Shown in pieces: positions 1 to 32,000 of a stretch of 32,000 bases of DNA. The first letter of the stretch is position 1; each line of letters opens with the position of its first letter. The translations under genes were made by a program, and so were the position numbers. The stretch is taken from positions 1,342,546 through 1,374,545 of the forward strand of contig OY969931.1 of the NCBI GenBank assembly GCA_963704705.1, in the 5' to 3' direction. The notes beneath the pieces were generated by a model. That model saw only the letters and a list, made by a program, of their open reading frames with translations, searched no databases and was not told where the DNA came from. The DNA comes from an uncultured bacterium. GTDB lineage: Bacteria; Patescibacteriota; Gracilibacteria; UBA1369; PNNO01.

Positions 1-2124
1 GCAGATAAAAAAAAGACGATCGCGAACCTAAAGAAAAAAATTAAGTCAGACACTAAAATATGGATCGCAACCGATGAGGACCGCGAAGGAGAAGCCATTG
101 GCTGGCACTTGTTAAAAGCGCTAAAAGTAGATGAAAAAAAGCATGATGTAAAAAGAATTGTGTTCCATGAAATCACTAAAGAAGCGATTTTAAATTCTAT
201 AAAAGAACCGCGTGAAATTAATGCAGACCTGGTTGATGCGCAGCAGGCCCGAAGAGTTTTGGATCGTTTGGTTGGTTATGAACTTTCACCATTATTATGG
301 AAAAAAATTAGATACGGACTTTCAGCTGGCCGCGTGCAGTCAGTTGCTGTTCGTTTGATTGTTGAACGTGAACGTGAAATTCTCGCTTTCAACCCGGAAG
401 AGTTCTGGAAATTAATTGGAAATTTTATTGGAGACGAGAAAAAGGAATTCGAAGCGCAGCTATCAAAAATCAAAGGAAAAAAACAGGAAGTCACAAATAA
501 AAAAGACGCTGATAAAATTCTAAAAGATTTGGATGGTGCCGATTATAAAGTGGTAAGTGTTGAAGAAAAGAAAGCTAAAAGAAATCCTGCGCCGCCGTTT
601 ATTACGTCTACATTGCAGCAGGAAGCTTCACGCAAACTTGGATTTTCGGTTAAGAAAACAATGATGATTGCGCAGCAGTTGTATGAAGGTGTTGAAACAG
701 CTGAAGGTAATAAAGGTTTGATTACGTATATGAGAACAGACTCTTTTAATTTATCTGCTCAGGCAGTTAAACAGGCTCATAAAGTTATTGTTAATGAATT
801 TGGAAAAGAATATGTTGCTGAAAAACCCCGTATTTATAAAAAAACAAAAGGAGCACAGGAAGCTCACGAAGCGATTCGTCCTACAAATCTTGAACTTTTA
901 CCTGAAGATGTAAAAAAACATTTGAATAAAGATCAGTTCAGATTATATGAATTGATCTGGAAAAGAACTATAGCATGTCAAATGCAGACAGCGATTTTAA
1001 ATCAGGTTAAAGCCCAAATTGAAGCCAACGATTATATATTTGATGCAACGGGCCAGACTATTGATTTTGCCGGATTTATGAAAGTTTATGTGGAAGATGA
1101 AGACGAAGATGACAATCCTGACAATGAAGAAAAAGCTAAAAAGCATGAAAAATTTCTTCCTAAATTAAAAGAAGGAGAAAATCTGGATTGCAAAAAACTT
1201 GATGCAACTCAACACTTCACTCAGCCTCCGCACAGATATACCGAAGCATCGCTTGTTAAAAAACTGGAGTCTGAAGGAATCGGTCGTCCATCAACTTATG
1301 CGCCTACAATCACAACAATTCAGGCTCGCGGATATATTGAAAGAGAAGGCAAAGCCTTAAAACCAACTGATACGGGTATGGTTGTTAACGACTTTTTAGT
1401 GAAATATTTTCCTGACATTGTTGATTATAAATTCACTGCTGAAATGGAAGAAGATCTGGATATGATCGCTCATGGAAAAAAAGAGTGGGTGCCGATTATT
1501 AAAGAATTCTATGATCCATTCCATAAAAATATTAAAGAAAAAGAAAAATCTGTTAATAAAGCTGATGTTGTAAATGAAGAAACCGATGAAATTTGTGATT
1601 TATGCGGTAAGCCAATGGTAATTAAATTGGGAAGATTCGGAAAATTCTTAAGCTGTTCGAATTATCCTGAATGTAAAAACGCGAAACCAATCGAGAAAAA
1701 AGGAGAAGACGGCCAGCCCGAAAAAGATGAATTGGCCATTGATCCTGAACTTGCAAAAAAACTAAAAGATAAAAAATGTGAAAAATGCGGAAGTCCGATG
1801 GAAATAAAACGCGGTAAATACGGTCACTTCCTGGGCTGTACAAATTATCCAAAGTGCAAACATATTCAGCCGATAATAAAATTCAGCGGAGTTAAATGTC
1901 CGCGCTGTAAAAAAGGCCAGCTCGTCGAACGCCATGCGCGCAAAACAGGTAAAGCTTTTTATGGTTGTAATCAGTTTCCTAAATGTAAGTTTGCAACCTG
2001 GGATAAACCGCTTGTGGACAAATGCAAAGACTGTCAGGGAATGCTGGTTGAAAAAAAGGACGGAGAAATTGTTTGTACTGCATGTCAAAAACAAGCTAAA
2101 GAAGGAAAACCGAAAAAGAAATAG
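1..2124 (+). CDS. topA: DNA topoisomerase I (type IA); 5' end lies upstream of the window
   Basis: Frame 1 is open from nt 1 and already encodes the Toprim acidic motif (IWIATDEDREGEAIGWH, nt 58-108), so the ORF-track start at 109 is only an internal TTG. Catalytic-tyrosine motif GLITYMRTDS (Tyr codon 727-729). The C-terminus has four Cys4 topo-I-type zinc ribbons (CDLCG..CSNYPEC, CEKCG..CTNYPKC, CPRC..CNQFPKC, CKDC..CTAC). TAG stop at 2122-2124. Confidence 0.95.
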   Translation, partial: ADKKKTIANLKKKIKSDTKIWIATDEDREGEAIGWHLLKALKVDEKKHDVKRIVFHEITKEAILNSIKEPREINADLVDAQQARRVLDRLVGYELSPLLWKKIRYGLSAGRVQSVAVRLIVEREREILAFNPEEFWKLIGNFIGDEKKEFEAQLSKIKGKKQEVTNKKDADKILKDLDGADYKVVSVEEKKAKRNPAPPFITSTLQQEASRKLGFSVKKTMMIAQQLYEGVETAEGNKGLITYMRTDSFNLSAQAVKQAHKVIVNEFGKEYVAEKPRIYKKTKGAQEAHEAIRPTNLELLPEDVKKHLNKDQFRLYELIWKRTIACQMQTAILNQVKAQIEANDYIFDATGQTIDFAGFMKVYVEDEDEDDNPDNEEKAKKHEKFLPKLKEGENLDCKKLDATQHFTQPPHRYTEASLVKKLESEGIGRPSTYAPTITTIQARGYIEREGKALKPTDTGMVVNDFLVKYFPDIVDYKFTAEMEEDLDMIAHGKKEWVPIIKEFYDPFHKNIKEKEKSVNKADVVNEETDEICDLCGKPMVIKLGRFGKFLSCSNYPECKNAKPIEKKGEDGQPEKDELAIDPELAKKLKDKKCEKCGSPMEIKRGKYGHFLGCTNYPKCKHIQPIIKFSGVKCPRCKKGQLVERHARKTGKAFYGCNQFPKCKFATWDKPLVDKCKDCQGMLVEKKDGEIVCTACQKQAKEGKPKKK

Positions 2125-2152
2125 CAACTATGAAAATATATGCTGAGCCTGG

Positions 2153-2181
2153 TTGATTTTTAAGCTATTTAATGGTAAAAT
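2153..2181 (+). promoter_or_regulatory. Putative sigma70-type promoter with extended -10
   Basis: -35 TTGATT (2153-2158), 17-nt spacer ending in TGg, -10 TAAAAT (2176-2181). It lies 25 nt upstream of the ATG at 2206. Motif match only. Confidence 0.35.
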
Positions 2182-2205
2182 AAAAAGAAGAAAAAATAAA
2201 AAAAT

Positions 2206-4851
2206 ATGGCAAAAAATTTTTGTATCAAAAAATATTATCATCACAGAGCCAAGACTCAACTTAAACAGTGGCTTTTTATAGGCCTGTTTGCGATTTTATT
2301 TTTGGGAATGTTTGCGACTTGTGATGCGCTGGCTGCTTCGTACGTTGATGTTAGCGGAGCATCAAAAAATTTATGTACATTAGGAGCCGGCGTTACATGT
2401 GATGCCGGGACTTTAGATTTTAGTGCTGATCCTCCGATTGATGCAAAACCAAAAGCTCAATTATATTCAACAGGAAAACCGGAAGATTTTGAACTTCGCG
2501 GATGGCTATGGGATACAAACCTTGGGTGGATAAGTTTATACTGCCCTGAATCAGGTTTGAATTTAGGAGTTTCATGCAGACCAAGCAAATCGACCGTGAA
2601 ATATGGAGTTAAAGTAAACTTAAAAAAAGAAATTTTATATGGATGGGCATGGGGAGATAATATTGGATGGATAAGCTTCAACTGCAAAGGCGGAAGAAAT
2701 GAAACATTAGTATGCGGAACAAAAGATTATGAAAGTAATTTGGAAATTGATGTAACAAAAAATCTTGGTAACTTTAGCGGATATGCATGGGCTGACACTG
2801 TGGGCTGGTTTAATTTAAGCGGAATCAGCGGTAAGATTTTGGATATTGTTATGACTGAAAATGCAAGTGAACAAAACTGGGGAGTTTGGACCAAAGGTGA
2901 AATTGAAAATAATACTGCTGAAGGAAAATTTCAAGAAACTCAAAACAGAAAATATTTCCCTGTTGCAGACGGTAACAATGGATATGATTTATTTGTGCAC
3001 GTTGCAACAATTACCGGAACTCCTGTTGTTGATGTTCCGGGGCAGGTTTCAGTGAATATAACAACAACATGGAATGATAATGTAAGTTTGGATCAAACTG
3101 TTGCTGATACCGGTGCTCCGCCCGAAGGACGATACGCGAATGTAAATAAAGTGGGTGCGGCATGGAAACCAGGTATTCCGGGATCCGAACTTGTATATAC
3201 TCCTGATTCAACAACAGGCGGTATTACAAATTCATATCATGGCGTTGCAACTTCGGTTGCGCCAACCGATGGCGGAAACTGTTGGGATGGCGATGGTGAT
3301 GGCTCATGTTACACAGGCGATTCAAATTATTTCTATAAAAACTTTGGAACAGATATTCCGGATCAAAAACTGGAATATGAAGGTGCGACAGTTACAGTAA
3401 CTATTATTCCAACAGGTGAAGTATGGAGCACAACAATCCAACCGCTTGGATATGCGGGTGGAAAATTAATGGAATTTTTACCTTTGGTTGATATTCCGGT
3501 TTTGAATTTTATGCTTCCCGGCAATCCGCCGATAGCAGCGAATATAATCCAGGCAACAAGAAACAAAGAAGATGTGTTCCATATACAAGGTGCTGTAAAT
3601 GCAGCTTTTGGCGGCAATTATGACCTTTCTCTCGAACTTGAACAAGATAATCCTGATGTATACTTTCAATTTATAAAGGATCTAAATACAGTGCCGGTAG
3701 CTGTAAAGCCTATCAAACCATTGAGATTTAAAAATAGTGTTCCATTTGGCGACTATTATTCAATTCCATTTGTTCCGGACATTAAACTTGCAGAAGAAAT
3801 AACCGGAGCAATGCTAAGATCGACAGTAAGATTACCGGATTTTGGAGTTAAATATTTTAACAACGGACTTCCAAGAACCGACGAATCAGTAATCTTAAAT
3901 CAATCAGCTGAAATAGTTAGCGGAAGCGTATTTTCGCCAGGAGCAAAAGAAGTGAGCACAGGAGCAGAAGTTCCTTTGTTTGGAGACACTGCGGTTTATG
4001 AATTGCGCACCCAAATTTTAGAAGATGTAAGCGGAATTATCCGTGGCATTACGCCTGCTGGATTAGGCGGTGACTTTACAATCGAAAACGGTATGAGTGC
4101 TAGTGTCTTGGACGATTATGCTTTGCAGGGCGGACGCGCTTACTACTTTAAAGATCACGATGTTTATCTAGATAGTACGGATCCTTTAACTTCAGTGGTT
4201 AGCGACAGGCCAATCACTTTGATTGTCGATGGCGGAGATCTTTATATAAATACAAATATAGATACCGGAGAAGCATTCGGCTTAATCGCGTTAAAATCAC
4301 GAACTGATGACAGCGAAGCAACCGGTGGCGGCCACATTTATGTTCACAGCGATGTTACAGATATGGTTGATGTTAGCATTTTCTCAGACGGCCCAATGTT
4401 CAGATATACAGATGGAGTATGTTACTACTGGGGTGCAGATGGAAGCGGAAACGATTCTTTGCGCGCACCTAATTTTGTTAATAATGTTGGATGGTGCAGC
4501 TCAGCAGGTACATATAAAGAACCGGTTTCATCATTGCCAAACCAATTCTATTTACGCGGAAATGTTGCATCGTTAAACTGCATCGGATGTTCAGCCGGCA
4601 CAAATCCAACTCGCGGAGATGGCAAACTTTTAGGCGGACCATCAGCGGAAAATTATTCAGACGCACGTTTATATGATTTGAATTACTTTAGTTATTACCG
4701 AGAAAATGCATTATCTCCAGGTACTTTCTCAGGCGCTCAGTCTTATTCTGTTCAGGCAAATTCGACCATTTTGCCTGCAAAGAAAAACCTTCCGGTTTAC
4801 TTTGAATATTCCCCTGCCCCAAGCGACTTGCTAGGGTTTAGGGTGTTTTAG
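2206..4851 (+). CDS. Secreted/surface protein of unknown function with three ~47-aa W-x-W-x-x-N-x-G-W repeats
   Basis: 881-aa ORF with an ATG start. N-terminal hydrophobic segment LFIGLFAILFLGMFATCDALA (signal peptide or anchor). Repeats: GWLWDTNLGWISLYC (2500-2544), GWAWGDNIGWISFNC (2641-2685), GYAWADTVGWFNLSG (2779-2823). I cannot name a family for the remainder. TAG stop. Confidence 0.8.
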   Translation: MAKNFCIKKYYHHRAKTQLKQWLFIGLFAILFLGMFATCDALAASYVDVSGASKNLCTLGAGVTCDAGTLDFSADPPIDAKPKAQLYSTGKPEDFELRGWLWDTNLGWISLYCPESGLNLGVSCRPSKSTVKYGVKVNLKKEILYGWAWGDNIGWISFNCKGGRNETLVCGTKDYESNLEIDVTKNLGNFSGYAWADTVGWFNLSGISGKILDIVMTENASEQNWGVWTKGEIENNTAEGKFQETQNRKYFPVADGNNGYDLFVHVATITGTPVVDVPGQVSVNITTTWNDNVSLDQTVADTGAPPEGRYANVNKVGAAWKPGIPGSELVYTPDSTTGGITNSYHGVATSVAPTDGGNCWDGDGDGSCYTGDSNYFYKNFGTDIPDQKLEYEGATVTVTIIPTGEVWSTTIQPLGYAGGKLMEFLPLVDIPVLNFMLPGNPPIAANIIQATRNKEDVFHIQGAVNAAFGGNYDLSLELEQDNPDVYFQFIKDLNTVPVAVKPIKPLRFKNSVPFGDYYSIPFVPDIKLAEEITGAMLRSTVRLPDFGVKYFNNGLPRTDESVILNQSAEIVSGSVFSPGAKEVSTGAEVPLFGDTAVYELRTQILEDVSGIIRGITPAGLGGDFTIENGMSASVLDDYALQGGRAYYFKDHDVYLDSTDPLTSVVSDRPITLIVDGGDLYINTNIDTGEAFGLIALKSRTDDSEATGGGHIYVHSDVTDMVDVSIFSDGPMFRYTDGVCYYWGADGSGNDSLRAPNFVNNVGWCSSAGTYKEPVSSLPNQFYLRGNVASLNCIGCSAGTNPTRGDGKLLGGPSAENYSDARLYDLNYFSYYRENALSPGTFSGAQSYSVQANSTILPAKKNLPVYFEYSPAPSDLLGFRVF

Positions 4852-4857
4852 ATTTGC

Positions 4858-4927
4858 TTACTTAGTATGTGGGGGGTTACTTAGTATGTGGGGGGTTACT
4901 TAGTATGTGGGGGGTTACTTAGTATGG
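4858..4927. repeat. Tandem array, about 3.7 copies of the 19-bp unit TTACTTAGTATGTGGGGGG (REP-like)
   Basis: Perfect head-to-tail units at 4858-4876, 4877-4895 and 4896-4914, plus a partial unit at 4915-4927. The array begins 7 nt after the stop of the 881-aa gene and ends about 55 nt before the Y1 transposase start. Confidence 0.9.
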
Positions 4928-4982
4928 AAATATTTTAAAAAAATTTTAGAATTTTTTAATAATTGAGGATTATTATTGGTGC

Positions 4983-5405
4983 ATGAGAATTCCACCAATT
5001 TTAAAGAACATGGCCTATCACATTTATGATCGTGGCATTGCAAAAAGAGTAATTTTTAAAATGCCTACAGATTATTTCTTTTTTATGTTAAAAATTGAAA
5101 AATATAAATTGAAATATAATATCGATATAACCAAATATTGTTTAATGCCTAACCATTTTCATTTTCTAATAAATGCAGGGTCAAAACCAAAAAAAATCTC
5201 AACATTTATGAAGTGCATAAAAACTTCATATGCTTATTTTTTTAACAAAAAATACAAACAATCTGGGCATGTATTCCAAGGCACCTTCCATGCCAATCCA
5301 ATAGTTTCAGTTAAACAAATGCATGATACAATCGAATATATTAAAAACAACCCAGTTAAAAAAGGCTTAATTGATAAAGCTGAAGATTGGCCATACTCAG
5401 GATAA
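4983..5405 (+). CDS. Y1 (HUH) transposase, IS200-like / REP-associated tyrosine transposase (RAYT) family
   Basis: 140 aa. HUH motif in CLMPNHFHFLI, catalytic-Tyr motif TIEYIKNNPVKKGL, C-terminal EDWPYSG. This mirrors the E. coli RayT pattern as I recall it (LPEHMHCIW / YIYINPVKHG / DWPFSTF). A GAGGA lies 13 nt upstream of the ATG. TAA stop. Confidence 0.85.
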   Translation: MRIPPILKNMAYHIYDRGIAKRVIFKMPTDYFFFMLKIEKYKLKYNIDITKYCLMPNHFHFLINAGSKPKKISTFMKCIKTSYAYFFNKKYKQSGHVFQGTFHANPIVSVKQMHDTIEYIKNNPVKKGLIDKAEDWPYSG

Positions 5406-5428
5406 TTGTTTTTCTTGATAGATCATAG

Positions 5429-5459
5429 TTACTAAGTAACCTACCCCTTACTAAGTAAC
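5429..5459. repeat. REP-like pair: two direct copies of TTACTAAGTAAC separated by CTACCCC
   Basis: Copies at 5429-5440 and 5448-5459, starting 23 nt after the transposase stop. The core GTTACT-A-AGTAAC is itself a 13-nt palindrome. Its central base (A versus T) and the C-run versus G-run give it polarity. Confidence 0.75.
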
Positions 5460-5461
5460 TC

Positions 5462-5490
5462 TTGGAGATAATTTCCCTTTCTGCTATATT
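5462..5490 (+). promoter_or_regulatory. Putative promoter with extended -10 for the PMM/PGM gene
   Basis: -35 TTGGAG (5462-5467), 17-nt spacer ending in TGc, -10 TATATT (5485-5490). Motif match only, and the -35 is weak. Confidence 0.3.
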
Positions 5491-5519
5491 AAAACTCCAA
5501 AATTTAACGCATTTAATTG

Positions 5520-6935
5520 ATGAAAGTTAATCCTAATATTTTTCGTGCATATGATATTAGAGGTATTGCACAAGCTACTGATAAATATCCAGATGTTGAT
5601 CTTACTGAAGAAACAGCATATTTAATTGGAAAAGGAGCAGGAACATATATCCAAAAAATAACAAAGCCAAATGCCAATCTTGTTGTCGGCCGGGATAACC
5701 GTCTTCATTCACCAAAACTTCAACAAGCATTCATTAAAGGCTTGCTCGAAGTTGGCTGCGATGTTACAGACATCGACATTTCACCTTCTCCAATGCTCTA
5801 TTATGCGGTTTGCAAATATGAGTTTGATGGGGGCGCGAACATTACGGCTTCACACAATCCAAAAGAATACAATGGAATAAAATTGGTTAGTCGGAATGCA
5901 CATTCTGTTTGTGGCGAAGATCTCCAGAAGGTTTTGAAAATTATTGAAGATGAAGATTATGCAAAAGGCGCTGAAGGTGAATATAAAGAGTTGAAAATTT
6001 TTGATGTTTATAAAAATGATTTAGCTTCTAAAGTTAAAATCGAGAAACCCCTTAAGGTTGTTGTTGATGCGGGGAATGGTACTGCAGGTGCCTTTGCTCC
6101 CGATTTACTGCGAACTTTAGGATGCGAAGTTACTGAGCTTTACTGTGAACTTGATGGCAATTTTCCGAATCACGAAGCCAATCCTGAAGAGTATGAAAAC
6201 ATGAAGGACCTGATTGCAAAAGTTAAAGAGGAGCATGCTGATTTGGGTTTGGGTTTTGATGGCGACGGTGATCGCGTTGGTGTTGTTGATGAAACCGGCC
6301 ATCATTATTCTGCTGATTTTTTATTGATGCTGCTTGCGCGGGATTTGCTTACACGTCAGCCAGGAGCAAAAATAGTTTTTGATGTAAAAGTTACAACCTC
6401 TTTAATCGAAGATATAAAAAAGCATGGAGGAGAGCCGATAATGTGCAAAACCGGACACTCTTTTATTGAAAGCAAAATGAAAGAAATTGGCGCGCCTTTA
6501 GCAGGAGAAGTAAGCGGGCATTTATTTTTTGCAGAAAATTATTATGGTTTTGATGATGCATTTTTGGGCGCTGCAAAGTTGCTCGAAATTTTATCAAAAA
6601 GTTCTGTGCCCTTTTCACGATTATTTGACGATGTCCCAAAAACCTATGCGACACCTGAATTTAAAGCGCATACTCCGGACGATAAAAAATTTAAAATCGT
6701 GCGCGAACTCACTGATTATTTTACAAAAAATTACGATTGTATCACTTTAGACGGAGTTCGTGTAAATTTCACTGACCGTGCTTGGGGCGCTATTCGCTGC
6801 TCAAACACATCGCCAAATTTAACTTTAAGATTTGAAGCTGATAGCAAAGAGAAGCTTTGTGAAATTCAAAAAAATATGGTGGAACAATTGCGCAAATACC
6901 CTGAGGTAAGCCTTGATTGGTATAAAGAATGTTAA
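5520..6935 (+). CDS. Phosphomannomutase/phosphoglucomutase (alpha-D-phosphohexomutase, ManB/AlgC-like)
   Basis: Active-site loop ITASHNPKEYNGIKL (Ser codon 5850-5852), metal-binding GFDGDGDR, sugar-binding GEVSGH, phosphate-binding RCSNTSPNLTLRFEA. The ORF track starts at TTG 5517; the adjacent ATG at 5520 is the more likely start. TAA stop. Confidence 0.9.
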   Translation: MKVNPNIFRAYDIRGIAQATDKYPDVDLTEETAYLIGKGAGTYIQKITKPNANLVVGRDNRLHSPKLQQAFIKGLLEVGCDVTDIDISPSPMLYYAVCKYEFDGGANITASHNPKEYNGIKLVSRNAHSVCGEDLQKVLKIIEDEDYAKGAEGEYKELKIFDVYKNDLASKVKIEKPLKVVVDAGNGTAGAFAPDLLRTLGCEVTELYCELDGNFPNHEANPEEYENMKDLIAKVKEEHADLGLGFDGDGDRVGVVDETGHHYSADFLLMLLARDLLTRQPGAKIVFDVKVTTSLIEDIKKHGGEPIMCKTGHSFIESKMKEIGAPLAGEVSGHLFFAENYYGFDDAFLGAAKLLEILSKSSVPFSRLFDDVPKTYATPEFKAHTPDDKKFKIVRELTDYFTKNYDCITLDGVRVNFTDRAWGAIRCSNTSPNLTLRFEADSKEKLCEIQKNMVEQLRKYPEVSLDWYKEC

Positions 6936-6938
6936 TTC

Positions 6939-6990
6939 ATATACTAAGTAAGTACCCCCTTACTTAGTATATACCCAGCTACTAAGTAAC
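6939..6990. repeat. REP-like hairpin plus a third core copy
   Basis: Perfect 14-bp stem, ATATACTAAGTAAG (6939-6952) pairing with CTTACTTAGTATAT (6959-6972), around loop TACCCC. A further CTACTAAGTAAC at 6979-6990 sits one base before the ATG at 6992. Confidence 0.85.
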
Positions 6991-6991
6991 T

Positions 6992-8611
6992 ATGCAACTA
7001 ATTTACAAACACAAATACTGGCGTTTGCTTGAGATGGTTCCAGGGCTTCTTGCCTGGGGGGCGCTGCTTATACCTGTTGTTGTGGCGATTTATCACCCAA
7101 TTTTAATTGCTGTTTTGGCTATTGTTTATGCGTTGCTTTGGCTTTTCAGATCAATTCGATTGAGCATAAATTTGTATAGGGGTTATTGGAGAACTCAGGA
7201 TGCAATGAAGGTGAACTGGAATTTTCTTCTCGATCTGGTTGAACATCCAGGAAAAATCGACCAGGCGGTTAGTGAAACTGACCTTAGCAAGCCTCTTTTA
7301 AGGCCACAAAAAATCTTCAATCTTGAACTTAAAAATCTAAAAAACAGATTAACGTGGCTAAATCAAAATGACCAAGAGCTTAAGCCCTCACAGATTCACC
7401 ATGCGATTTTAATAGTGACTTATAAAGAGTCGTATGAGCTGGTGAGGGAATCCGTTAAGTCATATGCGGAAAGTTTTTATCCTTATAAAAAAATGGTTTT
7501 GGTACTTGGAGGAGAGGAAGGCGACAAAGAAAATTTCGCGCAAATCTCAGAAAAAATCGAGAAAGAATTCGGAGACAAATTCAGCGCAATAATTAAGACG
7601 GTACATCCAAAAGGCATGCCAGGAGAAATCCCTGGCAAAAGCGCAAATGCAACATTTGCCGGTAAGGAATTAAAGCGATATCTCGACCACCATCACATCC
7701 CTTACGAGCATGTTATTTTATCAAATTTTGATGCTGACACTGTTGCGCATCCTGCTTATTTTAGTGAGCTTACTTTTAAATATTTGGTTACTAAAAATCG
7801 AACACAAAAAGCGTATCAGCCAACACACATGTTTCATAATAATATTTGGGATGTGCCTGTGATGATTCGTATGGTTGCTCTTTCTTGCACTTTCTGGCGC
7901 ATGTCAGAGGCACTTGATAAACATAAATATAAAAGTTTTTCTTCGCGTTCAATGGGCTTTCAAACAGTTATTGATACAAATTATTGGGATCCTTCTATTA
8001 TTCCTGAGGACTCGCGTCAGTTCTGGACAGCATTTTTGAAATACAACGGAAAGCATACTGTTAGCTGGATTTATACGCCTGTTTATATGGATGCTGTTTT
8101 GTCAGATAGTTATCTTGAGACTTTTAAAAGTCAGTATGTGCAATTAAGGCGCTGGGCATGGGGTGTTATGGATTTCCCGTTCATGGCGATCAACTTGGCA
8201 AGACATCCAAAAATAAAACTCAGCGAAAAAATATATAGAATTTTTTACTTTTTAGAGAATGCGTTTTTCTGGGCAACCGGTCCTTTGATTATTATGTTCG
8301 CGGGTTGGCTTCCTTCTATGATGAACGCTGATTTCCGTAATTCGGTTCTTGCATATAATTTACCAAATATAACCAGCCAGATTTTAACTGTTGCCGGAAT
8401 AGGTATAATCATGTGCGGAATTATAAGTCTTGTGATCGTACCCCGTCAGGTAAAACGCAGTCCGTGGGTACGAATTTCTCTATTTTTCCAGTGGCTTCTG
8501 GTGCCGATAACTTCAATTTTCCTTAGTGCGATTCCTGCTCTCGACGCTCAAACCCGCCTTCTTTTCGGCAAGCACCTCGAATACAAGGTTACGAAAAAAG
8601 CGAGGAAGTAA
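6992..8611 (+). CDS. Membrane-integrated processive family-2 glycosyltransferase (cellulose/chitin-synthase-like)
   Basis: 539 aa. N- and C-terminal hydrophobic helices flank a GT-A core with LIVTYKESYE, SNFDADT (DxD-like), EDSRQFW and the processive-synthase signature QLRRWAWG (8141-8164). TAA stop. Confidence 0.85.
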   Translation: MQLIYKHKYWRLLEMVPGLLAWGALLIPVVVAIYHPILIAVLAIVYALLWLFRSIRLSINLYRGYWRTQDAMKVNWNFLLDLVEHPGKIDQAVSETDLSKPLLRPQKIFNLELKNLKNRLTWLNQNDQELKPSQIHHAILIVTYKESYELVRESVKSYAESFYPYKKMVLVLGGEEGDKENFAQISEKIEKEFGDKFSAIIKTVHPKGMPGEIPGKSANATFAGKELKRYLDHHHIPYEHVILSNFDADTVAHPAYFSELTFKYLVTKNRTQKAYQPTHMFHNNIWDVPVMIRMVALSCTFWRMSEALDKHKYKSFSSRSMGFQTVIDTNYWDPSIIPEDSRQFWTAFLKYNGKHTVSWIYTPVYMDAVLSDSYLETFKSQYVQLRRWAWGVMDFPFMAINLARHPKIKLSEKIYRIFYFLENAFFWATGPLIIMFAGWLPSMMNADFRNSVLAYNLPNITSQILTVAGIGIIMCGIISLVIVPRQVKRSPWVRISLFFQWLLVPITSIFLSAIPALDAQTRLLFGKHLEYKVTKKARK

Positions 8612-8615
8612 TTTT

Positions 8616-8649
8616 ATATACTAAGTAACCCCCACCTTACTTAGTATAT
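8616..8649. repeat. REP-like hairpin between convergent genes (possible bidirectional terminator or RNA-stability element)
   Basis: Perfect 13-bp stem, ATATACTAAGTAA (8616-8628) pairing with TTACTTAGTATAT (8637-8649), around loop CCCCCACC. The right arm touches the nadM stop codon (8649-8651). No T-tract follows on either strand. Confidence 0.8.
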
Positions 8650-9155
8650 CAAGCAATCATTTTCAGGCGCTCCACGCCTTTCCAGCTTTTTATGAGCTCG
8701 GCTACTTTTGGGTGCACATCGTCTTCCCACGACGCGTCGTCTTTGAGCATTTTTTCGCGCACGGAAGTTGCGCTTACACCCTCTACCATTTTAACGTCAG
8801 CAATTTTGTATTTACCGTAAACCTCGTAAAGCTGGCGCACAATCGGTGAGCCTGTGTAAACTTTATAAACCGGAGGAATATATTGATCAACGTGAGTCGT
8901 CCACAAAAAATAATTCATAACATTGCGAATCGGAATTATCACGTAGCGATCACGCGCGATTCTGCTTGCTTCAAGTGCGGCTTCGATCATCTGAAAACGT
9001 TCGCCGGCAGTAAAGGGATTCGCAAGTTCGTGATTTTCTTCTGCGCTCCCGATCACAATTATCAAACGGTCTTCAACTTCCAGAGCGCGTTTAATCACGT
9101 CTAAATGTCCAAGATGAAAAGGCTGAAATCTACCTACAAAAAGCGCTTGTTTCAT
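8649..9155 (-). CDS. nadM: Nicotinamide-nucleotide adenylyltransferase, archaeal NadM type
   Basis: 168 aa. Nucleotidyltransferase motif GRFQPFHLGH near the N-terminus and SATSVR near the C-terminus. This is a stand-alone short form with no Nudix fusion. The ATG at 9155 overlaps the nadE TGA (ATGA, 9152-9155). Confidence 0.9.
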   Translation of the reverse strand: MKQALFVGRFQPFHLGHLDVIKRALEVEDRLIIVIGSAEENHELANPFTAGERFQMIEAALEASRIARDRYVIIPIRNVMNYFLWTTHVDQYIPPVYKVYTGSPIVRQLYEVYGKYKIADVKMVEGVSATSVREKMLKDDASWEDDVHPKVAELIKSWKGVERLKMIA

Positions 9156-9904
9156 GATTTCGGGATTATATAAGGGACGTCTAATTTATGTTTGTTTGCG
9201 CGCATACGTTTGAACAATGAACGCACTAATGAAGCGCTCATTCCTTTGCTTACAAGTTCTTCTTCTCCAAGGTCTGCCTGATATAAAATATTGTCGATTT
9301 CTTCATAATCCGCACCAAGCTCCTGTTCGTCTGTCTGTCCCTCAAAAAGTTCAGCTGATGGCGGCTTCTCGATTATTTCTTTTGGAAGCTGCAAAAATTC
9401 AGCAAGCTCACGTACCTCAGTTTTGTATAATGATCCTAATGGCAAAATGTCAGCTGCAAGATCACCATATTTTGTTCCGTATCCGAGCATTAATTCGGAT
9501 TTGTTAGATGTGCCGACTACAAGCGCGCGGTGAGTATTTGCAAAATTATAAAGAATATTTGCGCGCACCCGTGCCTTTGTATTTGTGTAAGCGATTTCAT
9601 TTTGCTTCCATGGCACTTCCGAATAGCAAACCATAAAATTATTGATTGGAATTTTGTGAAAATCCACTCCTAAAAATTGAGCAAGTCCAACTGCATGGTC
9701 GATATTTACAGAAGAAGTCAGGCCGCGTTCCGGCATGATTAAAGCGTTAACATAAGCCGGGCCGAGTGTGTCGACTGCGATTTTAAGGGTTACCGCAGAG
9801 TCGAGTCCGCCGGATAAACCTAAGACCGCATTTCGAAAACCATTTTCTTCAAAATAGTTTTTTAAGCCTCCTCCTAATTTTTCGTAAATTTCTTCTATAT
9901 ACAT
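9152..9904 (-). CDS. nadE: NH3-dependent NAD+ synthetase
   Basis: PP-loop motif GLSGGLDSAV. The ORF is open up to a TTG at 9940, but that start would overlap smpB by 32 nt. The first ATG (9904, MYIEEIYEKL...) lies 4 nt after the smpB stop and leaves about 31 aa before the SGG motif, as in short NadE proteins. TGA stop at 9152-9154. Confidence 0.9.
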   Translation of the reverse strand: MYIEEIYEKLGGGLKNYFEENGFRNAVLGLSGGLDSAVTLKIAVDTLGPAYVNALIMPERGLTSSVNIDHAVGLAQFLGVDFHKIPINNFMVCYSEVPWKQNEIAYTNTKARVRANILYNFANTHRALVVGTSNKSELMLGYGTKYGDLAADILPLGSLYKTEVRELAEFLQLPKEIIEKPPSAELFEGQTDEQELGADYEEIDNILYQADLGEEELVSKGMSASLVRSLFKRMRANKHKLDVPYIIPKS

Positions 9905-9908
9905 GTGG

Positions 9909-10355
9909 TTATTTTCGTTTAAGTACTCGGGCAATGTCAAGATTTTGAGCTTTCTTTTTCAAATCCGCCCGTTTGTCGTAGAGTTTTTTTCCTTTAACAA
10001 GTGCGATTTTTAATTTAAGGAGCCCGCCTTTTGTATAAAGTTCAAGGGGTACGCAAGTTACTCCCTGCTCGTTTAATTTGGTTTCGATTTTGCTGATTTC
10101 TTTTTCATTAAGAAGAAGTTTTCTGTTTCTGTATGGATCTGCGTTATTTTTTCCTGCCATTTTATATGGCGAGATATGCGCTTTTTCAAGCCAAATTTCG
10201 TGCTTTGAACTTATGGAAATATAGCTGCCTTTTAAGTTAAGATTTCCTGTTCGGCAAGATTTTACTTCAGGGCCGATAAGCTGAATTCCCGCCTCAAAAC
10301 TTTCGAGAATTTCATAGTCGTGGAATGCCTTTTTGTTTTTTGAGAGAGTTGTCAT
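9909..10355 (-). CDS. smpB: SsrA-binding protein SmpB
   Basis: 148 aa starting at ATG 10355: MTTLSKNKKAFHDYEILESFEAGIQLIGPEVKSCR...NRKLLLNEKEI...KGKKLYDKR, colinear with canonical SmpB. The 345-aa ORF in the track (9909-10946) is this gene plus a spurious antisense read-through into the high-GC gene. Confidence 0.92.
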   Translation of the reverse strand: MTTLSKNKKAFHDYEILESFEAGIQLIGPEVKSCRTGNLNLKGSYISISSKHEIWLEKAHISPYKMAGKNNADPYRNRKLLLNEKEISKIETKLNEQGVTCVPLELYTKGGLLKLKIALVKGKKLYDKRADLKKKAQNLDIARVLKRK

Positions 10356-10465
10356 ATACGGTTGTAAGTTTAGGTGTTTTTGAAGATTTAAATCAAGAGG
10401 AATATTGGGGTTGTAAAATATGTCACTTATGGCATAATAGCAATCCCAGCTTTGCTTGGAACAAG

Positions 10466-10489
10466 CAATGAGCAAAGCTTTGCTCATTG
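10466..10489. promoter_or_regulatory. Perfect 24-bp palindrome in the divergent smpB / high-GC-gene intergenic region
   Basis: CAATGAGCAAAG|CTTTGCTCATTG is exactly self-complementary. It is flanked by a second small hairpin, TTGCTTG-gaa-CAAGCAA (10452-10468), and by a duplicated AGCTTTGCT (10448-10456 and 10477-10485). Function unknown (operator, or a recombination scar). Confidence 0.4.
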
Positions 10490-10541
10490 AAAAAATACGG
10501 CCAAAAAACCAAAACGAAGGAAGAAAAAAGGAGCGATTTAG

Positions 10542-13202
<2,661 letters not shown>

Positions 13203-13247
13203 GCCGCGGATCAGCTGCTCAGGATAAGCTGACCACTGATATATTTT

Positions 13248-13295
13248 GCCCGGCTTGCCGTAGTTCTCAAACTATTGCAAGACCGGGCTTTTTTT
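13248..13295 (+). terminator. Rho-independent terminator of the high-GC gene
   Basis: GCCCGGCTTGC (13248-13258) pairs with GCAAGaCCGGGC (13277-13288, one bulged A). An inner TAGTT/AACTA stem closes on loop CTCA. A run of seven T follows (13289-13295). Confidence 0.8.
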
Positions 13296-13307
13296 AAATT
13301 TTAACAC

Positions 13308-13336
13308 TTTACCCAAAATCGTTTTTCTGGTATAAT
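13308..13336 (+). promoter_or_regulatory. Putative promoter with extended -10 for the giant-gene operon
   Basis: -35 TTTACC (13308-13313), 17-nt spacer ending in TGg, perfect -10 TATAAT (13331-13336). It lies 36 nt upstream of the ATG at 13373. Motif match only. Confidence 0.4.
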
Positions 13337-13372
13337 AATAATGAAACAAAAATAAAAAGTTATAACTTCTCC

Positions 13373-16300
13373 ATGCGGACTTCAAATAATTGGCTTGAAA
13401 AGCGAAAAAACAGAGAACGTTTACTTGCCAGAACCCAAAACATCGCGATTGGCAGTTTAATAGCGGCTATAACCATTGGCCCGCTTATTTATTTTGCCGC
13501 AGTCGCAGTTCCAATCGAAATAAGAGAAGCGCGAAATGTTCAATTGACTGAAGAATCAGCGGCTACTCCTGAGATTGCAATTGAAATTCCGGCTACTCCG
13601 GAAATATCACTAAGTGAGAAACCAATTAAATTTCCTGAGCCCGTTAAAGAAATTAAAAAAATAGAAAATCCGAAAGTTGAATTTAAATTGTCAGATCTTC
13701 CTAAAGAAAACCAACAAAAAGAAATTGTTTCAACAGGTAAATCAGAATCGGCTGAAGCAAAATTTATAGATACTCTTAAAACAGAATTTAAAGATCAGGA
13801 GAAAGATGTCCAGATTAAAGTAACTAACAAACAAGTTGATGGGCAAAATGAAAAATTGGTAGTTATGGAGAATCTCGATATTGATGACGGACCACGACAA
13901 ATCCGAAAAACAGAAGATGCTGACACAGTTGCCAGAGCAGCGTTGAGAAAATATTTAAAAACAAATCCAAAAGAAGTTGATTTTGATATATACACCGATA
14001 CAAGCAAACTTACAAATTCAAAGAAAACATATCAGCTCGTTGTTTCTGATATAAAAACAAACAACGGAAAATGGTATGTAACATTCGAGCAATACAAAAA
14101 TGCACTTCCTGTTTTTGATGGAAATATAAAAATGATTTTTACGGAAAGAAAAAATTTAATTGCAATAACTGACAATATCAGAACTGACTTCCCGGAAATT
14201 GAGGACTTCTCAATCACAAATTCAGAAGCTTCAGGAGCCATACAAGATGTTTTCACGCAATGGGATGAAGGCGTAGATAAAATTGGATTTGTAAACAAGG
14301 GATATTATAAAAACAAACCAGCTTTCAAAATTGAATTGGAAAGTCATAATCCATTAGGAAATTTTGAAGTTCTTGTGGACGGATCAAACGGTGATATTGA
14401 GAATGTTAAGGGAGATATAAGGCTTGCTGATGAAACAGGTTATACAACAGAAGAGCTTGAAGGACTGCGTGCTGGAAATCCTTTACCTTACAACCCCGTA
14501 GTTGATAAAGTGGACCCCGTTCTTTACGATGTAGGTGAACGCAAACCTGAAGAAGAAAATCAAGTTTATCCTTCAGTTGAAGAACTGGATCAAATAAAAA
14601 TAAATGCAGAAAATACAGCGCTTCAACAGGAATTAATTGCAAATCCAGTAAATCCTGAAGCTCCACAACTGGAATTACAGAGAAGCGAAATTTTCCAAAA
14701 AATAATTGCACCGGTTTATGCCGAAGAGAAATTCCAGGTTCCTGAACAGCAAATTACAGGGCCTTCAATCGGAGTAATTCAGGAATTTTCTGCTACAGGC
14801 GATGCTGCGGCAACTCCTGATGTAGGGGCCACTCTTGAACCTGACATTGTAATTCTTGATACAATTTTCAGTCAGGTTTTAGGAAAAATTTATCCTCAAA
14901 CTCCGGATCAGGAACCAATAATTACACCTTTTGCCAACGCTTATACATTTTTCAGCCAGAAACAAAATATTACAGATGAAGGAGGATATTTTGAAAATAA
15001 AGATTTGGACTGGTACAGCGTATATCTCGATGGTCCATATGTGACTGTTTATGATGATGACGCCAGTTCGGATGCGGAAATCAAAGATCGCACGCCTGAA
15101 GACCCTTTTGTTTGGGATGAAAACAGTGCGAGTCTCGCAGCAATAAATGCGTTCTATCATACAAATGAAATGCATAAATATTTTGCTGATAAATTTAATT
15201 TCGATACAAATAAAAAAATTCCGGTTACTGTAAATTCCGAACTTGTTGATCAATATTTAAATGGTTGCGGTGCATGGTTTGATAATTCTGATAAATCCAT
15301 TGAAATGGGTCGCGGCGGTACCGATACCTGCCCTGAAGATTTGAATTATGCACTTTCTAGTGATTTTGTTTATCATGAATATACACACTTTGTAGTTGAA
15401 GAAATAACACATCTTCCAAATATTACAGGGGCTGAATCCGCAGCAATGGGTGAAGGACTTGCGGATTATTTTGCTGCATCTGCTAATAATGACCCTGTAT
15501 GGGGTGATGTGGTTGCCCCTAATGATACCAGGAATTTAAAAAATACTTTAAATTATAATTATGATCTTAATGGTGAATCTCATCATGATGGACAAATTTT
15601 TGCAGGAGCATTATGGGATTTAAGAACTTTGATTGGCCCTATTGAAGCTGACAAATTGGTATTTAACACTTTATATCAAGATAGACTGCATTTTGAAACC
15701 TTCATGTATGGAATGCTTATAGAAGATGATGATAACAATGATTTTTCTGATGGGACACCTCACATGCTTGAGATTTTAGCTGCATTTGAAAATCATGGAA
15801 TCGGACCAGGAATAGCTAACTTTGATGGGCTTCCTGTTGATCCTGAAGCCTGGACAGATTTGCTAGGTGAAGAAGCGCCTCAGGGACAGGAAGATTCAAT
15901 ATTAAACGCTATAAGTGCAGGGTGCGAGGGCTATGATGATGGCACTTCAATAGTAATCCCTGATAATGTCACCTGTACTTTTACTGGATCCGGAAGTCGT
16001 TCAATAATTTATTTAGCGGGTGGTGCTGATCTTTATATCGGAGATTCATCTACTTACGGGATTCTCTCAACTAGCGGCGATACCAGTATTTATGGAACAA
16101 CAGCAATATCATCATTAAGAATCGGATGGTATAGTGGTGTTTATGGCCGCTTAACAGTTGGCGATGAATTGTTCTTAATTAATGGCGGTTGGCTGTATTC
16201 GGGATATGACGGATCAAATTTTGCAAATGCAAATACATATCTTCATGTTACAGGCAGTACGCAAATATATAAACAATCCACCAGTTATACTTCAAGCAAC

Positions 16301-19300
16301 TTTGTTTCCATTTATAATGATGCAACAAGTGATAATAATTTGGGTGTTTTATATATAGGAAGAAGTGACACTTCTACTTCATTTTACGGAAACCAGAGTT
16401 ATTTTTACAATGGAGGTTCGGCAAGAACAAATGTCGACTATTTCAGACTGGATAATGGCGGCTATATAAATAATTATACAAACTTTTATGTGACTACTAG
16501 TAATTCGGATATTTTGAACGGGTCAATTATGTATAACCGAAGTAGTGCTATTTTCAATAACGCTGGATACACGACTTATGTCTGGGACGACTCTCTTTTT
16601 GATAATGACGGGACTGTAAACAGCAATAGTTTTGACTTCCGTGATTCAGCTGAATTAAATATGGATGGCGGCACAATTAATGGAACCACCGCTATTTTCT
16701 ACAATACTTCATGGCTGGATTTGAATGCCGGAACATTTAATGTAACAACAGCAACATATAACAATTCTACAAATGCGGATGTTGCAGGAGGTGATTTTAG
16801 TCCAACAACTGCAAATTTTTATACCACTTCTTATGTAAACCATTATACTGGCGGCAGTACTCATATTACCAGTTTAAACCTATACAACAGTAGTTTCTGG
16901 AACCATTACGGAGGAACTACCAGTATTGGCAACTTTAATATGAATGATACAAGCTATGCCAGGGCTAATACCAGCGGCCAAACACTAACAGCTACTTCAT
17001 TTAATCTGTATGATTCGGCTGTACTTGAAAAGGCTTATTACTCCGCAGCTTCAAATGGTGATGGAAATATTTCCGCAACTAATATCTGGCTACAGGGTAC
17101 TTCCAGCCTGGACATTTTGCGATCAACGGGTAGTGTAACTGCTTCCGGTACAATAACTGTTGATGACGACAGTCAATATTATCAGTCTACAGGTAGCACT
17201 ACAGCATCTTATTTTAGTGTAGTAGGTACGACTCAAACAACGCAGAGTGGCGAATTGTATTTGACGGGCGGTACTTTAACTGTAAGTACAAGATTATTAA
17301 TAAATGAAAACGGTTGGGTTAATCAAGACGGAGGTACGGTTGATGCCGTACTTGGCCAACTTAATAGTAATGCCGCTATATACGACCAGGATGGCGGTAC
17401 AGCGGATTTTGACACGCTCCGGATGTACTTAAATAGTCATTATCAAAATGACAGTGCGGTAATTATAAGAGTAGGAGGCGGAAACATGACTGATACTTCG
17501 GTCTTTGAAAATAATTATACTGCTGGAGGTACAGCAACGGTGACAATACCTTCAGGTTTAACAGGCCAACAATCATTCTTATTAGACACTTCCGCACATT
17601 TCTACAATAGATATGGGGGAAGTTTCACTACAGATACAAGCGGATCATCAAACGGGGATACTATCGACGTAATAGACTCATCAACTTTTGATAATTACGG
17701 AACATTAACCACTTATAATTTAAGAATAGGATGGAACGACGTAGATAAAACCCAAATAGGAGGCTTTTATCACAACTTATACACTACTTATGAAAGTAAG
17801 ACGAACGTACATGGCGATTTAATAATGTACAGAGGTTATATGAGTAATGATGCAGGCAGCACAACTGCATATGGGGTAGTTGTGAGTGGGAATGTAAATA
17901 TGAAAGGTTACTGGCAAGGAACAATATGTGACAATTCTGATTTAGAAAATAGTGGATTATTCTCTGTCAGTGGAAATATTACAATGACCAGTAGTACCCT
18001 GACCCCTGCTTACACCTGTACAGAAATCAACAACTTTGCCAATGCTTCGACTTTACATAAGTTTTCTGCAGCTAATATTACGTCTACATACGACTATTCT
18101 GACATAACAAATGCAGGCGATTTTTATGTTACAACTGGTTCAATAAACATGACTTCTACACATGCATTCTTTCAGAATTCTTCTAGTGGTTATGTTTCGG
18201 TATATGATGACTTTATTATAGATTCAACAGGTGCATATGCAGTTTATCTTGATAATTCCGGAGATTTTAATGTTGGAATTTCAACAACAAGTAGTCTCCA
18301 AGTAGCGGGAAATTCATATGTTGATAATAATTCGGGAGGGACTATAAATGTTGATGATGCTGCAACTACAAGTACAACCAGGGGGCAATTTACAATTTAT
18401 CAAGATGGTTCTTTGGTCAATGAAGGAGATGTAAGTGCAAATCTATTCTGGGTGGATAGTGGCGGAGGAACATCTGTAACGGGATTTGAAAATCAAAATG
18501 GGGGCACTATAACTTCAACATATAGCGGCAGTGCAACCTACGGAATGAAGTGTATTTACGCAATATGCCAACATAAAAATACTGCGACGAGTTTAACGGT
18601 GGCAAGTGGATTGTTGGTACAAAGTGATTTAAGTTATATTACGAATTTTATAGTCGGAGCACCAGCAAATATAAATAATGCTTATATTAACTGGAACAGT
18701 ATGGTAACCATTAATTCTAACGCCACTTTAACAGCATCTGGCCAATGGCAGGTTTTAGATGATCAAAATGCCACAATTCCTGATTATGACGGACAAATAG
18801 TCGTTACGTCAGGATCGACCTTTAATGGGGGATCTTCTGCAAACGTATACTTAGGAGGGCCAGCTAATACGGGCGGAGAAATTGACAATTCAGGATCTTT
18901 TTATGCTAACAATTTGACACTTTATGATAGTAGCCTATTTACCAACCAAAGCACTGGAGATGTCGGAATCTCAAATACATTGCAGCTCGCATATGAATTT
19001 ACGCCATCTGCATTTATTAGAAGTTATGAAAATTATGGTTCTACCGAAGCTACTTATTTGCAAGTATACGGAGATAATTCAATATTTAATTCGGATGGAA
19101 CTTCAGCTCAAATTTATATTAACAATGATTTGGACATTAATGGAGGCAAACTCACTGTTGCCAGCGGATCAGTAGGCGCAACAATTGATGGTAATGCTTA
19201 TATTTATTACAAAAACGGTTCAACAACTTCAGGCGAGCTTTATAATTTTGATAATAGCTTTGTTGTTGCAGGAAAAATGTACGTGTCAGGTTTTGTACAA

Positions 19301-22300
19301 AATGGTAATAGTTTATTTGGTGCCGCAATGGAAATCCGAAGCAATACAGGCTCAGAAGATTTATATGTACATAGAGGCGTATCTGCCGATGGATACGGTA
19401 AATTCCTCAATTCTGGCGCTACCCTAACGGTTGGTGATGCTTCCGGAGGAGAAATTAAAGTAGAAGGAATTCAAAATATTTCTTTACCTGGCTCTTACTA
19501 TATTGCTTTATTCCAAAATTCAGAGGGGGCTATACACAGAGCAGGCCATGTTAATACTGATGAAATGTATATAAAAACCGCAGCGGATTTACTCAATTAC
19601 ACCGACCTTAATGTAAACAATAAATTATGGACAGGCGAGGACGAGTCGCCAAAAACCGTTACCAACTATGCAACTGGCGATATCGACGTAATAGGTGATG
19701 GTGATTCATGGTTTTATAACAATTCAACAGTAACAAATAGCGGCACATTCGATGCAACCGGAACATCCGGCATCATGAAAGTAATGCAAACTGTACAAAC
19801 AACCACCTTGGATAACTACGGCACTCTTTCTACTGATAAACTTTGGAATGGTAGTTCTGCTGAATACTATGGAGGTACAACCAGCAATCTCACATCAGGA
19901 ACTATTACCGTCAACGACAGTACCTCAGATACAGCACAAAACTACGGTGGAACAATAATACAAAACTCAAGCGGTTCAATAGATATCAGTTCGGGCCGCT
20001 TTACCACAACAAGTAATTCCGGCTCGTATGTAGGAACTGTTACTCAAAATTCTGGTACAGGTGAAATTAAATTGGGCGAATTATATATTACAAATTATGG
20101 ATATTATGAAATTAGCGGTTCAAATACCGATCCCGGAACTCATGTTTATGATACCGTATCCAGTGGAAACCTGGCCATTTCGGGAACAACTTCCGAACTT
20201 TATATTAATGGTTCGCAGGTATACGTAGATGGTGCATCTAACATTTATGCAAATGGAACCCTTACAAACAATGCACTTAGAGTTTCAGGGTCAGGTGGTT
20301 TTGTTTCTGATGGTTTGACAACCGTTTATTCAGGCGGTTTATTAAACTCAGATAATGATTCCACATGCCTGTTTAATAGCGGATTAACAGTCCAGGGAGA
20401 AGCAAACATCCTTGATGATGCAACGATAATCGGAAATTTAATTATTGATTTAGGCGGACTTGTTAATTTTGGTTTCCAAAGTCCGGTAATTCCAAACGTA
20501 GGTGCGATATATGTATCAGGTTATCTGTATATGTATGGTTCCAATACGGTATTGAACAATAATAGCCAGTTTGCTGTAAACACATTTGGAACTTTTGGAT
20601 CAAGCACAGGCACTCAAACTGCAACTTTCAACAATAACGGTTATACCGACGTTTCGAACAGTTCTTTTGCAGCATTTGGCAATGACATTAATGTACAAAA
20701 AACAGGTATCATTAATAGTGATGGCCCTTTAACCACGGGCGACAATATGATTGTCAGTTCTGGCGGAACAGTGAATTTAAATGATAATGCGGCCAGTCCA
20801 GATGACTATTGCCAAACTTGGATAGGCAATGACGGCACAGGAAATTTAACAATTAATCAGGATGGCACAGATATAGGTAAAGTGACTGTAAATTGTACAA
20901 GAACAACTAGTTCCGCTGAACTGACCGTATTTAGTAATACCTATGTATATGGCGAACTTGAATTAAACTCGGGAATGCTAACCCAAAACATGATAATAGG
21001 TGAACCAAGCGCCGCTTATACTGGCTCTGTATATCATAAACCTATAGTTGACCTTATAGGCGACAATGCTCCGGATATTGTATTTTTACTAACTATTACT
21101 CATGATTTAACCATAAATCCTGAAGGTGAAATTAACGTTAGTGCTTTATCATATATTAAGCCTTCATCAACTCATCCATATGCAGGTGTATTCGGAGGCA
21201 AAGGTCAGTATTCAAGTGCAACAGGAATTACTGAATATGGAACCATTGAAACCGGTTCAGTAAATTTTGGACGAGCAGGAGAAGATGCTGACCGTGATTT
21301 AGGTGCCGGAGGAGGTAAAGCTCAGGTAGTTGTTGGAAACGACGCAGTTGTAAACGGACCGATAAATGCGGACGGAGAAAGTGTAAAGCCAAATTTTGAT
21401 GTTGGCGGCGGAACAACTTATGATTGCGCAGGAAGCGGCGGAAGCGTATTCCTTACTATAGGTGGAGCCTTGAGCGGAAGCGGAGATATTACTGCAAGAG
21501 GCGGCGACTCAACTCCTGATATTTCAGGAGGCACAGCTGTTGCAATGGCTGGTGGTGGTGGTCGTATATATATAGAATATTATGATAAATCAGCTTATAC
21601 CGGTAAAGTAAAAGCAAATGGCGGTGCTGCCGACAGAGATACTTCATCTGGCGGACTAAACCTATATCACGCCGGAACAGGTACTGTTTTCTATAAATGG
21701 ACAGATCCATGGGCAAATGAAAATGACGGTACACTTGTAATAGATCCGGATGGTTCTTGGGCTGATATAGATTTCAGTGGTACCGGAACTTTAATAGATG
21801 CGACTACATTGGCAAATCTAACCGATAAATATTTAGATGTTGAAAGTGTTCAAATTGAACCTTACGGAAGTCTGCACCTGCCAGGTACCAATTGTGCGGG
21901 TGGAACCTGTTCAAAATTACAACAATGTTTAAAGGCAACTCCTGCTTCATTCTTTTTGGATACATTAGGAGAAGTTTTATATAACAGAGACCATGGAAGT
22001 GGAACTATAAAAAGCGTATGTATTGCTACACCGGATCCTCCTTATAAATTATTTATCAATGACCCTGGAACAGGAGCCCAAAGCGCAATTAACGCCAAAG
22101 AAGGTGACCCTATTGCAACATTGTTTAGCCTTGTTCCTAAGTTCTCGGCTATACATTTTGATGGACGCTTTGACAGTACAGGTACTTATGCGGATGCAAG
22201 TCCTCATCAGGCAACTCATTATGAGATACAAATAGCTGACACTGACGCGACTTATCCAACAAGCCCTCAATATTTATTTGATGATAATGCAACGCATATA

Positions 22301-23326
22301 ATTTGTGATATTGATGATACTGCATTGGTAGCTGATACCGATAGCGGCAACAGAGTTGCTGATCTGCAAATTCCTTATGCTGGCTGCGGTGAATATTTAA
22401 CTGCAAATGAAAATTATTTTTACAGAGTAAGATTTAAAGAATACGATCCTGCAAACAGTCCTTATTGGGGCTTATGGAGTCAGACAAACTGGTTTGAACT
22501 TGGCGAAGGCGGAACAATTGATTTGGCAAATTGCGGCTCAGCCGACCTCAATTATGATACTCAGACAGGTGGCAACTTCACAATTGGCAATACTTTAACT
22601 GATTCTACCAGTGGTGCTACAGGAACAATAATTGCAGATGTCGATAATGGAACCGATGGTACTTTAACTATTCATATCACCTCAGGCACCTTTAGCAGCG
22701 GTGATACAATTACCGATGGCACTGCCAGTGCAACAGTCTCAAATAATCCATCTTATAAATTAAATATAGGGCCTTATGATTCATCAACAGGAGATAATTT
22801 CTTCGCAGATTATTGTAATTTTAATACAGAAGCTACAGTAACCATGCACATCAAAGCAACTAAAGATGACTTGTTGTCTGACGAAAGCGACCCTTATAAT
22901 AAAATCAGGGATATGATTGATGAAGAAAGTGATAGTTTGCCTGATATGGACGGAACTACTGTTGGCGGAGTAATAACAAATGAAAGTGGTTTCTACTTAA
23001 GCAATGTTAATACTAGTGAATTCACGGTTGGTGAATTTAACATCTTTGGGGATAAATATACAGATTACTGGTCGAACTTACCTCCTAACTCGCCATCATC
23101 AAATACAGTTCTTACAAGTTCGGGAGGTTATTTAAATGAATCGTTCACGTTTAATTTAGGTGCATTTATCCATGGATTAATACCTCACCCAACAGATCCG
23201 ATTAATAATGATCCGGCAGGAACTGCATGTAATGGAAACCCACTCAATTTGATTTATAACAACTGCGTTTCTTTAAGCGGTAATTATTCAATGATTTTAA
23301 CCTTAACCGCTTCAACAACTCCTTAA
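13373..23326 (+). CDS. Giant (3317 aa) membrane-anchored surface protein with an M36/M4-type metalloprotease head, a ~1700-aa beta-solenoid-like repeat region, a Gly-rich cassette and C-terminal modules
   Basis: Uninterrupted 9.95-kb ORF. Basic N-terminus plus one TM helix (IAIGSLIAAITIGPLIYFAAVAV, aa 24-46). FTP/PepSY-like propeptide (WYVTFEQYKNALPVFDGNIKMIF). HEYTH zinc motif (15374-15388) with a downstream MGEGLADYFA glutamate and ESHHDGQIFAGALWDL. The rest is N/T/S/G/Y-rich degenerate repeats. TAA stop. Confidence 0.92.
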   Translation: MRTSNNWLEKRKNRERLLARTQNIAIGSLIAAITIGPLIYFAAVAVPIEIREARNVQLTEESAATPEIAIEIPATPEISLSEKPIKFPEPVKEIKKIENPKVEFKLSDLPKENQQKEIVSTGKSESAEAKFIDTLKTEFKDQEKDVQIKVTNKQVDGQNEKLVVMENLDIDDGPRQIRKTEDADTVARAALRKYLKTNPKEVDFDIYTDTSKLTNSKKTYQLVVSDIKTNNGKWYVTFEQYKNALPVFDGNIKMIFTERKNLIAITDNIRTDFPEIEDFSITNSEASGAIQDVFTQWDEGVDKIGFVNKGYYKNKPAFKIELESHNPLGNFEVLVDGSNGDIENVKGDIRLADETGYTTEELEGLRAGNPLPYNPVVDKVDPVLYDVGERKPEEENQVYPSVEELDQIKINAENTALQQELIANPVNPEAPQLELQRSEIFQKIIAPVYAEEKFQVPEQQITGPSIGVIQEFSATGDAAATPDVGATLEPDIVILDTIFSQVLGKIYPQTPDQEPIITPFANAYTFFSQKQNITDEGGYFENKDLDWYSVYLDGPYVTVYDDDASSDAEIKDRTPEDPFVWDENSASLAAINAFYHTNEMHKYFADKFNFDTNKKIPVTVNSELVDQYLNGCGAWFDNSDKSIEMGRGGTDTCPEDLNYALSSDFVYHEYTHFVVEEITHLPNITGAESAAMGEGLADYFAASANNDPVWGDVVAPNDTRNLKNTLNYNYDLNGESHHDGQIFAGALWDLRTLIGPIEADKLVFNTLYQDRLHFETFMYGMLIEDDDNNDFSDGTPHMLEILAAFENHGIGPGIANFDGLPVDPEAWTDLLGEEAPQGQEDSILNAISAGCEGYDDGTSIVIPDNVTCTFTGSGSRSIIYLAGGADLYIGDSSTYGILSTSGDTSIYGTTAISSLRIGWYSGVYGRLTVGDELFLINGGWLYSGYDGSNFANANTYLHVTGSTQIYKQSTSYTSSNFVSIYNDATSDNNLGVLYIGRSDTSTSFYGNQSYFYNGGSARTNVDYFRLDNGGYINNYTNFYVTTSNSDILNGSIMYNRSSAIFNNAGYTTYVWDDSLFDNDGTVNSNSFDFRDSAELNMDGGTINGTTAIFYNTSWLDLNAGTFNVTTATYNNSTNADVAGGDFSPTTANFYTTSYVNHYTGGSTHITSLNLYNSSFWNHYGGTTSIGNFNMNDTSYARANTSGQTLTATSFNLYDSAVLEKAYYSAASNGDGNISATNIWLQGTSSLDILRSTGSVTASGTITVDDDSQYYQSTGSTTASYFSVVGTTQTTQSGELYLTGGTLTVSTRLLINENGWVNQDGGTVDAVLGQLNSNAAIYDQDGGTADFDTLRMYLNSHYQNDSAVIIRVGGGNMTDTSVFENNYTAGGTATVTIPSGLTGQQSFLLDTSAHFYNRYGGSFTTDTSGSSNGDTIDVIDSSTFDNYGTLTTYNLRIGWNDVDKTQIGGFYHNLYTTYESKTNVHGDLIMYRGYMSNDAGSTTAYGVVVSGNVNMKGYWQGTICDNSDLENSGLFSVSGNITMTSSTLTPAYTCTEINNFANASTLHKFSAANITSTYDYSDITNAGDFYVTTGSINMTSTHAFFQNSSSGYVSVYDDFIIDSTGAYAVYLDNSGDFNVGISTTSSLQVAGNSYVDNNSGGTINVDDAATTSTTRGQFTIYQDGSLVNEGDVSANLFWVDSGGGTSVTGFENQNGGTITSTYSGSATYGMKCIYAICQHKNTATSLTVASGLLVQSDLSYITNFIVGAPANINNAYINWNSMVTINSNATLTASGQWQVLDDQNATIPDYDGQIVVTSGSTFNGGSSANVYLGGPANTGGEIDNSGSFYANNLTLYDSSLFTNQSTGDVGISNTLQLAYEFTPSAFIRSYENYGSTEATYLQVYGDNSIFNSDGTSAQIYINNDLDINGGKLTVASGSVGATIDGNAYIYYKNGSTTSGELYNFDNSFVVAGKMYVSGFVQNGNSLFGAAMEIRSNTGSEDLYVHRGVSADGYGKFLNSGATLTVGDASGGEIKVEGIQNISLPGSYYIALFQNSEGAIHRAGHVNTDEMYIKTAADLLNYTDLNVNNKLWTGEDESPKTVTNYATGDIDVIGDGDSWFYNNSTVTNSGTFDATGTSGIMKVMQTVQTTTLDNYGTLSTDKLWNGSSAEYYGGTTSNLTSGTITVNDSTSDTAQNYGGTIIQNSSGSIDISSGRFTTTSNSGSYVGTVTQNSGTGEIKLGELYITNYGYYEISGSNTDPGTHVYDTVSSGNLAISGTTSELYINGSQVYVDGASNIYANGTLTNNALRVSGSGGFVSDGLTTVYSGGLLNSDNDSTCLFNSGLTVQGEANILDDATIIGNLIIDLGGLVNFGFQSPVIPNVGAIYVSGYLYMYGSNTVLNNNSQFAVNTFGTFGSSTGTQTATFNNNGYTDVSNSSFAAFGNDINVQKTGIINSDGPLTTGDNMIVSSGGTVNLNDNAASPDDYCQTWIGNDGTGNLTINQDGTDIGKVTVNCTRTTSSAELTVFSNTYVYGELELNSGMLTQNMIIGEPSAAYTGSVYHKPIVDLIGDNAPDIVFLLTITHDLTINPEGEINVSALSYIKPSSTHPYAGVFGGKGQYSSATGITEYGTIETGSVNFGRAGEDADRDLGAGGGKAQVVVGNDAVVNGPINADGESVKPNFDVGGGTTYDCAGSGGSVFLTIGGALSGSGDITARGGDSTPDISGGTAVAMAGGGGRIYIEYYDKSAYTGKVKANGGAADRDTSSGGLNLYHAGTGTVFYKWTDPWANENDGTLVIDPDGSWADIDFSGTGTLIDATTLANLTDKYLDVESVQIEPYGSLHLPGTNCAGGTCSKLQQCLKATPASFFLDTLGEVLYNRDHGSGTIKSVCIATPDPPYKLFINDPGTGAQSAINAKEGDPIATLFSLVPKFSAIHFDGRFDSTGTYADASPHQATHYEIQIADTDATYPTSPQYLFDDNATHIICDIDDTALVADTDSGNRVADLQIPYAGCGEYLTANENYFYRVRFKEYDPANSPYWGLWSQTNWFELGEGGTIDLANCGSADLNYDTQTGGNFTIGNTLTDSTSGATGTIIADVDNGTDGTLTIHITSGTFSSGDTITDGTASATVSNNPSYKLNIGPYDSSTGDNFFADYCNFNTEATVTMHIKATKDDLLSDESDPYNKIRDMIDEESDSLPDMDGTTVGGVITNESGFYLSNVNTSEFTVGEFNIFGDKYTDYWSNLPPNSPSSNTVLTSSGGYLNESFTFNLGAFIHGLIPHPTDPINNDPAGTACNGNPLNLIYNNCVSLSGNYSMILTLTASTTP
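14885..15808 (+). other. Fungalysin/thermolysin-like (gluzincin) peptidase domain within giant gene 1
   Basis: Motif series: INAFYHTNEMHKYFADKFNF, VYHEYTHFVVEE (HExxH), AAMGEGLADYFA (third zinc ligand Glu, codon 15452-15454), GESHHDGQIFAGALWDL. Their order and spacing match the M36 (fungalysin) and M4 families as I recall them. Confidence 0.7.
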
Positions 23327-23333
23327 ATATATT

Positions 23334-26300
23334 ATGGTAAAAAAACAAACACAAAAATTCAGCCTAAATCTTACACTTCTAACAATGATATTAAGCATTG
23401 CACTATATGCAATTTTAATATTGATGCCGGGCGTGCAAGCTGTTGATGTGCCTGCGGATGCTGAAGTTGGCGACCCTGATTGCTTCTGGTCTAATGGGCC
23501 AGGCTCTGAACTTTATGTGCCTAGCGGAAAGACTTGTACGATCGACTTTGACATAACAGCAACGAATGTTGCTGGCTGGACCGACTATGCAGTAATAGTT
23601 TATTCAGGTGGTACTTTAGAAGTTGTCGGCAATGGTTCAGACACCAAGCTCGATATTGATGGTGATATATATATAATGGGAACAGTAAATATTGGTGACA
23701 CAAATTCATCAAGCGTTATAAATTTCAGAACAATTAACGGCGGAGATTTAACTCTTGGAAATAATGCCACTGCTTCAATGACAGTAAGAGATAACTCAGG
23801 GGCAGGAACAAATCGTGTGGCTGTTACCGGTACCACTTATGTTGGAGATAGTTCGCAACCCAACACTCCAACCTTAACAATAAACTCAACATACCCTTTA
23901 ACTTCTTTTGAAAAAATTGATATTTACGGGCACATGAATGTGAACGGAGGCACAACAACTGCCTCGGGAATTGAATTGATGGACCTGGATAGCAATTCTG
24001 CCGAACTAAACATTGCAACAGGGGCAATTGTAACTATCGATAGTTTCTTCTCCCCTCCGCCCGGCCATCCATTTAATGGGTATGATATTTCACTTGGCCT
24101 CGGAATGTGGGCACATGCAGGTACAACAACCGTAACAGTCAACGGTACTTTAAATGCGCCTACTTCTGGAGGCGATGTATCAGTGATAGTGGGATCAAAC
24201 ATAGGCGCAAGCCATGCTAAGCTGGTTGTCGGTTCAACCGGAACAGCTAATTTCCAGGAAACAAACACATTCGCAATCCCTGACACTCTTACCGGCCCAA
24301 CTAATGCATTGTGGATATTAAGCGATATGCCTTATGGGCTTGAAGTTCAGGGCGCAGTTAACTCTTATATGTTTATACGGAACAATGGTTACATACATAT
24401 AACCGGAGGCAGCGGCTGGGTTGGCGGGAACAACAGTTATCAACAGGCTTCAGCCTTAAAAGTGGGCGATGGTGATACTTTAAATATAACAGGTATGGCG
24501 GATATTGATGGTGATTCTGTAATTGATGGGACATTAAACGTGACCCGCTGTACAAAAATAACAAATGATGCAACATCAACTTTCAGTGTAGGCTCGACCG
24601 GAACATTCAATACAAACACTGCTGGCACAGGTTGTACGCTGGCAAATACCAGCTCAAATGACGGCTTGAATGTTCAGGGTACAGATACAGTATTAAATAT
24701 TGCGAACGGTTCTGGCGGAGCAGGTGACCAAACTGTATTTATTAATTATGGCGACTTTAGAGTTGATGACGGCGGGACAGTTGATGCAAACGGATATTAC
24801 ACTGTTGAAGACGACATGATTGTTGAAGGCGGTTCAAATGTTTCAATGCAGGATACCGATATAGGTGATAATTTTAAAGCGGATAATGTTCTTGTTAATC
24901 CGGATTCTGGTGGTGCTAGTTCGGCCTTATCTATTGAAGCTAGTTCGGCGTTTGATTTGGTAGTCGGGCAGGTTGATATTGGAACAACTGCAAGTGCCGG
25001 AACAGGAGGAATAACCGTTCATGGAACACTTAATGTGCCAACATCGTCAACTTATAATTTTAAAGTATCCGACACGGGCCAGCTGGTAATTGAAGCCGGC
25101 GGAAAAGTTAACGATGATGCTTCAAGCGGCCAATTCTTAATTGAAGGCGGGGTAGTGGTCGTACGAGGAGCTTCCGGTAATCCGGGACTGCTTTATATCG
25201 CTGATCAGGAACTTCAAATGAGTAATGGCTCGACAACGGCATCTTTAATCATAGGTGATGCAAGTAATGAATATGGTGTATTAAACAGCGAAGCAACTCC
25301 TGCTGCTGCTCCTGGATTTGATTTCCAGGATGGTGTTTTGGATATTCAATATCATAGCGAAGCGACTTTTAATGATACTGTTGAGCTGTTAACCGGAGAC
25401 GAGATGTATATCGGCGGATATCTTAGAGGAACCGATGGTGTAAAGATAAGCTGCGATTCTGCAACTGTTATCGAATGTGAAGTTGAAGATTCGGGTGAAA
25501 TTAAAGTTGAAGGGTCAGGAACACCAACTATTAATGTATTGGATGATCTAAATCTTGTTGGAAAATTAAATGGTAATGATGGCGCTGGCGATGTTTCTAT
25601 AACAAACAATTCTACTATCTCAAGCAGGTCAATTAATGGTGAAGATTCATATTTTTATATAATTGCAAATAATTTAACTATAGGAACCGGTTCTTCTATT
25701 GATGTTTCGGAATTTGCCAGATGTATCAGTCCGGGCGGAACTCCAACTTACGGAGGAAGTTTTGGTGGTGAAGGTATGGGCGGCAACACAGAAACTTTCG
25801 GGGAAGCAAAATATACAACACCACCAAATTATGCAACAAGTTCTCCAAATCCTATTGGAATGTGTGGTTATAATAGTTTTGGAGAAAATGCTGGATTTGG
25901 AGGCGGTGCGGTTTATATAGATGCTTATAATATTATTGATATTAGTGGTCCTATACTTGCAAATGGTGAGGATTTTCCTGGTAATGATGCCGGTTCAGGT
26001 TCCGGCGGACTAATAGTTATTAATCATAATATTACACATTCTGATACTTCCGCTGATTTTAAAGGAGCTGCAAACATTGAGGCGGATGGCGGGAATGGTT
26101 CAGGTACAAGCAACAGTTATGGTGGCGGCGGCGGAAGAATTGTGATTAATTCAATATTATTCGAACAACCTGATGACGATGAAACAGGGCCTCCTCACTA
26201 TGCATATGAAGGCGGCATTTATGCAAATGGCGGAGGAACAAGCGGTTATACAGGCGATTACGCTGCAGCTGGTACAATTGTATTCCTTGGTGACGACAAC

Positions 26301-27464
26301 AATCCAAACGGAACTTTGATCGTTGATCAGGGTAACAGGCCGCTCGGAACAAGCGCTAAGGAAACAAATATTACCGCAACCGGTGATTATGTCTTTGACA
26401 GAATTGAATCTAAGCAGGGTGCAAAACTCACTTTTGATACTGCTCCGGGAACTGATCCCGTTAGCTGTTTTGTGGATGACGGAACTTCTTCAGTTGATTT
26501 AAACGGCGGAACTTGTACGGCAAATGCTGACAAGCCGGATACTTTATATATAAACAATACTTACACTGGTGCTCAGTCAGGCGATGAACCTTGGTTCACT
26601 GTTCCTGTTACAGTTAGTGACGGAACTCCGGAATTCAGTTTCAAATTCAGAAACCCTGAAAATGGAGCCCAAGAAGGACAGTATGCATTAATTGAAGTTG
26701 ATGATAGTTCGGATTTCTCTTCTCCTTTATGGAGTGCGAGTGACTCAAACAATCCGGTGCCAATCGCTACTGTGGGCGAAAGCGCAAGAACAGAAGATAT
26801 AGGATACGGCGGGGCAGCGTTAACTGGCGGAACAACATATTATGTAAGAGCAGCATTCTCAAATTCTGATGGTTCTGTTAGAGGTCTTTGGACTCACCGC
26901 GACATGGGTAATTATTATCAATTTGATCTAAGTCCTTCATATATGGAAATTTCTAATGATTGTAGTGATGTTATTGCTGTTGATAATGTCGGAAATCCAT
27001 TGCAGTACAAACCTAACGGTATGTACGGAAGCGGAAGTTGTACGTTTACATTAACTTCAACTGATACTGCTTGGGACCTTTACTACAGCAAAATCAGTGA
27101 TGCTTCGATTCTTAATGACGGCACAGGTACTTATGTTTGGGCTGATATTGATAATGCTGGTGCTGATTGTACTGTTGATAATACCGGCAATACCGAAGAT
27201 GAAGAATATGGCTTTAACTTAACAAGTTTAACTGGATTTGGAAGCGCGATTGTTGAAACCGATGCTGAATGCAGCTCTCTATACACTTCTTCTGATGTAT
27301 TTGATATTGAAACACTAACCAATAAAAACAAAATTATTGAAGGCAATGGAACAACAATTTCAGGTGCAACACTTGATCTTGTAATTCACGCGAATGTTGA
27401 TCGATATACAGCTGCAGAAACATATGAACTCGACACTATTATGATACTTTCTGACACACCTTAA
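23334..27464 (+). CDS. Giant (1376 aa) secreted beta-solenoid-like surface protein, paralog of the C-terminal two-thirds of gene 1
   Basis: Starts 7 nt after the gene 1 stop. Signal peptide ...ILILMPGVQA|VD. Cys50/Cys68 cap, N/T/S/G-rich repeats, Gly-rich cassette (25671-26336), a module with the Y-Y-V-R-A motif (26532-26930), and a C-terminal domain ending ...IMILSDTP. TAA stop. Confidence 0.92.
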   Translation: MVKKQTQKFSLNLTLLTMILSIALYAILILMPGVQAVDVPADAEVGDPDCFWSNGPGSELYVPSGKTCTIDFDITATNVAGWTDYAVIVYSGGTLEVVGNGSDTKLDIDGDIYIMGTVNIGDTNSSSVINFRTINGGDLTLGNNATASMTVRDNSGAGTNRVAVTGTTYVGDSSQPNTPTLTINSTYPLTSFEKIDIYGHMNVNGGTTTASGIELMDLDSNSAELNIATGAIVTIDSFFSPPPGHPFNGYDISLGLGMWAHAGTTTVTVNGTLNAPTSGGDVSVIVGSNIGASHAKLVVGSTGTANFQETNTFAIPDTLTGPTNALWILSDMPYGLEVQGAVNSYMFIRNNGYIHITGGSGWVGGNNSYQQASALKVGDGDTLNITGMADIDGDSVIDGTLNVTRCTKITNDATSTFSVGSTGTFNTNTAGTGCTLANTSSNDGLNVQGTDTVLNIANGSGGAGDQTVFINYGDFRVDDGGTVDANGYYTVEDDMIVEGGSNVSMQDTDIGDNFKADNVLVNPDSGGASSALSIEASSAFDLVVGQVDIGTTASAGTGGITVHGTLNVPTSSTYNFKVSDTGQLVIEAGGKVNDDASSGQFLIEGGVVVVRGASGNPGLLYIADQELQMSNGSTTASLIIGDASNEYGVLNSEATPAAAPGFDFQDGVLDIQYHSEATFNDTVELLTGDEMYIGGYLRGTDGVKISCDSATVIECEVEDSGEIKVEGSGTPTINVLDDLNLVGKLNGNDGAGDVSITNNSTISSRSINGEDSYFYIIANNLTIGTGSSIDVSEFARCISPGGTPTYGGSFGGEGMGGNTETFGEAKYTTPPNYATSSPNPIGMCGYNSFGENAGFGGGAVYIDAYNIIDISGPILANGEDFPGNDAGSGSGGLIVINHNITHSDTSADFKGAANIEADGGNGSGTSNSYGGGGGRIVINSILFEQPDDDETGPPHYAYEGGIYANGGGTSGYTGDYAAAGTIVFLGDDNNPNGTLIVDQGNRPLGTSAKETNITATGDYVFDRIESKQGAKLTFDTAPGTDPVSCFVDDGTSSVDLNGGTCTANADKPDTLYINNTYTGAQSGDEPWFTVPVTVSDGTPEFSFKFRNPENGAQEGQYALIEVDDSSDFSSPLWSASDSNNPVPIATVGESARTEDIGYGGAALTGGTTYYVRAAFSNSDGSVRGLWTHRDMGNYYQFDLSPSYMEISNDCSDVIAVDNVGNPLQYKPNGMYGSGSCTFTLTSTDTAWDLYYSKISDASILNDGTGTYVWADIDNAGADCTVDNTGNTEDEEYGFNLTSLTGFGSAIVETDAECSSLYTSSDVFDIETLTNKNKIIEGNGTTISGATLDLVIHANVDRYTAAETYELDTIMILSDTP

Positions 27465-27470
27465 TATATT

Positions 27471-30400
27471 ATGAAAAAAACAAAAACTAACATCTTGGCG
27501 GCTATAATCGGAATTTTGCTCGGAAGCATCAGTATCTGGCTTATGCCTGGTGCTTTGGCGCAAGATTCTAGTGTGGCGCAGATTCAGGTTGAAGTAAAAA
27601 GCGGATGTAACTGGCAGGGAACTCCTTATGCATCTGATTTATGGGTACTCGATGATACTATTTGTATACTTACAGGCACTCATGATATCGGTGCAAACGA
27701 TGTGGTGGTTTATGAAGATGACGGTGGAGGCGGCCAGCTCGGAGGAATTTTGATTATTGGAAGTGATGGAGTTGATACAGACATCACGGTTGGCTCTACA
27801 CTTATAAATAATGGAACACTTGAAATTGGTGTAAGCGGAGATCCTGCAACTAATTCAAATTTGCAGGTTAACGGAACTTCAATAATTTCAGCAACCGGCA
27901 GTGATGGTAATTTGAATATTCTCGCAAACTCTGACACAAGCAGTACCTGCGGGCCTTCATTTACTGATCCTTGCGGTAATAATACTATCGAACTGGGTTC
28001 ATCTTTAACAATCGCTTCTTCTTCAACAGGAGGAACATTTACGAATAATGATGACTCAACAACAAGCACGATTGATTCAATATCAATTTACGGACCTACA
28101 CAATTAAATCACGGTCTGCTTGAAAACCTTGCAGGAACAATCACTGTGACAAATCAAATCGACATGTACGGCTATGGTGAAATCAATAATGACGGAATAC
28201 TCACGCTGGGAAATGTTGCATCTTACTGGAATAATTATGCAAGTGCAGATAACAGCGGTACCTTTAATTCACCAAATACAATCAATATATATAGCGGTTC
28301 AACTCTTACAAATACCGGTACTTGGAATGGCGGCACACTTTACTTTACCGGTTCAGGAACAAGTGAAAACAATTCCGGAACCATGAATTTATCTACATTA
28401 AATTTCATTTCAAGCGGAACATTCAACAATACTGGTACCGGCGATATTAACGTAACCGGTAATATAATATTAAATAGCGGCGGTACAATTAATAATAATG
28501 ATACCGGAACAGTAACTGTTGATGCAGGAACTTATATTTACAATGCATCCAGTGATATTAATAATAATAGTTCGTGGCAAACCGACCTATTGCAAATTGG
28601 CCTTTTGCCAACAGCGATCGGTGGTAGTTTTAACAATTACGGCTCACTTAGCTTCCCTTCCCCTTCTGTTACGTCAATGAACATTATCAATGGTGGTGAT
28701 CTTAATAATGAATCTACCGGAACTATCACTGTTCCAACAAATATTTATATGGAAGGTGCTTCAGGACAGATTTCAACAATTACAAATACCAATACAACCG
28801 ATACAGACGCAATTGACGTTACAGGACAGATTAATATGGATGCTTATTCTTTAATTAACAATTCGGGTAATTTATCAACAAGCGGAACAAATAATATTGA
28901 TATCCAGGACAATGGTGCGACTATAACAAATACAACAAATGGATATATCAATCTTAAGGGTTCAGCTCAGGAATTTAATTTTGATGTTGCGATCGATAAC
29001 GATGGAACAATCAACACTGTTTCTTCTGCATTAATTTTATCTGATACTGCTGATTTAAATAATACAACCAACGGTATTGTGGATATTAATGGTTCAGGCA
29101 AGGACTTAACCTTAAACAACTCCGCAAACATTGATAATGCGGGAGTATTTAATGTAATTGATGCGACTTATCTTAATGATACAAGTACTACAACCCAAAC
29201 AGCAGGAGACTTTAATACAGTCACGCTTTATCTAAATGACACAACTTCAGCCGAAGCCAACTTCACAATGTCAGCAGGAACTGTTGATGTTACAGGCTAC
29301 ACTTATGTGTACGACGGTGGGACCGTAAACAATAATGTTATTAACATTAATGGCGGAACTTTAAATACAGCAACATTAAGAATTGGTGAAATCGGATCTA
29401 CAAACGGCGGAATAATCAACGTCGACTTAACCGGAAGCCTAAGTGTAATTGGCGGAACTTACGACCACATTTACAAAGGAACGCTCGATATCAAATCAAC
29501 AAGTACCGCTACCACTCCTTTCACTTTTGATGACAGGATATATATAAATGGAGACGGTACTGAAAAAGGTATTATAAATCATAATGGTTCGGGAACCGTA
29601 CATGCATACTCCTGGTTATCCGTATATGAATACGGTGAAATAAATATTGATAATGGAATATGGAATCAACATAATTCCGATTTCAATGTGCTTTCAAATG
29701 CCGCAGGAGATATACATGGCGAATTAAATATCGGAACAAACGGAACACTTTACGATGTTAACATTTTATATGCAGGCAGATACGATTACGGGGTAAGTCA
29801 AAACAGGCCCGGCGGAAACATAGTCAACAACGGAAACATGACTGCACCTGGAGGAGGCGGCGATTTGATGTGGCTTAACTGGGGCGGAAGACTTGAAAAT
29901 TACGGAACAATTGATTTGGGTCCAACTGGTTATATCGAAATGGATACAAGAGAAACTTTCTGGACTGCAACTGGCAGATCAAATTATTTCCTAAACGATA
30001 CAGGCGCAAGCTTTACATCCAATAATTTCCTTATGTATGACAACAATGACGATCCCGGGAATTCACATGAACGGGATAATTTAGTTGATAATAACGGTTC
30101 AATTACAATTTATCATGAAATGTATCTAGGTAATTCGTCTTATGACGGAGGTATTATTAACAACAATAGCGACATACAAATTGCTTACAAATTATGGGTT
30201 TATAAAGGTGGTGTATTCAACAATAATCCTGATGCTACCGTAACCGGAATAACTTCGGGAACTCCTGATACCATGAATATATTGACTGTACGTGGAGCCG
30301 ACGCATTAGGCAACAAAGCAACTTATAACCAATTCGAAGGTACAGATTCCCCTACTCAGGCATATAAAACAGTAACCGACAATTTGTCGATAGGCTTTAC

Positions 30401-32000
30401 CGGAGCTACCGATAGCGAATTCTTAAATTATGATTATATTAAAGTCGGGCAGTTAGATGTATCTGCTTCAGGCAATTATGAAGGATTACTTGGTACAAAC
30501 ACCGCACAAACTTCTTATCTTTGGAACCCTGGAACCTCTTCAATTTACGGTACTGTGCTGATCGACGGAGACGCGACCGAAGTGGCAAAATGGTACTCTG
30601 AAAACGCGCTATGGAATTACGCAACCGGTGTTATTACAAACAATGGAATATTGGAAAAAACAACAAGTGTAAATAATCTTGAAAACAAAGGCGGAACAAT
30701 TCGTTCCGGAATTTATTCTACATTCATACTTCCGGGTCTCTCTCCTGGTTTCGAACATGAAACCGGCGCATTCACGGAATTTGCAGGTAATGTTACCGTC
30801 TCAACTATTGAGGCTGATGGCGGATATATGTGTTTTGGCGAATATAACGATATCGGCTCAACCTGTGAGCACAGTTCAACTGATCCGGTAACTGAATTTA
30901 CGGAGATAAACGGTGCGCCTACAATCTTTGATGATAACGGCTCAACTATTGATATAGCTAATGACATGACGTTCCTAAACGGTGTTAACGGCCTTACTAA
31001 TGATATCTTCTATATTTACGGCGGTTCAGTTGTAAATCAAACCGCTGATTCTTATGTACAGTTGCAGGATCATGTAAGTATGATCGTTGACGGTACATCT
31101 TCTAGTTATGCTTCGGAGGGTAATTTTGATATTAAAGGAACGGGTATTGGAAATCACGGATATTTAAGAGTAAGAAACAGAGCTAACTCACAATTAAACG
31201 GTCCAACAAATAATATCGGATCCATAATAATGAGCGGGGGTGTGAATGGCGATCAAACCATGCTTCAAATTGGTTCGGGAGCAACGGTAAATATTATTGA
31301 TACCTCAAGCGAAAACGGTAAAACAGGTGCTCTGCTTATTGGTTTAACTGATGTACCCGGAAATGAAATTTTAGTTAATGAGGGTGTTTTAAACTTAAAT
31401 TCAGGTGGAACTCAGAACATTCATTTAGGCATCGACTCCCCTGTAAACTGGGGTACCGACGGCATTACCATTGCCGCGGGTGGCTCATTGCAGCACACTA
31501 ACGGCTCAAATGGAACTCTTGATATTAATGATACTGGATTTATTTATGTCCAGGACGATTCAAACGCTGACCTTGATATGGATATCAACGGTTATACATA
31601 TATCGGCGGACATTTCGATCATACAAACAAGCATCATGGTGCGTTTGTTGACGGTCAGTTCAGATGTCAGGATTATCTTGATGTTGAAAGTGACGGTTTG
31701 ATGGATGTTGGATTAAACGGTGTCGTTACCGTTGCCGGTTCAACAACCGATGTTTACGGGGATGTGGAGTTGGACGGAACTTTGAATTCCGGCGACTTAA
31801 CAGTTTATTCGGGCGGTATTATTTCTTCAGGTGACGGTTCAGATGTAACAACCGGCGAAGGATGCGGACCTTTAGGCCAGTTCGGATGCGGAACAACAAC
31901 AAATTTCTATATAAATGCTGATAGTCTTGATGTTCAAAGCGGAGGTAAAATTTCATCTGACGGAGTGAGTGAAGACGAAACAAATACTACAATTACAACC
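27471..32000 (+). CDS. Third giant secreted beta-solenoid-like protein (>1510 aa); 3' end beyond the window
   Basis: Not in the ORF track because it has no stop. I translated frame 3 by hand from ATG 27471 to nt 32000 (exactly 1510 codons) and found no stop codon. It starts 6 nt after the gene 2 stop. Signal peptide MKKTKTNILAAIIGILLGSISIWLMPGALA|QD. Composition and repeat style match genes 1 and 2. Confidence 0.88.
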   Translation, partial: MKKTKTNILAAIIGILLGSISIWLMPGALAQDSSVAQIQVEVKSGCNWQGTPYASDLWVLDDTICILTGTHDIGANDVVVYEDDGGGGQLGGILIIGSDGVDTDITVGSTLINNGTLEIGVSGDPATNSNLQVNGTSIISATGSDGNLNILANSDTSSTCGPSFTDPCGNNTIELGSSLTIASSSTGGTFTNNDDSTTSTIDSISIYGPTQLNHGLLENLAGTITVTNQIDMYGYGEINNDGILTLGNVASYWNNYASADNSGTFNSPNTINIYSGSTLTNTGTWNGGTLYFTGSGTSENNSGTMNLSTLNFISSGTFNNTGTGDINVTGNIILNSGGTINNNDTGTVTVDAGTYIYNASSDINNNSSWQTDLLQIGLLPTAIGGSFNNYGSLSFPSPSVTSMNIINGGDLNNESTGTITVPTNIYMEGASGQISTITNTNTTDTDAIDVTGQINMDAYSLINNSGNLSTSGTNNIDIQDNGATITNTTNGYINLKGSAQEFNFDVAIDNDGTINTVSSALILSDTADLNNTTNGIVDINGSGKDLTLNNSANIDNAGVFNVIDATYLNDTSTTTQTAGDFNTVTLYLNDTTSAEANFTMSAGTVDVTGYTYVYDGGTVNNNVININGGTLNTATLRIGEIGSTNGGIINVDLTGSLSVIGGTYDHIYKGTLDIKSTSTATTPFTFDDRIYINGDGTEKGIINHNGSGTVHAYSWLSVYEYGEINIDNGIWNQHNSDFNVLSNAAGDIHGELNIGTNGTLYDVNILYAGRYDYGVSQNRPGGNIVNNGNMTAPGGGGDLMWLNWGGRLENYGTIDLGPTGYIEMDTRETFWTATGRSNYFLNDTGASFTSNNFLMYDNNDDPGNSHERDNLVDNNGSITIYHEMYLGNSSYDGGIINNNSDIQIAYKLWVYKGGVFNNNPDATVTGITSGTPDTMNILTVRGADALGNKATYNQFEGTDSPTQAYKTVTDNLSIGFTGATDSEFLNYDYIKVGQLDVSASGNYEGLLGTNTAQTSYLWNPGTSSIYGTVLIDGDATEVAKWYSENALWNYATGVITNNGILEKTTSVNNLENKGGTIRSGIYSTFILPGLSPGFEHETGAFTEFAGNVTVSTIEADGGYMCFGEYNDIGSTCEHSSTDPVTEFTEINGAPTIFDDNGSTIDIANDMTFLNGVNGLTNDIFYIYGGSVVNQTADSYVQLQDHVSMIVDGTSSSYASEGNFDIKGTGIGNHGYLRVRNRANSQLNGPTNNIGSIIMSGGVNGDQTMLQIGSGATVNIIDTSSENGKTGALLIGLTDVPGNEILVNEGVLNLNSGGTQNIHLGIDSPVNWGTDGITIAAGGSLQHTNGSNGTLDINDTGFIYVQDDSNADLDMDINGYTYIGGHFDHTNKHHGAFVDGQFRCQDYLDVESDGLMDVGLNGVVTVAGSTTDVYGDVELDGTLNSGDLTVYSGGIISSGDGSDVTTGEGCGPLGQFGCGTTTNFYINADSLDVQSGGKISSDGVSEDETNTTITT

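Follow-up and report, generated by a model that had tools for sequence, protein, structure and literature searches.

The window, by which we mean the whole 32,000-nt stretch of DNA analysed here, contains a short gene encoding a putative Y1 transposase and four arrays of small palindromic repeats, two of which flank the gene. The repeats share the core TACTWAGTA, of which 11 exact copies were found in the 32 kb against 0.19 expected, a number reached by 0 of 100 shuffled sequences. All 11 are intergenic, follow a 19-nt phasing and lie in four consecutive gaps between positions 4858 and 8648; no exact core occurs in the rest of the window. The features of this region are listed below, with the strand given for those to which one was assigned.

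4858-4926: array c1, 3.6 head-to-tail 19-nt units TTACTTAGTAT+GTGGGGGG, ending 56 nt before the ATG
4927-4982, + strand: AT-rich 56-nt leader between c1 and the ATG, conserved with respect to the related sequence L002
4983-5405, + strand: predicted core-only RAYT-like Y1 HUH endonuclease/transposase gene, 140 aa, ending in DWPYSG
5428-5459: array c2, a head-to-tail pair of GTTACTAAGTAAC units, spacer CCTACCCC (C-rich), polarity opposite to that of c1
6941-6990: array c3, three units ATACTAAGTAA, TTACTTAGTAT and CTACTAAGTAA in forward, reverse and forward orientation
8618-8648: array c4, inverted doublet ATACTAAGTAA-CCCCCACC-TTACTTAGTAT in forward and reverse orientation
4944-8614, + strand: 3.7-kb block carrying the RAYT gene, a phosphomannomutase gene and a gene for a 539-aa membrane protein, bounded by c1 and c4

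The Y1 gene and its repeat arrays

The 140-aa open reading frame carries the motifs that the original prediction had read in it, namely PNHFHF (His58/His60), Y119-IKNNPVKKG and a C-terminal DWPYSG, and it matches the Pfam family Y1_Tnp with an E-value of 5.4e-12. The NCBIfam model REP_Tyr_transpos (NF047646) scores the protein at 79.2 bits, which is 0.8 bit short of the cutoff of 80, and the IS200 model NF033573 scores it at 21.3 bits against a cutoff of 55. The RAYT model was matched by all 22 of the 22 family members, with a best E-value of 3.9e-24. In sequence comparison with proteins of known structure, E. coli TnpA-REP (PDB 4ER8) was matched at an E-value of 2e-5 and the ISDra2 TnpA at 1.5. 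The AlphaFold model of the protein (pLDDT 94, pTM 0.86) has 4ER8 as its top PDB fold match (E 6e-9, TM 0.82, rmsd 2.5 Å over 140 columns) and gives a TM of about 0.6 with the IS608 and ISDra2 structures.

In an alignment of 22 relatives, P56, N57, H58, H60, Y119 and N123 are invariant and P124 is nearly so (at least 90%); the conservation of Y119, N123 and P124 thus amounts to a class-2 "Y-x3-NP" signature. In Table 1 of Quentin (2018; PMC6006769), Y-x3-NP marks class 2 of the TnpA-Y1 proteins and Y-x3-Q marks IS200, and the 140-aa protein has both the HUH motif and the catalytic Tyr followed by Asn-Pro that place a protein in class 2. Given the NCBIfam scores, the Y-x3-NP motif and a high-confidence model with 4ER8 as its nearest match, the protein is, as judged by sequence and modelled fold, RAYT-like and not IS200-like, as had originally been proposed. 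Apart from the HUH core, neither Pfam nor the AlphaFold model gave any domain recognisable as DNA-binding. Among the aligned relatives, the longer ones (~220-240 aa) have YIHLNP and an "SS" tail motif, and their NHFH / FQ / Y-x3-NP signature makes them look like subclass 2.1 (Bertels group 1, "TIRYT"), membership of subclasses being judged here by motif signatures and not by a tree.

The tandem 19-mers and the two oppositely oriented downstream copies that had been predicted on either side of the gene are both present. TRF analysis of c1 returned a period of 19, 3.6 copies, 100% matches and a score of 138, with the consensus TTACTTAGTATGTGGGGGG; since its spacer is G-rich on the + strand, the c1 units point away from the gene. 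At the leader, the promoter-like hexamers TGGAAA-16-TAGAAT (4925-4952) are a consensus pattern match of a kind no more frequent than in shuffled sequence. Array c2 begins 23 nt past the stop codon and consists of TTACTAAGTAA at 5429-5439 and 5448-5458 with CCTACCCC between them; it abuts a promoter-like site of the next gene (5463-5490) and is conserved in the related sequences L002, L004 and L005. Over 30 nt, c1 and c2 show 87% complementarity; a single repeat family thus stands inverted on both gene flanks, and the proposed bracketing of the gene holds.

Arrays c3 and c4, overlooked by the original prediction, share the 19-nt period and C-rich spacers. Array c3 lies between the phosphomannomutase gene and the gene for the 539-aa membrane protein, and c4 where the 539-aa gene and a cytidylyltransferase-like gene converge. 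The repeat units throughout are near-palindromes of 11-13 nt with an odd centre, and they are both extragenic and palindromic, as REP sequences are by definition. On the G-rich strand the spacers read GTGGGGGG, GGGGTAGG, GGGGGTAC, CTGGGTAT and GGTGGGGG. A constant 5' GT[AG]G tag was not found: some of these spacers carry GT[AG]G and others do not, and its position is never fixed, so that we do not count it as a tag. Atypical structures that lack the tag have been described for subclasses 2.6 and 3 (PMC6006769).

The first two units of c3 (6939-6972) form a doublet with a perfect 14-bp stem and c4 (8616-8649) one with a 13-bp stem, the loops being 6-8 nt (8 nt and C-rich in c4). As single-stranded DNA, c3 folds at -9.7/-10.5 kcal/mol (z -4.3; none of 200 shuffles folded as well) and c4 at -8.1/-8.3 kcal/mol (z -6.6/-5.9). 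The head-to-tail arrays fold weakly (-4 to -6.6 kcal/mol), the units of c1 and c2 forming stems of 4-7 plus 4-5 bp around a central mismatch. The layout of a REPIN, in which two inverted REPs with a short spacer make one long hairpin, is therefore seen in c3 and c4 and not in c1 and c2. Single units are too short and AT-rich for stable hairpins by themselves. No Rfam family matched the window at gathering score, and the window contains no tRNA or tmRNA. No intrinsic terminator was found at any of the arrays; the four terminator-like matches in the window lie elsewhere and compare with a shuffle mean of 3.2. A CRISPR-like array was ruled out by geometry, the period being 19 nt with conserved 8-nt "spacers".

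Repeats and protein in related lineages

In nine lineages with 35-84% protein identity, short near-palindromes are found on both flanks of the Y1 gene, and their sequence is specific to the lineage. The cores are TTACTWAGTAA, ATTAC-N3-GTAAT, TTTACYSGGTAAA, ACCGAGTAAG/CTTACTCGGT, GTACCCGGTA, GTACTWAGTAC, CACCCTWAGGGTG and CACGAGGTTTAACCTCGTG. The two flanks of the gene share a palindromic word of 10-16 nt in all nine lineages, compared with a median of 7 nt for 84 neighbouring genes; seven outliers among these 84 share a word of at least 11 nt, and five of the seven are flanked by the same arrays. Lineage-specific palindromes on both flanks are a hallmark of a cognate repeat/transposase pair. 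The distance from palindrome to ATG is 19-70 nt over the nine lineages and 49-57 nt within the 140-aa clade, and the downstream palindromes range from an overlap with the stop codon to 23 nt after it. Only the window, L002 and L096 show a clear case of strictly inverted flank polarity, and the G-run next to the core is absent in L097 and L219. Arrays within one genome share core and period, the latter being 19 nt in the window and L002, 18 nt in L097 and 17 nt in L220. In L093, L096, L219, L221 and L223, the gene with its flanking palindromes is found in unrelated gene neighbourhoods.

The Y1 gene adjoins the phosphomannomutase gene in relatives at 84% and at 53% identity, and its dN/dS of 0.09, close to the 0.08 of a neighbouring housekeeping gene, indicates purifying selection. 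Each protein cluster was found on only one or two contigs, and no paralogue on the 1.37-Mb source contig appeared among the protein search matches. These comparisons support the view that the gene behaves as a vertically inherited host gene, probably present in a single copy per genome, and they are in line with the proposal that it is domesticated.

L002 has arrays in the same four gaps; its c1 has two units only, a whole-unit indel relative to the window, and its c4 has one unit more. Site and unit number of c3 are the same in L002, and L097 has the same site with lineage-specific units; among close relatives the number of units per site ranges from 2 to 4. Two independent short-read contigs of the same organism end inside c1. 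Because the array-bearing gaps are 76-84% identical to L002 overall, conservation of the core alone is a weak argument, and we have dropped it.

Copies also occur away from the gene flanks, as c3 and c4 in the window, at 8594-8638 and ~4930 in L097, at 2385-2405 in L220, at 15172 in L096 and, in degenerate form, at 2659-2690 in L002. The extra copies in relatives lie 3.7-7.3 kb from the gene. Over ~150 kb of related sequence the copies stay within ~7 kb of the gene, a confinement that fits a local role as well as a dispersing repeat. A doublet of the window type was found in metagenome contig L101, in an unrelated context of pilin genes; the 552-aa protein of L101 has no homologue on the 1.37-Mb source contig, which indicates that L101 comes from another organism. 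A scan of 185,579 species genomes for TACTWAGTA-N10-TACTWAGTA, a collection from which the source genome is absent, gave 87 matches, with roughly 70 estimated for random sequence and no clear relatives of the source genome among the 87. The same pattern gave at least 120 matches in a metagenome scan, L101 being the one true family member among the matches listed. All copies of the motif in the window fall within 3.8 kb, an outcome that the original prediction had named as refuting; relatives have the further copies listed above, and L101 has its doublet.

By tblastx, window positions 4944-8614 are collinear with L097/L098, and the segments 1-4701 and 8649-13528 are inverted and lie on opposite sides. 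Relative to both flanks, then, the 3.7-kb block is inverted in L097/L098. In L220, an 881-aa gene has been lost or gained exactly at the upstream array.

Explanations considered and a proposed mechanism

An ordinary insertion sequence of the IS200/IS605 type, with the gene and its flanking hairpins forming one self-copying mobile unit, might be read from the name of the Pfam family, "Transposase IS200 like", and from the occurrence of the unit in unrelated neighbourhoods in five of the relatives. This reading is largely refuted, and we regard it as highly improbable: the IS200 model score falls far below its cutoff, the protein has Y-x3-NP and NHFH in place of Y-x3-Q and DH[VI]H, no tnpB is present among the window ORFs, and the flanks are inverted arrays and not left and right end hairpins on the same strand. 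The conserved position, the low dN/dS, the occurrence of each protein on one or two contigs and the lack of a source-contig paralogue among the matches weigh against it as well. A perfect 3.6-copy array with whole-unit variation in copy number is the expected product of replication slippage, and since the same four gaps are occupied in L002 the arrays could simply be inherited. The repeats would then be minisatellites or remnants of an old duplication, and the nearby Y1 gene an inherited accident with no present interaction. Slippage, however, creates neither inverted copies nor new arrays in other gaps, and it leaves unexplained both the core and period common to the arrays of one genome and the lineage-specific cores on both gene flanks in nine lineages and different neighbourhoods; we consider this account very unlikely.

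It is also conceivable that the units are double-stranded operator or iteron sites for a dimeric binder, be it another regulator or the RAYT-like protein in the role of repressor or architectural factor, and that they control the RAYT, phosphomannomutase and 539-aa genes. Every unit is a dyad-symmetric TTAC-N3-GTAA at a fixed phase of 17-19 bp, promoter-like -35 hexamers of the genes downstream lie directly against c1 and c2, in regions conserved in L002, and the copies stay local to the gene. The arrangement GCTTACTAAGTAA-N8-TTACTTAGTAAGC, with the same core and 19-bp period, is moreover found in high-GC Actinomycetota between the divergent genes for a TetR-family regulator and a DUF6326 protein. 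This is a typical operator layout, and it accounts for 20 of the 87 species-genome matches and 20 of the 120 metagenome matches listed. Yet no regulator gene accompanies the arrays in the nine loci, where the Y1 gene is the only shared neighbour, and that gene shows no binding domain besides its HUH core. At c4 and the L096 copy, where two genes converge, there is no promoter; close relatives differ in the number of units at a site (2 to 4), and the promoter scan was not enriched over shuffles. We judge control of this kind to be unlikely, though deserving of some weight. The arrays might instead be maintained chiefly for what they do at gene ends or in RNA, where they would insulate transcription, stabilise mRNA or form hairpins at transcript ends, with the Y1 gene at most their historical generator. 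Such a role would suit the position of all arrays in very short gaps right after stop codons, between same-strand or convergent genes, and the strong hairpins that the inverted doublets form on both strands. REPs elsewhere lie mostly downstream of coding regions and have been proposed as RNA elements (PMC3733652), a placement that the arrays share. But no array is followed by a T-run, none of the four terminator-like matches is an array and their number barely departs from the shuffle mean, Rfam gave no match, and c1, whose units fold weakly, lies upstream of the RAYT promoter region and is not a needed terminator. An RNA role also leaves unexplained why the palindromes track the Y1 protein in nine lineages, and we consider it rather improbable.

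The explanation that we favour, and hold to be probable, is a miniature system of the REPtron type (or TIRtron type) in Patescibacteria, made up of a vertically inherited, core-only RAYT-class Y1 enzyme and its own palindromic repeats. Were the DNA to become single-stranded, for example in the lagging-strand template, adjacent 11-13-nt units (TTACTWAGTAA, with a G- or C-rich spacer of 8 nt) would pair with each other, and inverted doublets such as c3 and c4 would give perfect 13-14-bp stems with 6-8-nt loops. The enzyme would then bind the hairpin, Tyr119 would cut nearby single-stranded DNA with a metal held by His58, His60 and Asn123, and the resulting 5'-phosphotyrosine end would be rejoined to another 3'-OH. 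Repeated cycles could lead to gain and loss of whole 19-nt units and to the seeding of doublets in nearby intergenic gaps, with copies that are alike within a genome and diverge between genomes, and occasionally to rearrangements, of which the 3.7-kb inversion between c1 and c4 would be one. The binding, the single-stranded state and the position of cleavage are presumed in this scheme, binding and cleavage by analogy with E. coli TnpA-REP (PMC3479197). Our inference is that the array changes come from the enzyme and not from slippage or recombination, and the host may derive some benefit from it.

The core-only enzyme of the 140-aa clade may instead have been kept in very small Patescibacteria genomes for a local, site-specific job on phased 17-19-nt arrays limited to a few adjacent gaps, in place of genome-wide spread. 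It would then be a HUH recombinase or switch that has become domesticated and acts on iteron-like sites; we think this rather doubtful. The role of the enzyme would in that case be to recombine or invert the adjacent cassette, or to control the genes in it, namely those for the phosphomannomutase and for the uncharacterised 539-aa membrane protein, which is possibly related to the cell surface, and the inverted 3.7-kb block between c1 and c4 would be the footprint of a recombinase.

Comparison with known systems

The E. coli REPtron (TnpA-REP/RayT/YafM, 4ER8; Ton-Hoang 2012; Messing 2012, PMC3479197) has the same fold and provides the best structural and sequence match. Shared with it are the HUH, Tyr and Asn active-site residues, a gene flanked in inverted orientation by its own extragenic palindromes, some of them in inverted doublets, and what appears to be low copy number and vertical inheritance of that gene. 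Unlike E. coli TnpA-REP, which has 165 aa, the window protein has 140 aa and stops at DWPYSG, so that the C-terminal tail is missing; in the E. coli enzyme this tail makes contact with GTAG, contributes Glu161 to the metal site and has an inhibitory effect on cleavage (PMC3479197). Of five GTAG-contact residues the window protein keeps one, Gln99. A 5' GT[AG]G is essential for binding and cleavage by E. coli TnpA-REP (PMC3479197), and that it is not constant here counts against a REPtron, as does the fact that perfect tandem units can arise by replication slippage with no enzyme involved. E. coli REPs are imperfect hairpins of ~35 nt present in several hundred genome copies, whereas the window units are 11-13 nt long, lack a constant GT[AG]G and stand in a 19-nt phased tandem, with 11 exact cores within 32 kb. 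The REPtron of the original prediction is therefore upheld in part, by the inverted flanks and the tie between repeat and gene; the lack of a constant GT[AG]G tag and of the C-terminal tail, and the loss of four of the five GTAG-contact residues, speak against it.

A second point of comparison is the TIRYT/TIRtron (Di Nocera 2013, PMC3733652), equivalent to TnpA-Y1 subclass 2.1 (Quentin 2018, PMC6006769) and to Bertels group 1 (PMC5581495). The motif set NH[YF]H / FQ / Y-x3-NP is that of subclass 2.1, and the flanking inverted repeats, as in a TIRtron, are unrelated to GTAG REPs. TIRs are often found as dimers or clusters and are only moderately abundant. Their published motif, GGGGWSAS (PMC3733652), agrees in 7 of 8 positions with GGGGTTAC, which is the G-run together with the core. 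Unlike the subclass 2.1 proteins (~240 aa, with a C-terminal SS motif), the window protein is without the helix-turn-helix-like C-terminal extension, its Tyr motif YIKNNP is closer to the subclass 2.4 pattern YIxNNP (PMC6006769), and its repeats are short self-complementary units in phased arrays and not long TIRs. Subclass 2.1 has been reported not to be REP-associated (PMC6006769).

The REPIN-RAYT systems of Pseudomonas and enterobacteria (Bertels & Rainey 2011, PMC3116915; Bertels 2017, PMC5581495) have inverted doublets that form hairpins, as c3 and c4 do, and a single domesticated transposase-like gene flanked by doublets. Their repeats are likewise alike within a genome and different between genomes, and inheritance is vertical. 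REPINs are ~60-110 nt long, dispersed, and present in tens to hundreds per genome; the window doublet is ~30 nt long, many of the window units are head-to-tail, and copies are seen only locally. The host genome is ~1.4 Mb, and in the 2018 survey non-IS TnpA-Y1 genes were found mainly in large genomes and in no Mollicutes (PMC6006769).

With the TnpA of IS200/IS605 elements such as IS608 and ISDra2, the window gene shares the Y1 HUH fold and the short hairpins next to the gene. Unlike these elements it has Y-x3-NP, a score far below the IS200 cutoff and a TM of ~0.6, no tnpB, no sign of multiple copies and a conserved gene position. The tetranucleotide target of IS608 is TTAC, and the outer arm of the window repeat units is likewise TTAC. 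IS608 recognises its tetranucleotide target through base pairing (PMC5934647).

A literature search gave, among the matches listed, no paper that pairs Patescibacteria with RAYT or REPIN. One paper mentions a REP-associated tyrosine transposase together with the Candidate Phyla Radiation, the gene in question being a K07491 gene in a Pacearchaeales (archaeal) genome. RAYT/REP is the best example of a transposase domesticated along with its non-autonomous repeats, and the systems characterised so far come almost exclusively from Proteobacteria and other large-genome bacteria. A conserved, core-only RAYT under purifying selection in genomes of ~1.4 Mb suggests that the partnership can persist under extreme streamlining in a pared-down form, with palindromes that are tiny, untagged, phased and co-varying with the protein across the clade. 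A 140-aa enzyme with a ~30-nt substrate makes a minimal test case, which could show how DNA is recognised without a GTAG guide or an inhibitory tail and whether there is a role in local rearrangement. The practical value is modest, in that the arrays break short-read assemblies and mark rearrangement junctions in these genomes. Since the palindrome arrays change together with the protein across related bacteria, the locus appears, in comparison with the systems above, to be a real but unusual miniature REP/RAYT system and not a new kind of system.

A RAYT-like gene at a conserved position

The window has a low G+C content (about 0.36-0.44, one stretch excepted) and genes typical of a small-genome bacterium, among them topoisomerase I, phosphomannomutase, NAD synthase, SmpB and several giant ORFs; close homologues of its 140-aa ORF are labelled Patescibacteria.

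Features of the window
2206-4851: 881-aa gene with an N-terminal signal-like segment
4858-4926: array c1 (Tandem Repeats Finder: period 19 nt, 3.6 copies, 100% identity)
4983-5405 (+): Y1 gene, 140 aa
5428-5459: array c2, GTTACTAAGTAAC-CTACCCC-TTACTAAGTAAC, beginning 23 nt past the Y1 stop codon
6941-6990: array c3, between the phosphomannomutase gene and the 539-aa membrane-protein gene
6992-8611: 539-aa gene, multi-pass membrane-like
8618-8648: array c4, between the 539-aa gene and a convergent cytidylyltransferase-like gene
13373-23326: giant ORF, 3317 aa
23334-27464: giant ORF, 1376 aa
27471 to beyond 32000: giant ORF running off the window

The exceptional stretch lies at 11000-13000 inside ORF 10542..13202 and has a G+C of 0.56-0.60 versus about 0.38 elsewhere. 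This 886-aa ORF has a weak DUF4215 match and homologues at the syntenic place in contigs L097 and L098, and no rRNA, tRNA or Rfam match was found in the stretch. The three consecutive giant ORFs, separated by only 7 nt, occupy the right-hand 60% of the window; they probably encode large surface proteins. The 881-aa and 539-aa genes share the array-bounded neighbourhood and are conserved in L002, L097 and L098; Pfam assigned no family to either.

The 140-aa protein carries PNHFHF, YIKNNPVKKG and a C-terminal DWPYSG, and its start at 4983 is correct because homologues all begin MR-P. Its Pfam family is Y1_Tnp. It scored 79.2 bits against the NCBIfam RAYT model, just under the cutoff of 80, and 21.3 against the IS200 model (cutoff 55); the RAYT model was matched by 22/22 aligned relatives. 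The sole significant match in a sequence search of solved structures was E. coli TnpA-REP (4ER8, E 2e-5), with ISDra2 TnpA at E 1.5. An AlphaFold model built from the family alignment was confident (pLDDT 94, pTM 0.86) and had its best fold match in 4ER8 (TM 0.82, rmsd 2.5 Å), the IS608, ISDra2 and IS200 transposases reaching about 0.55-0.62. In the family alignment P56, N57, H58, H60, Y119 and N123 are invariant and P124 is nearly so. The class 2 (RAYT-like) signature is HUH plus Y-x3-NP, that of IS200 being Y-x3-Q (Quentin et al., PMC6006769). By motif, model ranking and predicted fold, the protein is assigned to the class-2 TnpA-Y1 proteins, which agrees with the original prediction of a RAYT-type protein rather than an IS200 TnpA.

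Its NHFH / FQ / Y-x3-NP combination is the motif set of subclass 2.1, which also fits the longer aligned relatives (YIHLNP, a 'WSS' tail, about 220-240 aa). Bertels group 1 and the 'TIRYT' of Di Nocera are the equivalents of this subclass (PMC6006769, PMC5581495, PMC3733652), and these would be the nearest described relatives by motif. At E up to 1e-3 the wider superfamily counts 21,246 representative clusters, but only 8 representatives reach 1e-30, and the compact 140-aa clade is accordingly small.

L002/L003 (84% identity) are collinear with the window over the whole neighbourhood, with arrays in the same four gaps. On L097/L098 (53%) the Y1 gene still adjoins the phosphomannomutase and 539-aa genes, and on L220 (51%) topoisomerase I still precedes it. 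The dN/dS of the Y1 gene against L002 is 0.09 (dS 0.75), compared with 0.08 for a housekeeping neighbour. Protein clusters of Y1 homologues are found on one or two contigs each, no paralogue from the source contig was present among the homologue matches, and no tnpB was found. Synteny, dN/dS, low contig counts and the lack of a paralogue among the matches and of tnpB argue strongly against an ordinary IS200/IS605 element, as had been anticipated. More distant Y1 homologues have unrelated neighbours, which could reflect ancient movement or mere loss of synteny.

Palindrome arrays around the Y1 gene

Exact TACTWAGTA occurs 11 times in the window versus 0.19 expected, and none of the shuffles reached 11. 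All units are intergenic, and each neighbouring pair is spaced by exactly 19 nt. The units of c1, whose 3' edge lies 56 nt from the ATG of the Y1 gene, are identical, spacers included. The core of c2 is that of c1 with the central base complemented, and its spacer is C-rich where that of c1 is G-rich; the two flanks of the gene are 87% complementary over 30 nt. The original description of a 140-aa HUH/Tyr ORF with an upstream 19-nt array and downstream copies of opposite polarity was accurate; it did not include c3 and c4, which came to light through the core search.

Units run head-to-tail in c1 and c2, which fold weakly as ssDNA, and alternate in c3 and c4 to give inverted doublets. Folded as ssDNA, each doublet closes a C/G-rich loop of 6-8 nt with a perfect stem of 13-14 bp (-8 to -10.5 kcal/mol, z -4.3 to -6.6). 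No copy of TACTWAGTA occurs in the window outside 4858-8648; since 13.4-32 kb is almost wholly taken up by the three giant ORFs and offers next to no intergenic DNA, absence there says little. Two short-read contigs from the same organism, independent of each other and 100% identical to the window, terminate within c1 (L001 at position 1, L225 at 5341-5369), and the array thus breaks de Bruijn assemblies.

Association and turnover of the repeats across lineages

We compared the neighbourhoods of homologues at 84, 53, 51, 49, 49, 48, 42 and 35% identity. Short near-palindromes were present on both sides of the Y1 gene in every one; for the 140-aa clade the distances are 49-57 nt to the ATG and 2-23 nt from the stop codon. 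The palindrome sequence differs by lineage.

Palindrome cores flanking the Y1 gene, by contig
Window, L002: TTACTWAGTAA, period 19 nt
L097: ATTAC-N3-GTAAT, period 18 nt
L220: GTACTWAGTAC, period 17 nt
L096: TTTACYSGGTAAA
L093: ACCGAGTAAG / CTTACTCGGT
L219: GTACCCGGTA
L221: CACCCTWAGGGTG
L223: CACGAGGTTTAACCTCGTG

As a control, we measured the longest word common to a gene's upstream and downstream flanks in either orientation. This was 10-16 nt for the Y1 gene in 9/9 loci, compared with a median of 7 nt among the 84 other genes of these loci; seven of these reached at least 11 nt, five of them neighbours sitting between same-family arrays. Across lineages the palindromes keep their dyad symmetry but vary in sequence in step with the protein, which is accepted as the mark of a cognate repeat/RAYT pair.

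L223, which encodes a 227-aa relative (35% identity), has three copies of the putative cognate 19-nt palindrome: one 5' of the gene (9960-9978), one inside the CDS in inverted polarity (10178-10196) and one across the stop codon (10673-10691; …FHEV*). The copy in the CDS reads LHEVKPRE in translation, within an insertion that the 140-aa proteins lack, and resembles in-gene REP insertions reported for subclass 2.4. On L221, a tRNA-like sequence (…GGTTCGATTCCCTGTGGCGCTACCA) lies at 10505-10580, about 50 nt 3' of a 152-aa relative and its palindromes.

The window and L002 differ by whole units (four versus two in c1, two versus three in c4), and the arrays of one genome all have that genome's core and period. 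Given the identical c1 units and this genome-wise common core and period, copies are homogenised or renewed within each lineage. In the window the motif is confined to 4858-8648, and occurrence in a single 4-kb stretch only was listed by the original prediction as a refuting outcome; relatives carry copies away from the gene, and one is present on metagenome contig L101. The L101 copy, ATATACTAAGTAACCCACCACTTACTTAGTATAT, is nearly identical to c4 and has a pilin-like gene on one side and an unrelated 553-aa gene on the other.

Additional copies on contigs of relatives
L097: 8594-8638 (SmpB/NAD-synthase gap) and about 4930-4990
L220: 2385-2405, 3.7 kb from the Y1 gene
L096: 15172, 6 kb from the Y1 gene
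L002: 2659-2690, decayed two-unit array, 7.3 kb from the Y1 gene

A second array of different sequence, TTGCTTGGCAA / TTGCCAGGCAA / TTGCCCGGCAA, with a period of 18 nt and G-rich spacers, occupies L002 2224-2270 in a gap adjoining pheS, 7.7 kb from the Y1 gene. Its units follow the design of the Y1-flanking arrays, except that both arms carry A>G/T>C changes; the 20 kb of L002 revealed no further Y1 gene.

Window 4944-8614 (RAYT-phosphomannomutase-539-aa) corresponds to L097 9962-13601 and L098 5897-9536 in the same orientation, with both flanks inverted and exchanged, which amounts to an inversion. Its breakpoints, 4702-4943 and 8615-8648, fall at c1 and c4. L220 lacks the 881-aa gene, and the junction coincides exactly with the upstream array. 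The inversion and the gene absence are single events and no more than suggest a link between arrays and rearrangement.

Proposed activity and relation to known REP/RAYT systems

E. coli TnpA-REP binds the REP hairpin as a monomer, cuts ssDNA and can transfer strands (PMC3479197). By analogy, we consider it fairly probable that the Y1 enzyme binds ssDNA hairpins of the units, cutting and rejoining nearby. Adjacent units would pair while the DNA is single-stranded, and the enzyme would bind the paired units, then cut and rejoin; the outcome would be unit gain or loss, local seeding of doublets, homogenisation within a genome and occasional rearrangement. DNA binding, cleavage and any benefit to the host are inferred.

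The arrays might instead be double-stranded operator or iteron sites. High-GC Acidimicrobiia/Actinomycetota have a conserved twin palindrome, GCTTACTAAGTAA-N8-TTACTTAGTAAGC, which makes up about one-fifth of the core-pattern scan matches listed. It separates two divergent genes, one for a TetR-family regulator (TetR_N + TetR_C_1) and one for a DUF6326 membrane protein (L064 2115-2160, L175 3356-3400, L099 9474-9515, L058 4579-4620, and at least about 40 further scan loci), with no Y1 gene nearby, and looks like a conserved operator. Because this site has the same core and 19-bp phase, the operator reading stays under consideration, but the arrays of the window family are accompanied by the Y1 gene and by no regulator gene, and we regard the operator reading as unlikely. 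A mainly RNA or gene-end role seems slightly less likely still, and slippage only, or an ordinary IS, very improbable.

The preferred reading, an enzyme acting on unit hairpins, departs from E. coli TnpA-REP in how the cut site would be chosen. The E. coli protein has 165 residues with DWPFS at 135, and its tail makes contact with the GTAG guide, provides Glu161 as a metal-site residue and is inhibitory to cleavage (PMC3479197). The window protein lacks this tail, as it terminates at the matching DWPYSG. At the GTAG-contact positions W94, Q95, E100, H101 and R104 (Quentin et al., PMC6006769) it has F98, Q99, A104, N105 and V108, with only the Gln kept. The missing tail and contacts would agree with repeats that have no GTAG tag, and imply, on this comparison, that cut sites are chosen in a different way. 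The repeats are extragenic and palindromic and form inverted doublets in part; canonical REPs have a GT[AG]G tag, which these repeats lack. The REPtron originally proposed therefore stands as to architecture and extragenic palindromes but not as to the canonical tag, and we propose that the locus may work in a REPtron-like manner.

For subclass 2.1, no REPs were found by Quentin et al. (PMC6006769). TIRYT genes are flanked by inverted repeats that in some cases form dimers or clusters and often contain GGGGWSAS (Di Nocera et al., PMC3733652), a motif that the window GGGGTTAC matches at 7/8 positions. Non-IS TnpA-Y1 members were associated with large genomes in a 2018 survey, and no description of RAYT/REP systems in Patescibacteria was present among the literature-search matches listed. 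Compared with these systems, what is new is a RAYT clade of very small genomes that is compact and has no tail, and whose palindrome arrays are phased, untagged and unusually short.

Follow-up and report, generated by a model that had tools for sequence, protein, structure and literature searches.

Three giant, probably exported beta-helix proteins with a shared C-terminal domain in a conserved Patescibacteria operon

Two kinds of cell-surface gene cluster are among the described systems closest to the locus reported here. The WxL clusters encode small WxL proteins together with large ones that combine beta-helical adhesin domains with a WxL domain at the C-terminus; a DUF916-DUF3324-TM protein inserts a hairpin into WxL, and AlphaFold predicts that WxL and WxLIP pair by beta-strand complementation (PMC9772566, PMC10599100). 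The Pam pilus is characterised by a truncated-Ig C-terminal domain (CTD); its subunits are the pilins PamA/B/E and a tip with just one domain, PamT, while its chaperones (PamC/D) and its anchor (PamR) are fixed in the membrane (bioRxiv 10.64898/2026.03.03.709456).

The window, i.e. the whole stretch of 32,000 nt that was analysed, from an ultrasmall (Patescibacteria/CPR) bacterium, contains three co-oriented giant ORFs reaching from 13373 to its end (Table 1). We read these 18.6 kb as the opening part of an operon conserved in Patescibacteria, whose giants would be Sec-exported, rod-like surface fibres held at the cell surface via a common CTD, in the manner of WxL clusters or Pam pili; we give this reading as a whole a somewhat better than even chance. 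The ORF sizes in the preliminary description, their 58% share of the window and the gaps of 7 nt (ORF1/ORF2) and 6 nt (ORF2/ORF3) were confirmed from the ORF calls, and both junctions have the sequence CCTTAA(A)TATATTATG. The strong terminator upstream of ORF1 ends a GC-rich gene and delimits the transcription unit of the giants on its 5' side. The site that had been called a good extended -10 promoter did obtain the highest score and was the sole TG-preceded -10 match between 13000 and 32000, but it is a consensus match alone and the number of promoter-like matches in this region equalled the chance (shuffle) expectation.

Table 1. Positions of the features of the giant-gene locus in the window
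Feature	Position (nt unless aa is given)	Strand	Remarks
Intrinsic terminator, hairpin and U run	13248..13295	+	-26.3 kcal/mol, z = -7.3, 0/200 shuffles as stable
Promoter-like site TTTACC-17-TGgTATAAT (extended -10)	13308..13336	+	37 nt 5' of ORF1 ATG
ORF1 (giant 1)	13373..23326	+	3317 aa
Giant 1 hydrophobic segment, aa ~23-50	13439..13522	+	Kyte-Doolittle scan, single segment, maximum 2.16
Giant 1 FTP/PepSY-type propeptide, aa ~169-349	13877..14419	+	structure model (pLDDT 72-89) and Foldseek
Giant 1 M36/M4-like gluzincin catalytic domain, aa ~490-830	14840..15862	+	Pfam, motifs, Foldseek
Giant 1 two-Cys cap C851...C868, beta-helix start	15923..15976	+	both Cys invariant in 11/11 family proteins
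Giant 1 hypervariable N/T/S/G-rich beta-helix shaft, aa ~869-2539	15977..20989	+	composition, identity profile
Giant 1 conserved C-terminal module with Gly-rich beta-helix (GGGRIYIEY...), aa ~2540-2946	20990..22210	+	homologous to ORF2 aa ~750-1090
Giant 1 Ig/FN3-like domain, aa 2947-3044	22211..22504	+	weak Pfam Ig_Rha78A_N, E = 0.016
Giant 1 inserted ~55-aa mini-domain (TSGATGTI...), aa ~3058-3120	22544..22732	+	PHROG matches
Giant 1 CTD, aa 3123-3317, beta-rich, ending ...GNYSMILTLTASTTP	22739..23323	+	hhalign to ORF2/ORF3 CTDs
ORF2 (giant 2)	23334..27464	+	1376 aa
Giant 2 signal peptide	aa 1-36	+	ORF2 N-terminus
Giant 2 two-Cys cap C50/C68	23481-23537	+	nearly invariant in ORF2 family
Giant 2 beta-helix	to ~25700	+	AF2 model; Gly-rich module next
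Giant 2 Ig-like domain	26604-26879	+	
Giant 2 CTD	26916-27461	+	
ORF3 (giant 3)	27471..32000	+	open frame to window end, first 1510 aa of expected ~2150
Giant 3 signal peptide	aa 1-30	+	ORF3 N-terminus
Giant 3 two-Cys cap C46/C65	27606-27665	+	

At least five independent assemblies of Patescibacteria show the order giant 1-giant 2-giant 3. In single-cell genomes and metagenome contigs of relatives giant 3 is followed by genes of ~325, ~190, ~200 and ~447 aa, and the junctions in these clusters, that between giant 3 and the ~325-aa gene among them, measure 5-13 nt. The three-gene operon originally proposed thus stands as to order and spacing, but in relatives it runs on past ORF3; the four accessory genes lie beyond the window and are assigned to the source genome from synteny alone. 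The low-complexity composition of the ORFs and the almost empty Pfam and NCBIfam results for the giants might invite the thought of an assembly or annotation artefact: repeats could have collapsed, joins could be chimeric, or the long ORFs could be spurious products of low-complexity sequence. Against this, the same genes occur in the same order and with the same lengths in independent single-cell genomes and in JGI, ENA and Logan assemblies, homologues keep the motifs at the start, the cap, the catalytic site and the C-terminus, and ORF2 yields a confident structure model. Collapsed repeats are not suggested either, because no tandem or dispersed repeats were found at the DNA level in the locus. 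We assign an artefact next to no probability and regard it as effectively refuted already.

The giant 1 shaft consists to 47% of N, T, S and G, with 2.6% K+R and 0.5% Cys. Repeats of ~20-25 aa had been described for all three proteins; their degenerate nature and their N/T/S/G-rich, K/R/C-poor composition were borne out, but no clear amino-acid periodicity was found. An AF2 model of ORF2 (aa 177-1376) reached a pLDDT of 75.5, with 80-95 and short strands in the first 620 residues. Its top match in Foldseek was the passenger of Antigen 43 (7ko9, 4kh3, 7koh; probability 0.99), with EspP also matched; at 9-14% identity to Antigen 43 the likeness is one of fold. In giant 1 the cap and first coils were modelled at pLDDT 76-89, and the modelled beta-helix covers the first ~100 aa of the shaft. 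The beta-solenoid fold proposed at the outset is accordingly backed by models for ORF2 and the start of the ORF1 shaft only, and the confident ORF2 model, with the one N-terminal hydrophobic segment of each protein, supports the view that the three giants are exported beta-helix proteins. The two-Cys caps lie exactly where they had been placed and are of the disulphide type; the G-x-C ... C motif is kept in 11/11 ORF1-family proteins.

With the type Va autotransporter passengers of Antigen 43 and EspP the giants have in common the three-faced right-handed parallel beta-helix of the ORF2 model, a signal peptide at the N-terminus and a composition like that of adhesins, whereas a C-terminal beta-barrel translocator or autochaperone is lacking. 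Each giant has one N-terminal hydrophobic segment; scans revealed no second such segment, RTX motif or LPxTG in the three proteins and Pfam no autotransporter barrel, in agreement with the earlier inspection of the sequence. CPR cells are generally described as single-membrane; if this holds here and there is no outer membrane, type V secretion would not be applicable. The preliminary description had remarked that no dedicated secretion genes lie between the ORFs. This is true, but it poses no puzzle because signal peptides suffice if there is a single membrane, and in relatives four accessory genes do follow downstream.

Giant 1 is best read as a membrane-anchored zinc-protease zymogen joined to a beta-helix fibre and a putative C-terminal docking domain. 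An identical protein is on record (NCBI/ENA), and 10 homologues range from 2496 to 3498 aa. The hydrophobic segment is a candidate signal-anchor or long signal peptide, and the motif GSLIAAxIxGPLIYF at the N-terminus is kept in all homologues. Foldseek matched the propeptide model at probability 1.0 to the propeptides of vibriolysin MCP-02 (3nqz_A) and fungalysin Mep (4k90_B) and to YpeB PepSY domains, and Pfam FTP matched weakly. The motif HEYTH (aa 668-672, nt 15374-15388) is followed ~20 residues downstream by GEGLADYF; HEYTH and GEGLAD are invariant across the 11 family members, all of which match Peptidase_M36 (best 1.2e-7; the protein of the window barely at threshold, scoring 23.6 bits where the cut-off is 23.3) and five of which match Peptidase_M4. 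Fungalysin was the top PDB profile match (E = 0.032), and aureolysin was matched by Foldseek at probability 1.0; the catalytic domain is modelled at low confidence (pLDDT <50). The "protease-armed" set of the preliminary description therefore shrinks to ORF1. Giant 1 resembles the pro-proteases of the M36 (fungalysin) and M4 (thermolysin/vibriolysin) families in its propeptide fold, in the HExxH and GEGxxD-type third ligand motifs and in matching both Pfam families. It differs in its highly divergent sequence, at or just over the Pfam cut-off, in the membrane helix and ~120-aa linker that precede the protease unit, and in the ~2450 aa of fibre that take the place of a short C-terminal domain.

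Between close relatives the shaft of giant 1 has been almost completely replaced. Over ~1700 aa its identity to the homologues P0004 and P0006 is 14-35% per 100-aa window, compared with 57-78% in the flanks, so that the variable middle and conserved ends which had been suggested as a check do hold for ORF1. The hypervariable shaft suggests diversifying pressure from an outside partner, namely phages, competitors or the surfaces of host or prey cells. One might instead suppose that the giants are self-associating or matrix proteins whose beta-helices bind head-to-tail, clumping cells of their own species or building a biofilm or sheath. The best structural matches, the Antigen 43 passengers, are indeed self-associating, and giants 2 and 3 are conserved over their whole length, as homotypic contacts would predict. 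Near-complete replacement of the giant 1 shaft fits homotypic binding poorly, however, a clumping factor would not be expected to carry a protease zymogen, and the resemblance to Antigen 43 is confined to the fold. We consider self-association improbable.

Giant 2 has 11 full-length homologues (40-70% identity), and the orthologues of giant 3 measure 2113-2284 aa (34-64% identity); the window end cuts ORF3 where its conserved C-terminal module begins. ORF1 and ORF2 have ~700 aa of C-terminal module in common (BLASTP E = 7e-10), and the giant 3 orthologue P0012 aligns with ORF2 aa 882-1362 (E = 5e-51), while ORF1 and the part of ORF3 within the window show no significant similarity. The paralogy claimed initially is thus modular, comprising cap and CTD in all three and the long shared stretch of ORF1 and ORF2, but not global. 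The Gly-rich part of the giant 1 module also recurs in unrelated extracellular proteins. The ORF2 copy of the Ig-like domain weakly matches Pfam Ig_Rha78A_N (E = 0.0023), and the ORF2 model matches rhamnosidase structures. The mini-domain of giant 1 matches PHROG families 9851, 693 and 358 of tail fibres (E = 1e-4 to 2e-6), and homologues carry it in differing numbers and at differing places; ~90 unrelated proteins match giant 1 in this stretch alone.

Lyases and phage tailspikes often contain right-handed beta-helices, and the giants could accordingly be carbohydrate-active or lytic enzymes of the pectate lyase or tailspike type that break down the envelope of a host or prey cell, perhaps after release. 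The hydrolase domain and phage tail-fibre mini-domain of giant 1 would fit, as would low-probability matches in the viral library to tail, neck-appendage and pectate-lyase-like proteins. Yet no lyase, glycosidase or Beta_helix family was matched in Pfam or NCBIfam, the top PDB matches are adhesin passengers rather than enzymes, and the conserved CTD and membrane-anchored partners argue for retention at the surface; we consider an enzymatic role of the helices improbable.

The shared CTD, which the preliminary description had overlooked, is the most informative feature of the locus. This beta-rich domain of ~190 aa is homologous in giant 1, giant 2 and the giant 3 orthologues: hhalign gave 89.5% (E = 2e-6) for ORF1 against ORF2, 76% for ORF1 against ORF3 and 99.9% (E = 1e-31) for a giant 3 orthologue against ORF2. 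A CTD HMM also detects stand-alone small proteins in relatives (E = 1.4e-20, 1.9e-11 and 2.3e-11). Because all three giants share this putative docking domain, they most likely constitute a surface fibre set. Pfam WxL matched neither the CTD nor the small proteins, and sequence searches of the PDB returned no relative, both of which count against this reading. Besides the ~200-aa secreted protein, which is a stand-alone CTD, the downstream genes of relatives encode a 191-aa membrane-anchored protein and two Ig-fold proteins, each with a DUF916/WxLIP-like N-domain and a membrane helix at the C-terminus. Among the Pfam matches, DUF916/WxLIP_PGBD ranked first or close to first for 6/7 downstream Ig-fold orthologues scanned (E = 6.7e-6 to 0.006, every DUF916 match below the Pfam cut-off). 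The matches span nearly the whole model and lie directly after the signal peptide, with the membrane helix following; DUF3324 was not detected in these orthologues.

The locus therefore resembles the WxL/Csc clusters of Lactobacillales and Bacillales (PMC9772566, PMC10599100, PMC1534035) in its large secreted proteins with outward beta-helical domains and a common C-terminal domain, in a small secreted protein that is this domain by itself, in Ig-fold proteins with a C-terminal membrane helix and a DUF916-resembling N-domain (recurrent sub-threshold Pfam matches), and in the non-covalent anchoring proposed here, without a dedicated secretion machine. It differs in that the CTD has neither the two WxL motifs nor the D-x-R-GTxAG context, the clusters yielded no DUF3324 or LPxTG proteins, the giants are 2-4 times larger with three large proteins per cluster, and one of them is a predicted membrane-anchored protease zymogen; moreover, the hosts are Patescibacteria rather than Firmicutes.

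The Pam pilus is likewise CPR-specific and Sec-dependent, works without usher or trans-envelope machine, has paired cysteines and a single-domain small subunit, and its secreted subunits are encoded beside Ig-like proteins with C-terminal membrane helices. The giants might thus be Pam-type subunits, either tip adhesins or giant pilins, with the CTD as a truncated Ig-like pilin domain that a donor strand of the next subunit completes, the ~325- and ~447-aa proteins as chaperones resembling PamC/PamD or an anchor resembling PamR, and the ~200-aa protein as a PamT-like tip. The operon architecture agrees point for point. Compared as a whole, the ORF2 model weakly matches the donor-strand subunits CfaB (0.69), PapE (1n12, the reference fold of the Pam paper; 0.66) and TasA (0.57), and NCBIfam CPR_Pam_pilin_C matches a small protein over nearly its full length, but weakly (E = 0.13). 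This was the only match among 28 cluster proteins, however, and no CTD was hit; nothing in the cluster looks like a shaft pilin of two domains and a linker strand, the gene neighbourhood differs and is not that of ATP synthase, and Pam pilins are reported mainly from Saccharimonadia and Microgenomatia. A giant fibre, finally, would be a monomeric beta-helix rod and not a polymer of two-domain pilins. On balance we think a Pam-type pilus rather unlikely.

Under the surface-fibre reading, Sec would export the giants and the CTD would be a proximal docking module for the membrane-anchored Ig-fold partners, binding them probably by beta-strand complementation, the mode that AlphaFold predicts for WxL/WxLIP and that has been proposed for the chaperones and anchor of the Pam pilus; the wall may be a further binding partner. 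The capped N-terminal end of each rod of ~20-45 nm would face outward. Giant 1 would begin as a zymogen held by its N-terminal helix until autocatalytic cleavage of the propeptide, as in M4/M36 enzymes, frees the mature N-terminus; the fibre, anchored through its CTD, would then carry an active protease at its distal tip. Most likely the giants form a fibre set for contacting other cells, and they may function in host attachment. The arrangement would be one that has not been described before.

The three giant genes are co-oriented and abutting, with gaps of 7 nt between giants 1 and 2 and 6 nt between giants 2 and 3, as the preliminary description had reported. Their coordinates were confirmed, and so was the extended -10 promoter match upstream of giant 1, the only one in the region, promoter-like matches overall showing no excess over chance. 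The same sequence was found at both junctions and neither contained a Shine-Dalgarno-like purine run. In relatives a spacing of 5-7 nt is kept at the same junctions and also between giant 3 and the 325-aa gene that follows it. Identical junctions of this kind, together with the conserved spacing, suggest coupled termination and re-initiation.

Features of the stretch, in window coordinates
Feature	Position	Strand	Details
881-aa conserved protein	2206-4851	+	no Pfam match; syntenic in relatives
IS200-type Y1 transposase	4983-5405	+	140 aa; Pfam Y1_Tnp 5e-12; between two conserved genes
539-aa conserved protein	6992-8611	+	no Pfam match; syntenic in relatives
SmpB, mechanical ORF	9909-10946	-	345 aa from GTG; overlaps start of the GC-rich 886-aa gene
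886-aa gene	10542-13202	+	signal peptide; ~7 Cys-rich DUF4215 repeats; upstream of and adjoining giant 1
Terminator hairpin and U run	13248-13295	+	-26.3 kcal/mol, z = -7.3; closes upstream gene
Promoter-like site	13308-13336	+	TTTACC-17-TGgTATAAT; best match in region; 3' of hairpin
Giant 1 ORF	13373-23326	+	3317 aa; ORF call
~55-aa mini-domain	22544-22732		ORF1 aa ~3058-3120; F-x-hG-x-x-hTG-x-TSGATG-x-I...DNG...G-x-L-x-L...G-x-F
Giant gene junctions (both)	23324-23336, 27462-27473	+	CCTTAA(A)TATATTATG; read as CCT TAA (A)TATATT ATG
Giant 2 ORF	23334-27464	+	1376 aa; ORF call
Giant 3 open frame	27471 to window end	+	1510 codons; no stop before window end

The giants are flanked in the window by topA, the Y1 transposase gene and genes for phosphoglucomutase, a cytidylyltransferase, nadE and smpB. 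Five related contigs, taken from single-cell genomes, JGI metagenomes and Logan assemblies, show this neighbourhood and the order of the giants again; giants 1, 2 and 3 measure 2995-3498, 1353-1392 and 2113-2179 aa there and are separated by 5-13 nt. Together with the records and searches given next, this shows the giants to be genuine genes, conserved within a narrow clade, and no artefact. Proteins identical to ORF1 and ORF2 are on the NCBI/ENA record, and every named relative carries the label 'Patescibacteria group bacterium'. Among 185,579 species-representative genomes that were scanned, only three loci came up, each in a Patescibacteria single-cell genome. When 1.84 billion cluster representatives were searched with a profile of the C-terminal module consisting of two rows only, ORF1 and ORF2 of the window, 142 matches were obtained at E <= 0.001, 23 of them at E <= 1e-30; the giant family, a widespread Gly-rich module and the mini-domain were recovered, and no annotated relatives of the C-terminal domain (CTD) were among the matches. 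DNA-level repeats were not found in the giant ORFs, so there is no sign of collapsed repeats. Pfam and NCBIfam scans of the full-length giants were nearly blank; the family is unannotated, and no account of it turned up in the literature that was searched. A prophage or tail-fibre origin was rejected, given the housekeeping flanks in conserved synteny and no phage genes among them. The genetic code of the window is the standard one: TGA ends two of its genes and the giants contain no in-frame TGA, which rejects code 25 of the Gracilibacteria type. Rfam and tRNA scans of the whole window gave no match.

Several other genes of the window deserve comment. The 886-aa gene ends in 'GCSVAGG-hydrophobic-RIRRRK', which by eye resembles a MYXO-CTERM tail. 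With a G+C content of 57%, a GC3 of 0.72 and codons strongly C-ending it stands apart from other genes of the genome (GC3 0.26-0.29), and its stretch at 11-13 kb was considered as rRNA and rejected, since it is a protein gene and the Rfam scan was blank. Syntenic orthologues in related loci (L001:7530-9839, L003:8083-9816 and L004:4633-7347) show 30-52% amino acid identity and a GC3 of 0.62-0.78; non-syntenic DUF4215 paralogues have an ordinary GC3. As the synonymous-site bias has been kept across orthologues of such low identity, simple recent transfer does not explain it. In the related contigs L002 and L003 a Y1 gene equal in length and Pfam family occupies the same position, so the transposase gene is a settled resident and no recent arrival. 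The 539-aa protein falls into a cluster of 10 members at 90% identity. In the SmpB frame residues 202-343 alone match SmpB and orthologues have 148-182 aa; the true start is therefore probably about 200 codons downstream and the overlap with the GC-rich gene not real.

Only one hydrophobic segment was present in giant 1; it spans aa 23-50 and is conserved across all homologues. The region at aa ~169-349 was modelled with confidence (pLDDT 72-89) and matched, with a Foldseek probability of 1.0, propeptide chains including 3nqy_A and those of autoprocessed vibriolysin MCP-02 (3nqz_A) and of the Aspergillus fungalysin Mep (4k90_B); PepSY domains reached the same probability. In fold it is thus an FTP/PepSY propeptide as in M36 and M4 enzymes, while the Pfam FTP match was weak. 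Next, at aa ~490-830, comes a region that carries HExxH and a downstream Glu ligand motif. HEYTH lies at aa 668 and GEGLADYF some 20 residues further on, and all 11 family members keep the residues H, E, H, E and D unchanged. Pfam Peptidase_M36 matched all 11 members (best 1.2e-7) and Peptidase_M4 five of them. For the window copy the isolated domain gave an M36 score of 23.6 bits (E = 3.6e-5), the cut-off being 23.3, and the full-length protein gave no hit. Fungalysin was also the best match in a PDB profile search with the protease region (E = 0.032); the catalytic domain itself was poorly modelled. The giants had been described as a protease-armed fibre set, and the motifs and propeptide fold bear this out, but for one giant only.

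Downstream of the protease, two cysteines (C851 and C868) invariant in homologues form the cap, the two-Cys motif that opens each beta-helix, and the first coils after it had a pLDDT of 76-89. The shaft that follows is about 1700 aa long and has the composition expected from the preliminary description, N, T, S and G making up 47% of its residues, K and R 2.6% and Cys 0.5%. Its cysteines tend to occur in nearby pairs; a hydrophobic-periodicity analysis did not yield a clean repeat length. The conserved C-terminal ~780 aa comprise a Gly-rich beta-helix, an Ig-like domain that Pfam matches weakly to Ig_Rha78A_N, the mini-domain and the ~190-aa CTD. Comparison in 100-aa windows revealed a variable middle and conserved ends, as had been anticipated for a comparison across genomes: identity to relatives was 67-87% in the protease but 14-35% in the shaft against the homologues P0004 and P0006. 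In P0004 the C-terminus was again 57-78% identical, and its first 50 residues were nearly identical to those of the window copy. If the shaft is exchanged by recombination, such a mosaic profile would be expected.

The mini-domain is present in one to three copies, at other positions, in the homologues P0002-P0008, so both its insertion site and its copy number vary within the giant-1 family. Among PHROGs it matches 9851, 693, 358 and 697, families of phage tail-fibre and structural proteins (E down to 2e-6), and in a representative library it also matches about 90 otherwise unrelated proteins of 200-700 aa. The Gly-rich beta-helix module (…GGGGGRIxI…ANGG…), located at aa ~2550-2790 of ORF1 and aa ~760-1010 of ORF2, has no Pfam family of its own and recurs in large extracellular proteins with G8, Laminin_G, LTD, PATR, DUF4347 or Planctomycete signal motifs.

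Giants 2 and 3 open with classical signal peptides ending in LMPG(V/A)(Q/L)A, after which comes the cap. Conservation of giant 2 extends over the whole protein in 11 homologues (40-70% identity). An AlphaFold2 model of aa 177-1376 had a mean pLDDT of 75.5, and its first 620 residues reached 80-95, with strands of 3-5 residues only. The beta-solenoid fold that had been proposed was upheld for giant 2 by this model, whose best solved matches in Foldseek were the Antigen 43 passengers 7ko9, 4kh3 and 7koh (probability 0.99, E = 1e-4). Further matches of the whole model were to rhamnosidase Ig domains and EspP and, weakly, to TasA, CfaB and PapE; matches in a viral library were weak. Beside the Antigen 43 likeness one might place homotypic aggregation by the giants, and beside the giant 1 protease motifs the idea that they are enzymatic beta-helix proteins; we think each of these quite improbable. 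Four of six orthologues of giant 3 align over 98-100% of the part within the window, with 34-64% identity, and the C-terminal third of the giant 3 orthologues matches aa 882-1362 of ORF2 (E = 5e-51).

The model of giant 2 ends in a beta-sandwich-like domain of about 185 aa. Profile-profile comparison revealed that the last ~185-200 aa are homologous across the three giant families, the pairs being ORF2 and ORF3 (99.9%, E = 1e-31), ORF1 and ORF2 (89.5%, E = 2e-6) and ORF1 and ORF3 (76%). Every CTD ends in G-x-Y-...-T-(L/I)-T-...-P. PDB sequence searches with the CTD profile, a small CTD protein and the C-terminal module of ORF2 found nothing. Since cap and CTD are common to all three families, and ORF1 and ORF2 have the Gly-rich and Ig-like modules in common as well, the paralogy, as read from sequence, is modular. 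The claim of a paralogous set therefore holds for cap and CTD, but ORF1 and ORF3 showed no significant similarity within the window. Modules have evidently been reshuffled among the paralogues, to judge from chimeric giants: P0011 and a 3004-aa protein of contig L010 combine the N-terminus of giant 1 (membrane helix, propeptide and protease) with a C-terminal module of the giant-2 type. The latter, at L010:82-9096, belongs to a cluster of two giants of 3004 and 2054 aa followed by genes for 618, 357 and 199 aa.

In syntenic loci of relatives, giant 3 is followed, beyond the extent of the window, by genes for proteins of ~325, ~190, ~200 and ~447 aa, in this order. Each of the ~325- and ~447-aa proteins combines a signal peptide and Ig-like regions with a C-terminal membrane helix that bears a basic tail. 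Of the seven orthologues scanned, six gave a match to Pfam WxLIP_PGBD (DUF916), and in five it was the best match; these matches cover nearly the whole model at E = 6.7e-6 to 0.006, all under the cut-off (best 26.6 bits against 27.3). WxLIP_HBD (DUF3324) was never detected in the downstream Ig-fold orthologues scanned. The ~190-aa protein has a C-terminal helix and the ~200-aa protein is a secreted, stand-alone CTD. A CTD HMM matched L005:18221-18823 (E = 1.9e-11) and, in the more distant locus L004, small proteins after the giant at L004:18297-19031 (1.4e-20) and L004:20110-20769 (2.3e-11); two other small proteins were too divergent to score. A tblastn search of a plasmid collection with the DUF916-like protein, aimed at WxL loci of Firmicutes, returned only homologues on Deinococcus megaplasmids (E = 1e-5, 22-27% identity). 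One of them, on the D. psychrotolerans plasmid NZ_CP034185.1 (13019-18765), with similar matches on three other Deinococcus plasmids, lies in a group of four genes for hypothetical secreted proteins of 291, 281, 175 and 1058 aa, to which the CTD profile gave no match.

The arrangement recalls two known systems. WxL clusters of Firmicutes are composed of a small WxL protein, a large one with a C-terminal WxL domain and a DUF916-DUF3324-TM protein; the large proteins bear outward adhesin domains, beta-helices included, and a hairpin of the DUF916-DUF3324-TM protein is predicted to insert into WxL (PMC9772566, PMC10599100). In the Pam pili of CPR bacteria a donor strand completes the truncated Ig-like CTD of the pilins, next to a single-domain tip subunit, a membrane-anchored terminator and PapD-like chaperones with a C-terminal membrane helix, and there is no usher (bioRxiv 10.64898/2026.03.03.709456). 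Compared by sequence models and architecture, the giant cluster appears to share the logic of both. As in WxL clusters, a small secreted protein consists only of the domain found C-terminally in the large proteins, here the analogous CTD. The DUF916-like matches, all sub-threshold and with no DUF3324 beside them, fall in proteins that start with a signal peptide and end in a TM helix. However, giant CTDs and small proteins lack a Pfam WxL match, the context of two WxL motifs is absent, and LPxTG, frequent but not obligatory in WxL clusters, is missing from the giants and was not noticed in the downstream proteins. That the giants are themselves Pam-type pilus subunits seems unlikely to us. Weak PapE and CfaB fold matches, which concern the giant 2 model as a whole, point that way, and a signal peptide, Ig-like region and C-terminal TM helix would be compatible with the chaperone architecture. 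Yet of 28 cluster proteins a single one matched NCBIfam CPR_Pam_pilin_C (E = 0.13; 12.3 bits, cut-off 55), none of the giant CTDs did, and among the cluster genes we recognised no candidate for a two-domain shaft pilin carrying a donor linker strand. Giant 2 resembles type Va autotransporters such as Antigen 43 in its right-handed beta-helix passenger fold, but the C-terminal 12-stranded beta-barrel translocator is absent and Pfam Autotransporter gave no hit; unlike RTX adhesins secreted by type I systems, the three giants contain zero GGxGxD motifs and gave no Pfam hit to such adhesins. Autotransporter, RTX and LPxTG routes were thus excluded by Pfam and motif scans of the giants, in line with what had been said before.

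On balance we lean, by a modest margin over even chances, towards the giants being a set of Sec-exported surface fibres docked by their CTDs. The earlier interpretation of exported beta-helix fibres, one with a protease, is retained here, but it had missed the shared CTD, a putative docking domain, and the accessory genes; the host attachment that it proposed may be what the fibres serve. After export by Sec the CTD would dock on the membrane-anchored Ig-fold partners or on the wall, leaving the capped N-termini to point outward. At ~0.48 nm for each coil of ~22 residues, the rods would be ~20-45 nm long. Giant 1 might detach from its N-terminal helix by processing its own propeptide, as M4 and M36 enzymes do; its protease would then lie at the distal tip, and its shaft may diversify under pressure from an external partner. 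A bolder version goes further, and we doubt that all of its parts would prove right together. The Ig-like fold of the CTD would be incomplete until the membrane-anchored DUF916-like proteins supply a strand, and the locus would be a third, giant-cargo branch of an ancient usher-less donor-strand anchoring family uniting WxL/WxLIP and Pam in single-membrane bacteria. Giant 1 would be a self-releasing harpoon, a membrane-tethered zymogen that cuts off its own N-terminal anchor and becomes a ~45-nm CTD-anchored rod, with an active tip metalloprotease and a rapidly swapped shaft, breaching or remodelling the host envelope.

Patescibacteria may hold a large share of bacterial diversity, and their cultivated members live attached to other cells. 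To our knowledge, contact molecules are known only for a few Saccharibacteria: type IV pili, a small number of adhesins and, most recently, Pam pili. The direct impact of the locus is limited to one clade because the giant family is rare, unless the structural link proves general. It offers a concrete and testable candidate apparatus in an uncultivated lineage: three rods of different lengths, predicted to be co-expressed and to share a docking domain, of which one would be tipped with a protease and has a shaft that seems to be exchanged between close relatives. If the link between CTD and partner is true, the surface-anchoring principle of WxL clusters and Pam pili would extend to giant beta-helix cargo, and the CTD profile would provide a sequence handle for finding such systems.

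Follow-up and report, generated by a model that had tools for sequence, protein, structure and literature searches.

Does the giant protein encoded by gene 1 of this locus, from a small Patescibacteria/Peregrinibacteria-like symbiont, carry a functional protease, and how would such an enzyme be held, activated and used at the cell surface? Other cells are indispensable to Patescibacteria (CPR), but an activity can be assigned to almost none of their surface machinery. The original prediction, made for the whole 32,000-nucleotide stretch analysed here (the window), described the product of gene 1 as a membrane-anchored, fungalysin-like metalloprotease at the base of a long fibre.

Organization of gene 1

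The start of gene 1 (Table 1) is supported by conservation of the N-terminus from residue 1 in eight orthologues. Along the protein, an anchor-like segment is followed by a spacer, a pro-region, the enzyme and the extension, which is the order originally described, with the protease at the N-terminal end and the fibre beyond it. The motifs HEYTH, MGEGLADYFA and HHDGQIFAGALWDL (the latter at aa 737-750) are located where the original prediction had placed them. Judged from sequence, the fusion of the protease to the tail is real, and it is conserved in the eight orthologues.

Table 1. Features of gene 1 and of its surroundings (nucleotide positions in the window; residues numbered along the gene 1 protein)
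Feature	Position	Strand	Remarks
Cys-rich exported repeat protein, 886 aa, DUF4215 / myxo_disulf_rpt	10542..13202	+	MYXO-CTERM-like tail; anomalously high GC
Putative promoter-like site, TTTACC-17-TATAAT, TG-extended	13308..13336	+	36 nt upstream of the gene 1 start codon; from consensus match only
Gene 1, 3,317 aa	13373..23326	+	ATG start
Basic N-terminal stretch, aa 1-22	13373..13438	+	Net charge +5; orthologue pattern M-G/R-x4-W-L-x2-R-x5-L/I
Hydrophobic segment, aa 23-47, NIAIGSLIAAITIGPLIYFAAVAVP	13439..13513	+	Conserved GPLIYF core, then small-x-small motif A43-V44-A45
Acidic P/E/K-rich spacer, aa 48-179	13514..13909	+	ATPEI-type motifs
Probable FTP plus PepSY-like pro-region, aa 180-350	13910..14422	+	Relatives' Pfam scores, AlphaFold, Foldseek
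Linker from pro-region to catalytic domain, aa 351-495	14423..14857	+	pLDDT 27-47; variable length; candidate autoprocessing site
Small beta pre-domain and predicted thermolysin-fold catalytic domain (M4/M36-like gluzincin), aa 496-830	14858..15862	+	pLDDT ~85-98 at aa ~590-810
HEYTH, aa 668-672: predicted zinc ligands H668, H672; catalytic E669	15374..15388	+	Invariant in all alignments
E694 in MGEGLADYFA (aa 692-701): predicted third zinc ligand	15452..15454	+	Invariant
H737 in SHHDGQIF	15581..15583	+	Paired by the profile alignment with the conserved His in VHAIG of fungalysins; invariant or nearly so
G/S/T/N-rich (47%) extension ("fibre"), aa 831-2870	15863..21982	+	Poor in K/R/E/P
C-terminal all-beta FN3/Ig-like sandwich-type modules, aa 2871-3317, and stop	21983..23326	+	Conserved in orthologues, partly common to gene 2
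Gene 2, 1,376 aa	23334..27464	+	7 nt downstream of gene 1; signal peptide ending LMPGVQA
Gene 3, >1,509 aa, runs off the window	27471..32000	+	6 nt downstream of gene 2; signal peptide ending LMPGALA; similar composition

A predicted thermolysin-fold enzyme between families M4 and M36

Residues H668, E669, H672, E694 and D698 are invariant in alignments of 13, 62 and 21 sequences, and H737 is invariant or nearly so. They comprise an HExxH motif and a Glu ligand within a G-E-G-x-x-D motif, as in M36-type enzymes, and H737, which we take to be the transition-state-stabilising His of M4/M36. With the fungalysins (M36; Mep, 4K90) gene 1 shares HEYTH, the G-E-G-x-x-D Glu ligand, the H-x-D-G-Q/E-I-F/W motif and a probable FTP-type propeptide on the N-terminal side, but it is only 16-17% identical to solved enzymes and has a disordered linker of its own (~145 aa), an upstream hydrophobic segment with a spacer, and 2,450 aa downstream. 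With the thermolysins (M4; aureolysin 1BQB, neutral protease 1NPC, MCP-02 3NQY/3NQZ) it shares a probable FTP plus PepSY pro-region as in vibriolysin, whereas the motifs near its third zinc ligand and catalytic His are M36-like. C-terminal additions to M4 enzymes are usually no more than small PPC/PKD domains.

Direct matches to the Pfam models are marginal. The M36 model PF02128 matched the isolated domain just above its cut-off (23.5-23.7 bits against 23.3) over a span of only 48 residues, scored 19.3 bits on the 860-aa head, and had no match in the whole gene 1 protein. The M4 model PF01447 fell just below its cut-off (17.9-21 bits against 22.4, with 20.9-21 on the isolated domain), as did FTP (16.5-20.1 bits against 21, at aa 223-265); no direct match was obtained with PepSY, and none to gene 1 with PF02868 (M4 C-terminal helical domain). 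As a query, the 860-aa head drew mostly on low-complexity words and returned a single match, and phmmer of the head against PDB sequences found nothing. Homologues were retrieved with aa 501-830: this catalytic part recovered bona fide M36 proteins carrying PF02128 at E = 1.4e-14 among 5.8 billion sequences, and an exhaustive phmmer search collected 3,740 relatives of it, 1,257 of them at E <= 1e-10. Measured by sequence comparison, the similarity of the catalytic domain is far beyond chance.

The plain label "fungalysin (M36)" of the original prediction is not borne out. A profile of the clade matched PDB entries of M4 more strongly (neutral protease 2.1e-15, aureolysin 2.6e-14, thermolysin 5.9e-13) than M36 Mep (4.8e-9), whereas single-sequence searches find M36-annotated proteins first. 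Among 21 clade members, PF02128 is found at E <= 0.01 in 14, M4 in 11 and M4_C in eight. These comparisons place the gene 1 enzyme in a divergent clade that sits between the MEROPS families M4 and M36.

Structure prediction agrees with an enzyme of thermolysin type. The AlphaFold model has a thermolysin-like two-lobe fold with HExxH on a helix and the Glu ligand and His in the helical C-lobe; pLDDT is ~90 in the catalytic lobe, and the HExxH helix spans model residues 484-500, that of the Glu ligand 508-526. The best Foldseek match was aureolysin 1bqb (E = 1e-8, TM 0.62, rmsd 2.8 A over 257 columns), and the Foldseek probability was 1.00 to aureolysin, thermolysin (4tln), PlM4P and four M36 structures, with E = 5e-8 to 7e-7 to the M36 entries 7z6t, 4k90, 7qp3 and 7qfy. 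The original prediction of an extracytoplasmic thermolysin/fungalysin-type metalloprotease is supported, with intact and conserved active-site residues.

A divergent domain with marginal Pfam scores, separated from its pro-region by an unusually long linker, might also have lost its catalysis and serve, as a protease-derived module at the fibre base, for structure or binding. However, pseudo-enzymes normally lose their zinc ligands and catalytic residues, which here are invariant across the orthologues and 21-62 relatives. A pseudo-protease was rejected because all catalytic residues are invariant, and we regard this reading as very unlikely.

Pro-region and linker

An FTP/PepSY-like propeptide had been proposed at 13925-14182, and the FTP match to gene 1 falls inside this interval. 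Relatives score above the Pfam cut-offs at the same position (P0024 with FTP 32.8 and PepSY 31.2, P0025 with FTP 27.6, P0127 with FTP 25.3). The region was modelled with pLDDT ~70-87, and its Foldseek matches include the propeptides of vibriolysin MCP-02 (3nqz_A) and fungalysin (4k90_B) and the PepSY domains of YpeB (5boi). In addition, the NCBIfam model NF038112 matches weakly over the pro-region (E = 3e-5). The weight of evidence from sequence and models is in favour of the assignment as an FTP/PepSY-like pro-region. M4/M36 enzymes are autoprocessing zymogens. The linker that follows varies in length, the catalytic domain beginning at aa 373-480 across the orthologues.

Anchor or signal peptide

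Residues ~23-47 form the single hydrophobic segment of the whole gene 1 protein (Kyte-Doolittle hydropathy above 1.6), and the P/E/K-rich linker predicted behind it is present, with 18-22 such residues per 50 in aa 51-150. In nine orthologues the N-flank of the segment carries a charge of +5 to +7 and the C-flank of 0 to -5, and by the positive-inside rule the N-terminal stretch is probably cytoplasmic. One hydrophobic segment with an N-in charge pattern fits the proposed type II anchor. In most orthologues, however, a small-x-small motif (AVA/VVA/AIA/VIA/VCA) closes this segment, contrary to the statement that no cleavage site was visible, and because of this conserved A-x-A ending signal-peptide cleavage has to be reckoned with.

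The segment could accordingly be a long cleavable Sec signal peptide, with the protein released, or held in the wall or S-layer through other contacts, and the protease as the N-terminal domain of a secreted giant. The position of the small-x-small motif directly after the hydrophobic core in most orthologues suits this, as do the evident signal peptides of genes 2 and 3, which are likewise long (hydrophobic regions of 18-23 residues), the long signal peptides seen in many Gram-positive-type organisms, and the ordinary signal peptides ending in A-Q-D/E of the next-closest relatives, P0024-P0026. On the other hand, the basic n-region of 22 residues and the core GPLIYF have been kept although the heads are only 57-73% identical, which one would not usually expect of a signal peptide that is discarded; at -6/-5, genes 2 and 3 carry a helix-breaking P-G, whereas gene 1 lacks such a motif near the site and has G-P at -10/-9; and a Pro is conserved at +2 in gene 1. 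We consider cleavage a real but less likely option than retention of the segment as an anchor.

The extension and its C-terminal modules

The tail continues for ~2,450 residues after the catalytic domain and is probably beta-rich. A solenoid had been predicted to begin after the protease. The change of composition is clear, G/S/T/N residues climbing from about 13 to 22-24 per 50 at aa ~850, and the overall G+S+T+N content of the fibre is compatible with a beta-solenoid, but sequence periodicity was not detected: Tandem Repeats Finder reported no arrays in the fibre, and its BLOSUM autocorrelation had no peak above z = 2.7. Pfam and NCBIfam searches with the fibre, gene 2 and gene 3 cut into overlapping tiles of 600-800 aa returned noise and a weak Ig_Rha78A_N match only. 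The AlphaFold model of the tail covers aa 2540-3317 and is all-beta: short strands with Gly-rich turns make up the last ~330 aa of the fibre, followed by sandwich modules, and the C-terminal end of the protein has FN3-like Foldseek matches. Foldseek found no beta-helix match in this modelled part. The protein ends in a conserved ...TLTASTTP.

Neighbouring genes

Genes 2 and 3 lack the protease head and have ordinary signal peptides, as predicted; HExxH is absent from both. Residues 559-1197 of gene 2 resemble aa 2337-3043 of gene 1 (24% identity, E = 7e-10). Gene 3 had likewise been called a paralogue, and this was rejected, blastp and phmmer having detected no similarity of gene 3 to gene 1 or gene 2. 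The succession of Cys-rich gene, gene 1 and gene 2 is conserved: in L003 the orthologue of gene 1 is followed by gene 2, to which L002 has a weak fragment match. Gene 2 is probably co-transcribed with gene 1. The high GC of the upstream Cys-rich gene is common to its diverged orthologues; since it is shared by them, a recent horizontal transfer of this gene was rejected.

Orthologues and the wider clade

Eight full-length orthologues of gene 1 (2,416-3,498 aa) are Patescibacteria/Peregrinibacteria-like and have the same order of parts, the same catalytic residues and an N-terminal basic-plus-hydrophobic segment whose conservation is striking; P0014-P0020, which span this same length range, are 57-73% identical in the head. 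The taxonomic placement comes from the Patescibacteria SAG AM-312-L06 and a Candidatus Peregrinibacteria MAG. By tblastn, collinear matches to L003 extend along the whole length of gene 1. In L001 and L002 the relative of gene 1 is broken by frame changes, which could be assembly errors or real decay. Reassignment of a stop codon was rejected as the cause, and the splits are frameshifts, because the pieces sit in different reading frames. We found no description of the gene 1 protein family in the literature.

Enzymes of M4/M36 type had been said to be normally small, free proteases, and for this clade the reverse applies. Among the 146 closest cluster representatives, the part following the catalytic domain has a median length of 504 aa, exceeds 500 aa in half of them and 1,000 aa in 26. 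M36 proteins of 850-1,140 aa that carry extra domains are plentiful in bacteria, and elsewhere the same catalytic module carries hundreds of unrelated C-terminal extensions, FG-GAP, PKD and T9SS-type tails among others. Because long tails are common on such proteases, gene 1 does not represent a new kind of system. Multi-domain bacterial M36 proteins, among them NF038112 ("myxosortase-dependent M36 family metallopeptidase", a 1,604-position model), Myxococcus xanthus MepA (MXAN_3564) and proteins of Acidobacteria/Pyrinomonadaceae with BACON-type tails, also combine a propeptide, a catalytic domain and a long extension of many hundreds of residues. However, their signal peptides are ordinary, and their tails contain domains that can be recognised or end in sorting signals, whereas gene 1 has a conserved anchor-like N-terminus, lacks a sorting signal at its C-terminus, and has a tail without known domains that is two to three times as long.

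A probable surface zymogen and its possible roles

The product of gene 1 is probably a thermolysin-fold zinc endopeptidase that is exported as a zymogen and located at the surface, borne on a beta-rich, FN3/Ig-ended extension of ~2,450 aa. The N-terminus would stay in the cytoplasm while the remainder is exported through Sec, and the ~130-aa spacer would carry pro-region and protease past the cell wall. The pro-region would aid folding and inhibit the enzyme, and would then be removed autocatalytically by a cut within the aa 351-495 linker, as in M4/M36. Since the pro-region comes after the anchor and before the catalytic domain, canonical autoprocessing would free protease and fibre together from the anchor, rather than the fibre from the protease; the cut would sever the only covalent link to the membrane, and the protease-plus-fibre could then leave the cell or be retained by non-covalent contacts. 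Together with its terminal sandwich modules, the extension may act as an adhesin or spacer that brings the protease to the surface of a partner or host cell or to extracellular protein, where it might supply peptides to an amino-acid-auxotrophic symbiont or remodel the contact site.

A host surface as the target is suggested by how related organisms live, rather than by the sequence of gene 1. In CPR epibionts, attachment to the host is believed to be mediated by giant surface proteins (PMC8080830), and Peribacteria have large extracellular proteins, some of them cysteine-rich, with an amino-acid supply inferred from external protein (PMC4736985). MepA (M36) of the predator Myxococcus xanthus is extracellular and surface- or vesicle-associated (PMC4158809). 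An M36 domain also lies inside a 36,805-aa protein of the Chlorochromatium epibiont, and N-terminal C39/S8 domains occur on the "archaeovorins" of Omnitrophota (bioRxiv 10.1101/2023.11.21.568195). These giants have in common with gene 1 a protease module within a very long and mostly unannotated extracellular protein of an ultra-small or episymbiotic bacterium, and self-cleavage or attack on the partner surface has been proposed for them. They differ in that the module is of C39/S8 type or differently positioned, the proteins are 10-25 times longer, and they have many TM segments and SecA-like domains.

Alternatively, the protease might serve maturation, cutting its own polypeptide and the co-encoded fibre proteins or the Cys-rich protein, so as to trim them or build a surface structure from them, instead of foreign ones. 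The conserved order of the Cys-rich gene, gene 1 and gene 2, with spacers of 6-7 nt, would fit such a role, and the C-terminal modules of gene 1 are common to gene 2. M4/M36 enzymes are well established to process themselves, and the C39/S8 domains of the giant Omnitrophota proteins have been proposed to cut those giants (bioRxiv 10.1101/2023.11.21.568195). However, with the same module present on hundreds of unrelated extensions, a secreted protease of general use is a better fit than an enzyme dedicated to processing; the specificity of thermolysin-type enzymes is broad, and no candidate cleavage motif common to genes 1-3 was found. Maturation as the main function is unlikely.

In a further variant, the pro-region would stay behind as a membrane-tethered dock and inhibitor, holding the protease-plus-fibre non-covalently until contact with a partner releases or activates it. 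This would explain the strong conservation of the N-terminal cytoplasmic stretch and TM core, and it can be likened to the pro-domain complexes in the crystals of MCP-02 and Mep and to Bacillus YpeB (5BOI; Foldseek E = 5e-5), which, as gene 1, has an N-terminal membrane segment followed by PepSY-type domains. YpeB holds the lytic enzyme SleB in check at the membrane and is a precedent for a tethered pro-domain dock. Nevertheless, YpeB and SleB are not joined in one polypeptide, and SleB acts on peptidoglycan as a lytic transglycosylase instead of on protein. We regard this variant as rather improbable; if true, it would be a deployable fibre, tipped with a protease and controlled by a latch, that is specific to Peregrinibacteria-like symbionts.

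Implications

The surface-located zymogen favoured here raises the question of how an enzyme is retained after activation when its pro-domain sits between anchor and enzyme. Beyond this locus, thousands of clusters make up a very large uncharacterised clade of thermolysin-fold proteases situated between M4 and M36, typically with long C-terminal extensions, which corrects the view of M4/M36-type enzymes as small free proteases. For the Patescibacteria, gene 1 stands out as a conserved giant surface protein with one enzymatic function that is clearly predictable from sequence and modelled structure. Because of this predictable function and of clear point mutants (E669A, H668A), it would offer a practical handle on how CPR bacteria feed on or remodel the surface of their partners.

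A predicted thermolysin-fold zymogen at the head of gene 1

The N-terminal part (head) of the gene 1 product is a predicted gluzincin zymogen of thermolysin fold with a complete catalytic apparatus, a reading that rests on homologues, invariant residues, model matches and the FTP and PepSY scores of relatives. By themselves, direct domain scores would be borderline, with three weak matches converging. The whole protein gave only a sub-threshold FTP match, and the isolated head reached 23.5-23.7 bits for Peptidase_M36 (cut-off 23.3; only 48 residues around HExxH), 20.9-21 bits for Peptidase_M4 (cut-off 22.4) and up to 20.1 bits for FTP (cut-off 21); a phmmer search of the head against PDB sequences gave no match. 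Protease homology was settled by homologues: residues 501-830 match proteins precomputed as PF02128 (phmmer, 5.8 billion sequences, E = 1.4e-14), and the exhaustive search yielded 3,740 cluster representatives at E <= 1e-3, 1,257 at E <= 1e-10. H668, E669, H672 and E694 do not vary in alignments of 13, 62 and 21 sequences, in which D698 and H737 are invariant or almost so. The motifs named in the original prediction were each found where it had placed them (see table).

An AlphaFold model of aa 180-860, based on a 62-sequence alignment, has pLDDT of ~85-98 in the catalytic lobes and ~70-87 at aa 180-350, aa ~350-500 being disordered. The predicted fold is thermolysin-like: Foldseek matched the model in the PDB to aureolysin (E = 1e-8, TM 0.62, rmsd 2.8 A), four M36 fungalysins, thermolysin and the M4 peptidase PlM4P. 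The FTP/PepSY-like propeptide proposed earlier is supported by Foldseek matches of the pro-region to the vibriolysin MCP-02 propeptide, the fungalysin propeptide chain 4k90_B and the PepSY proteins YpeB and YpmB, and by relatives that score 32.8 bits (FTP) and 31.2 bits (PepSY) at the equivalent position, both over Pfam cut-offs.

The earlier label of fungalysin-like holds for the local motifs (HEYTH, GEGxxD, HxDGQ/E-I), which are M36-like, but a profile built on 21 trimmed catalytic domains from gene 1's own clade favours M4 structures in the PDB (neutral protease 2e-15, aureolysin 3e-14, thermolysin 6e-13) over the M36 enzyme Mep (5e-9), so that the protease is not a clean fungalysin. Scanned singly, 14 of the 21 members match M36, 11 M4 and 8 M4_C. 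The Glu ligand lies 22 residues from the second His, presumably intermediate between the M4 and M36 spacings. Because the profile leans to M4, member matches are split and motifs are M36-like, we place the protease in a divergent clade between M4 and M36.

Coordinates of the main features in the window
Feature	Nucleotides	Residues	Strand	Remarks
SmpB ORF	9909-10946	345 aa	-	mechanical call; SmpB domain only aa 202-343
Cys-rich gene	10542-13202	886 aa	+	homologues L003 5679-8348, L002 5796-8465, L001 ~1025-3534
Promoter-like TTTACC-17-TATAAT	36 nt 5' of gene 1 ATG			consensus match, with upstream TG
Gene 1	13373..23326	3,317 codons	+	intact ORF
HEYTH	15374-15388	668-672		gene 1
MGEGLADYFA		692-701		gene 1
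HHDGQIFAGALWDL		737-750		gene 1
Gene 2	23334..27464		+	begins 7 nt past gene 1; signal peptide
Gene 3	from 27471		+	signal peptide; composition resembles genes 1, 2

Fusion to a giant tail

The fusion of this head with a giant tail is real, because an identical protein is on record in databases, eight further same-order representatives (2,416-3,498 aa) carry a head 57-73% identical in the same location, and the match in L003, a homologous locus of a relative, is collinear end to end. One of the eight, MFC1599893.1, comes from a Patescibacteria single-cell genome, and another relative lies on a contig of a Candidatus Peregrinibacteria MAG. The premise that such enzymes are normally small and free did not hold: among the best 146 representatives, a median of 504 residues follows the catalytic domain, with tails above 500 aa in 74, above 1,000 in 26 and below 150 in only 16. 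Among the tails of relatives are FG-GAP repeats as well as PKD, carbohydrate-binding-like and T9SS-type C-terminal domains. Undoubted M36 proteins of 850-1,140 aa are frequent among bacteria, and the NCBIfam model of the myxosortase-dependent M36 protease has 1,604 positions. An M36 domain occurs within a 36,805-aa epibiont protein, and giant Omnitrophota proteins have C39/S8 peptidases at the N-terminus (bioRxiv 10.1101/2023.11.21.568195). Specific to the gene 1 subfamily are a conserved, anchor-like N-terminus, as read from the sequences, a long, length-variable linker joining pro-region to enzyme, and a tail notable for its size and its anonymity.

A hydropathy scan found one hydrophobic segment in the entire protein (aa ~23-47), with 22 residues of net charge +5 on its N side and an acidic stretch on its C side, in agreement with the basic stretch and single transmembrane helix described originally; P, E and K are abundant at aa 51-150, as expected of the proposed P/E/K-rich linker. 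The orthologues share a strikingly conserved N-terminus (M-G/R-x4-W-L-x2-R-...-G-G/S-x-I-A-A-x-I-x-G-P-L-I-Y-F).

From aa ~850 onward, composition is 47% G+S+T+N, and K, R, E and P are scarce. Neither family matches (Pfam, NCBIfam) nor tandem repeats or sequence periodicity were found in the tail. The final 778 residues, modelled from a 10-row alignment (mean pLDDT 69), are all-beta, with ~330 residues of short strands and Gly-rich turns followed by sandwich modules that match FN3/Ig-like domains of both PDB and viral proteins. For the candidate fibre stretch, aa 860-2540, a solenoid fold is plausible. A ~50-aa mini-module, GNTLTDSTSGATGTIIADVDNGTDGTLTIHITSGTFSSGDTITDG, without family match, lies in the C-terminal region (window 22586-22750, aa ~3072-3126), likewise in the orthologue P0018; related copies occur mid-fibre in P0014 (aa 1791) and P0015 (aa 2266, with more similar copies close by), and it is absent from the remaining orthologues. 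It resembles a mobile insert module.

Two metagenome relatives have their gene 1 homologue split into several adjacent gene calls (L002 8656-17003, 444+230+2100 aa; L001 4539-10941, 354+516+1248 aa). Since the pieces occupy different reading frames, these are frameshifts, either assembly errors or genuine gene decay, and stop-codon reassignment is ruled out.

Neighbouring genes

Genes 2 and 3, called paralogs of gene 1 with signal peptides in the original prediction, both have the signal peptides; gene 2 shares the gene 1 C-terminal modules (24% identity over ~700 aa, E = 7e-10), but gene 3 has no detectable sequence similarity to genes 1 and 2, so that its paralogy is not supported. L-M-P-G-x-x-A closes the signal peptides of both genes 2 (23334-23441) and 3 (27471-27560), and C-termini ...[ST]-[DT]-T-P are common to genes 1 (23290-23323) and 2 (27430-27461). 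These motifs might mark a joint export or assembly step.

The order Cys-rich DUF4215 protein, gene 1, gene 2 is kept in L002 and L003, gene 2 of L002 being a weak fragment match; in L001 a MazE/PIN toxin-antitoxin pair separates the Cys-rich gene from the downstream gene 1 homologue. The Cys-rich gene has 51-62% GC (GC3 70-73%) versus 38% (GC3 26%) in adjoining gene 1. Recent unameliorated transfer is ruled out, because the excess recurs in orthologues of three diverged relatives (protein identity 27-53%). Peribacteria, with genomes of 58.5% GC and many Cys-rich proteins of such type (PMC4736985), are a possible lead. Four myxo_disulf_rpt repeats match in the protein. Its C-terminus (aa 854-885, window 13101-13199) comprises GCSVAGGSSGN, a hydrophobic helix and RIRRRK, and scores 18.8 bits with the MYXO-CTERM model (cut-off 20), a candidate myxobacterial-type sorting signal in a Patescibacteria genome.

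The surrounding housekeeping genes (topoisomerase I, phosphoglucomutase, NAD synthase, SmpB) are ordinary bacterial ones. The N-terminal extension of the SmpB ORF covers, in antisense, ~400 nt at the 5' end of the Cys-rich gene; its match in L003 probably mirrors the conserved opposite-strand gene, and the real SmpB start is likely downstream. ORFs 2206-4851 (881 aa) and 6992-8611 (539 aa) are conserved in L002 and L003 (34-80% identity) and match nothing in Pfam or NCBIfam. An IS200-like Y1 transposase gene (4983-5405) lies at one edge of the block of phosphoglucomutase and 539-aa ORF (5517-8611). Here this block lies on the + strand; in syntenic L002 and L003 it is on the - strand with its gene order reversed, which suggests a local inversion beside the insertion sequence.

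Proposed function

By the positive-inside rule, the N-terminus of gene 1 would be cytoplasmic and all remaining parts outside, and the acidic spacer of ~130 residues could cross the wall. The FTP/PepSY pro-region of M4/M36 enzymes acts as chaperone and inhibitor and is removed by the enzyme's own cleavage. Here the pro-region sits between the anchor-like segment and the enzyme, so a canonical cut, probably in the disordered linker (aa 351-495), would free protease plus fibre from the membrane segment, after which the mature part would be either released or kept non-covalently on the tethered pro-region. A rival reading takes the N-terminal segment for a cleaved signal peptide; the nearest outgroups (P0024-P0026) do have ordinary signal peptides, in contrast to the anchor-like N-terminus of this subfamily.

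For the beta-rich tail and its terminal FN3-like modules, the best reading is that of a putative adhesin or spacer. In related CPR epibionts, giant surface proteins are thought to serve host attachment (PMC8080830), and Peribacteria, whose amino acids are inferred to derive from external protein, have large extracellular proteins (PMC4736985). Given the tail modules and these precedents, we favour a protease-armed adhesin, which may act where symbiont and partner meet or on extracellular protein, over a protease chiefly processing the operon's own fibres. That the head is a catalytically dead module is unlikely, because the catalytic residues are invariant.

What the original prediction observed is borne out, and its interpretation in part. 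Multi-domain secreted thermolysin-fold proteases are known; new here is the extreme, N-terminally tethered and CPR-specific form predicted from sequence and model. It brings no new principle, raises the question of retention after activation, and offers a way into CPR surface biology through an enzyme activity that can be tested.

What the first reader, a model, noticed from the sequence alone, without database searches (positions are those of the whole stretch)
21104..21754. Conserved glycine-rich cassette shared by the giant paralogs and not assignable to a family I know
Gene 1 (21104-21754) and gene 2 (25671-26336) align motif for motif, although their solenoids have diverged. The paired motifs are LTINPEGEINVS / LTIGTGSSIDVS, YAGVFGGKG / YGGSFGGEG, GAGGGKAQVVV / GFGGGAVYIDA, VNGPINADGES / ISGPILANGED, AGSGGSVFLTI / GSGSGGLIVIN, ITARGGDS / IEADGGNG, GGGGRIYIEY / GGGGRIVINS, VKANGG / IYANGG, AGTGTVFYK / AAGTIVFLG and DGTLVIDPDG / NGTLIVDQGN. 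Gene 3 appears to enter the same cassette as the window ends (TTNFYINADSLDVQSGGKISSDG, about 31890-31970). It is not an RTX GGxGxD repeat. A conserved module after hypervariable repeats suggests an assembly, anchoring or secretion-recognition function.
Basis: seen in the sequence. Interest (0 to 1): 0.65.

Follow-up and report, generated by a model that had tools for sequence, protein, structure and literature searches.

The report
Unnamed glycine-rich beta-helix surface-protein domain
The shared glycine-rich stretch is a real protein domain of about 250 residues, predicted to form a beta-helix, that sits once in each of three neighbouring giant secreted proteins of a Patescibacteria bacterium; hundreds of unnamed secreted bacterial proteins also carry it, so it is a useful uncatalogued domain rather than a new kind of system.

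Summary
All ten motif pairs are present, in the same order, in gene 1 (13373-23326) and gene 2 (23334-27464). The two cassettes align with z=11 over composition-matched shuffles. Profile envelopes are nt 21071-21817 and 25617-26399, slightly wider than the finding. The paralogue homology also continues about 250 residues further, into an FN3/Ig-like domain.

Gene 3 (27471 onward) leaves the window about 20 residues into the cassette. Its syntenic orthologue in Patescibacteria SAG AM-312-L06 carries the full cassette.

The cassette matches nothing in Pfam-A, NCBIfam or PDB sequences. The only named link is sub-threshold hits of distant relatives to NCBIfam AgmC_N. It is not RTX.

It is not private to these genes. 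There were 82 cluster representatives, and 378 proteins at E<=1e-5, from about 8 phyla, all annotated as hypothetical. Outside Patescibacteria the domain forms tandem arrays of 2-7 copies, often starting just after a signal peptide. That argues against a secretion-recognition role.

AlphaFold2 with the family alignment (pTM 0.79) gives an all-beta solenoid with a rung period of about 41 residues. Invariant positions are almost all glycine.

Best reading: a structural beta-helix module of extracellular proteins, kept as the conserved junction between a fast-evolving solenoid and the FN3-like domain. Function is untested.

The parts
13373..23326 (+). Gene 1, 3317 aa. It has an N-terminal TM/signal anchor, an HExxH metalloprotease-like block, a long variable beta-solenoid, the cassette, an FN3-like domain and a C-terminal region.
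   Evidence: ORF list and translation. Identical to library protein P0001. Orthologue conservation profile.
21071..21817 (+). Gene 1 cassette (aa 2567-2815): glycine-rich beta-helix domain, subtype A.
   Evidence: HMM envelope, 184 bits. Motif positions. AF2 model with pTM 0.79, all-beta.
22211..22504 (+). Gene 1 FN3/Ig-like domain (aa 2947-3044), part of the module shared by the paralogues.
   Evidence: Weak Pfam Ig_Rha78A_N hit, E=0.016. Lies inside the g1/g2 BLASTP alignment.
23334..27464 (+). Gene 2, 1376 aa: signal peptide, solenoid, cassette, FN3-like domain, C-terminal region. It starts 7 nt after the gene 1 stop.
25617..26399 (+). Gene 2 cassette (aa 762-1022), subtype B.
   Evidence: HMM envelope, 202 bits. 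Motif positions.
26604..26879 (+). Gene 2 FN3/Ig-like domain (aa 1091-1182).
   Evidence: Pfam Ig_Rha78A_N, E=0.0023, below threshold. Aligned to the gene 1 counterpart.
27471..32000 (+). Gene 3, at least 1509 aa, with a signal peptide. It runs off the window end and starts 6 nt after the gene 2 stop.
   Evidence: Open frame to the window end. 32-33% identical and collinear with the SAG gene 3.
31896..32000 (+). First ~20-35 residues (rung 0) of the gene 3 cassette, cut by the window end.
   Evidence: Motif located. It aligns to SAG gene 3 aa 1661-1704, where that protein's complete cassette (aa 1685-1931) begins. P0011 (Patescibacteria) is near-identical at this point: TTTNFIINANDLDVQSGGSISSD.

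Best explanation
The cassette is one copy of an uncatalogued but widespread extracellular domain of about 230-260 residues. It is predicted to fold as a glycine-rich parallel beta-helix. After an entry rung (LTIxxxGxIxVS) comes a Gly/Tyr/Pro-rich excursion of about 55-65 residues (GGSYGGxG...YG...P..GxGG). Four rungs follow with a period of about 41 residues, each of the form G-x-G-G-x-[IV]-x-[IL]...G-x-[IV]-x-A-x-G-G: GGGAxxIxV..NGxIxANG, GSGGSIxx..GSGxIxANGG, GGGGRIAx..FxGxxxAxGG and GAAGTIxx..GxLIxDN. In this Patescibacteria locus each of three tightly linked, Sec-exported giant paralogues has one copy. The most likely role is structural: a conserved, rigid, correctly registered beta-helix core that ends the fast-evolving solenoid and couples it to the FN3-like domain, possibly also acting as its folding nucleus or cap. 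It is probably not an enzyme, a calcium roll or a sorting signal. Shown: the homology, the domain boundaries, the family distribution, the tandem-array architecture elsewhere, the predicted all-beta solenoid, and the conservation pattern. Inferred: the structural or folding role and the surface location.
For: Real homology. Family: 82 representatives at E<=1e-3, of which 24 at E<=1e-10, and 378 proteins at E<=1e-5 with the 33-sequence profile. The source names that are given cover Chloroflexota, Dormibacteraeota, Patescibacteria, Planctomycetota, Verrucomicrobiota, Lentisphaerota, Bdellovibrionota and Proteobacteria. There is one copy per Patescibacteria protein, and 2-7 tandem copies at 230-290-residue spacing elsewhere. 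Signal peptides are present at the N-termini. Companion domains are Ig-like, dockerin and DUF4347. AF2 with the family alignment gives pTM 0.79, with pLDDT of about 90-97 on the rung strands and strands only up to a short helix near the C-terminal end. The insignificant best PDB fold hits are all beta-helices: IcsA passenger, pectate lyases and LbH acyltransferases. hhalign against itself finds rung 91-131 similar to rung 133-173. [IVL]xAxG[GE] recurs every 40-47 residues. All 16 invariant columns are Gly; the 17 near-invariant columns are 9 more Gly plus Ile, Ala, Arg and Thr, which points to fold-determining rather than catalytic positions. The cassette-plus-FN3 block is a conservation island among orthologues. 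The three-gene arrangement with 6-7 nt spacers is conserved in SAG AM-312-L06.
Confidence: 0.55

Rival explanations
1. Adhesin or ligand-binding module. The conserved Gly/Tyr/Pro excursion between rung 0 and rung 1 forms a binding surface, for example for a glycan, and tandem arrays in other phyla give avidity.
For: Conserved aromatic and Pro positions sit in a region that is otherwise loop (GGSYGGxG, YGxxxP). Tandem repetition. Companion Ig-like and dockerin domains typical of adhesive or carbohydrate-active surface proteins. Large Patescibacteria proteins are reported to be surface-targeted and rich in adhesion domains (PMC13059738).
Against: No known carbohydrate-binding or adhesin family matches. 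The invariant residues are nearly all Gly. In the Patescibacteria proteins it is the solenoid, not the cassette, that varies, as would be expected for the host-contact part.
Confidence: 0.2
2. Heterotypic assembly domain. The cassette-plus-FN3 module lets the three co-expressed paralogues associate into one surface fibre, with gene 1 supplying the membrane anchor.
For: It is the only block shared by all three paralogues. The genes are separated by 6-7 nt with near-identical junctions. The trio is syntenic in a second genome. Gene 1 has a long N-terminal hydrophobic anchor, while genes 2 and 3 have AxA-type signal peptides.
Against: No oligomer prediction could be run. Elsewhere the domain is repeated within single chains and often has no paralogous neighbours. 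Subtype A (gene 1) and subtype B (genes 2/3) cassettes are only 27-35% identical.
Confidence: 0.1
3. Envelope-anchoring or secretion-recognition signal.
For: Conserved position near the C-terminal third of all three proteins. Genes 2 and 3 have no other recognisable anchor.
Against: The domain occurs in 2-7 copies, often beginning at residue 70-130 right after a signal peptide, in phyla with very different envelopes. About 300-500 residues follow it in genes 1 and 2, so it is not terminal. No conserved secretion or sorting genes lie next to three sampled family members. Sec signal peptides already account for export.
Confidence: 0.1
4. RTX-like calcium-binding beta-roll, or a compositional (low-complexity glycine) artefact.
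For: 18-20% Gly, with Gly-Gly-Asp/Asn turns such as ANGGD and ADGGNG.
Against: No GGxGxD in any of the three cassettes checked, and the rung period is about 41 residues rather than 9. No HemolysinCabind hit. z=11 over shuffles and profile E-values down to 1e-85 on independent proteins exclude a composition effect.
Confidence: 0.03

Closest known systems
NCBIfam NF047640 gliding_AgmC_N (N-terminal domain of the Myxococcus adventurous-gliding protein AgmC)
   Same: Seven of the 33 family cassettes hit positions ~230-400 of this 412-position model, best E=2.2e-7. AgmC's N-terminal region therefore probably contains a distant version of the same rung array.
   Different: Scores are 15-23 bits against a cutoff of 275. 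The window cassettes themselves do not hit even at E<=1. Only about 40% of the model is covered. I found no paper on AgmC's structure or mechanism in the library. That agmC came from a mariner screen for gliding mutants is from my memory only.
Right-handed parallel beta-helix passengers and enzymes (IcsA/VirG passenger, pectate lyases) and chlamydial Pmp GGA[ILV]/FxxN repeats
   Same: Predicted all-beta solenoid with about three strands per rung, Gly-rich turns, extracellular location, and a place in very long surface proteins. A GGA[ILV]-like motif opens one rung.
   Different: Foldseek E-values are 1.4-10 with TM<0.15. Chlam_PMP hits only 1 of 33 cassettes, at E=0.43. FxxN is mostly absent. 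The rung period is about 41 residues with 20-residue Gly loops, against 18-25. No autotransporter barrel is present.
RTX nonapeptide beta-roll (Pfam HemolysinCabind)
   Same: Glycine-rich, beta-solenoid, secreted.
   Different: No GGxGxDxUx motif, a different period, no Pfam hit.
Autochaperone / C-terminal folding nucleus of autotransporter passengers
   Same: A functional analogy only: a conserved beta-helical segment at the C-terminal end of a variable beta-helix.
   Different: No sequence match. Export is through Sec with the N-terminus first, and the organism is a Patescibacterium without an autotransporter barrel. In other phyla the domain is repeated N-terminally.

Membership tests
RTX / HemolysinCabind | Tandem GGxGxDxUx nonapeptides | tested here: not met
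   Regex finds none in the g1, g2 or SAG g3 cassettes. No Pfam hit.
NCBIfam NF047640 AgmC_N | Score of at least 275 bits over the 412-position model | tested here: not met
   Window cassettes: no hit at E<=1. Distant relatives score 15-23 bits over model positions 230-400.
Chlamydial Pmp repeat (PF02415) | Repeated GGA[ILV] and FxxN tetrapeptides with a Pfam match | tested here: not met
   1 of 33 at E=0.43. One GGA[ILV] per cassette; FxxN is absent in g1.
Pectin-lyase-like / PbH1 right-handed beta-helix | Significant sequence or fold match to Beta_helix, NosD or pectate lyase | tested here: inconclusive
Autotransporter passenger | C-terminal beta-barrel translocator and autochaperone domain | tested here: not met
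   No Autotransporter or AC_1 Pfam hits on full-length genes 1 and 2.
Pfam Gly_rich (PF12810, ALK/LTK-type) and other glycine-rich families | Pfam match | tested here: not met
   No hit for any of the 33 cassettes at E<=1.
The new family itself (cassette HMM built from A2) | Full-length match to the 242-position profile with the ordered rung motifs GGGA.., GSGGS.., GGGGR.., GAAGT.., LIxDN | tested here: met
   g1 184 bits, g2 202 bits, SAG g3 139 bits. The window's gene 3 has only rung 0 before the window ends.

The most novel reading that the evidence does not exclude
The cassette-plus-FN3 module is a dedicated hetero-assembly domain. Through it the three co-translated paralogues, one of them membrane-anchored and carrying a metalloprotease, would build a single composite host-attachment fibre on the Patescibacteria cell surface. 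The wider family would then define a new self-associating glycine-rich beta-helix used to build extracellular fibres across many phyla.
Probability: 0.1. Interest if true: 0.7.

Novelty: new member of a known kind. Interest (0 to 1): 0.4.

Why it matters
Patescibacteria (the Candidate Phyla Radiation) are mostly uncultured epibionts. Their very large proteins are thought to be surface-targeted candidates for host recognition (PMC13059738), yet most of their sequence has no annotation. This work defines a clean domain of about 250 residues with boundaries, a consensus, a predicted fold and a seed alignment. The domain recurs in hundreds of 'hypothetical' secreted proteins from about eight phyla. 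That gives annotators a new family to add to Pfam or InterPro. It separates the conserved scaffold from the fast-evolving, probably host-facing solenoid in these giants. It also gives structural biologists a tractable construct. The result is useful cataloguing and does not reveal a new biological principle.

Tried and rejected
- **Word-indexed homologue search:** a search with the single gene 1 cassette found nothing.
- **Exact-protein look-ups:** window genes 1 and 2 are not on record, so the DNA beyond nt 32000 could not be fetched. The SAG orthologue was used instead.
- **The search for related loci:** The narrow alignment found only one genome.
- **Structure prediction:** single-sequence AF2 failed with pLDDT 32.
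- **PHROGs:** one family of unknown function, phrog_13336, hit 5 of 33 cassettes.
- **tblastn:** the family consensus found nothing in the phage or plasmid collections.
- **Literature:** searches on the motifs and on AgmC found nothing relevant.
- **Rfam and tRNA scans:** the window is empty for both, so there is no RNA explanation.
- **Genomic neighbourhoods:** three distant family members showed no shared context.
- **Rejected readings:** RTX, low-complexity artefact, enzyme and C-terminal sorting signal.

Full report
**Context.** The window is bacterial with about 38% GC. It carries topA, a phosphoglucomutase, nadD-like and nadE genes, smpB and an IS200-type transposase. It has no tRNA or Rfam-recognised RNA. 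From nt 13373 three same-strand ORFs follow one another with 6-7 nt spacers:
- Gene 1, 13373-23326, 3317 aa.
- Gene 2, 23334-27464, 1376 aa.
- Gene 3, 27471 to the window end, at least 1509 aa.

Each starts with a hydrophobic export signal. The closest genome is Patescibacteria SAG AM-312-L06 (JBHPJE010000005.1), which has the same trio: 3498 aa, 1392 aa and at least 2044 aa.

**The observation.**
- MAFFT gives 36% identity over the cassette.
- Composition-adjusted BLASTP gives E=2e-10.
- The local alignment score is 188, against 63+-11 for 500 shuffles (z=11). Unrelated solenoid windows of the same size average 71.

Glycine content of 18-20% therefore does not explain the match. A family HMM places the domain at g1 aa 2567-2815 (nt 21071-21817) and g2 aa 762-1022 (nt 25617-26399).

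Two corrections to the finding follow. The domain is slightly wider than the stated coordinates. The g1/g2 homology also continues for about 250 more residues through a linker into an FN3/Ig-like domain, which gives weak Pfam Ig_Rha78A_N hits in both proteins.

**Gene 3.** The window ends about 20-35 residues into the putative third cassette (nt 31896-32000). The DNA beyond could not be fetched, because the window proteins are not on record. The SAG's syntenic gene 3 aligns collinearly with the window's gene 3 right up to ...CGYQSNFFIDATSVNVQASGQIASDDVS. It then continues into a complete cassette at aa 1685-1931, scoring 139 bits. Two other Patescibacteria proteins, P0010 and P0011, do the same. 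The third copy is thus supported by orthology, though it is not seen directly.

**Conservation island.** Among orthologues, the gene 1 solenoid (aa 1000-2200) is 29-47% identical and the cassette-plus-FN3 block (aa 2500-3000) 58-68%. In gene 2 the solenoid is 26-42% and the cassette 51-63%. The cassettes fall into two subtypes. Subtype A is the gene 1 type. Subtype B is the gene 2/3 type, which carries two insertions, HNIxHSDT..F and SILFEDPDDxE..HY. B-to-B identity is 40-55% and A-to-B is 27-35%.

**Is it a known family?** No catalogued family fits.
- Pfam-A gave no hit on the window cassettes or on any of 33 family cassettes at E<=1.
- NCBIfam gave no hit on the three full proteins.
- PDB sequences gave none, by phmmer or by profile.
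- RTX is excluded. There is no GGxGxD motif, the period is about 41 rather than 9, and there is no HemolysinCabind hit.

The only named link is NCBIfam NF047640 (AgmC N-terminal domain). It is hit by 7 of 33 distant family members at 15-23 bits, against a cutoff of 275, over model positions ~230-400. It is not hit by the window cassettes. One PHROG of unknown function (13336) hits 5 of 33.

**It is not private to these genes.** A two-sequence profile scanned over 1.84 billion representatives found 82 proteins at E<=1e-3 and 24 at E<=1e-10. A 33-sequence profile found 378 at E<=1e-5 among only 8000 scored candidates.

Source names place them in Anaerolineae, Dormibacteraeota, Pacebacteria/Patescibacteria, Planctomycetota/Phycisphaerales, Verrucomicrobiales, Lentisphaerae, Bdellovibrionales, Zeta-, Delta- and Gammaproteobacteria. 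All are 'hypothetical' or are named after another domain.

The Patescibacteria proteins have one copy each. Most others have 2-7 tandem copies spaced 230-290 residues apart, often beginning at residue 70-130 just after a signal peptide. Companion domains are Ig-like (Big_5, I-set, CarboxypepD_reg, Ig_Rha78A_N), dockerin and DUF4347. Three sampled neighbourhoods share no machinery.

**Structure.** Single-sequence AF2 failed with pLDDT 32. With the 33-sequence alignment the model has pTM 0.79 and mean pLDDT 69.
- The rung strands reach pLDDT of about 90-97.
- Secondary structure is strands only until a short helix near the C-terminal end.
- The Gly/Tyr-rich excursion (model residues 44-64) is below 50.

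The strand pattern, a weak internal repeat (rung 91-131 similar to 133-173) and the recurrence of [IVL]xAxG[GE] every 40-47 residues describe a solenoid. Each rung has about 41 residues: three strands plus a Gly-rich loop of about 20 residues.

All 16 invariant alignment columns are Gly. The 17 near-invariant columns are 9 more Gly plus Ile, Ala, Arg and Thr. That is a fold-determining pattern, not a catalytic one.

**Mechanism.** The best-supported reading is a structural beta-helix module of secreted or surface proteins. In this locus it is the conserved junction, and perhaps the folding nucleus or cap, between a rapidly diverging solenoid and an FN3-like domain. The solenoid is probably the host-facing part. 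I put confidence in this reading at 0.55.

The fold, family, architecture and conservation are shown. The role is inferred. The rivals are:
- A ligand-binding adhesin module that uses the conserved Gly/Tyr loop (0.2).
- A hetero-assembly domain joining the three co-expressed paralogues (0.1).
The N-proximal tandem arrays in phyla with unrelated envelopes weaken it, and so do the 300-500 residues that follow the cassette here.
- RTX or a compositional artefact (0.03).

**Verdict.** The finding is real and carefully observed. It defines an uncatalogued domain family worth adding to domain databases. It is another beta-solenoid module of giant bacterial surface proteins, not a new kind of system. 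Interest 0.4; novelty 'new member of a known kind'.

Noticed in passing
window 15374-15472 (gene 1 aa 668-700); also aa 223-265: Gene 1 carries HEYTH...GEGLADYF, an HExxH + ExxxD Glu-zincin signature resembling thermolysin (M4) or fungalysin (M36), plus a weak FTP propeptide hit (E=0.008). This block is the most conserved part of gene 1 among orthologues (72-85%). No Pfam peptidase model or PDB sequence matched.
   Followed up: partly
window ~10947-13202 (+), inside ORF 10542-13202; L001 1-1500: Immediately upstream of gene 1 lies a gene for a cysteine-rich repeat protein (CGNG..E.GE.CDG pattern; weak DUF4215 hit) with a C-terminal TM helix plus RRRK. Its GC is 56-60% in a genome of about 38%. 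The same GC island sits upstream of the gene 1 orthologue in the SAG.
   Followed up: partly
window 23318-23336 and 27456-27473: The g1/g2 and g2/g3 junctions are nearly identical (..CCT TAA (A)TATATT ATG), with 6-7 nt spacers. Genes 1 and 2 both end in -TP*. This suggests duplication that included the junction, and translational coupling.
   Followed up: no
window 22577-22720 (gene 1 aa 3069-3116); L002 gene 3: A motif of about 50 residues, FTIGNTLTDSTSGATGTIIADVDNGTDGTLTIHITSGTFSSGDTITDG, recurs after the cassette and inside the solenoid of the SAG gene 3. It has no Pfam match.
   Followed up: no
window 4983-5405: An IS200/Y1-type transposase (Pfam Y1_Tnp, E=5e-12) sits between housekeeping genes.
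   Followed up: no
window 9909-10946 (-) versus 10542-13202 (+): The mechanical smpB ORF is 345 aa, but the SmpB domain covers only aa 201-342. This ORF and the opposing 10542 ORF overlap by about 400 nt, so at least one start codon is over-extended in the mechanical ORF list.
   Followed up: no
distant family members P0013-P0082: In non-Patescibacteria members each cassette is preceded by a conserved G..LTH(S) motif. The first copy follows a conserved lead-in (FT.dT.I...d..Y.gqdIvVdGCTLTVnG.H.F). The His is not conserved in the window's cassettes.
   Followed up: no
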